DNA from: Mustelus asterias
Taxonomy: Eukaryota
NCBI RefSeq assembly: GCF_964213995.1
Contig: NW_027590122.1
Coordinates: 1,922,001 to 1,986,000 of the forward strand
Reading direction: 5' to 3'
Length of the DNA stretch: 64,000 nt
This document shows, piece by piece, positions 1 to 64,000 of this stretch (within the stretch, counting starts at the first letter, position 1; each line of letters begins with the position of its first letter). A program made the position numbers and the translations under genes. Below the pieces are notes generated by a model. That model searched no databases. It had not been told where the DNA came from and was given only the letters and a program-made list of their open reading frames with translations.

Positions 1-582
1 TATGACTGTTGTTAATCACATCCAGACAGAAGCATGTTGATTTGGATAATTGGAGTTTGTTTTGCTGATGTTCAAAGCCCTATAACTTGGGTGGTGTTTA
101 ATGTTCAGGATAAATTTTAAACTTGTTTTAAACACATTGTAGATTTTTGTCTTTCCCACCTCCATGTTTAACATCACCAGGCTGGAACTCAGAAAGGATA
201 ATCTGCAGAAGGATCACACAGTAGGAACAGAACTTCAGCCTGGATACAATCCTTCAGGGTCACACTGAGAGGGACAAAGAGCACTTGGCTCTTTCACATC
301 GCTCTTCACTGACAGCAAAATCCCCATGTGGTTGAATCGTGAGGTGTGGAAGAAATGTGTCCCAGCTGCTCTCTTCCATGGCTCAGGGCTCCTAGACATG
401 GAACAGAAACTCCTTTACAACTAGGTTTAGAGTCAGGAAGAACAATGATGGATGCTGTAAATGTGCTGTCAAATCAGAGATTGGTGTGAAACTGGGATCT
501 GTTCCTGACTGAAAGTGAAATGCTATGTTTAAGTTTAAAAGATAACTTGGTAACCAGGGTTTCTCAATGACTTAGAAGAAGA

Positions 583-685
583 ATCTGAAGGAGAGTCAGA
601 CTGGCTTGTGTCCGTAACTCTGTTTCTTTGTCCACAGTTACTGCCAAACTTGCTGAGTTTTTCCAACATTTCCTGTTTTCATTTC
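583..685 (+). mobile_element. Degenerate Penelope-like terminal repeat fragment (family B)
   Basis: Resembles the ...CACAGATGCTGCCAGACCTGCTGAG-TTTTCCAGCA motif at 4320-4368, 38800-38930 and 51690-51780; the upstream hammerhead core is decayed. Confidence 0.5.
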
Positions 686-769
686 GCAATTACACACTTG
701 ACTGGTCAGCACAGGTTGACTTATTACAGAACTCCTTGCTTCTTCTGCTCTGACTAAGATCGCAAGACA

Positions 770-1506
770 CTACAAAGAGTTGGGAATGTAATCCAGTCCA
801 TGATGCAAATCAGCCTCCCATCCATTCACTCCATCTAAACTTCAAAGAACAAAGAAAAGTACAGCTCAGGAACAGGCCCTTTGGCCCTCCAAGCCTGTAC
901 CAATGATGATGCCCTAACTAAACTAAAAAATAAATTTCTGCCCATACTCAGTCGGTATCCTTCATTCCCTTCCTATTCATGTACCATCCAGATGCCACTT
1001 AAATGTTGCTAATGTGCCTGCTTCCACCACAACCTCTGGCAGCACGTTCCAAGCACCCACCACTCTCTGCGTTGAAAACGTTCCCCCTCTCACCTTGAGC
1101 CCGTGCCACCCTCAGAAAAAGCCTCAGACTATCCATCCTGTCTATGTCTCTCATAATTTTGCCATTGACTCAGGAAAGTAGCCAGCATAATCAAGGACGC
1201 AAAACACCCTGGAAATACTCTCTTCCACCTTCTTCCATTAGAAAAAAGATGCAAAGGTCTGCTAATATATCGCAATCAACAAGAACAGCTTCTTCCCTGC
1301 TGCCAACAGACTTTCGAATGGACCTACAATATATTAAGCTGATCTTTCTCGACAGCCTCTGTGTGACTGCAACACTATATTCTGCACCCTCTCCTTTCCT
1401 TCTCCCCTATGTACTCTATGAATAGCATATTTTGATTGTACAGCGCACAAGAAACAATACATTTCACTACATCCCAATACCTGTGACAAGAATAAATCAA
1501 ATCAAA
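770..1506 (+). mobile_element. Rex1/Babar-type LINE 3' end, interrupted by a CR1 3' fragment
   Basis: Decayed version of the HPGHSLFHLLPSGKRY...KNSFFP C-terminus, (CAAAT)n tail, homologous to 7600-7890 and 31110-31520. Confidence 0.7.
844..1163 (-). mobile_element. CR1 LINE 3' fragment nested in the Rex1 copy
   Basis: AAAGAACAAAGAA tail and CAGGCCCTTTGGCCC 3'UTR motif shared with the other CR1 copies. Confidence 0.75.
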
Positions 1507-1849
1507 TCCCTTGATCCTCTGAGACCTCTTCCTGTTGGCTTCCAGGACAACATTACACTGTCAGATAAAGTTAAGGGGCTTGGAGACAGGAACAAAATGA
1601 GGCCATGAATTGGAGTTGGGAAATTAAATCAGATTAGCATGATAAATTTTTTAAAAAGACAATTAATTAAAAAATTAATTATTACTTTTAATATATTAAT
1701 TTTGCACAGGATAGCTAATGAGTAGGAGTAGATAATGTTCATTTTATTTTTCAATAACTGTGACACTCGATATTTCATTCCATTGATGAAATAAATGCCA
1801 GGTTAACACGCACATGCTTGTTAAGCTCTGCACCCAGTGCCCACCTCCC

Positions 1850-2470
1850 TGAGCGGAGCATGCGCGGTGTGGTTGCAGGAGGCTGAGGGGACGAGTGCAG
1901 TCTTGGCAATGATGTGAAGATGCTTGTAGATGTGGAGACTCACCTGATGAAGGGGCGGTGCTCCGAATGCTCGTGATTCCAAATAAACCTGTTGGACTTT
2001 AAGCTGGTTGTGAGACTTCTTACTGAGTCTCAGCAACAGCGGATAAATAATTCTAAACTCACTGGATCAATGGCGGGGATGTTACCCAACCTGCCCCGCG
2101 GGAGAGAATGTCCCCGATCAGAGCAGGAGACCTGAACGCATGCGCAGTTCCTCGTTGTACTGAACATGCGCAGGCTGGACAGTGGATGAGAAGCTGGTTT
2201 GTCGAACGGCGGACGGTAAGAGGCGGCGGCGCGAGAAGAGGCGGAGGGTGAGGAGAGAGTTCATTAACACCCGGTGTAGGCCGCAAATCCCCAATAAAAT
2301 CGTGCAGCTCTCGCGTTTGCACCGAGGCTTTTCCTGGCAACAGGCCCGAGGTAACGGCCGCTATCTTGTTCTCGCGGGCTGCAGGGCGCAGGCGCGGCTA
2401 TCTGTGACGTCACAAAGGGCGGACGGGTTCTCAGGGTCCCCGTGACCAGGAGAGAAAATGTTTGACTCAA
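1850..2470 (+). promoter_or_regulatory. CpG-rich promoter/exon 1 of the 5.1 kb ZNF gene
   Basis: High CpG density, several GCATGCGC (NRF1-like) sites, perfect CRE palindrome TGTGACGTCACA at 2403-2414, and a CAGGGTCCCCGTGACCAGGAGAG motif shared with 22565-22593 and 51474-51500. Confidence 0.65.
1927..2025 (+). mobile_element. Penelope terminal-repeat fragment (family A) with mutated hammerhead at 1941-1975
   Basis: CAC-CTGATGA-A-GGGGC-GGT-GCTCC-GAAT-GCTC-GTG followed by CCAAATAAACCTGTTGGACTTT. Confidence 0.75.
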
Positions 2471-2549
2471 GAATTTTATTCTCAATCCGTTCACAGGAGC
2501 GAAGGAGGAAGCTGGAAGTGGAGGGTGGAGGGTGGAGATGCTGCAGCGG

Positions 2550-2960
2550 GTGTGAATACTCAATGAATGGGAGGATTCTAGGAAGTAGAGCAAAAAGACC
2601 TAAGGTTGCGTGTGCAAAGATCCTTGAAGGAAGCAGGACAGGTTGGTAAGGTGGTTACAAGGCATATGAGATAGTTACCTTTATCAGCCAAGGCATAGAA
2701 CAGAAGAGCAGGGACGTTATGATGGAACTGTATAAAATGCTCGGTTGGCCACAGCTAGTGTGCTGTGTGCAGTTCTGGTCACCACACTACAGGAAGGATG
2801 TGATTGCACTAGAGAGGATGCAGAGGAGATTCACCAGGATGTTGCCTGCGTTGGAGCATTTCAACTATGGAGAGAAGCTGGCTATGCTGGGATTGTTGTT
2901 CTTAGAACAGTGAAGGCTGATGGGACAAGATTGAAGTCTTTAAAATTATGAGGGATATAG
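2550..2960 (+). mobile_element. CR1 LINE ORF2 3' fragment
   Basis: ORF 2719-2913 CVQFWSPHYRKDV..ERMQRRFTRMLP matches the 60918-63737 ORF2 C-terminus. Confidence 0.9.
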
Positions 2961-2964
2961 TGAG

Positions 2965-3885
2965 GATAGAGTCATAGAGGTTTGCAGCATGGAAACAGGT
3001 CCTCCAGCCCAACTTGCCCATGCTGCCCCTTTTTTAACCCCTAAGCTAGTCCCAATTGCCTGCATTTGGCCCATACCCCTCTACCCATCTCGCCCATGTA
3101 ACTGTCTAAACACTTTTTAAAAGACAAGAATGTACCTGCCTCTACTACTGCATCTAGCAGCTCGTTCCGGACACTCTCCACCCTCTGTGAAAAAAATTGC
3201 CGCTCTGGACCCTTTTGTATCTCTCACCTTAAACCTGTGCTCTCTAATTTTATACATCCTTACCTTTGGTAAAATATATTGACTATCTAGCTGATCTGTG
3301 CCTCTCATTATTTTATAGACCCCTATAAGGTCACCCCTAAGCCTCCTACGCTCCAGAGAAAAATGTCCCAGTCTATCCAGCCTCTTCTTATAACTCAAAC
3401 CACCAAGTCCTGGGAGCATCCTAGTAAATCTGTTCTGCACTCTTTCTAGTTTAATAATATCCTTTCTATGGTAGGGTGACCAGAACTGTCCACAGTATTC
3501 CAAGTGTGGCCTTACCAATGTATTGTGTACAACTTCAACAAGACGTCCCAACTCCTGCATTCAATGTTCTGACCAATGAAAGCAAGCATGCCAAATGCCT
3601 TCTCCACCACTCTGTCTACCTGTGACTCCACTTTCAAGGAGCTATGAACATGTACCCCTCGATCTCTTTGTTCTGTAACTCTCCCCAACACCCTACCATT
3701 AACTGAGTAAGTCCTGCCCTGGTTCGATCTACCGAAATGCATCACCTCACATTTATCTAATTTAAACTCCATCTGCGATTCGTCAGCCCACTGACCCAAT
3801 TGATCAAGATCCTGTTGCAATCCTAGATAACCTTCTTCACTGTCCACTATACCACCAATCTTGGTGTCATCTGCAAACTTGGGAT
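2965..3885 (-). mobile_element. CR1 LINE 3' portion (frameshifted)
   Basis: ORFs 3512-3847 and 3117-3560 encode the RT C-terminus; 3'UTR and tail near 2965. Confidence 0.92.
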
Positions 3886-4368
3886 AAAAGCATCTTCATC
3901 TGTCACAGCTTACTCTCTGATTTCAGCTTCTTTGCCATTTGGCCATTTATACCTTTTATTCTCTCTATGGAACTGTCCTTAGCAGCCTTTTCCCCTTGTT
4001 TTTGTGGCTGTGACTCATCTTTCATTCTCTCACCCTACAGTATAAATATCTCTCACTTTCTATGCCTTTTAGGCATTGTAGGAAGTATCTCAACACCAGG
4101 TTAAAGTCCAATAGGTTTATTTGGATTTTATTTGAGTCCACTCACATGATGAAGGGGCAGTGCTCCGAAAACTCATGCTACCAAATAAACCTATTGGACT
4201 TTAACCTGGTGTTGTGAGACTTCTTACTGTGCCCACCCCAGTCTAACGCCGTCATCTCCACATTATGCCTTTTAGCTTTGACAAAGGGACATCTGGACTC
4301 AATGTCAGCTCTTTTCTGTCCTTACAGATGCTGCCAGACCCGCTGAGATTTTCCAGCATTTTCTCTTT
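3885..4368 (+). mobile_element. Penelope-like terminal repeat (family B) with a nested family-A palindromic element at about 4073-4263
   Basis: 12-bp duplication TATGCCTTTTAG at 4061-4072 and 4264-4275 flanks the nested element; hammerhead relics at 4143-4177 and 4273-4311. Confidence 0.7.
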
Positions 4369-4369
4369 T

Positions 4370-4695
4370 TGTTTAGGATAGACAGGAAGTTACTTTTCCC
4401 CTTAGAGGGGTCAAAAACCAGCTGGCATAGATTTGAATTAAGGGGCAGGAGATTTAGAGGGGATTTGAGAAAATACTTTTTCACCCAGAGGGTGGTGGGA
4501 ATCTGGAACTCACGACCTCAAAGGGTGGTAAAGGTGAGAACTCTCAACATTTAAGAACCATTTAGATGAGTGTTTGAAATGCAATAGCATAGAAGGCTCT
4601 GGACCAAGTACAAGAAATGGGATGAGAATAGATATGTTTGATGGCCGGCACTGACACAATGGGCCTCTTTTTGTGCTGTAAAACTCTGTGACTAT
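4370..4695 (+). mobile_element. CR1 LINE 3' end
   Basis: FFTQRVVGIWNS motif and 3'UTR. Confidence 0.85.
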
Positions 4696-5115
4696 GATTT
4701 CAGGCCAGGAAGGAGCAAAAATGTGAAGGATGGGGATTTACAGCTTTGGTGCAATGAGGAAGGAAGAAATGTTCCATAGAAACTAGAATTGTCCTTTCTG
4801 AATTTCTGTCCTGTACTGACGGCAATGACTTTTGTAAAATACCTTTGTCTCAGAAAACAAAGGATTTCTAATTTCAATGTGACCGCCTCCTTCTGTGCTG
4901 TGACCTTTGTCTCTTTCTATTCTTTTATAAAAGGATCTGGAAGCACGCACACCCAAGCAAAAGTGTCCAGTGAACTGAATGTGGAAAGTGGTTTCTCTAG
5001 TTATACAGCCTGAAAAAATATAACACCGTTCATAGCGGGAAGAAACTATACATGTGTTCTGTGTGTGGACGTGTGTGTGTCATCCAACCTGGAGAGAGAC
5101 AGGGACACTGACACC

Positions 5116-5967
5116 ATGGAGAAACAGTGGAAATGTGGGGACTGTGGGAAACGATTCAATTTTCCATCCCGGCTGGAAATCCATCGACGCGTTCACAGTG
5201 GGGCTGGCACGATGGAAAAACTGTGGCAATGTGTGGAATGTGGGAAGGGATTCAATTATCCATCCCTGTTGGAAATTCACCAACGCAGTCACACTGGAGA
5301 GAGACCATGGAAATGTGAGGAATGTGGGAAAGGATTCAATTATCCATCCTTGTTGGAAAACCATCGATGCAGTCACACTGGGGAGCGGATTTGCAAATGT
5401 GAAGAATGTGGGAAAGGATTCAATTATCCATCCCTGCTAGAATACCATCGACGCAGTCACACTGGGGCAGGGGCCATGGAGAAACCGTGGAAATGTGAGG
5501 ATTGTGGCAAAGGATTCAATTTCCCATGCCTGCTGGAAATCCATCGACGCAGCCACACCGGGGAGAAGCCATTCTCCTGTTCTGTGTGTGGGAAGGGATT
5601 TACTAAGTCAACCAACTTACTGAGACACCAGCGAAATCACACTGAGGAGAAGCCCTTCAGCTGCACTTACTGTGAAAAGAGTTTCGGACAGTTATCCAAC
5701 CTCACTGCACACCAGCGGGTTCACACTGGGGAGAGACCATTCACCTGCTGTATGTGTGGTAAGGGATTCACTCAGTCAGCCAGCCTCATGTTACACCAGC
5801 GAATTCACACAGAGGAGAGGCCATTCAGCTGCACGCATTGTGGAAAGAGGTTCAGGCAATCTTCCGACCTCACTGCACACCAACGCACTCATACTGGGGA
5901 GCGACCATTCACCTGCTCTGTGTGTGGGAAGAGATTTACTCACTCAAGTGGCCTTTGGTCACACTAG
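5116..5967 (+). CDS. C2H2 zinc-finger protein, 9 complete fingers, truncated by TAG in finger 10
   Basis: ATG of MEKQWKC at 5116; repeated CxxC-x12-HxxxH with TGE(K/R)P linkers; premature TAG (likely from CAG) at 5965-5967. Confidence 0.75.
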   Translation: MEKQWKCGDCGKRFNFPSRLEIHRRVHSGAGTMEKLWQCVECGKGFNYPSLLEIHQRSHTGERPWKCEECGKGFNYPSLLENHRCSHTGERICKCEECGKGFNYPSLLEYHRRSHTGAGAMEKPWKCEDCGKGFNFPCLLEIHRRSHTGEKPFSCSVCGKGFTKSTNLLRHQRNHTEEKPFSCTYCEKSFGQLSNLTAHQRVHTGERPFTCCMCGKGFTQSASLMLHQRIHTEERPFSCTHCGKRFRQSSDLTAHQRTHTGERPFTCSVCGKRFTHSSGLWSH

Positions 5968-6586
5968 CGAATTCACACCGAGGAGAAGCCATTCAGCTGC
6001 ACTTCCTGCGGTACGGCGGCACGGTAGCACAGTGGTTAGCACTGCTGCTTCACAGCTCCAGGATCCCGGGTTCGATTCCCGGCTCGGGTCACTGTCTGTG
6101 TGGAGTTTGCACATTCTCCTCGTGTCTGCGTGGGTTTCCTCCGGGTGCTCCGGTTTCCTCCCACAGTCCAAAGATGTGCGGGTTAGGTTGATTGGCCAGG
6201 TTAAAAATTGTCCCTTAGAGTCCTGGGATGCGTAGGTTAGAGGGATTAGTGGGTAAAATATGTGGGGGAAGGGCCTGGGTGGGATTGTGGTCGGTGCAGA
6301 CTCGATGGGCCGAATGGCCTCCTTCTGCACTGTAGGGTTTCTATGTTTCTATGTTTCCTGTGAAAAGAGGTTCAGACATTCTTCCGCCCTCACTGCACAC
6401 CGACGCACCCACACTGCGGATAGGCCATTCACCTGCTCCGAGTGTGGGAAGGGATTCTCTCAGTGCTCTCACCTGCAGACACACCAGAGAATTCACACTG
6501 GGGAGAGGCCGTTCACCTGCTGTGTGTGTGGAAAGGGCTTCACTCAGTCACAGCACCTGTTGACACATCAGCAAGTTCACAAGTGA
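5968..6586 (+). pseudogene. Detached 3' fingers (11-13) of the 5.1 kb ZNF gene, split by a SINE
   Basis: RIHTEEKPFSCTS continues after the stop; [14 protein letters not shown]...HQQVHK* resumes after the SINE. Confidence 0.85.
6013..6356 (+). mobile_element. HE1-like tRNA-derived SINE, full length
   Basis: A box (AGTGGTTAGC), B box (GGTTCGATTCC), central GGGTTTCCTCCGGGTGCTCCGG domain, CR1-like tail (TTTCTATG)n. Confidence 0.92.
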
Positions 6587-7199
6587 CAGCAGTTGTTGAA
6601 TTCTGTTATTGCTGCTGTTAATTTTGTCAAGGATTGATCATCTGAATATATCTGGTTTGTTTCTGCCGATTAAAGAATAACTGGCTGGAGTTTAATATTC
6701 TGGAGATGTTACTGATTCTCAGGAGTGCAGTTTTGGGTTTTGAAAGCACCCTCTGATCTCTCCTTCATCCAAGAACTCATGATAGGCACTCAATTACAAA
6801 ATTCTGAACTATTACTTCAATCCTAAATTGATCTGTGGTACAACATTGACAATTCAGTGTCTGAGAAGTTCCACTGATTAACATCTCCAATTAGAAAGTG
6901 CTGAGTAATCTTTGCTGATAATTCTTACTGGCTTGCACATTACACAGTGACACCTCCATTATGAAATTATCATGGAACATTAAACAGAATGGTGAAATAT
7001 TTTATACATCAATAAAAGAGGAAATCTGTGATGTGAATTGGACTATGAAGGGACAGACAGCACAATACCACAGCTAATGATCTACAGATTACCGAAATCT
7101 TCAAACATTATTTTGCTTCATTGTACTCTGGGAGAGAGAATAGATAAATAAAAAATTGAGTGATCAGATGAGTAATGAGAAGTTCATTTAAAATCAAGA

Positions 7200-7600
7200 A
7201 AGGATGTGTTGGATAAACTAATATAACTTAAAGGGGATGGATTAAATTCACATTTTAAAAGAATGTCGGGAAGAGATAGCAGAGGCAGTACTACTCATAA
7301 TTAATTCACAATGTGTAGTGCCAGAGGACTGGCAGAGAGCTAATCTGATTCTGACATTTCAGAAAGAGGACAGAACATGCTCAGGGAATGATAGCCTAGT
7401 CAGCCTCATGTCGATAAATAGAATCCCAAGTAAAGGACAGAACATACGAAAATCGAGAAATCAGTATGGATTTCAAAAGGGAACATTTCCCTGAACAATC
7501 TTATCGAATGTTTTGAGGAGGTAACAGAGAGAGTAGACAATGGCAATGAAGTTGATGTAATTTATCAGGATTTTCATTCGGCCATTCATAGGATTTCCCA
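7200..7600 (+). mobile_element. Degraded CR1 ORF2 internal fragment
   Basis: Decayed VPEDW, YRPVSL and CLTNLIEFFEEVT-like sequence. Confidence 0.65.
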
Positions 7601-7890
7601 CAAGGATCCCACGCACCGCAGACATTGTCTCTTCTGCCTCCTTCCACTTGGAAAAAGATACAAAAGTCCGAGGACACGGACCAACCGACTCAAGAACAGC
7701 TTCTTCCCTGTTGCTGTCAGACCTTTGAACGGACTTACCTCGCATTAAGTTGATCTTTCTCTACACCCTGGCTATGACTGTAACACTACATTCTGCACTC
7801 TCTCCTTCTCTATGAACGGTATGCTTTGTCTGTATAGCGCTCAACAAACAATACTTTTCAATGTATACGAATACATGTGACAAATCAAAA
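7600..7890 (+). mobile_element. Rex1/Babar-type LINE 3' end
   Basis: AAAAGATACAAAAGTCCGAGGACACGGACCAACCGACTCAAGAACAGCTTCTTCCC, homologous to 1163-1506. Confidence 0.75.
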
Positions 7891-8119
7891 GACAATCATC
7901 AGTAATAATTTTAAACATAAAGTTTGCAGTAGGGATTGAAGCGGGGACTTTCTCCTGTAAAGTTGCAGTGATAATGAGTGTCCTGGGGAAATGAGTGTGA
8001 ATCCCCCAGCCCCGGACACAGGGGAACTGACCATCCATCTCCAGCTCTAATTCCCAAACACAAAATGCTGCCGATAATCAGCAAGTCAGCCTGAGGCTGT
8101 GGCCCCTCCCACCATCTGA

Positions 8120-8410
8120 AACCGTCACAATGCCTGGCTGATTGACGGCAGCTGCGGACCAATAGGAGGAGAGGGGGCGGGACTGGAGGACCGAGCGGGA
8201 GCGGCTGGTCCTCCAACCAATGGGAGTGAATGAGGGGCGGGGCTGACGCCCAGCATGCGCATGCGCAGTCCGGGTAATGCCGGCGGATAGTTTTTTTCTG
8301 GGACCCAGGTTCGGTGAGGGAATGGGCTGTGCCGAGGGAGCGATGGATCAGGCTGGTGAGCAGGGAGGTTTCGCAAATATGTTGTGCAAACCGCAACCTC
8401 TCAAAAAGAT
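8120..8410. promoter_or_regulatory. CCAAT/GC-box/NRF1 promoter module
   Basis: Two CCAAT boxes, two GGGCGG boxes and GCATGCGCATGCGCA; paralogous to 26960-27250, 32270-32460, 40225-40370 and 60650-60790. Confidence 0.7.
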
Positions 8411-8434
8411 TTTACCCCGTTTGCATCATGGATC

Positions 8435-9390
8435 TATCTCACTGCCAGAAAGGGTGGTAGAGGCGGAAACGTTTACAACATTTAAGAAGCATTTAGATGA
8501 GCATTTGAAACGCCATAGCGGACAAGGCTATGGATGAAGTGCTGGAGAGTGGGATTAGAATAGATGCAGGGTGGCTGGTGGAGACATGATGGGCCGAGTG
8601 GCCTCTTTGGGCTGGAAAACTCCATCATTCTTCAGAATATAATTTCTGGACTCGTGCTGGAAGTCATAAAGTGCATCAAGGTCGATAAATCCCCGGGACC
8701 TGATGAAGTGTATCCCAGGACATTGTGGGAGGGTAGGGAGGAAATTGCGGCTCCCTGAGCAAAGATATTTGAGTCATCGATAGCAGGTGAAGTGCCTGAA
8801 GATTGGAGGGTGGCAGATGTTGTGGCTTTGTTTAAGAAGGGCTGCAGGGAAAAGCCTGGGAACTACAGTCCGGTGAACCTAATGTCTGTCGTGGGTAAGT
8901 TGTGAGAAGATATTCTGAGAGACAGGATCTACAAGCATTTAGAGAGGCAAGGACTGATTAGGGACAGTCAGCATGGCTTTGTGAGTGGAAAATCATGTCT
9001 CACAAATTTGTTTGAGTTTTTTTTTTAAGGGATAACCAAGAAGTTGGATGAGGGCACTGTAGTTAATGTTGCCTACAAGGACTTTAGCAAGGCCTTTGAT
9101 GAGGTACCGCATGGTAGGTTGTTGCACAAGATTAAATCTCATGGGATCCAGGGTAAGGTAGCCAAATGGATACAAAATTGGCTTCATGACAGAGGGTGGT
9201 TGTAGAGGGTTGTTCTTCAAACTGGAGGCCTGTGACCAGTGGTGTGCCTCAGCGATCGGTGTGGGTTCACAGTTTCTTATTAGTTATATTAATGATTTGG
9301 ATGAGAATTTAGGAGGCATGGTTAGTTAGTTTGCAGATGACACCAATCTTCTGGCCTGTTTCCATACTGTAAACCTCTGCGACTCTATGG
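8435..9390 (+). mobile_element. CR1 fragments (3' end about 8435-8620; ORF2 RT part about 8660-9390)
   Basis: DKSPGPD..YPRTLWE, QHGFV and FADD-like relics. Confidence 0.85.
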
Positions 9391-9799
9391 AATGATCATG
9401 ATGTTTTTGTATACTTCTTTTACAGGATATTAGAAGAGGATTTGCAGAGAGGAATCTCAAACCAAACCTCATTAAATTCTGACAGCATGCCTCAACTCAT
9501 CAGGACCTGAATATCATTGATCTTTGCGGGTAAGCATTGAGTTCCAGGTCATTATCACTCACTGTGTAAAATTTCGGCATCATATCGCCACTATTGATCT
9601 TGCTCAAAATCTTAAATCTGTGTCTCAAGTATTGTCCATCCTCAGTTAGTTGTGGAGAAATAACAATTTGTATGTATTTTGTATAAAAAAGTCAGGAGCT
9701 TTTTTAGGCCAGCGAACACAGGGCTGATGTGTAAACACTTGGTGTGAATGGGCACACGGACAGCAGTGACTTGGATGACCTTAAGATGACGGGGAGGTT

Positions 9800-10340
9800 G
9801 AATGTGCGAGGCTGCTGGAAGTGCATTAGGAAAGTTAAGCCAAGAGGTAACAAAGGAATGGATGAGGGTCTCAAAGGCAGATGAGCTGAGACTTGGTCAG
9901 AGGTGGGTGATGTTACTGAGGTGGAAACATACAGTGGTGGTGATAATGTGGATATGTGATTGAAAGGTCAGTTTGGGATGAAATATTTCACCATTGTTCT
10001 GAATAATCTGGATCGGTCTCAGACAGTTTGCAGGGGGGAGAATGGAGTCAGTGGCAAGAGAGTGGAGTTTGTAACAGGAACTAAAGGAGATAGATGTATT
10101 TCTGATGGAACAAAAAGGCTTAATGGGATATGGTGAACAGGAGGGGAGGTGGATTTGAGACTAGGGAGACATCAGCCATGATCTGATTGAATGGCGGAGC
10201 AGCTTGAAGGGCTGAATTTGCCGACTTCTGCTCCGAACCCTACGTTCCAAAAACAAAGGCTTTCAATTCACAACATTTCAGTGAAGGAATTTTCAAGTTT
10301 TCAGCACTGGATGTCAAGTCAGGACAATGTATGAAATGGA
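9800..10340 (-). mobile_element. Degraded L2-type LINE fragment with a small CR1 3' insert
   Basis: Homologous to 27560-28735 in the paralogous unit. Confidence 0.5.
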
Positions 10341-10734
10341 GGGGAACTTGGAGATGATGATGTTCACATACAGCTGCTATCCTTGCTCAATGGTGGTGGT
10401 TGAGGGTTTAGGAGGTTCTGTGTAAGTTCCGGCTGAGTTGTAAATATATAACATTCCTCTCCTTCACCCCTTGCCTCTTCCCCCTTCTGTCTCTCTCTCT
10501 CCTGCTATGGAGACAAGAGTCTTGCACAGATCCAGACCGGGCGGCAGGTTCCCTTCCCTGAAGGACATTGGTGAGTCAGTTGGTGTTTTATGACAATCCA
10601 GCTGTTTCATTGTCACTTGGTCCTAGTGCCGGCCCCACAAATTACCAGATTCATTCAGCTCAATTTCACAACCTGCCTTTGTGTTTTTGTGGGTTCTCTC
10701 TCACTCCTCTTTTTGTGTTTAAATCAATTTCATA

Positions 10735-10912
10735 GGTTTTTAGAAGAAAAGGATTTGAAGTCAGGAAACTAAAATCAAACATCACCCAATTTATCCTGCC
10801 CTGAATATGATCGAGTTTTGAACATAGGAGGAAAAAGCACTGTTCACAGTGGGGAGAAACCATACACGTTTCTGTGTGTGGACGAGGCTCCAGTCGATCA
10901 TCTGGTCTGTCA
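10735..10912 (+). pseudogene. 5' fragment of a ZNF paralog of the 29.2 kb gene, truncated by a CR1 3' end at about 10915-11110
   Basis: GGAAAAAGCACTGTTCACAGTGGGGAGAAACCATAC matches 29230-29265; ATG replaced by ATA. Confidence 0.75.
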
Positions 10913-11519
10913 ATTAATGGGTTGTTAATCTTTGCAGTTCTCTTGCCCAGAGACCAGTGGAGGCTGCATCATTAAATATAGGGTCAAGGGTTATGGGTGA
11001 CAGGAAGAAAATGAAGTCAGAATCACAATCAGATCAGCCACAATCTTATGAAATAGAACAGCAGAGTTGGTGAGCCAAATGGCCTACTCCTGCTCCTATT
11101 TCATAGGATCCTATTGTCACTTGGTCGAGAACAAGAGTGTCAAGTGTGCCCATCAGCATGCATTAGCACCGTGAAGAGAATTGGGAGGGTGAATACAGCA
11201 GAGTGAGAACGGAGGGAGTGGGGAGTTGGGGGGGATGGAGCAAGAGGTAGTAACTTACAGGTTTGGGGAACGAGAGCAGACAGAATGTTTCACAGCAACT
11301 AGAATTGTCTGTTCTGAGTTTCTGAGCTGTACAGACAGTGATGACATTTGTAAACTCCTTTTACAGGATACTAAAAGGAGAGGATTTGCCATCAGAAATC
11401 CCAAACTAAACTTCACATCAAGACCTGACAGAGTCACTCGATTCATTTGGACGCAGGAAACCATCACCCAGTTACCATCAGTGTGACTGCAAAAGCACCG
11501 AGACACAGACAGCCATATC

Positions 11520-12026
<507 letters not shown>

Positions 12027-12446
12027 TTTTAGGGGTTGGATTTTGCTGTTGTTGCTGCTGTTAATCACATCCAGGACTGAAGCATCTTCATTCTGACAGT
12101 TGATAAAGTGGGAGGGTCAAAGGGTTTCTTGCTGTTGGACTGATCGGTGTCTCAATTTTCATTCCAGTGGCTGATTCCCTTTAAGTGAGGGCACGTTTCC
12201 ACTGAAATTATCCACAAAAGCAGATGTACATTAATTTTATTCTGGATAGTAAATAGTCTTTTTCCTCCCACTACAAGTGCCTTGTCTTTCATCCATCCTC
12301 GTTCTGAGGGTTGGTCACACTCTGAATAATCTTTCTCCACTGATTTATCTGCTGCGTTCACTGTCTGTCCCATCGAGACGCCAGTCCACATTCTCATATT
12401 ATTCACCTGTGCCTTCTTGGATCTTCCTTGCACACATTTTCCAGGT

Positions 12447-12790
12447 GTTCTGTCTCACGTTGCCTCTTTTTCCAAACACTCCCTCCCTATACACAACACC
12501 TGTCCAAAATAGGTGAGCTTCCGGGATGTGAGAGCCTCAAACAGGTTCCGGTGAACACCAGCTTTCTCCAGCACCCACTCATTCATCCACTTTGCCGTCC
12601 ATGACACACGCAATATCCGTCGGAGTCCTTTCATTTCAAACACTTTTATTGGCGGCTCATCACTCTTCCCAATGGTCCAGCTTTCAGACACACATTGGCA
12701 CCGGCCACACAAGGGCTTTCAGAAGACGAATGTTCATTGTAACCGAGTTGCTGTGGGTGCTCCACACTGTTTTCACAACACCATGACTCT
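12447..12790 (-). mobile_element. RTE-clade LINE 3' fragment
   Basis: FEMKGLRRILRVSWTA..NEWVLEKAG..RKLTYFG motif typical of the RTE/BovB C-terminus. Confidence 0.8.
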
Positions 12791-13029
12791 TAATTCTGAC
12801 CTGAATTTGATAGATTCTGCATTTACTACTGCACTGGAACTAAAATAAATATATTTGTCTCTGTTCCACTGAGTCTACAGCACAGGGCCAGGCCAGTCGG
12901 CTGAATTGGTCTGTGTCAGTATTTATGCTCCACATGAGCCTCCACCCACCCCTCTTCATCTCCCCCCATCAGCATATCCTTCTATTCCTTTCTCCCTCAT
13001 GTATGTATCTAACTTCGAGTGCAGATGGG

Positions 13030-13520
13030 ACACGGAATCCCTTTTCACATTCCCCACATTTCCATGGTTTTGCCGTGTCTCTCCAGGTTGGACAATCAGT
13101 CAAAGCCTCGTCCACACACACAACACGTGGACAGTTTTTCCTCGCTGTGAACAGTGTGGTGTTTTTTTCAGGCTGTGTAATTGGTCAAAGGTCTTTCCAG
13201 TCAGTTCACTGGGACACACTCACCTGGATGTCTGTGTCTCTGTGTTTTTCTGTCACACTGATGTTTGAAAACTTCAGAAGGTGACAGAACAGACAAGATT
13301 TCTTCTTCTAGGTTCAAATCAAATGATTTTCAGGTTCTGATGAATCAAACGCTTCTGTCAAATCTTGACCTGTTTTGTTTGAGATTTTTGTCTGAAAACC
13401 CTTCCCTTTAAATATCCTGGAAAAGGAGTTTGCAAAAGTTATCACTGCAAGTACAGGATAGAAATTCAGAATAAACAGTTCTAATTTATGTTGAAAATTC
13501 TTTCCTATTTCCAAAAACCA
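13030..13520 (-). pseudogene. ZNF leader fragment truncated in the first finger
   Basis: Acceptor block, fossil fingers and KPWKCGECEKGF, then repeat DNA. Confidence 0.75.
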
Positions 13521-14169
13521 CGACATCCCCATCGGATATACTTTCCCCCCTCCATCCTCACTCTGCTCCCATCCTCACTCTGCTCTTCCAAATATTCACC
13601 TTCCTAATTCTCCTGGTGGTGCTAATTCATGCTGATTGACAGAAAAAGTCTCCTGTTCTGGGCAAAGAGACCCAAAATTTTCATTGATGCTGCTGGACTC
13701 TCTCTCTCTCTCGTATATATATATATATATATAAAGTAAATCTCAACATTTTGTGGTGTAAAAATGCATTTAGACTGTATTACAGTATTACATAATTAGA
13801 AATGAAGAAAGTTTATGAACAAGAACATTATCTAAGCAGTGAGGGCTATGACTTGGAACTCACTGCCGACACAGAAAGTATATGTGGAGATGATCAGTGA
13901 TTTCAAAATGAAATTGGATGGACAATTGAAAGAAATAAACTTGCAGCGGAACAGTGAAGTAGAGGGAGAAGTGGATTGCTCGAGTCAACGTGGATTTGAG
14001 TTGTCGAATGGAATCTTTCTATGCCATAATGACACTTTAAAGTAATAAATTACGCAGCCATGAGCTGCAAGACTATATCTAAGTGTGATAAATAAGGACT
14101 ATATAACTATAGTCTTTAACTGTGTGCTATATAACAACCAGAGTGACGGATATTTCAGGGACACAGACA

Positions 14170-14800
14170 TGACCATGCATGCGCTCTGTTGCCCAAGATG
14201 GTGGTCGCTAACCTAGAATCATAGAATCCTACAGTGCAGAAGGAGGCCATTCAGCCCATTGAGTCTGCAGGTCCTATCCCCATATAACCCCATGCATTTA
14301 CCCGAGCTCGTCCCCCTGATACTAAGGGGCAATTTATCATGGCCAATCCACCTAATCCACACATCTTTGGACTGTGGGAGGAAACCGGAGCACCCGGAGG
14401 AAACCCACACAGACAGTGACCCAAGCCGGGAATCGAACCCGGGTCCCTTGTGCTGTGAGGCAGCAGTGCTGACCACTGTGCCACCTGGGCCAGTGCCCAG
14501 GAATGAATCCCCGGAGCTGCAATCTCGACTCTCATTCTGGGCTTGCGGCCTCCGGCGGGTGTTTGTGAAGCCTCCGCTCCCCCCACCCCAGCCAGTCTCC
14601 CGGCTCCATTCCTCCCTCCGCCCGACCGACTCTCACCCGCTGGAAAAAGAAGCTCCCGCACTCGCGGAACTCTGAACAAAGTGACACTGCGCATGCTCCG
14701 GATACAGCAAGGCGCCTGCGCACTGGACTCCTGTGGAGTGAATAGGGCACTTGTAGGGCCGCAGGGAATGGTGGGTAATAGCACGGCCATTGAATTGACA
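14170..14800 (-). promoter_or_regulatory. CpG promoter/exon 1 (inverted paralog of 51100-51460) interrupted by a SINE
   Basis: TGCGCATGCTCC and CAAGATGGTGG (decayed YY1); long homology to the reverse complement of 51.1-51.46 kb. Confidence 0.7.
14213..14484 (-). mobile_element. HE1-like SINE
   Basis: tRNA A/B boxes and tail on the minus strand. Confidence 0.9.
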
Positions 14801-15084
14801 TACCGGAGATAAAATCAGTGTTACCAAATGAAGACAAATTAACAAATACACGAAGATTCTTTATTATTTAATTTCTTCCACCCTCTAACCTACCCTTGAT
14901 GATCTTCTTTGCCCCATCCCATCCATTATATTAACAGTTCAATGGGAGATGAAGTAATGCTATTGGAAAGACCAATGTCATTATCTTAAGTCACCACTAC
15001 AAATTCCGTTCCCTAACTACCAAGTCCATCCCTATGGGGTAATATTGAGATACATTTCCCTGTGTTCGTCAAGCCAGGAGTCTT

Positions 15085-16410
15085 TATTCCCAAGCGAGAA
15101 AGAGATAAGTGGACATATTAATGAGAGGCAACATGGTTTTGTGAAGGGGAGGTCGTGTCTCACTAACTTGATCGAGTTTTTGTAGGAAGTGACGAAGATG
15201 ATTGATGAGGGTAGGGCAGTGGATGTTGTCTACATGCACTTCAGTAAGGCCTTTGACAAGGTCCCTCATGGCAGACTGGTGCAGAAGGTGAAATCACATT
15301 GGATCAGAGGTGAGCTGGCAAGGTGGATACAGAACTGGCTCGGTCATAGAAGACAAATGGTAGCAGTGGAAGGGTGCGTTTCTGAATGGAGGGCTGTGAC
15401 AGGAATCAGTGCTGGGACCTTTGCTGTTTGTAATATATATAAATATAAATGATTTGGAAGGAAATGTAACTGAATTGATTAGTAAGTTTGCAGACGACAC
15501 AAAGGTTGGTGGATTTGCGGATAGCGGTGAGGACCATCAGAGGATACAGCAGGATATAGATTGGTTGGAGACTTGGGTGAAGAGATGGCAAATGGAGTTT
15601 AATCTGGACAAATGTGAGATAATGCATTTTGGAAGATCTAATACAGATAGAAATATACAGTAAATGGCTGAACTCTTTAGAGTATTGATAGGCAGAGGGA
15701 TCTGGGTGTACAGGTACACAGGTCACTGAAAGTGGCAACGCAGGTGGAGAAGGTAGTCAAGAAGGCATACGGCATGCTTGCCTTCATCGGCCGGGGCATT
15801 GAGTTTAAAAATTGGCAAATCATGTTGCAGCTTTATATAATCTTAGTTAGGCCGCACTTGGAATATAGTGTTCAATTCTGGTCGCCACACTACCAGAAGG
15901 ATGTGAAGGCTTTGGAGAGGGTACATAAAAGATTTACCAGGATGTTGCTGGCATGGAGAGCATTAGCTATGAGGAGAGATTGGAGAAACTTGGTTTGTTC
16001 TCACTGGAGCGATGGAGGTTAAAGGGCGACCTGATAGAAGTCTACAAAATTATGAGGGGCTTGGACAGAGTGGATAGTCAGAAGCTTTTTCCCAGGGTGA
16101 AAGAGTCAATTACTAAGGGGCAAAGGTTTAAGGTGCGAGGGGCAAACTTTAAAGGAGATGTACGAGGCAAGTTTTCTTTTTACACAGAGGGTGGTGGGTG
16201 CCTGGAACTCGCTGCCGGAGGAGGTAGTGGCAGCAGATACGATTGTGACTTTTAAGGGGTGTCTTGACAAATACATGAATAGGATGGGAATAGAGGGATA
16301 CGGTCCCCAGAAGGGTAGGGAGCTTTAGTTCAGATGGGCAGCATGGTCGGTGCAGGCTTGGAGGGCCAAAGGGCCTGTTCCTGTGCTGTAATTTTCTTTG
16401 TTCTTTCTTT
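15085..16410 (+). mobile_element. CR1 LINE 3' half (frameshifted RT and 3'UTR)
   Basis: FSKAFDKVPH, LGPLLF, SKFADDTK, FWSPHY; TTCTTTG tail. Confidence 0.93.
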
Positions 16411-16696
16411 GTAGATACACACAGAACGATTCCTATAATATGTAATACATTTCTGAAGTTTTCATTAGGTTATTAGACTGTGATTTCTTACAAATCTCCC
16501 ATCTTGAGAAAGGATTAGCTTCACTGTCTACTCAAAAACTGATTTCTGAATAACCCAGCGATTCTAAGTTACAAGCTTGTTTTCCTAATTTCTTGATTAC
16601 ATTCCATAGACAAGAAAACTAAAGGTACTAGAATGATCAGAATCAGCAACACAAACCCTTGAGTTGTCACCAGAAATAAAAGTAAACACTTTGCCG

Positions 16697-17546
16697 TATT
16701 ATAATTGAAGTCAGAAACTCCAAAGTATTTATGAAGTCAGCCTGGACCACAGGTTTTGCAGTTTGAATTTGGCTGGGGTAAACATACCTGCAGTGAAACA
16801 TTGTATGATTCAAATGACTCACTGGGGAGATTTTATCAAACAAAGTTTATTTAAGAATACAGTTTACACATAGAAAGAAAATTAGCAATCGCTTTTGCCA
16901 ATTACAAACAAGAAAACAACCATGATATTGTAGAAACCTTAACAACTAAATGCATTGTTCCAATACGACAAACCTCCCTACAAACATACACCTGTCACAG
17001 GTTTAGCACAGAAAATAAGAATGTTCATGTGATTCTGGAAATTAGTCCTTTGGTTGGAGAATTGAAATTCTGACTTCACCATTCCGGAAACTCCCAGCAC
17101 CTTGAGGTAGAGATAAAGCCACAGCTGGCATTACCCAGCAAATCACCAACATCAGGATCTTTCACTCCAGGATGGCAAGAAAAACTGCTTCCAATATAGC
17201 AGAATTTCTAATATCAAGGAGAGAGAACAGAAATACTGCCTTTCAGTCTGGAGTCCAAACACCTTCTAACTAACCAGCAACCAAAACTGAAAGTAAGAAC
17301 TCTTGGGAGAGAGAAAAAAAAACCTGTCCAACCTGACCTGTCAATCATTCTTCCCACAACACTCAAACTCACAAAGTGCATTGAGCCCAGATTAAAGAGA
17401 AACAAAAACCCATTCAAACCATTTAAGCAGCAATAAAAGCACACACAAACATTCAGCCAATGCCACAATGAAAAACAAAGGCCTGCTCCCAAACTGCAGA
17501 AAACATGATTTAAAAATACAGTTCTTAAATGCACAGTAACATCACA
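16697..17546 (-). mobile_element. Possible solo LTR
   Basis: Minus strand begins TGTGATG at 17546 and has AATAAA near 16850; non-coding; left end and target-site duplication unclear. Confidence 0.4.
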
Positions 17547-18785
17547 CCAGTAAATGTGACAATCATCGACTTTGATTCATCCTCCCCATCTGCAGATAAT
17601 CTCACACAATTCTAAATTATTGACGAGTTGTAAATACATCTGGTTCAAACATTCAAGCACAAACTTCAAAGGTTCTCCAGCTCTCTGCTCACCTGCATCC
17701 ACCTTGTGGATATTTTCAAAAGCCAGATTTAGATCACTCTTCAGCTTAAGTTTACTCCCTCTGATGTGTGTTTCATTCTATCCTGATTGTTTTAAAGTCA
17801 GTTTCTCTGCAAAATATGCCAATATCTTGACAAATTAAAATATCTTCCCATTCTACTGACAATGTTAAGCACTCAATGTTGTTCTGTTGTCGAATAGCTG
17901 AACACCCCTGTTCCTCAATGCAGTGGCACATGTTAGTTACACCACATGTGACATATCACATCTGCACACTCACACTGGTATCCCAAAGGATGCTCCATGT
18001 ACCATCTGAGACACCCATTCCTAGATTTTCAAGTGATCGCAAGGAAGTGTCTATATGAAAATGTTTGCTTATCTCTCTCTCTGTATGGTTCCAATGTCTT
18101 CAGGCAGAGGCCAGGTTATCTGATTCAGTTTGTTTTAAAGTTCACAAGCAAGGATACAAACACCTCCAAGAGAAAACTATTACTTGACTCATCTCCACTT
18201 TCCTGACTTCTACAAGAACGTACGTGGATATCCTGTTTGTCTATTCCATTGAACTAGACTCAGAGTGAATTACTTCAATTCCCATTTGCTGGTGTGAATT
18301 TTTTCCATGTTTGATTCCAAATGGGGCTTCCCTTTCTCCCGCTTTCAGGAGAATGCGGAAACCTTTCTGTCCAATTGAACACTCACACAATAGTGTATTT
18401 TGAGATCAGAGGCAGAAGTACAGGTAGTTGTATCAGTTTGGGGTAACGCTCATATCTCCCATTCTCAGGAGCTTTGATTTAAATGATAACAAATGGGATG
18501 AAGTCAAATCTTCAAAAAGCAGAATCTTTGGTTTAAGTTGTCACCGTGCTGCCTGATTGTAAAAGGGTGAAGCAAATATTCCAATTATGTCAACTTTATT
18601 TTCAGATCAAAGGTGAACCAAACACCATTTTGATCTTTGTGTTTCCAATTATTTTGGCATTTTTTCTCAGTTTTTCCAAAATGTTTTTTTCTTCATTCTT
18701 CAAGTGTCTTTCCAAATAAATATATTATAACTCAAGGAAAATTAAACCACAAAAGTGCGTTTTCACAGGTAAATGTCAACCTTCT

Positions 18786-19656
18786 AAGGTGGGGTTGTGG
18801 ATAGCCTGGAGGGATGTCAGAAGTTACAGAGGGACATAGATAGGATGCAAGACTGGGCGGACAAGTGGCAGATGGGCTTCAACCCAGATAAATGCATCGT
18901 GGTCCATTTTGGTAGGTCAAATGGGATGAAGGAGTACAATATAAAGGGAAAGACTCTTAGTACTGTAGAGGATCAGAAGGACCTTGGGGTCCGGGTCCAT
19001 AGGACTCTGAAATCGGCCCGCAGGTGGAGGAGGTGGTTAAGAAGGCGTATGGTGTGCTGGCCTTTATCAATCGAGGGACTGAGTTTAGGAGTCCGGGGAT
19101 AATGATGCAGCTATATAAGACCCTCGTCAGACCCCACTTGGAGTACTGTGCTCAGTTCTGGTCGCCTCACTATAGGAAGGATGTGGAAAAGATTGAAAGG
19201 GTGCAGAGGAGATTTACAAGGATGTTGCCTGGATTGAGTGGCATGCCTTATGAGGATAGGCTGAGGGAGCTCAGTCTTTTCTCCTTGGAGAGACGAAGGA
19301 TGAGAGGAGACCTAATAGAGGTGTATAAGATGTTGGGAGGCATAGATCGGGTGGACTCTCAGAGGCTTTTTCCCAGGGTGGAAATGTCTGCTACGAGAGG
19401 ACACAGGTTTAAGGTGCTGGGGGGTAGGTACAGGGGAGATGTTAGGGGTAAGGTTTTCACACAGAGGGTGGTGGGCGAGTGGAATCGGCTGCCGTCAGTG
19501 GTGGTGGAGGCGAACTCAATAGGGTCTTTTAAGAGACTCCTGGATGAGTACATGGAGCTTAATAGGATGGAGGGTTATGGGTAGGTCTAGAAGGTAGGGA
19601 TGTGTTCGGCACAACTTGTGGGCCGAAGGGCCTGTTTGTGCTGTAGTTTTTCTATG
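18786..19656 (+). mobile_element. CR1 LINE 3' portion
   Basis: ORFs 18797-19102 and 19024-19584 encode the RT C-terminus; TTTCTATG tail. Confidence 0.93.
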
Positions 19657-19879
19657 TCAGAAAGAGTTAAAGAGGGTGGAGCTTCCCTCAGCCTGTGAGC
19701 TCCGAAGTACAACTTCAAAGCTTAAGTTAAGAATCAAACATTTTGGTGCCTTTTCCAATTGTACAAGTAAATTGTAATTCACACCGAAAGGTTCACTTTC
19801 ACTCAGTAATTACAACATTTCACTTTTCTCAGCACAGGAGCTGGCAACATTTTAGATTCAATACTAATTGTTCACTCCT

Positions 19880-20830
19880 CTTGTCGCTGGTGTGTGGAGA
19901 AGATCATGTTCACTGGAGCTCTGTCAGGACAGAAACCGCACTGTGCTTCTGGATACACTCAGTCTGCAAATAGCTGGAGTCGTTTAAACATGACCCTAGT
20001 GAAGGCCTTCCCAGTGATGCGAAGGAGTGAGATGTTCCTGTAGTTGTTGCAATCTCCTCTGTCACTGCATGTTTTGCATATTGTGAAAATTTTTGTGTCA
20101 CGTATCTCCTGTGGAACAGGCCCTACCTCCCAACAGAGAAGCTGGAGGTTATGAAGATGTGGCAGCGATGGGACTTTCCGTGTCTGAACAGTTCAGCTGG
20201 AACTCATCCTTGCTGGGAGCCTTTCTGCTTGTTCCGCAATCAATGGCCTTTTCCAGCTCAAGTGATGAGGATTCCTCGTCCAACTCAACCATGACAGGAA
20301 GCTGCAGTAGAATCAAACAGAGACTGGGAGGTATCCGTCTCACGGGAGTACAGCTCACAGTCGTGTTCAACCCAGTGGGACATCGGTTTACTTCTATTGG
20401 TGAGAACTTCACCATCTGCCGATTTCAGGGGAACAATTTGGTGATTGTAGGACAAAGCATCATATTCATCCCATCATACATAGCACAGAGATATTCATTA
20501 TCACAGGCAGTTTGGAATTATTGGTGTAGGATTGTCCGGTGTTTATTGACAGAGTATCTCACTGTTTTCAGAATTTCTGATGCAATGTTCCAGCTGTTGG
20601 GTTTATGTTGAGCATCAGGTTGGCTTTGCTTTTTGCTTCAATGACAGGTGTCATCTCTGCTGAGTGGGTCTCAAACCAGTCTGTTGTGGGAGCCACCTTT
20701 ACCAAATGTTGCTGCTGCTGTGTCAGAAATGAGTGAACTCAGAGACCTCCAAGTTTCATCAACTTCAATATTGATTGTTAAGGATTTTATGTAAGATTTA
20801 ACTGTGCCTGTAGAATATTTCACTATTTTA
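19880..20830 (-). mobile_element. Degraded RTE-clade LINE (linker and start of RT)
   Basis: LPVMVELDEE..ELEKAID...KAPSKD and DETWRSL..AAAATFGK relics. Confidence 0.7.
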
Positions 20831-21173
20831 TGTTCCTTCATATTTAATTTCATAATGGACGTGTCACTGTGAAGACGTCAGTCAGAATTGTCAGCAAGGA
20901 TTAATCAGGACTTTCTAATTGGAGATGTTAATCAGTGGAACCTCTCACACACTGATTTGCATCAAAGATTAATTTAGGATTGAAGTAAAGTTCATCATTT
21001 TATGTTGAACAGGTTCTTGTTAAGGATTCTTGAATTTAGGGGAAAGATCACAGAAGGTGTTTTTAAAAAGGGACATTGCAGCTCCGAAAATCAGTGATAT
21101 CTCCAGAATATTAAACTCCAGCTACTTATAGGGATGTTAATATCAGCAAAATCGAACCAATATTATCAGACTA

Positions 21174-21976
21174 TCAATCCTGGCTGTGATTAAAAGCAGA
21201 ATCCAATCCTTGCAGTCTATTATGAATTTGCTGGTGTCTCAGCAGGCTGGAGGACCTTGTGAATGCCTTTCCACACAAGGAGCAGGTGAAAGGCCTCTCC
21301 CCAGAGTGAGTGCGTCGGTGAGTCAGGAGGTTGGATGACTGCTTGAAACTCTTTCCACAGGTACTGCAGCTGAATGGATTCTCCTGAGTGTGAGTGCGGT
21401 GGTGGGACTGGAGGGTGAATAACCGAGTGAATCCCTTCCCACACACCGAGCAGGTGAATGGTCTCTCCCCAGTGTGAAGTCGCTGGTGTCTCACCAGATC
21501 AAATGACTGGGAGAATTTCTTCCCACACACGGAGCAGGTGAACGGTCTCTCCCCGGTGTGAGTGCGTTGGTGAGCAGTCAGGGTGGATGACTGCCCGAAA
21601 CTCTTTCCACAAGAAGTGCAGCTGAACGGTTTCTCCTCAGTGTGAATTCGCTGATGTGTCCAAAGGCCGGATGACCGAGTGAATCTCTCACCGCACACAG
21701 AGCAGGTGAATGGCTTCACCCCAGTGTGAATCCGCTGGTGTGTAGCGAGACTGGATGTGCTGTTGAACCTCTTCCCACAGTGAGTGCAGCTGAAGGGCCT
21801 CTCCTCAGTGTGAATTCTCTGGTGTAACATCAGGTATGTTGTCTTGGTAAATCCCTTTCCACACACACAGAACAGACGAATGGCTTCTCCCCAGTGTGAC
21901 TGCGTTGATGGATTTCCAGTCGGAATAAAGACTTGAATCCTTTACCACAGTCCCCACATTTCCAAGGTTTCTCCAT
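21174..21976 (-). pseudogene. C2H2 ZNF gene with 9 fingers and a +2 frameshift in finger 2
   Basis: [13 protein letters not shown] at 21976; extra TG unit in the TCTGTGTGTGTGG run at about 21860-21870; the rest of the frame is open to 21174. Confidence 0.8.
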
Positions 21977-22993
21977 GGTGCCAGTGTCCTTGTGTCTCTC
22001 CAGGTTAGATGATCAGTTGAAACCTCGTCCTTGCAGATAACACATGTACAGTTTCTCCCCGCTGTGAATGGTGTGATGTTTTCTCAGGCTGTGTCACTGG
22101 TTAAAGCTCTTTCCACAGTCAGTTCACTGGAACACTCTCACTCGGGTGTGTGTGTCTCGGTGTTTTTCCAGTTGCACTGATGTTTAAAATCTTCAAGAGA
22201 TAAACATTTCTCCTTCCACATTCACAGATTGATGAATGATCGATTGACTCAAACCAAAATGTTTGTTTTGAGTTTTGCATCTACAAATCTTTCCCTTGTT
22301 AATACCTGGAAAAAGAGTTTACAAAATTAATCACGGTCAGTCCAGGATAGAAATTCTGAACAGACAATTCTAGTTTTGTTTTTGGAACATTTTTTCCTCT
22401 CGTTTCCTCCAAATCTGTAAATCCCCATCTCACACACTCTCCCCCGTCCCTGGGCTGAAATCCAAACCCATCTCACCCTCTCCACCAATTCTTTTCTCCA
22501 CTCAGTTTTCTCCCTCCCTCCACTCTGTCTGGGTTCAGCTCTCACGCCCCTCTGTGCAGAATTGTTTTCTCTCCTGGTCACTGAGACCCTGAAGGCTCAC
22601 GCACCCTCTGCTTCACTGTTACTGATGGCTGAAGGGACCAATCCGTGAGAGGCAGGTTTTGCCACGAGTGAAGCGGTTCTCAGGTCTGGTTGTGGGTTGT
22701 TGTTTTCAGTGTTGGCTCTTGTTGCTGAGCCACTGGAGTGACCTTCCTCCATCCTGTGAATGTACCTGAGCTGGAAAAGTCACCTCCACTTGATGGGAAC
22801 CCATCACCTTTGGGAGACAATGAATTGTAGATTTTGCATCAAAGATCAATTTAGGATTGAAGTAAAAAGTTCATAATTTTATTGCTACCAAGTTTCTGTT
22901 GACAGTTCTTTAATTCAGCTGAAAGATCACAGATAGTGCCTTTAAAAAGGGACATCTCCAGATTATTAAACTTCAGCCAGTTGTAGGGTTGTT

Positions 22994-24085
22994 AAGAAGT
23001 TTAACAACACCAGGTTAAAGTCCAACAGGTTTATTTGGTAGCAAAAGCCACACAAGCTTTCGGAGCTCCAAGCCCCTTCTTCAGGTGAGTGGGAATTCTG
23101 TTCACAAACAGGGCATATAAAGACACAAACTCAATTTACAGAATAATGGTTGGAATGCGAATACTTACAGCTAATCAAGTCTTAAAGGTACAAACAATGT
23201 GAGTGGAGAGAGCACCAAGACAGGTCAAAGAGATGTGTATTGTCTCCAGACAGGACAGCCAGTGAAATTCCGCAAGTCCAGGCAAGCTGTGGGGATTACA
23301 GATCGTGTGACATGAACCCAATATCCCGGTTGAGGCCGTCCTCATGTGTGCGGAACTTGGCTACCAGTTTCTGCTCAGCGACTCTGCGCCGTCGTGTGTC
23401 GTGAAGGCCGCCTCGGAGAACGCTTACCCGAATATCAGAGGCTGAATGCCCGTGACCGCTGAAGTGCTCCCCAACAGGAAGAGAACAGTCTTGCCTGGTG
23501 ATTGTCGAGCGGTGTTCATTCATCCATTGTCGTAGCGTAGCGTCATGGTTTTCCCAATGTACCATGCCTCGGGACATCCTTTCCTGCAGCGTATCAGGTA
23601 GACAACGTTGGCCGAGTTGCAAGAGTATGTACCATGTACCTGGTGGATGGTGTTCTCACGTGAGATGATGGCATCCGTGTCAATGATCCGGCACGTCTTG
23701 CAGAGGTTGCTGTACCAGGGTTGTGTGGTGTCATGGTCACTGTTCTCCTGAAGGCTGGGTAGTTTGCTGCGGACAATGATCTGTTTGAGGTTGTGCGGTT
23801 GTTTGAAGGCAAGAAGTGGGGGTGTGGCCTTGGCGAGATGTTCCTCTTCATCAATGACATGTTGAAGGCTCTGGAGGAGATGCGGGGAAGCTACGGCATC
23901 TCCTCCAGAGCCTTCAACATGTCATTGATGAAGACGAACATCTCGCCAAGGCCATCCCCACACCCCCGCCCCCCCACAGTCACTGACACCAATCTCCTCC
24001 TGTCTGATATAAACCCTGTGGCTGTGGCTTTTGCTACCAAATAAACCTGTTGGACTTTAACCTGGTGTTGTGAGACTTCTTACTG
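22994..24085 (-). mobile_element. Penelope-like retroelement, 5'-truncated, with GIY-YIG endonuclease remnant and inverted terminal piece
   Basis: VVYLIRC...WYIG plus LRQWMNEHR..PVGEHF..GLNRD; terminal repeat at 22994-23090 and inverted copy at 24018-24085. Confidence 0.9.
23051..23087 (-). ncRNA. Minimal hammerhead ribozyme of the Penelope terminal repeat, core intact
   Basis: CAC-CUGAAGA-A-GGGGCU-UGG-AGCUCC-GAA-AGCU-U-GUG: stem I CAC/GUG, 6-bp stem II, palindromic AGCU stem III. Confidence 0.75.
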
Positions 24086-24754
24086 TGATATAAACCCCAC
24101 AGTCACTGACACCAATCCCCTCCCCTCAGTTAATTTGATTTAGTTTACTTGTTTACTCAATAAGATTGATACCAATCTCTCCTATCTGATGATTTTGTAG
24201 CTAATTTTTCATAAAGGATATACACAAGTTTGTTATTTCAATTGGACCTGTCTTCATTCCCGGGCCGAGGGGATTTCTGTACCAGACGGGAGGGGTAACA
24301 TTTGGGAACGCTTGATTCTCCACCAATTCCCATTCCCCTTCTTTCTGGTGGATAATGGAGGTGTCGCTGTGTGTAATGTGCAGATCAGTAAGAATTGTCA
24401 ACAAGGATTAATCAGCACTTTCTAATTGGAGATGTTCATCAGTAGAACCTCTCAGACACTGAATTGTAGAGTTTGAATCAAAGATCAATTTAGGATTGAA
24501 GTAAAAGTTCAATATTTGTGGCAAACTGATTGCTGGTGGAATTCTCTGAATTCAGGGGAATGATCACCGACACATATTCTTAAAGGGAGGCTGCAGGTCC
24601 AAGAACACAATCAGCTAACTAACTAGAATCTTAAACTCCAGCCAGAACTATGGTTGGTAACATCAGAGAGACAAACCTGAATTGTCAGAATGAACATGGT
24701 TCAGTCCTGGGTATGATGAACGCCAGCAACATCAGTGGAATCCAAACCCTTCAG

Positions 24755-25381
24755 TCACTTGTGAACTTGCTGGTGTGTCAGCAGGTGGGCTCGCTGACTG
24801 AATCCCCTCTCACACACTGAACAGGTGAATGGCCTCTCCCGGGTGTGAATTCGCTGGTGTGTCAAAAGGTTGGATGAAGTTGTGAATCCTTTCTCACACA
24901 TGGAACAAACGAATGGTCTCTCGCCAGTGTGAACTCGCTGGTGTGTAAGCAGGTTTGATGAATTAGTGAATCGCTTCTCACACACAGAGCAGGTGAATGG
25001 CCTCTCCCTTGTGTGAACACGCTGGTGTGTCAGCAGCTGGGATAACTGAGTGAATCCCCTCCCACAAACAGAGCAGGTGAATGGCTTCTCTCCAGTATGA
25101 ACTCTCCAGTGTATCAGAAGCTCAGATGACTGAGTGAATCCCTTCCCACACACACAACAGGGGAACGGTCTCTCCCCTGTGTGAAATCGCTGGTGTCTCA
25201 GCAGAGTGGTGGACTGAGTGAATCCCTTCCCACATACAGAGCAGGTGAATGGTTTCTCTCCAGTGTGACTGCGTCGATGAATTTCCAGCAGGGATGGATA
25301 CTTGAATCCCTTTCCACAATCCCCACATTTACACGGTTTCTCTGTGGGGCTGGTATCCTTGTTTCTCTCCAGGTTGGTTGA
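24755..25381 (-). pseudogene. C2H2 ZNF reading frame with 7 intact fingers but no start ATG
   Basis: Frame open from the TGA at 25384-25382 to 24755; ACA at 25345 where paralogs have ATG. Confidence 0.65.
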
Positions 25382-25929
25382 TCAGTTCAAGCCTCGTACA
25401 CAGTACACGTGGATTCTATCTGCTTCAAATGTTGAAATGTTTTAAAGGCTATGCAACTTGTTAAAACAATCTTCCCTCCACATTCAAAGGCCAATGATAC
25501 TCACACTCTGATTCATTGAGTATCAGATGTTGATGCGATGTTTGGTTTGCATTTCCTATCTCCAAATCCTCTGCTTCTAATAACCTGATAAAGGAGTTTA
25601 AAAAGTCATCACTGTCAGTACAAGATAGAAATTCAAAACAGACAGTTCTCATTTGGTGGAATATTTTTCACTTTCATTCCCCAAATGACTTTGACCCTGA
25701 ATTGATCGTTAATTAAATATTTTCTCCACAAATCCTCAGCTTCTAATATGCTGTCAATGGGGTTTACAAATGTAACCAAATGTCAGTCCAGGACAGAAAC
25801 TCTGAACAGGCAATTCTAGTTTCTCTGGAACATTTTATCCTCTCTTATTCCCCCAAATCTGTAAATTCCCGTCCCACACACTCTCTGGATATCCAAATTA
25901 AGTTTTAGATAATTTTTTCCAGATCCTTT

Positions 25930-26225
25930 TAAAGTAAAGTCCATTTATTAGTCACAAGTAGGCTTACATTAACACCGCAATGAAGTTACCATGAAAATCC
26001 CCGAGTCGCCACACTCCAGCGTCTGTTCGGGTACACTGAGAGAGAATTTATCATGGCCAATGCACCTAACCAGCACATTTTTCAGATTGTGGGAGGAAAC
26101 CGGAGCACCCGGAGGAAACCCAACGCAGACACGGGGAGGACATGCAAACTCCACACAGACCCAATCTGGGAAACGAACCCAGGTCCCTGACGCTGAAAAG
26201 CAGCAGTGCTAACCACTGTACCATT
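25930..26225 (-). mobile_element. HE1-head SINE variant with an alternative tail
   Basis: Same head and core, but ends GTAAGCCTACTTGTGACTAATAAA. Confidence 0.85.
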
Positions 26226-26267
26226 TGTCAAATTTTTGACAAATTTAACAAAAAAACCCAATTTTAA

Positions 26268-26612
26268 GGGCGGCACGGTAGCAGAGTGGTTAGCACTGCT
26301 GCTTCACAGCTCCAGGGACCTGGGTTCGATTCCCGGCTTGGGTCACTGTCTGTGTGGAGTTTGCACATTCTCCTCGTGTCTGCGTGGGTTTCCTCCGGGT
26401 GCTCCGGTTTCCTCCCACAGTCCAAAGGTGTGCGGGTTAGGTTGATTGGCCATGCTAAAAATTGCCCCTTAGTGTCCTGGGATGCATAGATTAGAGGGAT
26501 TAGCGGGTAAAAATATGTAGGGATATGGGGGTAGGGCCTGGGTGGGATTGTGGTCGGTGTAGACTCGATGGGCCGAATGGCCTCTTTCTGCACTGTAGGG
26601 TTTCTATGATTT
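26268..26612 (+). mobile_element. HE1-like SINE, full length
   Basis: Near-identical to 6013-6356. Confidence 0.92.
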
Positions 26613-26929
26613 AACAAAAATAACAAACTGAACATAATTTCATTCATACCTTGTGACAAAACAGGAATTTGAATCTTGTGCCCAGAATGGAATGTGTGGA
26701 GATTTTCTCAGAGAAACCTCAGTCACCCTCACTGAGACTAACTTTAAATTGCAGATTGTATGAATTGAATGGATTTGAAGCCCTGTCCCCAGAACATTGC
26801 GCTGTCTCTCTGGATTACTAATGCAGTGACATTGTCACTCGGTCAGTGTGTCCCCTTCTCTCTTTGTTGGAGATGGTTTGAGGGGAGAAGCCGGAAGCAG
26901 TGGACAGGGAGAGTGGAGAATGTTCATTG

Positions 26930-27440
26930 TAAACCCCGCCCCCCCGGCACTGACCTCTCACCCGACACCTCACAATGCCCGGGGACTGATTGACGGCAGC
27001 TCCGGGCCAATAGAAGGAGAGGAGGCTGGACGGTCGCGAGGGAGCTGCTGGTCCTCCGACCAATCGGAGTGAATGAGGGGCGGGGCTGAGTGAAGCATGC
27101 GCAGTGTGATTAATGGCGGTGGAGACATTCTTTCTCGGATCCACAATCAGTAAAGGTGGGAATGGCGGGGCGGAGGACGCGATAGACCAGGCGGGGGTTT
27201 GGAGAGGCGTCGTAAACATGTTACGTAAACTGAGAACTCTTGAAAAGAACCGAGCGATATCAGAGGATGGTCCCAGCCCTCAGCGCAGAGCAGGGCCTCA
27301 GCATTCTCCCAGTTACAGACCCGGGTTCATCAGGGCCATCGTCATCGGGGAACGAGCAACACGGCGCGTGCGCAGTCGCCGTCTTCAGTCGGCGCGCGAG
27401 CAACACGGCGCATGCGCAGTCGCCATCTTTGTTTGGGGCA
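26930..27440. promoter_or_regulatory. Probable bidirectional CpG promoter between the minus-strand (24.8 kb) and plus-strand (29.2 kb) ZNF genes
   Basis: CCAAT/GC module; duplicated GAGCAACACGGCGC(G/A)TGCGCAGTCGCC; GCCATCTTT (YY1-like). Confidence 0.7.
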
Positions 27441-27559
27441 ATGTTTTGGAATTACCACTGACAGAATGTGAATAACTTGACCATCGACCTGCTTCACCCT
27501 TTCACTTCCAATTTCTTACTGACGAGAACAACGATATCAGGGCAGTTGCAATCATTTAT

Positions 27560-28735
27560 ATTCATATTGTGTCTTTAACATAATAAAACAGCCCCAGACA
27601 TTTTCTCACAAATATTAGACAGTGACATTTGATACTGAGCTATATTAGGACAGGTGACCAAATGTTTGGTCAAAGAGGTGGGTTTTAAAGAAAGCAGAGG
27701 TGATGGACAGGCAGAGAGATTTGAAGAAGAGATTGCAGAGCTTGTGGCCTGTGCAACTGAAAGGATGATTTGTAATGGTATAATGATTAAAACTGAGAAT
27801 GCTCAAGAGGAATTAGATTATCGTTGAGATCTCAGAGGAGTGTGTGGCTGGAGAAGATTACAGACACAGGAATGATTGTAACCATGGAGGAAAACAAAGA
27901 TGAGAATTTTAAAATTCTGATGCTTCTTAAAAGGAAGCATTTGTAGATCAGCAAGCATAGGGGCGATGGGTGAACATGATTTGGTGTGAGTAAGCACATG
28001 GGCAGTTTAGGATGGTTTGGAGGGGGCTGCTTAATGTTGGAGGCCGGTTGGAACTGTATTGGAATTGTTTAATCTGGAGGTAAGAAAGGAATGGATGATG
28101 GATTCTGCAGCGACATGATGGCACAGTGGTTAGCACTGCTGCCTCACAGTGCCAGGGACCCGGGTTTGATTCCCAGCTTGGGTCACTGTCTGTCTGGAGT
28201 CTCCACATTCTCCCCGTGTCTGCGTGGGTTTCCTCCGGGTGCTCCGGTTTCCTCCCATACTCCAGAGATGTGTGGATTAAGTTGATTGGCTATGCTAAGT
28301 TGCCCCTTAGTGTCAGGGTTTAGCAGGGTAAATACATGGGGCAATGGGGATAGGGCCGAGGTGGGATTGTTGTCGGTGTGGGCTTTATGGGCCGAATATC
28401 CTCCTTCTGCACTGTAGAGATTCTATGATTAACTGAGGCTAAGGCAGAGTTGGGGGATGTTACTGAGGTGGAAATAGATGATTTTGGTGATGATGATGAT
28501 GTGGATATGTGGTCTAAAACTCTTCTCAAGTAAGACACCATGGTTGTGAACAACTTAGTTCAGCTTCAGATATTTAACATGGAGAGGGTGGAGTCAGTTG
28601 TGAGGGTGGTGAAGTTTGTAGTGGGGACTGAAGACAATGACTCCAGTCTTCCCGATATTCAAATGCTGGAAACTTCTGCTCATGCAGTAATTGATGTCAG
28701 ACAAGTCAGGATGTTGTATGAGTTGGAGGGGAACT
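27560..28735 (-). mobile_element. L2-type LINE 3' fragment interrupted by an HE1-like SINE (28110-28430, plus strand)
   Basis: ATATTAGGACAGGTGACCAAATGTTTGGTCAAAGAGG L2 3' signature; SINE boxes at 28120-28175. Confidence 0.65.
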
Positions 28736-29223
28736 AGGAGGTGATAATCTTCACATGCACCTACTACCCTGGTCCAGCTAAATGGTGGAGGTTGAGAGAT
28801 TAGGAGATTCTCTCAGAGTTCTGGTCAGGATGTAGATGTAGAGAAACCCTCTCCTTCACCCTCTGATTCTTCCACCTCTCTCTCACCCCTTCGATAGATA
28901 TTGGTTCATGTGTCAGTCCAGACCAGGCGGCAGGTTTCCTTCCCTGAAGCACATTAGTGAATCAGTTGGGTTTTTATGACTATCCAGCAGTTTTCATGGT
29001 CACTTTTTCTTAATGCCGGCCCCACAAATTACCCCATTCATTCAGCTCAATTTCACAACCTGTTTTTGTGTGTTCTCTCTCACTCCCTTTTTTTCTGTTT
29101 TAAATCAATTTCACAGTGTCTTAGAAGATTAGGATTTGCAGTTGGGAAACTGAAACCAAATTCCACATCAGGATCTCAGAGTCGCCTAATTTTTTGTGAC
29201 CGGAATATCATCGGATTTTGAAC

Positions 29224-30177
29224 ATGGAAGGAAAAAGCACCGTTCACAGTGGGGAGAAACCATACTCGTGTTCCGTTTGCGGACAAGACTTCAACCAATC
29301 ATCTGGCCTGTTCAAACATAAATGCAGTCATGATGGGGAGAAGCCGTGGAAATGTGGGGTCTGTGGGAAGGGATTCAATTACCCATCCCAGCTGGAAACC
29401 CATCGGCGTGGTCACACCGGGGAGAGGCCGTTCACCTGCTCGGACTGCGGGAAGGGATTCACTAAGTTATCCACCCTGCAAAATCACCAGCGCACACACA
29501 CTGGGCAGAGGCCATTCACCTGCTCTTTGTGTGGGAAGGGATTCACTCAGTCATCCACCCTGATTAAACACAAACTAATTCACACTGGGGAGAGACCATT
29601 CACCTGCTCTGTGTGTGGGATGGGATTCACTCAGTCATCCACGCTGCTGACACACCAGCGAGTTCACACCGGGGAGAAGCGATTCACCTGCTCTGAGTGT
29701 GGAAAGGGATTCACTCACAAATCCACCCTGCTGACACACCAGCAAGTTCACACGAGGCAGAGACCATTCACCTGCTCCCAGTGTGGGAAGGGATTTGTTA
29801 ATTCATCCATCCTAATTACACACCAAAGAGGCCACACTGATGAGAGACCGTTTAAGTGTCTGAAGTGTGGGAAATGTTTTAAAACCTCGCAGGAACTGGT
29901 GTCCCATCAACAAGTTCACACTGACGAGAAACCATTCAGATGCTCTCACTGTGGGACTGGGTTCAGGCGATCATCTCATCTCACTGTCCATCAGCGGGTT
30001 CACACCGGGGAGAGACCATTCACCTGCACCAAGTGTGGGAAGAGATTCACTCAGTCATCCGCATTGCTGAGACACCAGCAAGTTCACACCGGGGAGAGAC
30101 CGTTCACCTGCGCCAAGTGTGGGAAGAGATTCACTCAGTCATCCGCATTGCTGAGACATCAGCAAGTTCATAAATAA
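29224..30177 (+). CDS. C2H2 zinc-finger protein, 11 fingers
   Basis: Uninterrupted ORF from ATG ([13 protein letters not shown]) to TAA; the last two fingers are a near-identical 84-bp duplication. Confidence 0.88.
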
Positions 30178-30699
30178 CTGGAGATTGGATGTTGTTGTCA
30201 ATCACACTGTGGTCTGCACCTGCTGATGTTAATAAACTTCAGGCCAGTAATAGAGGCGAATATTCTGCACAAAATTCAAATACACCATCTTTGTGTTAAT
30301 GTATTCTCTGTTGTCTTTTTAAAAAATGTGTGAATGGTTCTCCTTTTGAAGGGCCTCTCCCCCGTCTCCTCCATCCTCATCTTCAACAACAAGTGTGAGG
30401 AGCTCGTGGAGCTTCTTTGTCTCTAAGATTGAGACAATCTGATCAGCTGCTTCCCTCCCTTCCACTGGACCACCAGACAAAACTCTCTCTGAAATTTCCC
30501 TTTTTCCAAGTACTGAACTCACATCTTTCTCCAATTCTTCTGCTATCTCCCATTAAACCCTCTCACTGCTCATATTGTCCATGAGACCTCTCTTCATCTC
30601 CCTTTACCCTCTAAACCACTGATAACCCAACTTCCCCATATTATTTAATATTGTCAATGGTTCTCTCTTTTGATACTGTCCCTCTCATCTGTAACTCAC

Positions 30700-31720
30700 C
30701 TTCACTAGTGAATCTCCTCTGCACCCCCTCCAATGCAATCACATCCTTCTTATAATGTGGCGACCAGAACTGCACACAGTATTCTAGCAGTGACCTCACC
30801 ACAGTTCTATGCAACTCCAACATGACTTCCTTGCTTTTGTAATCTATACCTCAATTGATAAAGGCAAGTGTCCTACATGTCTTTTTCACCAGCCTACTAA
30901 CATACACTTCTGTCCTCAGAGATCTATAGACAATCACACCCAGGTCTCTTTGTTCCACAGAGCTTACTAGTGTCATGCCGTTCACTGAATTTTTCCTTGT
31001 CAAATTACTCCTTCCAAAAAGTGTGTCGCCTCACACTCAGTCTACCACTTATCTGCCCATTTGACCATTCTGTCTATATCTTCCTGTAGCCCAAGACACT
31101 CACCCTCACTGATTTTGATTTGATTTGATTTGTTATTGTCACATGTTTCTTGCACGCTATAAGACAAAACATACCATTCATAGAGAAGGAAACGAGAGAG
31201 TGCAGAATATAATGTTACAGTCATAGCTAGGGCGTAGAGAAAGATCAACTTAATGCAAGGTAAGTCCATTCAAAAGTCAGACAGTAGCAGGGAAGAAGCT
31301 GTTCTTGAGTCAGTTGGTACGTGACCTCAGACTTTTGTATCTTTTTCCCGAACGAAGAAGGTGGAAGAGAGAATGACCAGGGTGCGTGGGGTCCTTAACT
31401 ATGCTGGCTGCTTTGCTGAGGCAGCGGGAAGTGTAGCAGAGTCAATGGATGGGAGGCTGGTTTGAGTGATGTATTGGGCTCCATTCACGACCTTTTGTAG
31501 TTCCTTGCGGTCTTGGGCAGCTCACCTGGCCAATCTTTGTATCATCCTCAAACCTACCAATCCTATCCCCCACATAGTCATCTATGTCATTTATATAAAT
31601 GATAATAGTGGCCCGCCACTGGACCCTGGCCTCCAGTTACTAAAGCAGCCTTCTGTCATCACCCTCTGTCTCCAACAACTGAGCCAATGTTAAATCCACT
31701 TTATCAAATTACCCAGTATC
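30700..31720 (-). mobile_element. CR1 fragment with a nested Rex1-type 3' end (31110-31520)
   Basis: LEYCVQFWSPHYKKDV; (GATTT)n tail of the nested element at 31110-31130. Confidence 0.8.
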
Positions 31721-32080
31721 CCATGCCCACTATTTTGAGGAAGAGCAGGGGAATTATCCCGAGTCCAGGCCAATATCTATCAATCAACATCACTAAAAAC
31801 ACATCAACAGACATTGTTTGTGGGCTCTTGCTGTGTGTAAATTGGCTGCCACATTTCCTAAATTACAACAGTGACTACACTTCAGAATGGCTGTAAAATG
31901 TTCTGGGACTTACTGTGGATGTGTAAGATGCTATGTAAATGCAAGTCTGTAAATGTAAGATGTTATCTGATCCAACCATTACAATATAATGATCTATTAG
32001 ATTACACTTCAAATCTACTTCATTGGCTGTAAAATGCTTTCGGAGATCCTGTGGTCCTGAAAGTTGCTGTAGAAATGTAA
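31720..32080 (+). mobile_element. DeuSINE (SacSINE1-like) fragment plus a second tail fragment
   Basis: GAAGAGCAGGGG...GGCCAATAT Deu-domain-like stretch and ACAACAGTGACTACACTTC...GCTGTAAA L2-type tail. Confidence 0.65.
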
Positions 32081-32089
32081 CTGCGGTTG

Positions 32090-32480
32090 AACAATGCGAA
32101 CAGGGGGTCTGTAGCTGCCAGTTCTGGATTCCCAGCCTACACAGGGTGTTTATTTAGCCTCTCAAACCCAAATACCGGCCCCATTCCTCCCGCTCACCTC
32201 CAGTTTCTGAATCTGAATCGCTGTCAATTTCCCTCCAACAACATCGCTCCAGTATCGGCACTGCGCATGCTCCCGTTCGCAATGCCCGTGGATTGATTGA
32301 CGGCAGCTCCGGACCAATAGAAAGATGGGGCGGGGCTGGAGCACCGAGCGGGAGCGGCTGGTCCTCCAACCAATCGGAGTGAATGAGGGGCGGGGCTGGA
32401 GGACCGAGCGGGAGTGGCTGTTCCTCCAACCAATGGGAGTGAATGGCGGGGGGCGGGGAGAGCCTGGAGCTCCCTCATTG
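32090..32480 (-). promoter_or_regulatory. CCAAT/GC promoter module with an internal 60-bp tandem duplication and no adjacent ZNF body
   Basis: Repeats at 32327-32386 and 32387-32446; TGCGCATGCTC; exon-1 motif at about 32125-32160. Confidence 0.6.
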
Positions 32481-32496
32481 GCTGAAACTCTGCATC

Positions 32497-32750
32497 AAAG
32501 TAAAGTTTATTTATCAGTCACAAGTAGGCTTACATTAACACCGCAATGAAGTTACTGTAAAATTTCCCTAGTCGCCACACTCCGGCGCCTGTTCGGGTCA
32601 ATGCACCTAACCAGCACGTCTTTCAGACTGTGGGAGGAAACCGGAGGAAACTCACGCAGACACAGGGAGAATGTGCAAACTCCACACAGACAGTGACCCA
32701 AGCCGGGAATCGAACCCGGGTCCTTGGCGCTGTGAGGCAGCAGTGCTGCC
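32497..32750 (-). mobile_element. SINE variant (alternative tail)
   Basis: Same as 25930-26225. Confidence 0.85.
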
Positions 32751-33149
32751 TTCATTTTAAAAGTTGCTCTGTGTCAAACTCCAGGAGAAAACTGGACCTT
32801 TCTGTTTGTGGCTTTAAACAGATGGAGCCCAGTGGGTTCGGAGCAAACAGATCAACATTTGTCACTGAAATGTGGGAGCATGAGAGAGCAATTCACAACA
32901 ATTGTAGGGCTGAGTTAAAGGAATAACTGAGCAGACAGGGATTGTCACCATTAAAACAACAGACCCTTGTTTCAGTAAATGAACCGACAAGAGGGTTAGG
33001 GCAGGTTTGGATAAGGTTAATACTGTCATCATTCAGAACAACACAGACTATAAAGGAACAACTGATCTGAGAGAAAAATTCATGTGCTGTGAGGGAGAGG
33101 TATGCTGAATCAGGTTCAAAGATCTTAAATAATGTTTCTTCTTGAATCA

Positions 33150-33685
33150 CTACAGTGGAGAAAGAGGCCAGTCAGCCCATCGAGTCTCACCGACTCTTCC
33201 TCGGCTTACCCCTAACCCATACACTAAGAGGCAATTTGCCATGGCCAATCCACCTAACCTGCACATCTTGGGAGTGTGGGAGGAAACTGGAGCACTCTGA
33301 GCAAACCTATGCAGACACAGGGAGAACGTGCAAACTCCACACAGAGAGCTGTGGCACAGTGGTTAGCACTGCTACCTCAGAGTGCCAGGGATCCGGTTCA
33401 ATTCCGGTCTTGGGTGACTGTCTGTGTGAAGTTCGCATGTTCTCTCCGTATCTGCATGGGTTTCCTCCGGGTGCTCAGGTTTCCTCCCACAGTCTGAAAG
33501 ACATGCTGGTTAGGTGCATTGGCTGTGCTAAATTCTCCTTCAGTGTACCCAAACAGGCGCCGAGTGTGGCGACTAGGGGATTTTCATAGTAACTTCATTG
33601 CAGTGTTAATGTAAGCTTACTTGTAATACCTGAACCCAGAATTGAACTCAGGTCCCTGGCGCTGCTGATCACTGTGCCACCCTGC
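33150..33685. mobile_element. Minus-strand HE1-like SINE split by a plus-strand SINE variant (33349-33627)
   Basis: Minus copy breaks at CCACACAGA (about 33345); its head resumes at about 33630-33685. Confidence 0.8.
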
Positions 33686-35211
33686 TGCCTGTGTTTTGAA
33701 AAATCATGTTAAAATCTGGAACTCAGATGGAATGATGGATTGGTGTTAAGTGGGAAAGTCTGGATCACTGCATTACTCCAGAGAACCTTGGAATCAGATT
33801 TACAGAATGGATTCCTGTAATAGTGGCAATCCCATTGCTATGTGTTGGTCAGACTGAGGGAAGTATTTAAACTGGACACCACAGGTGTGTTAAAGGATAA
33901 CATACTCATGGAATTTATGAATTATCTGAAAGAATATTGAGAGCAAAAAAATCAATCTGGAAAATTGTAGTCACTTCACGTTGTTCCAGGAGAAGTGGGA
34001 TTAGGTTGTGTAGATGTCAGGTTTTACACAGCACACAGTCAGCCTGTGGTTTCACCCTGGACGAAGAATCTCTGAATTGTACCATTCAAATCACTCAATG
34101 GGTTTATCAGGGGCCAGAATGTCTGCTCAGAAAGAGGAAGGTTGGTGTGAAACCAATGAGAAGTAACACAGACACTCACAGACACCCTCACACACACAGA
34201 CTCTCAGATGCCTCAAAATATCTCCTGTTACTTTATTGTTCTTAGATTTTTTGAAATAAATCCTGAATGAATTATAAAATCACACACAAATACTTGTTGA
34301 GCATTCCCTGAAAGACATCGATACTGTTCATTTCACTCCCTGTGGTCATGATTTCCATATTCTCACCACTCTTTGGGTGGAGAAATTTATCTTGGATTTC
34401 CTATTGGGTTTCTTGGCGACTGTCTTGTATTGATGGTCTCCAGTTTTGCTTTCTCCAAAAGAAGAAACATTATTTCAAAACCTTTTATAATTTTGAAGCC
34501 CTCTATTAGGTTACTCCTCAGCCTTAATTTTTCAAGAAAGCGTGAGCATGTCAATCCTTTCCTGATAGATAACCAAACACACAGTTTCAAAATCATTTAT
34601 GGGATGTGGACATCGCTGGCTTGGCCAGCATTTATTGCTAACCTCTGATTGACCTTGAGAAGGTGATGGTGAGCTGTTTTCTACATTTCTGGTATCATCA
34701 TTAAAAATCATCTCTGTACCCTTCTCCAGTGCAGAGATATCTTTTTTATAATACGGTGACCAGAATGGCATGCAGTGGTCGGTAAGATTCTTGATCAGGG
34801 AGTCACAGGTTATCCAAAAGTGGTTTGAGCTTATCCATGGTTTTAAATCAGAATATTAAGAAGCAACAATTTAGAAATGATGCATAATAAACAGGGGGAA
34901 TAAAACAGCAGACCCATGGCAGGTGACTAGCTGGGGTCTCAGCACTGATCCTGCATTACCACAATAATCACTGCCTGCCAGTTGGAAAAAGACCTGTTTA
35001 ATCTTACTCTATTTCCTGTCTGCCAACAAGTTTTCAATCTCAATACATTCGCCCCAATCCCATGTGCTTCAATTTTTATGAAGAAGTTGCTGTGTTGGTG
35101 GACGAGGGGAATCGGGTTCACATTTTCTATCTCAGGGCATAATCATCAACAACTTGTATTTACACAGAGTGTTGTGGGACTGGAGGAGGTTACTGAGATA
35201 CTGAGGAACTT

Positions 35212-35565
35212 TTTAAAATTCATTTTTACTGGATATAAGCGTCACTTGCTGGGCCAGCATTTCTTGCCCATCTCTAACTGCCCTCCATTTCAGAGGGCAT
35301 TTGAGAGTCAACCACATTGCTGTGGGTCTGGAGTCACATGTAGGCCAGACCAAGTAAGGATGGCAGGTTTCCTTCCCGAAAGGACATGACTGAACCAGAG
35401 TGGTTTTGACAACGATCAACAATGGTTGAGGTTTGTCATTAGACTTTTAATTCGAGATTTTAATTGAATTCAAATGTCACCATTGACTGTGGTGGGATTC
35501 GAACCTGGGTCCCCAGAGCCTTACCCTGAGTCCAGTGATAATTCCACTGTGCCGCTGCCTCCCCT
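35212..35565 (-). mobile_element. Second tRNA-derived SINE family (copies also at 37625-37972 minus and 44036-44422 plus)
   Basis: GGTTCGAATCCC B box; shared body GGAAGGAAA(T/C)CTGCC..CCTTAC..GGTCTGG...GGTTGACTCT. Confidence 0.75.
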
Positions 35566-35626
35566 ATTCATCCAATTGTTATTGTTTATCTCAGGGCGCA
35601 GAAACAACAGAATCCAACTTTGCCGG

Positions 35627-37140
35627 TCACACATGAAGTCGTCTATGTTTCAGCAGGCTGTAATACTGAGTAAATCCCTTCCCACACATGGAGCAGTTGA
35701 AAGGTTTTGCCCCAGTGTGAACTCGCTGGTGTCTCTGCAGGCGGGATGGATCAGTGAATCCCTTCCCACACACAGAGCAGGTGAACGGCTTCTCCCCGGT
35801 GTGAACTCGCTGGTGTGTCTGCAGGCGGGATGGATCAGTGAATCCCTTCCCACACACAGAGCAGGTGAACGGCCTGTCCCCTGTGTGAATGTATTGGTGT
35901 CTCAGCAGGCCAGACGACTGAGTGAATCTCTTGCCACAAATGGAGCAAGAGAATGGCTTCTCCCCTGTGTGAGTGCGGCGGTGTGTCCGGAGGCTGGATG
36001 ACTCGGTGAAAGCCTTCCCACACTCGGAGCAGATGAACGCCCTCTCCCCGGTGTGAACAGGCCGATGTTTCAGCAGGTGTTGTGAAGAAGCAAATGCTTT
36101 CCCGCACACAGGGCAAGCGTAAGGCCTCTCCCCTGTGTGAACACGCTCGTGCATCACAAGCTGGGATGAACAAGGAAACATCTTCCCACACACGGAGCAG
36201 AGGAATGGCCTCTCCCCAGTGTGAACTCGCCGGTGCCTCAGAAGATAGTGAGACCGAGTGAATTCCTTCCCACACACCGAGCAGGTGAACAGCTTCTCCC
36301 CAGTGTGAACTTGCTGGTGTGTCAGCTGGTCAGTTGATTGAACTTCTTCCTTTCTACACATTGAGGAGGTGAATGGTTTCCCTCCAGTGTGAATACTCTT
36401 GTGTGTCAAAAGGTGTGAAAATCGAGTGAATCTCTCCCACACAGGGAGCAGAGGAATGGCCTCTCCCCAGTGTGAACTCGCTTGTGTGTCAGAAGATGAG
36501 ATGAATGAGCGAATCTCTTCCCACAAACAGAACAGGGGTACGGCTTCTCCCCGGTGTGAGTGCCCTGGTGTCTCAGCAGACTAATCCTTCTTTTGAAGGT
36601 CTTCTCACATTTAAAACATTTAAAATGTCTCTTCTGAGAATGAACCAGTTGGTGAACGGTGCAGTGGGAGGACTGAGTGAATCTCTTCACACACTGGGAG
36701 CAGCTGAATGGCCTGTCCTTGGTGTGAACTTGTTGGTGCTCAGTGAGATGCACTGAGTCACTGAATGACTCTCCACAATGAGTGCAGCTGAACGGTCTCT
36801 CGTGTGTGTGAAGGAGCTGGTGCTCTGCAAGGCGGGAGGACTGGCTGAACCTCTTCCCGCAGTGGGAGCAGCTGAACGGTCTCTTGTCAGTGTGAAGGAG
36901 CTGGTGTTGGGCCTGTTCCTCAGGCGTCTCAACGCTGTCCCCAGAGTCAGAGCTTTGAAGAGGCTTCTCATCAATGTGATCGAGTTGGTGAGCCAGCAGG
37001 TTGGACGAACACATGAATTTCTTCCCACACACGGAGCAGGTGAATGAACTCTCACTATTGCGAGCTCGCTGTCATGTCAGCATGTTTACCAGCTGATCAA
37101 TCCCTTCCCACAGGAGGAGCAGATGAACGGATTCTCACCA
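35627..37140 (-). pseudogene. Long C2H2 ZNF (about 18 fingers, some degenerate) with a 1-nt frameshift
   Basis: Overlapping ORFs 36406-37032 and 35627-36526 joined by a missing A in GGG-AAG-AGA near 36435; stop in the first finger; no PWKC leader finger. Confidence 0.8.
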
Positions 37141-37293
37141 GCTTCCTGCTGAGATGGTCAATTAAATCCCTTCAGATGCACAAATTTTCAGATCCCGATG
37201 AACCGATTGACTGTCAGACGTGAGATTCGATCATCCAGACTGCAGATCCTTCTCTTCAATTTCCTGCAAAATCAGTTTACAAAGAATTACATG

Positions 37294-37585
37294 GATGGCA
37301 CAGTGGTTAGTACTCCTGCCTCACAGCACCAGGGACCTGGGTTCGATTGTAGCCTTGGTTACCTGTCTGTATGGAGTTTGCGCATTCTCCTCGTGTCTGT
37401 GTGGGTTTCCTCCGGGTGCTCCAGTTTCCTCCCACTCTCCAAAGATGTTCGGGTTAGGTCGTTGCCCCTTTCTGTCCCAAGATGTGTAGGTTAGGGAGAT
37501 TAGCGGGGTAAATATGTGGGGTTACGGGAATAGCCTGGGTGGGGTGGTCTGAAAGGCCTCCTTCTGCACTGTAGAAATTCTATGA
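37294..37585 (+). mobile_element. HE1-like SINE
   Basis: A/B boxes, core and tail. Confidence 0.88.
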
Positions 37586-38479
37586 ATACATGAGATACAC
37601 AAAACACAAACAGGCCAGTCTATTTTTTAAATTCATTTTTAACGGGGTGTGGGCGTCGCCGACTGGGACAGCATTTATTGCCCATCCCCAACTGCCCTCC
37701 ATTTCACAGGGCATTTGAGAGTCAACCACATTGCTGTGGGTTACATGTAGGCCAGACCAGTTAAGGCCAGCAGATTTCCATCCTTAAAGGACATCAGTGA
37801 ACCAGGTGGGTTTTTACGACAATCAACAATGGTTTCATGGTCATCATCAGACTTTTAATTGAATTTAAATTTCACCATCTGCTGTGGTGGGATTCGAACC
37901 TAGGTCCCCAGAACATTATCCTGGGTCTCTGCGTTGCTAGTCCAGTGATAGTTCCACTGTGTCACTGCCTCCGCCGCCACCCTCCCACCCCTGCCCTGAT
38001 CTGTATTGGAATTTCTAATCCACATAAATCTCCTCTCATTCTGCTCACCTTAACTCAGCTTTTCAGCTCAACTTTTTAATTCTTTTTCTCTCATGTTCTC
38101 ATCTGGTTTCCTTTTTAAAGCATCTAAAGTATTTGTCTCAACCACTTCCAGTCGCAGTGAGTTCCATATTCTAACAAGAAATAAATAACTCCTCCTGTTT
38201 GATTTATTCGTCTCTGTTGTCTGTACATGGTTCCCAGTATTGGAAACACCAACAAGTGGAAACATTCCATTCCCATCTACCTACTTATCCCATTCAGAAA
38301 GCCCATATCAGAAGAGACAACATTTTTCTCTTGGTTTGAGCTTATTGTGTGTAAATCCTCCCTTTCTAACCCCCTGTTTAAGAAAAAGTATCCAAAATCC
38401 ATCACGATAGAAAATCGCAATATTGTCTCAGGTACAAGTAATTCAGAAAACTATTATTTATTGTGAGGGGAATTGAGTA

Positions 38480-39490
38480 AAAGCAGGGAAGTTATGTTTC
38501 AGTTGCACAGGGCATTGGTTAGACATATCTGGAGCAGTGTGTACATTATTGGTTTCCTTATTTCAGGAAAAATATGAGTGCATATTATTCCTTAACTGCT
38601 TTACGAGAAGCAGTTCATAGAAGGTTTAGTAGATTAATACCTGGAATAGGTGGATTGTCTGATGAGGAGCAGTGAGACAGTCTCTGCTTGAGTTTAGCTT
38701 CTGCTCGACTTCAAAAGAGTAAGAGGCAACTTAATTTAAACCTTCAAGATTCTGAAAACTCTTGACAGGATGGATATGGAGAGAAGGGTTAAAGCAAATT
38801 ACTGCGGATGCTGGAATCTGAAACCAAAAGAGAAAATGCTGGAAAATCTCAGCAGGTCTGGTAGCATCTGTGGGGGAGAGAAAAGAGCTGAAGCTTCGAG
38901 TCCAGATGACCTTTTGTCAAAGCATAAAAAAGGTATAGAAAGTGGGAGATGTTTACACTGTGAGGGGATGAAAGATGGGTCCAAGCCACAGGAACCAGGG
39001 GAAAGGATGCTAATGGCAGTCTATAGAGAGAATAGAAAGTGTGAATGGCCAAACAGCAGAGAAGCTGAAGAAGTTGTGATGGATGAAGATGTGGGGGAGG
39101 GGAGGGTGGATTGGAGGGAGAAAAAAGGGGAAAGGCGAAGCAAAGGGGGAGAAAAGGTGCTGCCTGACCTGCTGAGATTTTCCAGCATTTTCTGTTTTGG
39201 ATCTGGAGAGGATGTTTACTCTCAGGGGAGAATCTAGGGAGTCGCTGTTTTAAAAAACAGCATTGCCCATTGAAAACAGAGATGAGATGTTTTTCTCTCA
39301 GAGGGTCATGAATCTTTGGATTCACGTTCTTCAAAAGTGGAAGTAGAGTCTGATTTCAATGAGATAAATCTCTTGGGGCGACAGGGATCAGGGTATTGAA
39401 TTTGATAATCAGCCATGACAATAATGAATGGCGGCGCACACTCGAAGGGCCGAACGGCCGACTCCCAGCTTCTATTTTCTATGTATGTTT
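38480..39490 (+). mobile_element. Degraded CR1 3' portion with a nested Penelope family-B repeat (38786-39198, minus strand)
   Basis: CR1 motifs on both sides; nested element has inverted copies of TGCTGGAAAATCTCAGCAGG and a hammerhead relic at 38885-38924. Confidence 0.7.
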
Positions 39491-39494
39491 CTAT

Positions 39495-39615
39495 GTAAGA
39501 AGTCTCACCAGGTTTACTTGGTAGCAAATACAAAATAAACCTGTTGGACTTTAACCTGGTGTTGTGAGACTTCTTACTGTGTTCACCCCAGTCCAACGCC
39601 GGCATCTCCACATCA
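39495..39615. mobile_element. Palindromic Penelope family-A fragment
   Basis: GTAAGAAGTCTCAC...AAATAAACCTGTTGGACTTTAACCTGGTGTTGTGAGACTTCTTAC. Confidence 0.8.
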
Positions 39616-39849
39616 TGTTTCTATGTAAACATGAGGAGCCTGGGGCTGAAGTGTAACCAAAAGCTGTGTAACCGCTTTAGGTAACTATACAGGGTTTTCA
39701 ACTCTCACACTGAATATGTACATGGCCCATGGACTCATCGAGGCTGCAAACAGCAGCTGCAGCCTGAGGGTGGGTGAAGCTGTTTAGAAACCTATTGCAC
39801 TTTGTGCTAATGGACCGGGAGCTCGGACCTGGAGGGGAAGCAGAAACAT

Positions 39850-40560
39850 GAAGCCCCGCCCACTCGCTGTTGCATCACCAAGACACCGCGCATGCGCTCT
39901 CCTCCCTGCTGAATCAAGATGGCGGCCGTTAACCTGAGTCTCGTCTCGGGAAAAAGACCGGAAGCTGCAAACACAGACCGACGGGCTCATTTTCGAGATT
40001 TGAGGCCTTGACCAGGTATTTAGAAACCCTCTACGTCCATCCGCCGGTTCCATTGCTCCCTCTACGTTTCCGCATCCTTACCGGCTGCTGATGAGACAGA
40101 GGAACTTCTCTCCGATTGCGATCACCCACACTGCGTGGGGCAAACGCCGTTGCTTACTGCGCATGCTCCAGACTGTAACATTACTGCGCATGCGAACCCC
40201 TTCCCGTGCGTTCTATGGGGACACCTCAGCCCCGCCCCTCATTCAGTCCGATTGGATGGAGGACCAGCCGCTCCCGCTCGGTCCTCCAGCCCGCCCCCTA
40301 TTCCTATTGGTCCGGAGCGGCCGTCAATCAGTCCCCGGGCATTGTGATGTGGAGCATGCGCAGTGTCATTGCTGTCCTTGGCGCTTGTTTGTCCCGGAGA
40401 AGTGGAGTCAGCGTTAGGCGGTGGCTGGGAGGATTTGGAAACACTTTGTGGATCCGCAAACCCTTCAGAATCATTGTCAGCTCCCTGGTTTGCAGCTGCG
40501 GGGCTTCTCCCTCCCTCCCTCCCGGGAACAGGCCCAGGTTAACGGCCCCATCCTGGCTCA
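39850..40560. promoter_or_regulatory. Probable bidirectional CpG promoter between the 35.6 kb (minus) and 41.3 kb (plus) ZNF genes
   Basis: GCGCATGCGC, CAAGATGGCGGC (YY1), two TGCGCATGC sites and the CCAAT/GC module. Confidence 0.75.
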
Positions 40561-41343
40561 GCCACTGGAGGATGGTTCACATCAGAGGATGGGGGAGGGG
40601 GACAATAAATAAGAGGTTACACTTTGGCCTCAAATCAATGAGGACTCTGATCTCTGGGAAGGAAGGAAACCCTGGGAGGTGGGCGGGGAGGATTCACAAA
40701 CACCCGCTGGAGGCCCCACCACCCCCAATAAGACCCATTGGTTTTATTGTCAGTCTGCAGACAGGAGCTGGAGAACTGAACCCAGACAGAGGAGAGGGAG
40801 GGAGAAAACTGGGAGTGGAGGAAAGAAATGGTGAGATGGGTTTGGATTTCAGCCCAGGGAGGAGGGAGAGTGTGTGGTACAGGGATTTACTGATTTGGGG
40901 GAACAAGAGAGGCAATTTTCTTTTTAGCATGGCCAATCAACCTAACCCGCACATCTTTGGACTGAATTTCTATCTCGATTGACCGTGACAATTTTTGTTA
41001 ACTCCTTTTACAGGTGAGGTGAGGAAACATCACATAAAAATCAGATTGAGTATCGACTTATTTGGACCTGAATATCCTGAGACTTTGAACGTGGAAGGAG
41101 AAATGTTTGTCTGTTCTGCCTGGAGGAGAAGATTTCAAACATCAGTGTGACTGGAAAAGCACTGAGACACACACACCCAAGTGAGAGTGTTCCAGTGAAC
41201 TGACTGGAAAAAGCTTAAACCAGTTACACAGCCTGAAAAAACATCACACCATTCACAGCTGGGAGAAACTGTACATATGTTGTGTGTGTGGACAAGACTT
41301 CAACTGATCATCCAACCTGGAGAGACACAAGGACACTGGCACT

Positions 41344-41877
41344 ATGGAGAAACCATGGAAATGTGAGGACTGTGGGAAGGGATTCAATTATCCTTCCCAT
41401 CTCGAAACTCATCGTCGCAGTCACACAGGAGAGAGACCGTTCATCTGCTGTGTGTGTGGAAAAGGTTTTGTTCAGTCACAACACCTGCAGTCACACCAAC
41501 GCTCTCATTCCAATAAGAGACATTTAAAATGTTCCAACTGTGAGAAGAGCTTTAAGAGCAAAAAGCACTTGAAACAGCACCAACACACACACACTGGAGA
41601 GAGGCCATTCATCTGCTCTGTGTGTGGGAAGGGATTCACTCAGTCAGCCACACTGATGAGACACCAGCAGACTCACACGGGAAAAAGGCCGTTCACCTGC
41701 TCAGTGTGTGGGAAAGGATTCATTCAGTCATCCACCCTGCTGAGGCATCAGCGGGTTCACACTGGGGAGAGGCCGTTCCCTTGCTCCAAGTGTGGGAAGG
41801 AATTCACTCGGTTAGACACTCTCAGTTTGCATCAACATGTTCACACTGAAAAATTACTTTTTAAACATTACGAATGA
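41344..41877 (+). CDS. C2H2 zinc-finger protein, 6 fingers (decayed extra fingers to about 41990)
   Basis: MEKPWKCEDC ORF of 177 aa. Confidence 0.82.
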   Translation: MEKPWKCEDCGKGFNYPSHLETHRRSHTGERPFICCVCGKGFVQSQHLQSHQRSHSNKRHLKCSNCEKSFKSKKHLKQHQHTHTGERPFICSVCGKGFTQSATLMRHQQTHTGKRPFTCSVCGKGFIQSSTLLRHQRVHTGERPFPCSKCGKEFTRLDTLSLHQHVHTEKLLFKHYE

Positions 41878-42476
41878 GAGAAGAGTGAGTTGCAGACACA
41901 CCAATGCATTTGTGTTGAAGAGTGGATGCTCACCTGCTCTGTCTGTGGGAAGGGACTTATTCAGTCACAACACCTATTGAGACATCAGTCAGTTTTTGTG
42001 CAAGGGTGGGATTCTGTCAATCACTTCCATTGTGTGTTTCTGCTCATGTTAAACTCCAACCCTGTTATAGGAGTTATTGATATTCTAGATAAATGTCACT
42101 AAGTCAGTTTTTATGGAAATGCGCAGTGCTGTGTTAATATTTCTCCAATGGAAGAGGAGACTAATTGATGTCCTGCTACCAGCTTCATTTGGGGCCTTTG
42201 CTCATTTCGAACTCTAGATTATTTCAGTTCTCACGCCTTCGGTTATTCTCGTGGACAATTCTCAGCTCCCCATATTTTCCAGAGTGTCTCTCCTGGTGCT
42301 GGGATCCAGGGAAGTTATCGGTCACAGTCCTGTGATCAGTAAAGCTAAAACCAAGTCTGCTTGTTGTTTTTGACTCTTGGACTTCACCCCTGTCCCAAAA
42401 CATCTCTCTCTTCTTTGACATGTGAATGGAACATGATGCCTGCAAACCTGGTTTAAATTGAAATCGTCTCAGCAAA

Positions 42477-43403
42477 TTTAACAGGAACCTGCAGGCTGAC
42501 GAGATTGTGTTACACTGTCAGTGTGTTCCTGTACAGCTCTGTATTTAACAGGAGCCTGCAGGCTGATGAGATTGTGTTACACTGTCGGTGTGTTCCTCTG
42601 CTGCTCTGTATTTAACAGGAGCCTGCAGGCTGATGAGACAGTGTAACACTATCAGTGTGTTCCTGTACTGCTCTGTATTTAACAGGAGCCTGCAGGCTGA
42701 TGAGACAGTGTAACACTATCAGTGTGTTCCTCTACTGCTCTGTATTTAACAGGAGCCTGCTGGCTGATGAGACTGTGTTACACTGTCAGTGTGTTCCTGT
42801 ACTGCTCTGTATTTAACAGGAGCCTGCAGGCTGATGAGACTGTGTTACACTGTCAGTGTGTTCCTGTACTGCTCTGTATTTAACAGGAGCCTGCAGGCTG
42901 ATGAGACTGTGTTACACTGTCAGTGTGTTCCTGTGCTGCTCTGTATTTAACAGGAGCCTGCAGGCTGATGAGACAGTGTTACACTGTCAGTGTGTTCCTG
43001 TACTGCTCTGTATTTAACAGGAACCTGCAGGCTGATGAGATTGTGTTACACTGTCAGTGTGTTCCTGTGCTGCTCTGTATTTAACAGGAGCCTGCAGGCT
43101 GATGAGACAGTGTAAACTGTCAGTGTGTTCCTGTACTGCTCTGTATTTAACAGGAACCTGCAGGCTGATGAGACTGTGTTACACTGTCAGTGTGTTCCTG
43201 TACTGCTCTGTATTTAACAGGAGCCTGCAGGCTGATGAGACAGTGTTACACTGTCAGCGTGTTCCTCTGCTGCTCTGTATTTAACAGGAGCCTGCAAGCT
43301 GATGAGACAGTGTTACACTGTCAGTGTGTTCCTGTACTGCTCTGTATTTAACAGGAGCCTGCAGGCTGATTAGACTCTTCTCCGGTCAGTGTGCTCCTGT
43401 ACA
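42477..43403. repeat. Tandem array of a 67-bp unit: 13 full copies plus a diverged 14th
   Basis: Unit TTTAACAGGAGCCTGCAGGCTGATGAGAC(A/T)GTGTTACACTGTCAGTGTGTTCCTGTACTGCTCTGTA starting at 42477, 42544, 42611 ... 43280, 43347; one unit is 66 bp. Confidence 0.97.
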
Positions 43404-45112
43404 GTGGAGCCTTTGCTGTTATGAAATGTGGGTGAAAAGTAATGAGCCTCATATCCTTGCTCATGTTGCTGTGATTGTGCAGAAAGGGGATGTGTAAAGA
43501 GCTGGTCTTTGTGTGGAGATATGAACCAAGGAAATGGTATGTGTTTGTGACAGTGACACAACCTGTGCTCACACTCAGAACAATGCACAGATATCATTCT
43601 GGTTACAGTTTGAACAGGGTCAGATCACAACTGTCGTGAACAATTTAAACATGAATATCTCTCGTGTAGCTGCAGCTTGTTAGATCAGAGCTGAGGAGGA
43701 GAGAGTTCTGAATCCACTGTATTATCTCTGTTCTCCAGACTGGGTAACTTTTTAAATCGAATGATATTTCATTCAAGAAACAGGATCACAGCCAAAAGGC
43801 TGAATTGCTTTGTAACTTGTATCAAAAAATCATAAAATTCAGGTACAGACTAAATAATCATGTTAAACACATGGAAACTGTGACAATCCAGTAATAATAA
43901 CAATTAACAAATTCATCAGGTAATAGGAAAGTGGTAAACAGGATATTAAAGAAGGAATATTGAATTAGATTATGTTAAAATTACAGACCAATACACCATT
44001 ACAGGCTCGGAGATGCATATAAATTTCATATAAAAGGCAGGCAGTGGCAGAGTGATATTGTCGCTGGACTAGTAATCAAGAGTCCCAGGTAATACTTCAG
44101 GGACCAGGGTTCGAATCCCAGCACGGCAGGTGGTGAAATCTGAATTCAATAAAAATCTGGAGTTAAAAGTCTCATGACCATGAAACTGTTGTCGATTGTT
44201 GTAAAAAAAACCCATCTGGTTCACGAATGTGTTTAGGGAAGGAAATCTGCCGTCCTTACCTGGTCTGGCACATCTTTGACTCCAGATCCACAGCAATGTG
44301 GTTGACTCTTAAATGCCCTCTGCAATGGCCTAGCAATCCGCTCAGTTCAAGGGTAATTAGGGTGGGTACTAAATGCTGGCCAAGCCAGTGACATCCACAT
44401 CCCATGAATGAATTTTTAAAAAGTACTTCACTGAGTACTGGAACCATGTGAGGAATTACTCTGTCTGTATTATTGCAGTGCTGTTAATAAAGTCAGTAAA
44501 AGACAATCTGTTGTTGGGAGCTTGATTATCAGCGGCTGAAACCACAAGGTTCAATATTTAGAGTCAATAAGATGAACAAAGAAACACATCAGGGCCCAAT
44601 ACTCCAGCTGGATATTCACAGGAGAAAGTCTGGTATCTAAAACCTTGAGTGGAGAGAACAGAGAAAGATCCCAACTGTAAAAAACCCTCAAATTATTTAT
44701 AAATAGTTTTCTAATGTTGACAGATTTCAAGTCAGTTTCTATCACTGAAGTCAATGGCAGGTGAGAGATGGCCAAAGGTTCCAGATAGAAATGTAACTTG
44801 ATGTTATCATTACCTTACATTGGTAGATTCAGGATTTTCACACAAACATTTTCAATCTTCGTACTATTTTCAGACTGTAAAGTTAAACCTGCCGTTTTAC
44901 TTTGTCAGGAACAGATCCCAGTTTTACACCAATCTCTGATTTGACACCATGTTTCCAGCATTCTTTCTGACTCTAAATATAGTTGTAAAGGAGCTTCTGT
45001 TCCATATCTAAGAGCTCTAAACCATGGAAGAGAGTGGCTTTCTTACACACATCAGGATTAACCCACACATTCAGTCTTCAATATGATTAAAAGCAGAATC
45101 TAATTCTTGCAG

Positions 45113-46223
45113 TCATTTGTGAACTCGCTGGTGTGTCACAAGCTGTGATGACAGAGTGAATCAAAGAACAAAGAACAGTACAGCACAGGAAACAGGCCCT
45201 TCGACCCTCCAAGCCTGTGCCGCTCCTTGGTCCAACTAGACCAATCGTTTGTATCCCTCCATTCCCTTCCCACACATTGAGCAGGTGAACGGCCTCTCCC
45301 CAGTGTGAACTCGCTGGTGTCTCAGCAGATGGGATGACTGAGTGAATCCCTTCCCACAGTCAGAGCAGGTGAACGGCCTCTCTCCAGTGTGAACTTTCTG
45401 GTGTTTCAGGAGTTGGGATGACTGAGAGAATCTTTTCCCACATACGGAGCAGGTGAATGGCCCCTCCCCAGTGTAAACTCGCTGGTGTTTGAGGAGTTGG
45501 GATGACTGAGAGAATCTTTTCCCACAAACGGAGCAGGTGAATGGTCTCTCCCCAGTGTGAACTCGCTGGTGCAACAGAAGCTGGTATGACTGAGTGAATC
45601 CCTTCCCACACTCAGAGCAGATGAATGGCCTCTCCCCAGTGTGAACCTGCTGGTGTGTCCGAAGGTGGTGTGGTTGAGTGAATCACTTTCCACACACAGA
45701 GCAGATGAATGGCCTCGCCCCAGTGTGACTTCGCTGGTGTGTGAGCAAGTCAGATGACTGAACAAATCTCTTCCCACACTCAGAGCAGATGAACAGTCTC
45801 TCCCCAGTGTGAAGTCGTTCGTGTATTTGCAGATACCTTTTGCTCTTAAAGCTCTTATCGCAGTCAGAACATTAAAAAAGTCTCTGATCACTGTGTACAT
45901 GTTGATGTTCAGTGAGCTGGCATGACTGAGTGAATTCGTTGCCACACACAGGCCTGATGAATGCGCTCTCCTCAGTGTGAACTTGCTCATGCGCCAGCAG
46001 GTCACGAGTCAGCAAATTCCTTCCCACACATGGAGCATCTGAACGGCCTCTCCCCAGAATGAACTGGCTGGTGTGTCGACAGACTGGATAACTGAGTAAA
46101 TCCATCTCCACACATGGAGAAGGTGAACGGTCCCTCCGCAGTGTGACTGTATTGATCATTTCCCAGTTCAAATGGGAACATTAATCCCATCCCACAATCA
46201 CCATATGTCCATGCTTTCTCCAT
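45113..46223 (-). pseudogene. C2H2 ZNF pseudogene (about 12 fingers)
   Basis: Degenerate leader finger, frameshift near 46005, TAA at 45872, CR1 3' fragment inserted in the last finger. Confidence 0.88.
45163..45264 (-). mobile_element. About 100-bp 5'-truncated CR1 3'UTR inserted in a zinc finger
   Basis: Splits GGGAAGGGA|TTCACT; TGTTCTTTGTTCTTT tail; matches 48278-48378. Confidence 0.88.
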
Positions 46224-46567
46224 AATTCAGTTATTCATTTGTCTCTCCAGGTTGGATGTTCAGTTGGAGCCTCACACAGAATACCTGTACATTTCTCCGC
46301 ATTGTGAAAGGTATGATGTTTTTTCAGGCTGTGTAACTGGTCTTTCCACAGTCAGGTCACTGGAACACTCACTCAGGTGAGTGTGTGTGTCTTGATGCTT
46401 TTCCAGTCACACTGATGTTTGAAATCTTTTCCCGCAGACAGAACTAACATTTCTCCTTCCACATTCAGAGGTCGATGATATTCAGTCCCTGATGAATCGA
46501 GTGATTCTGTCAGATTTTGACATGACGTTTGTTCTGACTTTCCCATCTGGAACTCCTCTCCCTCTAA

Positions 46568-46790
46568 CGACACAGTAGCACAGTGGTTAGCACTGCTGCT
46601 TCACAGCTCCAGGGACCTGGGTTCGATTTCCGGCTCGGGTCACTATCTGTGTGGAGTTTGCACATTTTCCTCATGTCTGCATGGGTTTCCTCCGGGTGCT
46701 CCAGTTTTCTCCCACAGTCCAAAGATGTGCGGGTTCGGTTGATTGGCCATGCTAAAATTGCCCCTTAGTGTCCTGGGATGCGTGGATTAG
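46568..46790 (+). mobile_element. HE1-like SINE (3'-truncated) at the start of the ZNF leader exon
   Basis: A/B boxes and core. Confidence 0.88.
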
Positions 46791-47904
46791 ATACCTCTGA
46801 ACAAAAAAACTGAATTTGAAAATCTGGCCACTGCCTGAAGTATTGGAACCACGCAGGGATGATAAGATCTTCAGACAGAGACACCACCCCCCCACCCCCA
46901 AACACACACGCACACATGCACCCGCACACACACGCACTTCATGATCTGTTGGTAAGATTTCCTGAAACCCCAGAAGCTGGCTTTTATCAGGTGGCACATG
47001 GGACATTATACTGGGATAGCAGTGTTAGTGTGTAGATGTGATATGTTATATGTGGTTTAATTAACCTGTGGAAATGCCTGGTGAAGCTGCATTGAAGAAC
47101 GGGTCCCTGATATGCTCAGCTGATCTAACAGAACAACATTGACTGATTAATGTGGTCAGTAGAATGGGACAACATTTTAAATCATCAAGGTATTGACACA
47201 GACTCCACAGACAAACTGACGTTAAAATAAACAGGACAGAATTAAAGACACTGAAATCGATCAGAAGAGTAAAATTAAACTGAAGAGGCATATAGAAAAT
47301 ATCCACAAGATGGATTTGGGTGAAAAGGGAGTTGAGAATCTTTAAAGTTGAACTTTTGTTTCAACCAGAGGTACTTACCACAAATCAGTAATATAGATTT
47401 GCAAGTGATGATCTACAGTTCAGGATAAATCAACGTCAACCGGTATCACATTTTAGTGAAAATGTGTTTCTGTTGCTGATTCTGATCATTCTCGTTGCTT
47501 TAATATGTCATCAATATTAAGTAATCAAGAAATTAGGGAAAAACAATTGTAGCTTCGGAATAGCTGCATTAATCAGAAATCAGTTTGTGAGAATCAATAA
47601 GAATTTTCCCTTCTCAAGGTGGGAGATTGACAACTGATAGAATATGAAGGCATTTCTTAAATATTACCGGAATGGTTCATTCCCCCTCTCACTTCCATAG
47701 CAGTTGCTGGGTGACAAACACAGGACAGGCCTGTTATCACTGTCCAGGATATGTCTCCCTCACAGACAATGAAACAAGATATTTCTAACTCTGATACAAT
47801 TTGATCTCATGACTTGGATGGCCAGCCATGATCCTCATGAATGGTGGAGCAGGCTTGTAGGGCCAAATGGCCTCCTCCTGCTCCTATTTTCTCTGTTTCT
47901 ACAA

Positions 47905-48378
47905 GTAAAGAGAGTGCAGAGGAGGTTTACCAGGATGTTGCCTGGTATGGAAAGGCTTAGTTATAAGGAGAGATTGGGTAAACTGGGGTTGTTCTCACTG
48001 GAAAGACGGAGGATGAGGGGTGACCTAATAGAGGTGTATAAAATTATGAAAGGCATAGATAGGGTGAACAGTGGGAAGCTTTTTCCCAGGTCGGTGGTGA
48101 CGTTCACGAGGGGTCATAGGTTCAAGGTGAGGTGGGGGGGAGGTTTAACACGGATATCAGAAGGACGTATTTTACACAGAGGGTGGTGGGGGCCTGGAAT
48201 GCGCTGCCGGGCAAGGTGGTGGAGGCAGACACACTGGGAACGTTTAAGACTTATCTAGATAGCCACATGAACGGAGTGGGAATGGAGGGATACAAAAGAA
48301 TGGTCTAGTTTGGACCAGGGAGCGGCGCGGGCTTGGAGGGCCGAAGGGCCTGTTCCTGTGCTGTATTGTTCTTTGTTA
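47905..48378 (+). mobile_element. CR1 LINE 3' end
   Basis: RVQRRFTRMLPG...LFSLERRRMRGDLIEVYK. Confidence 0.9.
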
Positions 48379-48874
48379 AACTATTTGTGTTAAGGTTAAA
48401 ACAGGCTCTCAAGGAAAATAACCATCACTTTGGACAAGGAAGAGATTTCAAAGTGATCTTCAGCCCAACATCCATTCTCTGGTTCACACCAGTGAACAGT
48501 TCAGAGGAGACTGAAGCTATTAGCAATGGAGACCAACATTTAATCTGTGTCATTGGTTTGTCCTCGGGAACTGGGAAACTGCTCTCACAGTCATGGATCA
48601 ATTTTTTTTTTCATTCCATTATGCATCATTATTAGCTGTTGTTTCATAATAAACCAATCTAAAACTCACACATGAGCTCAAGCCCCTCTTTTGGGTCATC
48701 AGATTCCCCTGGATCAAGTCTTACCAAACACTGCGTGCACTTCCAGTTGCCATATTAAAAAAAGTTGAGGCATTAGAAAGGGAACAGAGAAAATTTACAA
48801 TAATTATATCAGAAATGTGTAGGTACTAGATTCTAGGAAAGGATCGACAACCTGGGTCTCTTTTTGTTCAGACT

Positions 48875-50150
48875 GCAAAAGCTTCAATCCACCAAGCGAA
48901 CTACTAGGATATACCCGTTCCCTCCATTTACTGTGGATAATGGGCCTGTATAATCAACCTGCAAAGTTTCCCAGGGAACATCATTCAGATGGGATGTGTC
49001 CATTTGGACATTTTATTTCACAGAGTCAGATTAATTTGGACACAGGTTCAGGTGGTGAGGAACATCCTCGTGCTTCCTCAGCCACCGGTAGTAATTATGA
49101 ACATAAGAATGAATCAAAAGAGAAACACTTCCTAATTTAATCCCGAAACTAAACTAGTTGTTTTGTAAGACATCACAATGCAGCAAGTTAAATTCAATCC
49201 ACCTTGTAGGATTGTTGAGTCCTTACTCGCTGTGAGCCATAAGGGAAAGTTGTTCCTATGGTGTACGGCCTATCTGACCACAGTCACATCAGAGTCAGGA
49301 TCGTGACAAGTTTTAAAATCAGGTTTAACTGGAGTCTGTCAGACCAGTGTTAATGATTATGTTTTGGGTGAAGCCCATGGAATCTCCTCTAAAGCAGCTT
49401 TCTTGGTGAGTCAGTCTGCCTGGTTCTTACCATCACCCTCTTCACTAACTCCTGCTGCTGATCTACCTTCACCTTACAAATAGCAATTTGTCCCGGACAC
49501 TTACCAGCAACTTCCCCAATCATTCAGAGTTTGGAATGGTGGGCGATTTTTTTTTGCCAGAGAAGCTGTTTCCAGTGAAGGAGGTCCAACTAATGAAACT
49601 TTCAGAATAATTGGTGATTCTATCAGTAATGGGCTGTATTGATGATGTCCTCAGATTTCTGGGCTAAATATTGTGGTGCCAATTTAATCAGGATGCCACA
49701 TACTGTCACTGGAAATCAACGACACAGCACCAGACTGACATGGACCTGATTCATAAAACCCAGATCAATCTACGAACTCTAATAGTCAAACAGGGATATG
49801 ACTTTAACAGGATTGGACTTTGTCTCTTTCTTCTGAGAGGTATGTGGGATTCTTTAATGCTTCAATATCCCAGCCTAGTGATAATTGTGAAGTTTCAGGA
49901 TATTAATGTCTTTACTTTGTAATCTCACAATTTGTCTACTCTTTAACACCAGGAGCACTCCCTTTATTCACAATGTTACCATGGCTTGTCCAGTCTGTAG
50001 AATCATCCAATTAAATTCTAACAGGTACTCTGTGCGTTTCACTCCAGTGAGCATTTAATATATGCTTAATAAACGGGACAATCAATCTTTGCACACAGGT
50101 GAATGTGTCTGAGATGTATCAACCTGGAATACCTTTTCCATTAAGCTCTC
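48875..50150 (-). mobile_element. Highly degraded retroviral-type pol (RNase H followed by integrase)
   Basis: Manual minus-strand translation gives FVD*SGFYESG, LAQKSE, IAICKVK..GKNQAD*LTKKAA and PWETLQVDYTGPL..GYILVV in retroviral order. Confidence 0.65.
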
Positions 50151-50175
50151 AGTTCATGAGAGCATATATATATTT

Positions 50176-50725
50176 GAGTCATAGAGGTTTACAGCCTGGA
50201 AACAGGCCCTTTGGCCCAACTTGTCCATGCCGCCCTTTTTTTTTAAACCCCTAAGCTAATCCCAATTGCCCACATTTGGCCCATATCCCTCTATACACAT
50301 TGTACCCATGTAACTATCTAAATGCAAAGACAAAATTGTACCCGCCTCTACTACTACCTCTGGCAGCTTGTTCCAGACACTCACCACCCTCTGTGTGAAA
50401 TGATTGCCCCTCTGGACACTTTTGTATCTCTCCTCTCTCACATTAAACCTATGCCCTCTAGTTTGAGACTCCCCTACCTTTGGGAAAAGATATTGACTAT
50501 CTAGCTGATATGTGCCCCTCATTATTTTATAGACCTCGATAAGATCACCCCTCAGCCTCCTATGCTCCAGAGAAAAAAGTCCCATCTATCCAGCCTCTCC
50601 TTATAACTCAATCCATCAAGTCCCTGTAGCATCCGAGTAAATCTTTTCTGCACTCTTTCTAGTTTAATAACATCCTTTCTATAATAGGGTGACCAGAATT
50701 GCACACAGTATTCCAAACGGGGTCT
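50176..50725 (-). mobile_element. CR1 LINE 3' portion
   Basis: ORFs 50256-50585 and 50552-50842; same subfamily as 2965-3885. Confidence 0.92.
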
Positions 50726-51094
50726 TATTGTTCTGACTTTGCCAACAGGGCTATGGAATTTATTGGATAGATCTTCCAAAGGCCAGCACAGGCATACTGA
50801 GCTAAATGGTTTCCATCTGTGCTGTATCATTCTGTAAAACAATGAATATTCAGAATCAGGAAGAGACAGAACGAGAGGAACCAGTGACTGTGCGATTGAA
50901 TCCAGCCAGAGTCAGCACCATCAGGGAAGGGGAAAGAGAGGAGACAGTGTTAAAGCTTCTAAATTTCTGTGTCGTCCCACAGGAGGACTTTGAGAAATTT
51001 AACATAGCAGATCATCAATTCGCAATAATTTGCGTTTTTAAAAATTAATTTATCTCAATCGCCAACAATGTTATTTTATATTCACTGTTTGAGG

Positions 51095-51590
51095 TTACAA
51101 TGGCGCTGCTGTTAACCACCATTCCTTGCGGGTGTGAAAGTACCCTATTCACTCCACAGGAGCCAATGCGCATGCGCGATGTTGTATGTGGAGCATGCGC
51201 ATTATCACTTTGCTCGGAGCCCTGCGAGTGCGGGAGTCGCTTTTTTCAACGGGTGAGAGTGTGTGGGGCGGAGGGAAGAATGAAGCCGGGAGTCAGGGTG
51301 GGGAGGGAGTGGAGGCTTCACAAACACCTGCTGTAGGCCGCAAGGTCCGAATAAGAGCCTGCGGGTCCCGGGTTTGCAGCTGCGGGGATTTTATCCGGGA
51401 TCAGGCCCAGTGCCGCGGCCGCCATCTTTGTTCAGCGGGGAGCAGAGCGCATGCGCGATCAGTCGGCGGTGCTTCAGGGTCCCGGTGACCAGGAGAGGGA
51501 AGGTTTGACTCACTGACTGACAGGGCGGGTTAATTGGCGCTCTCTTCAGAGAGGGAAGGTGCTGCAGGGCGAATGTGCGGCCACCCGAAT
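51095..51590 (+). promoter_or_regulatory. CpG promoter/exon 1 for the 52-54 kb ZNF units
   Basis: CCAATGCGCATGCGC, GCATGCGCA, GGCCGCCATCTTT (YY1), GCGCATGCGC and CAGGGTCCCGGTGACCAGGAGAG. Confidence 0.75.
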
Positions 51591-51599
51591 AACAGAAGA

Positions 51600-52200
51600 A
51601 AATATCATCAGAATTAGGAGCATGAGGAGGCCATTCGACCCATCAAGGTTGCTCTGCGATTCAATAAACTCATGGCTCATCTGATCAACAAGATGCTGGA
51701 AAATGTCAGGTGTAACAGCATCTGTGGAGAGAGAATAGAGCTAAAGTTTCAAGTCTGGATGACCCTTCGTCAGAGCTCATATGCTCATTGTCATAACTCA
51801 GTTTTCCTCCAGCCTCTCTCACCCTTAACTCCCTTGGAGGTGAAACTCCCGGTGCAAACACAGCCTTGAATATACTCAATGACCAGTCTCCACTGCCCAC
51901 TGGGGGAGAGAACTCCACGGGCTACTGGCCATCTGAGAGATGCAATTGCTCCTCATCTCTGTCCCTTTTTTTAAACTGTCCCTCCAATTTTTGATTCCCT
52001 TTTGAGGGGAAACATTCTTTCAGCACTTACCCTATCAAGCACCCTCAGAATCATATATGCTTCAGTTAGATCTCCTCTCATTTATCTAAAATCCAATGAG
52101 TATCGACGCACCCTGTTAACCTTTCCTTAATAAACAAACTTCTTTATGCCAGGAATTATCTTAGTGGATCTTGTCTGAACTGCAACCTATGTCAGCATTT
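51600..52200 (-). mobile_element. Degraded CR1 3' portion with a nested Penelope family-B fragment (about 51690-51780)
   Basis: CR1 3'UTR motifs; nested GATGCTGGAAA...AGCATCTGTGGAG. Confidence 0.65.
51738..51778 (-). ncRNA. Minimal hammerhead ribozyme (family B), near intact
   Basis: GAGCU-CUGACGA-A-GGGUC-AUCCA-GACUU-GAA-ACUU-U-AGCUC; 5-bp stem I; stem III ACUU is probably a decayed palindromic ACGU. Confidence 0.6.
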
Positions 52201-52249
52201 CAATCTTAAATAATCCTATGCTAGGAAACAGAAGGAGAGGATGTTATGA

Positions 52250-52790
52250 ATTTATATTCTGGACTAACTAATGGATTTTGGAAACTCCTTTTACGGTTAG
52301 AAGGGGAGGATTTATACACAGCAATCTCAAACCAAGAAAAATATTTATCTCTTAATCTCTAACCACTGTTGACACATGACTCTTGTAATCTCCATTCGCA
52401 GGGAATTAGAAGATTTGAAGACTGCAATTGTTCTCCGACTCCAGTGCTTCTGGCATCTTTCCAGCTGCAGGTTCCAGCAGGAGGTTTTAAATTTGAGAAC
52501 AGTGAAATTGTTCCAGAGGTGAGTATTATTGTGCATTCATCTACAGTTTAGAGTTTTTAGTGCTTTGCTCTGTTGTCTGAGAGAGGTTCCATGGCTCTGG
52601 GACTGGTGTGATTCACCAGCGAGTTCACACTGGGGGGAGGCTGTTCACCTGCATTGTGTGTGGGAAGGGATTCAGTCAGTCATCCACCTGCTGAGACACC
52701 AGCGAGTTCACAAGTGGTTACAGGGATTGGATTTTGCTGTTTTGCTGCTGTTAATCACATTCAAGATTGAACCATGTTCATTCATCTGAA
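52250..52790 (+). pseudogene. ZNF remnant: acceptor block, one decayed finger and 3'UTR
   Basis: CACCAGCGAGTTCACACTGGGG...CACCAGCGAGTTCACAAG at 52614-52714. Confidence 0.7.
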
Positions 52791-53236
52791 TCATCGATGC
52801 AGATTTGATGGGCTGAATAGTCTCTTTCTGCACTGTAGGGGTTCCACGGATTCTTAAAATTCTGTCCGAATTGAAGATAATTTCACTATTTCTGATTTCC
52901 GTCCATCTGGAGATAAATTCCACTCCTTTGTGAGCATTTTGATTGATTTGCTGGCTCGCAATGATGTTTCAAATTCATTATTCACTCTAAACCAGTGAGG
53001 AAAGAGTGTTCCACAGCAACTAGAATTGTCTGTTCTCAGTTTCTGAGCTGTACTGACTGTGATGACATTTGTAAACTCCTTTTACAGGATATTAAAAGGG
53101 GAGGATTTGCCAGAAGAAATCTCAAACGAAACTTCACGTCAAGCTCTGACAGAGTCACTCGTTCGGACGGGGAAAATCATCGCCCATTTTACCATCAGAG
53201 TGACAGGAAAAGCACCAAGACGCAGACACTCACACC

Positions 53237-54169
53237 ATGGGAAAACCGTGGAAATGTGGGGATTGTGGAAAGGGATTCAGATCCCCATCTGAGCTGGAAA
53301 CACATCGACGCAGTCACACTGGGGAGAGGCCATTCACCTGCTATCAGTGTGGGAAGAGATTTACTAATTCATCAGACCTGCTCACACACCAGCGAGTTCA
53401 CACTGGGGAGAGGCCATTCACCTGCTCTGATTGTGGGAAGAAATTTAGTATTTCATCCAATCTAGTGAGACACCGTCGAGTTCACTCTGGGGAGAGACCA
53501 TTCACCTGCTCAGTGTGTGGAAAAAGATGCAGAGATTCATCCACCCTGCTGGTACACCAGCAAGTTCACACCAAGGAGAGGCTGTTCACTTGTTCTGAGT
53601 GTGGGAAGGGATTCACTCGGTTATCCAGTCTGCAGAGACACCATCGCGTTCACACTGGGGAGAGACCATTCACCTGCTCAGAGTGTGGGAAAGGATTCAG
53701 AGATTCATCTGACCTGCTGGCACATCACCGAGTTCACACTGGGGAGAGGCCATTCATCTGCTCCGTGTGTGGGAAAGGATTTGGAGATTCCTCCACCCTG
53801 CTGACACACCAACGAGTTCACACTGGGGAGAGGCCGTTCACCTGCTCCAATTGTGGGAGGGGATTCAGTCAGTTAGCCAATCTGCTGAGACACCAGCAAA
53901 TTCACAGCGGGGACAGGGAGAGGCCTTTCACCTGCTCGGAGTGTGAGAAGCGATTCAGTGATTTACCTACCCTGCTGACACACCAGCGGGTTCACACTGG
54001 GGAGAAGCCATTTACCTGCTCTCAGTGTGGGAAGGGATTCAATCGGTCATCGAACCTGCAGACACACCAGCGAGTTCACACTGGGGAGAGACCATTCACC
54101 TGCTCTGACTGTGGGAAGGGATTCACTCAGTCATCCCACCTGCTGAGACACCAGCGAGTTCACAAGTGA
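53237..54169 (+). CDS. C2H2 zinc-finger protein, 11 fingers
   Basis: Intact 310-aa [13 protein letters not shown]...HQRVHK. Confidence 0.92.
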
Positions 54170-54370
54170 TGACTGGGGTTGTATTCTGCTCTTATTGCTG
54201 CTGTTAATCACATCCGGGACTGAACCATGTTCATTCTGACAGATGGTGAAGTGGGAGGGTCAGAGGGTTTCTTGCTGCTGGACTGGCCGGTCTCTCAATT
54301 TTCATTCCAGTGGCTGATTCCATTTGAACGAGGGCACATTTCCACTGAAATGATCCACAAAAACAGATGT

Positions 54371-54612
54371 CAGATGAGACTGAGATGAGGAAAAAATTCT
54401 TAACTCAAAGGGTAGTGAACTTGTGGAATTCTCCACCACAGAAGGCTGTGGAATCCCAATCACTGAATATGTTCAAGGAAGAGATGGATTTTATTTTAGA
54501 TTTTAATGGCTTCAAGCGGTGTGGGGAGAATATGGTATTGAGATTGAGGATCAGCCATGATCATATTGAATGGTGGAGCAGACTCGAATGGCCTGCTCCT
54601 AGTTTCTATATA
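54371..54612 (+). mobile_element. CR1 3' fragment in the ZNF 3'UTR
   Basis: FLTQRVVNLWNS; absent from the paralogous site near 12225. Confidence 0.85.
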
Positions 54613-54944
54613 GAGTACATTAACTTTATCCTGGATAATAAATAGTCTTTTTCCTCCCACTACAGGTGTCTTGTCTTTTATCCGTCCTCGTTCTGAGGGT
54701 TGGCCGCGCTCTGAACAATCTTTCTCCACTGATTTCTCAGCTGCTCTCACTGCCTGTCCCATCGAGAGGCCAGTCCACATTCCGATACTATCCACACATC
54801 TCGGGCCTTCCTTGTACACATTTTCCAGGAGTTTTATCTCACATTGGTCAATTAAAAATGCCTTTCACCAGGATGCTGTATCGCAAGTCTTTGTATTAAC
54901 TAAAGATTTGGCAATACTTTGTCTCTGAAAGAAACCCCGTAACA

Positions 54945-55137
54945 GCCCTGAACATCACTGGCCTTTGAATGTGGAAGGAGCAATGTTACGTCTATTCTGT
55001 CCATGGGATAAGATTTCAGATATAATTGTGACTGGAAAAGCACCGAGACACACACACACCCGAGTGAGAGTGTTCCAGTGAACTGAGTGTGGAAAGAGCT
55101 TTAACCAGTTACACAGCCTGAAAATACATCACACTAT
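54945..55137 (+). pseudogene. Orphan ZNF leader (fossil-finger) fragment
   Basis: GCCTTTGAATGTGGAAGGAG...GTGTTCCAGTGAACTGAGTGTGGAAAGAGC. Confidence 0.75.
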
Positions 55138-55496
55138 AGGGTAAGTAGATGGGAACGTGGGAATGATAAAGTATAATTTGGGGAAAAAGATTATCCGCAT
55201 TGTTGGGAAGAATAGAAAATCAGCATTTTATTGAAATAGAGAGGCTGCAGAATTCCACAGTGGTCTCCTTGATGAGGGATATACTCAGCATGACCACTGT
55301 GACTGTGTCCTGTCGATGTACAGCTGCATTGCAGGGTCAGGATCATCTCTGAAGGAGCTGCCGGTTAGTCCCTTTTCCTCAGAGCCTTCACTACAATTAG
55401 AGAACGATGACAGCAAATAAAGAGGTCATTCAGCCCATCGTGTTCACACCCACACCAGCTTTCTGAGAGAGTGACGCAGCCAGTCCCACTCCCCAA

Positions 55497-55762
55497 CCTC
55501 TCCCTCGTTACTCCCCGGCCTCTCCCTCGTTACTCCCCGGCCTCTCCCTCGATCACACCCCGGCCTCACCCTCACTCCCTCCCTGGCCTCTCCCTCGATC
55601 CCTCCCTGGACTCTCCCTCGGTCACTCCCCGGCCTCTCCCTCGGTCACTCCCCGGCCTCACCCTCGATCCCTCCCTGGCCTCTCCCTCGATCCCTCCCTG
55701 GCCTCTCCCTCGATCCCTCCCTGGCCTCACCCTCTATCCCTCCCTGGCCTCTCCCTCGGTCA
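55497..55762. repeat. C-rich 22-bp minisatellite, about 12 copies
   Basis: Variants of TCCCTCGTTACTCCCCGGCCTC and TCCCTCGATCCCTCCCTGGCCTC. Confidence 0.9.
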
Positions 55763-55799
55763 GTGCACAGTCTTTCTCTCGTAACCCTGAACATTTTTT

Positions 55800-56240
55800 T
55801 TTCTCTTCAGATAATTATCCAGTTGTGTTTTGAAATCTTGTTTGAACCTTCCTCCTCCCCACACTGGGTCAGTGCACGCCAGGTTCTAACCACTCACTCT
55901 GGAAACGGGATTTCCTCAAATCACCATTGCTTATTTCACAAATCACCTTTAATTTGTGTCCTCTGCTTCTTAACCTTTTTGCCAATCAGAATAGTTTCTT
56001 CCGATCTACTCTGTCCAAATCCCTCTTGATTTTGAATATTTCTATCGAATCTCCTCTTCTCTATAGAGATCAGCCCCAGCTTTGCCAATCTACCCTCATA
56101 ACTGAAGTTTCTCATCCCTGGAACCAGTCTCATGATTTTTTTCTGCATCCTCTACAATGTCTTCACCTCCTTCCTGTAGCGATCTATCCGGAGTTGGCCA
56201 CAATGCTCCAGTTGAGGCTGAACCAATGTTTTATTCTGGT
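55800..56240 (-). mobile_element. Degraded CR1 fragment (another at about 57050-57470)
   Basis: MRLVPGMRNFSYEGRLAKLGL. Confidence 0.7.
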
Positions 56241-57541
56241 TCATCACAACTTCCTTTGTTATTCTCGGGAATTTGGACATCAGCCTTTCTCCTGTCAATA
56301 TACAGCTGCCTTATGGGGTTGTAGTCACACATTTGAAAGAGCTGCCCATCAGCCCCACTCCCCTCCCCTTTCTCCAGAGCCCTGCTAACTTTACCTTCAA
56401 CTGGAGATCCAATTCACTTCAGAAAGATGTATCTGAATCTGCTTCCATCCCCTTTCAGGCAGAACATTCCAGAACAAAATTAATTGAGAAATGAATGCCC
56501 CCAGTGGATTTTTCCCAATTATTTGATGCTACGTATTTAATTGTTGATCTTCTGTTTAATACATTTCCAGAGCAGATTTAAGGGAAAATGTTCATGACAT
56601 CTTAGAGATGAACCACACGAAACACTGTCTGTTTGAAACAAAGCTGATTTATTTGATGTATTAAAATATTAAACTCCAGCCACATTACAGGAGTTAACAT
56701 CAGCAAAATAAAAGCCAGAATTAATGTGATTCAATCCTAAATATGATCAACAGCAGCAACAAAAGCAGAATCCAACTCCTCTAGAGACACTGTCTGAGAG
56801 TCAGTGCAGACTCGATGGGCTGAATGGCCTCCTTCTGCACTGTAGGGATTCTATGAAAAGTAAAGTCAAGATTAAAATAAATAAAGATTCTCCAGCTAGT
56901 CACTAATCAGCCTTTTCCATTTTTCTGAAGTCACCTTATAATTATTTATCTCCTAAATTTGATGAATTAAACATAATCTGCAATTATATGATAAATGATC
57001 AGTTTTATACAAATTAATGAATCATGTCTTACTTTATAGTTGGATAATGCAGTGACCAGAACTGTGCTCAGTATTCTAGCTGTGTTCTAACTCGTCTTTT
57101 ATCAGTTCTAACGTAATCTCCCTGCTCTTATATTCCAGGCCTCAGACAGGAAAGTGTCCCAAATGCCTTCTTGACCATCTGATCTCCATGTGCAGCCATC
57201 TTCAGGGATCAGTGGATATGCACTCCAAAGTCCCTCTGTTCCTCTATAATTCTCAACATCATCCCATGTATTGTTCATTCCCTTGTCTTGTTTACTCTCC
57301 CAAATTCAATCTCTCTCATTGATCCAGATTGAATTCTACTTGCTATTTTTGTGTTGACTCACCCCCCCAGTCCATTAATATCTTCCTGCTGTCCACAGCT
57401 TTATTCCTCATTGTCAACCATGGGAGAAACTTTTGTATCAGATGCAAACTTAGTAATCATTTTCCACACAGTTGAGCCGAAATTATTGACACATACCAGA
57501 AAACTGTGGAACACCACTGGAAACAGGCATCTTGGCATCAT

Positions 57542-58678
57542 TCAGTCCTGGGTGTGATGAACAGCAGAATCCAACCCCTGCTGTTGCCTGTGAACTTGCT
57601 GGTGTTTCAGCAGGTTGTTTGACTGAGCGAATCCCTTCCCACACATGGAGCAGTTGAACGGCCTTTCCCCAGTGTGAACTCGCTGGTGTTTCAGCAGATT
57701 CTGTTTACTTTTAAATCTCTTCTCACAATCAGAACATTCAAAAGGTCTCTGATCAGTGTGAACAAGTTGGTGTGTAGTCAGGTGGGATGACTGAGTGAAT
57801 CTCTTGCCGCACAGGGGGCAAGTGTAAGGTCTCTCTCCAGTGTGAACTCGCCGGTGTATCAGAAGGTCAGATGCATCAATGAATTCCTGACAACACACAG
57901 GGCAGGTGAACGGCCTCTCCCCAGTGTGAACTCGATGGTGTCTCAGAAGGTGGGCTAACCGAGTGAATCCCTTCCCACAGAGAGAGCAGGTGAATGGCCT
58001 CTCTCCAGTGTGAGTGTGCTGGTGTTTCAGAAGATCCTTTTTGCTTTTAAATGTTTTATCACATTCAGGACAATTGAAAGGTCTCTGATCAGTGTGAACA
58101 AATCGGTGTTTCAGGAGCTGGGATGAACAAGTGAATCCCTTCCCACACACGGAGCAGATGAACGGCCTCTCCCCAGTGTGAGTGCGTTGGTGAATCAGTA
58201 AATCCTTTTTACTTTTAAAGTTCTTCTCACACTCACAACATTTAAATGGTCTCTGATCAGTGTGAACACTTTGGTGTGTCAGGAGGTGGGATGACTGAGT
58301 GAATCCCTTACCACACATGTTGCAGATGAATGGCCTCTCCCCAGTGTGAGTGCGTTGGTGAATCAACAAATCCTTTCTGCTTTTAAAGCTCTTCTCACAA
58401 TCAGAACATTGAAACGGTCTCTGATCAGAGTGAACCTGGTGGTGAGTCCGGAGGTTTGATAAAGCATTAAATCCCTTCCCACATTGAAGACAGGTGAATG
58501 GCCTCTCACCAGTATGGACATGCTGGTGTGTGTACAGGCTGGATGACTGAGTGAATCCCTTCCCACACACAGAGCAGGTGAACGGCCTCTCCCCAGTGTG
58601 AATACGTCGATGGGTTTCCAACTCAGATGGGTAATTGAATCCCGTCCCACAGTCCGCACATTTCCACGGTTTCTCCAT
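57542..58678 (-). CDS. C2H2 zinc-finger protein, 13 fingers
   Basis: Intact 378-aa [13 protein letters not shown]...; alternating two-finger repeat. Confidence 0.92.
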   Translation of the reverse strand: MEKPWKCADCGTGFNYPSELETHRRIHTGERPFTCSVCGKGFTQSSSLYTHQHVHTGERPFTCLQCGKGFNALSNLRTHHQVHSDQRPFQCSDCEKSFKSRKDLLIHQRTHTGERPFICNMCGKGFTQSSHLLTHQSVHTDQRPFKCCECEKNFKSKKDLLIHQRTHTGERPFICSVCGKGFTCSSQLLKHRFVHTDQRPFNCPECDKTFKSKKDLLKHQHTHTGERPFTCSLCGKGFTRLAHLLRHHRVHTGERPFTCPVCCQEFIDASDLLIHRRVHTGERPYTCPLCGKRFTQSSHLTTHQLVHTDQRPFECSDCEKRFKSKQNLLKHQRVHTGERPFNCSMCGKGFAQSNNLLKHQQVHRQQQGLDSAVHHTQD

Positions 58679-58679
58679 G

Positions 58680-58804
58680 ATTATTGACAGGCTATCGGGT
58701 GTAGGCGGGATGCAGATTTGAGCTCACTATCAGATCAGCCATGATGTTATTAAATGGCGGAACTGGCCTGTGGGGCCGAATGGCCTATTGCTGCTCCTTG
58801 TTCA
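58680..58804 (+). mobile_element. CR1 3'UTR fragment inserted at the ZNF start codon
   Basis: AGATCAGCCATGAT..GGCCGAATGGCCTA motif; CATG duplicated at 58676-58679 and 58805-58808. Confidence 0.8.
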
Positions 58805-59726
58805 CATGGTGCAGGTGTCCTCCTGTCTCTCCAGGTTATATAATCAGTTGAAACCAGGTCCACACACAGAACACGAGTACGGTGTCTACCTGATGTAAAT
58901 GTGCTATTTCTTTTCACGCTGTGTGACTGGTTAAAGCTCTGTTCCAGCTGACTGTGGAAAAATAACTGAGATGTCTGTGTCTCGGGGCTTTTCCAGTCAC
59001 ACTGATGTTGAATAATTCCACATTCATAGGCCTTTGATATTCAGATCCTGAAGAATCATGTGACACTGTCAGATCCTGAGACCTTTGGTTTGAATCGGCC
59101 GTCTGCAGATATTCTGGAAAAGGAGTTTACATTGAATTACTTTGAATACACAAGACACAAACAAGCCATTCAGTTTAATTCTTTATACTTGACACATCTT
59201 CTCCTGTCCCACAGACCTCATCTCAGCCTTTCAGTTGATTTTTCTATTTCTTTTTCTCTTGTGTGTTTCTCCCATTTCCTTTTGAAACAATCTCAGCACT
59301 TTCCTCAACTCATTTCTATGGTAATTCTAAACCTGTGAGTGAAGAAATTTGTCCGTATTGCTTCTTGGATTTATTGGTAACTATCTTGTATTTATGACTC
59401 TGTTTATTGATCGTTCCTTCTTTTAGACTCTGTCACAAGTGGAACATTCTCTCCACATTTCCCCTGTCCAAGCCACTAATAATTTGAAAGACTTTTATCA
59501 GGTCACTGCTCGATAGGAAAAAACTTCAATCCATTTAATCTTTCCTGAAAGCTATAATCTCTGTTTACAAAAATCATCACAGTCAATGCAGAACAGAAAT
59601 CACAGAGAGACAAACATTTCTCTTGGGGTTGAGTTCTCTGTGTAAATCGTCAACTTGTAACAATGTGTAAAAGCAGTTTTCAAACATCTCAGTGTCAGTC
59701 CACAATAGAAATGCTGAACAGACAAT

Positions 59727-60125
59727 TCTCTTTCCTCCACTCTCAGTTTTCTCCCTCCCTCTCCTCTGTCTGGGTTCAGTTCTCCAGCTCCTGTCTGCAG
59801 ACTGACAATAAAACCAATGGGTCTTATTGGGGGTGTTGGGGCCTCCAGCGGGTGTTTGTGAATCCTCCCCGCCCACCTCCCAGGGTTTCCTTCCTTCCCA
59901 GAGATCAGAGTCCTCATTGATTTGAGGACAAAGTGTAACCTCTTATTTATTGTCCCCCTCCCCCATCCTCTGATGTGAACCATCCTCCAGTGGCTGAGCC
60001 AGGATGGGGCCGTTAACCTGGGCCTGTTCCCGGGAGGGAGGGAGAAGCCCCGCAGCTGCAAACCAGGAGCTAACAATGATTCTGAAGGGTTTGTGGATCC
60101 ACAAAGTGTTTCCAAATCCTCCCAG
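59727..60125 (-). repeat. Inverted near-identical copy of 40425-40825 (exon-1/intron module)
   Basis: The spurious ORFs 59600-60208 and 40206-40982 share long identical peptide stretches. Confidence 0.9.
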
Positions 60126-60232
60126 ATGTCCAGCCGCCTGCGGTAAAGCCAGGGCCTGTTTCCTGGGCCAGAAGTTGGTGCTGTTTCCAGTGCAGCCGTG
60201 GTTTCCATTCCTACCCTGTGCTCATAATCTCC

Positions 60233-60575
60233 GTAAGAAGTTTAACAACACCAGGTTAAAGTCCAACAGGTTTATTTGGTGGCTTTTGCTACCAAATAAA
60301 CCTGTTGGACTTTAACCTGGTGCTGTTAAACATCTTACTGTGTTTACCCCAGTCCAACGCCGGCATCTCCACATCATAATCTCCCCCAGAACCCTCCCCA
60401 ATACCATGATTGACACTGAGCATGCTCAGAGCGCACACCCACACCACCTGATGTGGAGATGCCGGTGTTGGACTGGGTGAGTCACCTGATAAAGGGGCGG
60501 AGCTCCGAAAGCTCGTGATTCCAAATAAACCTGTTAGATGTGAACCTGGTGTTGTGACTTCTGACTGTGCTCACC
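60233..60575. mobile_element. Two Penelope family-A fragments: a hairpin at 60233-60375 and a copy with a mutated hammerhead at 60483-60517
   Basis: About 50-bp inverted arms; CAC-CTGATAA-A-GGGGC-GGA-GCTCC-GAA-AGCT-C-GTG. Confidence 0.8.
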
Positions 60576-60577
60576 AC

Positions 60578-60828
60578 ACCTGCGCAGTGCGTTCCCAGGC
60601 TCCCCAGCGCCATATCATCTTTGCGCATGCTCCACTCCCAGCCTGGACTCGCCCCTCATTCACTCCGATTGGTTGGAGGACCAGCCACTCCCGCTCGGTC
60701 CTCCAGCCGCGCCCCCTCTTCCTATTGGTCCGGAGCTGCCGTCAATCAGTCCCCGGGCATTGTGATGTGGAGCATGCGCAGTGTCATTGCTGTCCTTGGC
60801 GCTTGTTTGTCCCGGAGAAGCGGAGTCA
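60578..60828 (+). promoter_or_regulatory. CCAAT/GC/NRF1 promoter module, cut by the CR1 insertion
   Basis: Near-identical to 40225-40410 up to GGAGTCA. Confidence 0.75.
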
Positions 60829-60917
60829 TAGAACATAGAACATTACAGCGCAGAACAGGCCCTTCGGCCCACGATGTTGCACCGACCAGTTAAAAAAAAA
60901 AACTGTGACCCTCCAAC

Positions 60918-63737
60918 CTAAACCAATTTCTTTTCGTCCATGAACCTATCTACGGATCTCTTAAACGCCCCCAAACTAGGCGCATTTACTACTGATGCTG
61001 GCAGGGCATTCCAATCCCTCACCACCCTCTGGGTAAAGAACCTACCCCTGACATCGGTTCTATAACTACCCCCCCTCAATTTAAAGCCATGCCCCCTCGT
61101 GCTGGATTTCTCCATCAGAGGAAAAAGGCTATCACTATCCACCCTATCTAAACCTCTAATCATCTTATATGTTTCAATAAGATCCCCTCTTAGCCGCCGC
61201 CTTTCCAGCGAAAACAATCCCAAATCCCTCAGCCTCTCCTCATAGGATCTCCCCTCCATACCAGGCAACATCCTGGTAAACCTCCTCTGCACCCTCTCCA
61301 AAGCCTCCACATCCTTCCTGTAATGTGGGGACCAGAACTGCACACAGTACTCCAAGTGCGGCCGCACCAGAGTTGTGTACAGTTGCAACATAACGCTACG
61401 ACTCCTAAATTCAATCCCCCTACCAATAAACGCCAAGACACCATATGCCTTCTTAACAACCTTATCTACTTGATTCCCAACTTTCAGGGATCTATGCACA
61501 CATACACCTAGATCCCTCTGCTCCTCCACACTATTCAAAGTCCTCCCGTTAGCCCTATACTCAACACATCTGTTATTCCTACCAAAGTGAATTACCTCAC
61601 ACTTCTCCGCATTAAACTCCATCCGCCACCTCTCGGCCCAACTTTGCAACCTGTCTAAGTCTTCCTGCAAACTACGACACCCTTCCTCACTGTCTACCAC
61701 ACCACCGACTTTGGTGTCATCAGCAAATTTGCTAATCCACCCAACTATACCCTCATCCAGATCATTAATAAATATTACAAACAGCAGTGGCCCCAAAACA
61801 GATCCCTGAGGTACACCACTTGTAACCGCACTCCATGATGAATATTTACTATCAACCACCACCCTCTGTTTCCTATCCGCTAGCCAATTCCTGATCCAAT
61901 TTCCTAGATCACCCCCAATCCCATACATCTGCATTTTCTGCAGAAGCCTACCATGGTGAACCTTATCAAACGCCTTACTAAAATCCATATATACCACGTC
62001 CACTGCCTTGCCCCCATCCACCTCCTTGGTCACTTTCTCAAAAAACTCAATAAGGTTAGTAAGGCACGACCTACCTGCCACAAAACCATGCTGACTATCA
62101 CCTATCAATTCATTACTCTCCAAATAACTATAAATCCTATCCCTTATAATTTTTTCCAACATCTTGCCGACAACAGAAGTGAGACTCACCGGTCTATAAT
62201 TCCCGGGGAAGTCTCTGTTCCCCTTCTTAAACAATGGGACAACATTCGCTAACCTCCAATCTTCTGGTACTATACCAGAGGCCAACGACGACCTGAAGAT
62301 CAGAGCCAGAGGCTCTGCAATCACTTCTCTTGCCTCCCAGAGAATCCTTGGATAAATCCCATCCGGACCAGGGGATTTATCTATTTTCAGACCCTCCAGA
62401 ATATCCTGCACATCCTCCTTATCAACTGTAATACTGTCTATTCTACTCCCTTGCAACCCAGTGTCCTCCTCAGCTATATTCATGTCCCCTTGCGTGAACA
62501 CCGAAGAGAAATATTGGTTCAATGCTTCACCAATCTCCTCCGGTTCCACACATAACTTCCCTCTGCCATCTATAACTGGCCCTAAACTTGCCCTAACCAA
62601 CCTTCTGTTCTTGACATACCTATAGAACGCCTTAGGATTCTCTTTAACCCTATCCGCCAAAGTCTTCTCATGTCCCCTTTTAGCCCTTCTAAGCTCGCTC
62701 TTCAACTCCCTCTTAGCCAATCTAAAGCTTTCTAGTGCACTACCCGAGTGCTCACGTCTCATCCGAACATAAGCCTCCTTTTTCTTTTTAACCAACAAAG
62801 AAACCTTTTTGGTGCACCACGGTTCCCTAGCCCTACCAATTCCTCCTTGCCTGACAGGGACATACCTATCACAGACTCGCAGTAGCTGCTCCTTGAAAAA
62901 ACTCCACATGTCGGACGTTCCCAGTCCCTGTAATCTCCTAGTCCAACCTATGTTTCCTAATTCTCTCCTAATAGCCTCATAATTACCCTTCCCCCAGCTA
63001 AAACCACTGGCCCGAGGTTCATGCCTATCCCTTTCCATCACTAAGGTGAACGTAACCGAATTGTGGTCACTATCACCAAAATGCACACCAACTTCCAAGT
63101 CTAGCACCTGGTCTGGCTCATTTCCCAGCACCAGATCCAATATAGCCTCACCTCTAGTTGGCCTGTCTACATACTGAGTCAAAAAACCTTCCTGCACGCT
63201 TTGAACAAAAACTGACCCCTCTAACGAGCTAGAGCTATAACAATTCCAGTCAATATTAGTCAAGTTAAAATCCCCCATAACAATTGCCCTATTACTTTCA
63301 CTCCTAAGCAGGATTGACTCCGCAATCCTTTCCTCAACCTCTCTAGAACTTTTAGGAGGTCTATAAAAGACTCCCAACAGGGTGACCTCTCCTCTCCTAT
63401 TTCTAATCTCCGCCCATACTACCTCAACAGATAAGTCCTCATCAAACCTCCTCTCTGACACTGTGATACAATCTCTGACCAATAATGCTACCCCTCCCCC
63501 TCTTCGACCTCCTTCCCTACTTCGACTAAAACATTTGAACCCCGGGACCTGCAGCATCCATTCCTGCCCCTGCTCTATCCATGTCTCTGAAATAGCCACA
63601 ACATCGAAGTCCCAGGTACTGATCCACGCTGCAAGTTCACCCACTTTATTGCGAATACTCCTGGCATTGAAGTATACACATTTCAAACCCTGCTCCACCC
63701 CACCTCTGCAATGCCGTGCATTGCAGTCCCCATCCAT
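60918..63737 (-). CDS. CR1 ORF2: AP-endonuclease plus reverse transcriptase
   Basis: NARS, ISETW, GDFN and SDH endonuclease motifs; PQGSVLGP and FADD RT motifs; 939 aa uninterrupted. Confidence 0.95.
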   Translation of the reverse strand: MDGDCNARHCRGGVEQGLKCVYFNARSIRNKVGELAAWISTWDFDVVAISETWIEQGQEWMLQVPGFKCFSRSREGGRRGGGVALLVRDCITVSERRFDEDLSVEVVWAEIRNRRGEVTLLGVFYRPPKSSREVEERIAESILLRSESNRAIVMGDFNLTNIDWNCYSSSSLEGSVFVQSVQEGFLTQYVDRPTRGEAILDLVLGNEPDQVLDLEVGVHFGDSDHNSVTFTLVMERDRHEPRASGFSWGKGNYEAIRRELGNIGWTRRLQGLGTSDMWSFFKEQLLRVCDRYVPVRQGGIGRAREPWCTKKVSLLVKKKKEAYVRMRREHSGSALESFRLAKRELKSELRRAKRGHEKTLADRVKENPKAFYRYVKNRRLVRASLGPVIDGRGKLCVEPEEIGEALNQYFSSVFTQGDMNIAEEDTGLQGSRIDSITVDKEDVQDILEGLKIDKSPGPDGIYPRILWEAREVIAEPLALIFRSSLASGIVPEDWRLANVVPLFKKGNRDFPGNYRPVSLTSVVGKMLEKIIRDRIYSYLESNELIGDSQHGFVAGRSCLTNLIEFFEKVTKEVDGGKAVDVVYMDFSKAFDKVHHGRLLQKMQMYGIGGDLGNWIRNWLADRKQRVVVDSKYSSWSAVTSGVPQGSVLGPLLFVIFINDLDEGIVGWISKFADDTKVGGVVDSEEGCRSLQEDLDRLQSWAERWRMEFNAEKCEVIHFGRNNRCVEYRANGRTLNSVEEQRDLGVCVHRSLKVGNQVDKVVKKAYGVLAFIGRGIEFRSRSVMLQLYTTLVRPHLEYCVQFWSPHYRKDVEALERVQRRFTRMLPGMEGRSYEERLRDLGLFSLERRRLRGDLIETYKMIRGLDRVDSDSLFPLMEKSSTRGHGFKLRGGSYRTDVRGRFFTQRVVRDWNALPASVVNAPSLGAFKRSVDRFMDEKKLV

Positions 63738-63788
63738 GCATCCCTCACTTTCAGCCCCACTACTCAGGATCCCTCCCCCCCCCCCGAA

Positions 63789-64000
63789 TCAGTTTAAACC
63801 TCCCTGCATGGCCTTAGCAAATTTACCCCCCAGGATATTGGTCCCCTTCTGATTAAGGTGTAGACCATCCTTCTCATAGAGGTCACACCTTCCCCAGTAC
63901 GAGCCCCAATTGCTTAAGTACCTGAACCCCTCCCTCCTGCACCATCCCCTCAGCCATGAATTCAAACCTTCCCTCTCCCTATTCCTCTCTAAACTATCCC
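63789..64000 (-). CDS. CR1 ORF1 C-terminus (SGNH/GDSL esterase-like), partial
   Basis: Manual translation ...LNSWLRGWCRREGFRYL..DLYEKDGLHLNQKG..GGLN*; DxxH catalytic block. Confidence 0.85.
   Translation of the reverse strand, partial: DSLERNREREGLNSWLRGWCRREGFRYLSNWGSYWGRCDLYEKDGLHLNQKGTNILGGKFAKAMQGGLN

Follow-up and report, generated by a model that had tools for sequence, protein, structure and literature searches.

A constrained leader finger at the front of a large family of finger-only zinc-finger genes in Mustelus asterias

How does a large zinc-finger family act when its proteins carry no effector domain? The question is raised by a cluster of C2H2 genes in the shark Mustelus asterias, analysed here in a window of 64,000 nucleotides (the whole stretch of DNA examined), most of which carry an atypical leader finger at the front. 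The family carrying this finger has at least 2,341 copies, and no known silencing domain is found in the shark genes that begin with it, a class of thousands of copies. Shark and ray counts of tandem zinc-finger open reading frames (ORFs) are among the largest on record, and PMC10547256 gives 3,586 for Scyliorhinus canicula, 1,851 for Carcharodon and 1,223 for Amblyraja; passages of PMC8455134 and PMC11603059 report that expanded KRAB genes are lacking in sharks and rays. A first-pass annotation of the window had described the leader as a constant finger that may bind a cofactor rather than DNA. The observation is confirmed, and the interpretation is partly supported.

Leader genes in the window

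The window holds the following features:
5116..5556, + strand: five leader-type fingers in tandem, opening a 283-codon ORF (5116-5967, 9 fingers)
11520..11600, + strand: leader of a pseudogene with a stop after 52 codons; short-UTR class
13000..13075 (approximate ends), - strand: tenth leader fragment, truncated, near 13064, with fossil UTR upstream
21896..21976, - strand: leader without Pro+1 (LFRLEIH); gene frameshifted after 48 codons
21977..22305, - strand: fossil 5′ UTR made up of a spacer and three decayed fingers, with a splice acceptor predicted at 22306
25265..25345, - strand: leader with Cys replacing Trp and ACA replacing ATG; 7-finger ORF to 24755
26966..27475, no strand: GC-rich promoter-like block between head-to-head genes 25345 and 29224, with CCAAT and GCGCATGCGC-type motifs
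29224..30177, + strand: intact 11-finger gene with start MEGKS; the leader is finger 2 (29335-29415)
35627-37071, - strand: array without leader
40226..40826, + strand: promoter and first-exon-like cassette
41014..41343, + strand: fossil 5′ UTR, comprising three decayed fingers with stops and frameshifts; predicted acceptor in front
41344..41877, + strand: intact 6-finger gene; leader 41344-41424
46143..46223, - strand: degenerate leader of a pseudogene
51098..51512, no strand: promoter-like block between head-to-head genes 46223 and 53237
53237..54169, + strand: intact 11-finger gene; leader 53237-53317
57542..58678, - strand: intact 13-finger gene; leader 58598-58678
59729..60828, - strand: promoter and first-exon-like cassette belonging to gene 58678, broken up by insertions

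A leader is present at all nine places annotated in the first pass, two of them atypical (21976 and 25345) and one degenerate (46223). Start ATG and full leader occur together at 5116, 11520, 41344, 53237 and 58678; the genes at 29224 (11 fingers), 41344 (6), 53237 (11) and 58678 (13) look intact, as perhaps does that at 5116, whose 9 fingers are followed by a stop and a repeat insertion. The earlier list did not show that gene 5116 has five leaders in tandem, and it lacked, on the - strand, the fragment near 13064 and the leaderless array. The CCAAT and GCGCATGCGC-type motifs of the block at 26966..27475 are of types associated with the factors NF-Y and NRF1. As annotated, KRAB, SCAN and BTB are absent by Pfam from all six window ORFs scanned, and searches of ESM Atlas, PDB sequences and Pfam returned generic C2H2 matches only.

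Position and signature of the leader

Leader-type fingers occupy the front of the arrays, as the annotation had anticipated. Across 141 sequences totalling 1.46 Mb of this genome, 99 of 117 arrays have the leader as finger 1 or 2 (69 of 87 for the blocks fetched as contiguous runs). This position is not due to chance: leader-type fingers account for 91/117 first fingers, 13/117 second fingers and 3/895 deeper ones, all three of these being tandem copies within gene 5116. With that gene excluded, Pro+1 combined with Glu/Asp+5 occurs in none of 888 fingers at position 3 or beyond, and Glu+5 in 2 of 888. Among the 138 of 150 proteins without a recognised leader in a profile search of representatives, whose ranking followed finger number and not leader likeness, 1 of 3,163 fingers has the combination. 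The last finger of arrays has no comparable private signature. The 18 of 117 arrays without a leader by the rule used include some apparently intact ones, with Lys, Ala or Gln at +5, and one subfamily in which the leader is deleted.

In a set selected by 5′ UTR homology as the only criterion (one of 78 genes, with no Cys pair, was dropped), 77 intact genes carry Pro+1 in 77 cases, Trp in 73 and Glu+5 in 72. This part of the annotated consensus stands; a fixed Thr/Ile at +6 does not, as across 79 genes +6 is Ile in 35%, Thr in 24% and Ala in 21%. Variability at leader positions -1, +3 and +6 is 2.5, 2.9 and 2.5 bits, versus 3.1, 3.2 and 2.8 in other fingers, and the residues found there differ: Arg/Gln at -1 in 1/91 leaders versus 484/892 other fingers, Asn/His at +3 in 6/91 versus 383/892, and Arg/Lys at +6 in 4/91 versus 305/892. 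On a helical wheel, +1, +5, +8 and +9 fall at 0, 40, 340 and 80 degrees, and +2, +3 and +6 at 100, 200 and 140 degrees. The leader residues are kept at array positions 1, 2 and 4 (finger 4 in array L152), and the signature is therefore not an N-terminal end effect.

The signature is also retained in batoids, where six proteins from Amblyraja, Leucoraja, Rhinoraja and Narcine contain seven Pro+1/Glu+5 fingers among 57 fingers, all seven at the array front and with Arg+8/+9. Trp is absent from six of the seven. Skates and the electric ray keep Pro+1 and Glu+5, mostly Arg+8/+9 and usually not Trp, which is not the key residue of the leader.

Selection on the leader

Diagnostic residues of the leader are constrained about as strongly as zinc ligands. 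Measured against the UTR as baseline in 37 independent pairs from 74 genes, Trp, Lys, +1 and +5, sites picked from the same data as tested, show 11 amino-acid changes where 66.9 are expected (0.16). This is site-specific purifying selection far beyond neighbouring non-coding DNA, in line with the annotation's expectation. The ratio for zinc ligands and core is 0.13 and for synonymous change 1.40; position +1 has no amino-acid change beside 15 synonymous ones, and Arg+8/+9 have 17.5 of 51.4 expected. The same four sites in fingers 2-4 give observed/expected values of 1.4-1.9. Collinear pairs (sets of 15 and 26 from 97 genes, with Pro+1 required there and not in the UTR-anchored set) yield pN/pS of 0.15 and 0.10 at these sites in the leader versus 0.78 and 0.78 in fingers 2-4 (Fisher 4e-4 and 3e-9), a contrast that holds without CpG sites. 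Leader pS is 0.137 and 0.231 versus 0.142 and 0.189 in fingers 2-4; with synonymous divergence thus unreduced, neither copying nor gene conversion accounts for the constraint.

By contrast with the four constrained sites, leader positions -1, +3 and +6 change as rapidly as contact sites elsewhere, with pN/pS of 2.28 (1.34-3.43) and 1.60 (1.23-2.10), or 1.7-1.8 without CpG sites, beside 1.82 (1.32-2.25) and 1.69 (1.42-1.99) by pairwise counts for base-contact sites in fingers 2-4. These values come from relaxed collinearity filters; a strict filter left 5 pairs, a number too small for a test, with pN/pS of 0.30 at contact sites of fingers 2-7. Overall conservation of the leader equals that of fingers 2-4 (pN/pS 0.59 versus 0.57, closer pairs). 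The finger is thus not constant as a whole, nor are its contact residues; constancy is confined to sites such as Trp, Lys, +1 and +5. The excess amino-acid change at -1, +3 and +6 speaks against a finger that binds a cofactor rather than DNA: it suggests that the leader contacts something variable, and it is not the pattern of a pure protein-binding module.

Origin of the leader and its start codon

The leader was once the fourth finger of a four-finger front, of which two intact genes remain (the C1 gene and the gene on contig C857). In most copies the first three fingers are now 5′ UTR and the start codon lies inside the old linker, with the linker ATG in this role in 80 of 91 first-position leaders. 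In 69 of 78 genes the linker ATG is preceded by a purine at -3 and followed by G at +4, a context from which it is the probable start codon, and five named shark proteins (P0001, P0002, P0010, P0179 and P0180) begin at MEKPWK. Other truncations also keep the leader, including loss of the front finger (L015, L105 and P0007) and a skate MEDHM start. The C1 gene has an ordinary finger at the leader place, finger 4.

In 60 of 74 genes the frame upstream of the leader start is closed by a stop within 20 codons, and in no gene does it stay open for 90. The lengths of most UTR indels are not divisible by three (3,390/18,940 pairwise), and stops are present in 135 of the 137 genome sequences that match the intact front. 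In gene 53237, for example, the predicted acceptor is at 53087 and the 149-base UTR has an in-frame stop. These stops and frameshifts leave no room for an in-frame upstream effector exon in most genes. Read-through or selenocysteine at TGA stops of the UTR was ruled out, as frameshifting indels dominate and the intact genes show Trp, Cys and other ordinary codons at those places.

Comparison with known systems

KRAB-ZNF genes of tetrapods and other sarcopterygians likewise form a large clustered family with many pseudogenes, one long finger exon behind a spacer and fast-changing base-contact positions, and the tandem TGEKP-linked C2H2 array in a single exon of clustered genes is found here too. 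The constant part of the shark genes is, however, a C2H2 finger inside the finger exon; no in-frame KRAB-A lies upstream (no PF01352 in six window ORFs), and a genome-wide KRAB search, run without a positive control, gave no match. Passages of PMC10547256 describe cyprinid FiNZ-ZNF genes as having a constant N-terminal element of about 28 residues, lineage-specific expansion and positive selection at contact residues, with transposon de-repression upon knockdown in zebrafish. The leader family resembles them in lineage-specific expansion with a constant N-terminal element, its effector role putative in both, and in excess amino-acid change at base-contact positions by pairwise counts. Whereas FiNZ is an acidic non-finger peptide in its own exon, the leader is a C2H2 finger; judging from the upstream frames, most genes have no conserved upstream coding exon able to join in frame, and so no place for an acidic 28-residue peptide of the FiNZ kind. 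Human ZNF146/OZF, whose LINE-1 binding is shown in a passage of PMC8896011, also consists of fingers only, as do the window proteins with their start codons predicted from context. ZNF146/OZF differs in being a single gene with no family-wide leader.

Ikaros dimerisation fingers, FOG fingers and ubiquitin-binding zinc fingers (UBZ) are protein-binding C2H2 fingers. These and CWCH2 use the C2H2 fold through a non-DNA surface and have no sequence signature in common with the leader. UBZ fingers carry an acidic residue two after the first His, where 96% of 79 leaders have Arg, and the stretches of window proteins that score best with PF18439 lie in downstream fingers. In the tandem CWCH2 of Zic/Gli (motif described in PMC2837044), Trp stands between the two Cys in two adjacent fingers; the leader Trp lies outside the Cys pair, preceding the first Cys by two residues, and occurs in a single finger.

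What the fixed residues may do

We consider that the leader probably still contacts nucleic acid while a fixed outer face docks a partner protein shared by the family, a reading drawn from sequence patterns to which we give a probability of roughly 0.45. In these finger-only proteins the first finger has fast-changing DNA-reading positions beside a fixed set of Pro+1, Glu+5 and Arg+8/+9, plus Trp and Lys in sharks; this set is predicted to lie on the outer helix face, where helical periodicity would make it one surface. That surface may bind a partner common to the family, which could thereby bring chromatin repressors to repeats in the manner of KRAB- and FiNZ-ZNFs. A broader account is unlikely, although conceivable: an elasmobranch answer to KRAB and FiNZ, in which one finger of the four-finger front became a corepressor dock, upstream parts were repeatedly shed and thousands of finger-only proteins silence transposons. 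Against docking stand the rapid change at leader positions -1, +3 and +6, the equal overall conservation of leader and other fingers in the closer pairs, the 18 of 117 leaderless arrays, the ordinary finger at the leader place of the intact C1 gene, and mouse ZFP568, a KRAB protein that binds DNA and has Pro+1 in its fingers 1 and 3. Helices are also commonly stabilised by Pro in their first turn and by a Glu-Arg i,i+3/4 pair.

The strongest competitor is one that we hold to be somewhat improbable: the fixed residues would help the finger to fold or to touch nucleic acid (by helix capping, or as an end-of-array clamp on the DNA backbone, nucleosome or RNA) and would dock no cofactor, and the proteins would be bare DNA-binding competitors. 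Leader contact positions diversify like those of other fingers, Pro+1 occurs in DNA-binding fingers of ZFP568, rays dispense with Trp, and ZNF146/OZF offers a finger-only precedent for LINE-1 binding. Yet Glu+5 is nearly confined to leaders, ordinary first and last fingers do without such residues, the leader almost never uses base-reading residues at -1, +3 and +6, and the fixed set persists at positions 1, 2 and 4. A family-wide targeting or turnover signal unrelated to silencing (nuclear import, a degron, ubiquitin or SUMO contact) appears improbable; it would suit small proteins with no other constant part and the constrained basic Lys, Arg+8 and Arg+9, but the most specific residues, Pro+1 and Glu+5, do not resemble an import signal, Arg replaces the acidic UBZ residue, and the set survives in internal fingers.

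Very little weight falls on the remaining two accounts. One holds that the leader owes its constancy only to being the fixed leading edge of a block that was copied as a unit or homogenised through gene conversion. It draws on recent mass duplication (the leader of gene 41344 has 27 identical copies genome-wide, its own counted) and on promoter cassettes 97-100% identical across divergent genes, which show 5′ homogenisation; 40425-40826 and 59729-60125 are 97.5% identical, though the genes behind them differ. This account is already largely refuted: synonymous divergence in the leader is similar to that of other fingers and above that of the UTR, codons -2, -1, +3 and +6 are free to change, unlike +1 and +5, the last finger lacks a private signature, and Pro, Glu and Arg survive in rays despite different flanks. 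Equally slight is the chance that the real effector is encoded by an upstream exon not yet seen, as it is in KRAB- and FiNZ-ZNF genes, with the leader incidental. At the start of the last exon an acidic spacer follows a phase-2 acceptor, in an exon structure predicted from motifs only; for the C1 gene a 13-codon first exon is possible, and its phase would match; and the C857 gene is open from its acceptor with no Met until mid-finger 1, the region farther upstream being hidden by 4.3 kb of mostly simple repeat and by the contig end. Set against this are the upstream stops and frameshifting indels, the stops in matches to the intact front and the proteins starting at MEKPWK; a conserved peptide from a promoter-proximal ATG was ruled out, such peptides not being conserved. 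Contigs of four putative RNA runs, from four organisms, span the array and some of the sequence upstream of it, and none of the 15 joints listed links promoter to last exon.

For the docking reading, Pro+1, Glu+5 and Arg+8 in a 27-residue finger provide a precise, mutable handle, and the two intact four-finger genes are natural controls. As a separate observation, Rfam gave one tRNA-like match in the window, at 14418-14490, inside a repeat.

Leader fingers stand at the front of ZNF arrays

The window, on contig C90, contains 91 C2H2 fingers that fit the CxxC-12-HxxxH pattern, spread over about a dozen genes and remnants, and several genes lie head to head about GC-rich promoter-like blocks. 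Re-inspection of the sequence upheld all nine leader fingers (the atypical first finger of KRAB-less ZNF genes) reported in the first-pass annotation; four or five genes appear intact and the remainder are broken. One 22-base pattern spanning the leader start has 2,341 matches in the 3.68-Gb genome and none when reversed, a count of copies and not of distinct genes because many copies are recent duplicates. Gene 41344 (genes are numbered by window start) has 27 identical leaders in the genome. Stretches L067–L069 (contig C71, 5.14–5.17 Mb) carry near-identical copies of genes 41344, 46223, 53237 and 58678, either as a segmental duplication or as haplotype duplicates. Named relatives come from sharks (Chiloscyllium, Cetorhinus, Carcharodon, Heterodontus, Mustelus, Scyliorhinus, Stegostoma and Pristiophorus) and rays (Amblyraja, Leucoraja, Rhinoraja and Narcine).

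We read the window and 140 10-kb stretches separately (141 sequences) and counted 117 open reading frames with at least five fingers and a visible upstream stop, defining leader-type fingers by Glu or Asp at helix position +5 plus either the diagnostic Trp or Pro+1. Such a finger is first in 91 and second in 13 of the 117 arrays, in a survey that includes stretches picked at leader matches. Deeper examples number 3 of 895 fingers, every one in gene 5116 with its five tandem copies. At least one leader occurs in 99 arrays (69 of 87 in blocks taken as contiguous runs). Most of the remaining 18 are frameshifted fragments; some carry Lys, Ala or Gln at +5, and in one subfamily the leader is deleted. 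A subfamily without a full leader occupies window 35627–37071 (minus strand), L066 and L077, the last with a PSQLET remnant joined to the following linker. Another, with two to five tandem leaders (window 5116–5556, L026, L031, L040 and L080), keeps Pro+1 and Glu+5 in all.

Selection is split within the leader

Selection was assessed by pairwise counts, not site models. We grouped 74 non-redundant intact genes, chosen by UTR homology alone, into 37 pairs by UTR distance and took the differences between their UTRs as the baseline. Observed against expected amino-acid changes were 11/66.9 at Trp, Lys, +1 and +5, 13/97.5 at zinc ligands and core, 17.5/51.4 at +8/+9 and 105/46.3 at contacts −1/+3/+6, with synonymous changes at 191/136; pairing by UTR similarity depresses expectation, making low ratios conservative and high ratios inflated, and fingers 2–4 of these pairs are possibly non-orthologous. 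A second comparison used pairs with collinear fingers 2–4 (15 and 26 pairs from 97 genes), in which leader pS equalled or exceeded that of fingers 2–4. At Trp, Lys, +1 and +5, leader pN/pS was 0.15 and 0.10 versus 0.78 in fingers 2–4, in a set that required Pro+1 and with sites chosen from the same data. Contacts gave 2.28 and 1.60 versus 1.82 and 1.69, and all sites 0.59 and 0.46 versus 0.57 and 0.62. Excluding CpG sites left leader values of 0.09 and 0.08 (diagnostic) and 1.79 and 1.73 (contacts). In the UTR-anchored set, chosen independently of Pro+1 and the diagnostic sites, intact genes have Pro+1 in 77/77 and Glu+5 in 72/77, and broken genes in 22/27 and 19/27, losses partly due to frameshifts.

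The leader-finger family is real, non-random and under selection. The first-pass annotation had proposed a constant finger and suggested comparing dN/dS with other fingers at contact residues; pN/pS bears out constancy at the diagnostic sites and contradicts it for the finger throughout, the contacts changing about as fast as in fingers 2–4. The pairwise counts also reject the leader as merely a copied edge.

Probable internal origin of the signature

The start Met occupies the Gly position of the TGEKP linker in 80 of 91 first-position leaders versus 2 of 1,022 other fingers. The predicted exon also contains, upstream of the start, an acidic spacer and the decayed remains of three fingers; this fossil 5′ UTR has an in-frame stop at most 20 codons from the leader start in 60 of 74 genes, and its indels are mostly frame-breaking. 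Genome matches to the intact front contain stops in 135 of 137 cases, with two exceptions:

L146:5898-7049, minus strand: C1 gene, isolated and intact; spacer present, as are the three fingers upstream; an ordinary fourth finger
L152:4330-5584, plus strand: C857 gene, single-copy and intact, with a four-finger front; fourth finger with Pro+1 and Glu+5

The fourth finger of the C1 gene (Tyr, Leu+1, Gln+5, Gln+8) is homologous to the leader in its DNA sequence, scoring 3.2 with diagnostic codons excluded, above all 677 ordinary fingers and below all 79 leaders. These two genes place the origin of the signature in an internal finger. Different truncations, in an order drawn from architecture, probably later shed parts ahead of the leader and retained the leader itself:

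Linker ATG start
MEGKS class, one finger ahead of the leader (gene 29224)
Loss of that preceding finger also (L015, L105 and database protein P0007)
MEDHM start in skate

The C1 gene has a possible 13-codon first exon of matching phase. The C857 gene is open from the acceptor and lacks an early Met, its upstream exon masked by a simple repeat and the contig end. Gene 58678 has an insertion (window 58679–58804) between the usual start and the leader, with an ATG at the same codon position past the insert.

A putative conserved outer face

Six batoid proteins contain Pro+1 and Glu+5 in 7 of 57 fingers, each at the array front, a set that shows presence and not frequency because the proteins came from searches with leader queries. 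All seven have Arg+8/+9 and only one has Trp. Sharks and rays split more than 200 million years ago. Among 138 other proteins from a representative search, the Pro+1/Glu+5 pair occurs in 1 of 3,163 fingers.

Plotted on a helical wheel, +1, +5, +8 and +9 line up in a stripe facing away from +2, +3 and +6, and probably make an exposed surface. Leader contacts include Arg/Gln at −1 in 1/91 (484/892 in other fingers), Asn/His at +3 in 6/91 (383/892) and Arg/Lys at +6 in 4/91 (305/892); variable but nearly devoid of these residues, the leader is therefore ill suited to canonical base reading and continues to change. We put at about 0.45 the probability that the fixed outer face reflects a partner common to the family, which would impose one such face on proteins of differing DNA specificity. 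That the fixed residues serve the fold or a nucleic-acid role is less likely but deserves weight, because Pro at a helix start and Glu–Arg pairs stabilise helices and Pro+1 is present in fingers of the DNA-binding ZFP568. A common partner remains our preferred reading, and transposon silencing may be suggested by analogy with KRAB- and FiNZ-ZNFs.

The family adds a new form to the theme of expanded tandem ZNFs, and its function is putative. Wells et al. (PMC10547256) counted thousands of shark ZNF ORFs, and the available sections of its main text do not mention sharks; PMC11603059 and PMC8455134 place KRAB-ZNF expansion outside cartilaginous fishes. The protein ZNF146/OZF (PMC8896011) is a precedent for proteins made of fingers alone. 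We found no published account of the leader finger in full-text literature, which covers subscription journals thinly. New here are the split in selection, measured against a synonymous control, the deep signature narrowed to Pro+1, Glu+5 and Arg+8/+9, and the two intact genes with a four-finger front.

Promoter cassette and repeats

More than 12 genes with widely differing coding parts share an almost identical cassette of about 480 bases that resembles a promoter and first exon; frameshifting indels show it to be non-coding. Between genes 41344 and 58678, identity is 97.5% in the cassette, 83% in the leader and 63% in fingers 2–3. The cassette suggests recent promoter spreading or conversion.

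Cassette copies and repeats (window coordinates unless noted)
40330-40830, 59729-60125; also L017, L024, L031, L040, L067, L073-L076, L080, L088, L096, L099: cassette
60918-63788, minus strand: LINE frame, 956 open codons, endonuclease and reverse transcriptase
42476-43402: tandem repeat, 67 bases, 13.9 copies
55497-55762: tandem repeat, 23 bases, 11.7 copies
6015-6348, 14217-14485, 26047-26611, 28110-28430, 32596-33546, 37289-37594, 46568-46791: short interspersed repeat with tRNA-like head

The LINE, which we take to be CR1-like, has a near-identical frame in L147 on contig C1. The tRNA-like head of the short interspersed repeat has an Rfam match at 14418–14490, and some copies form inverted pairs.
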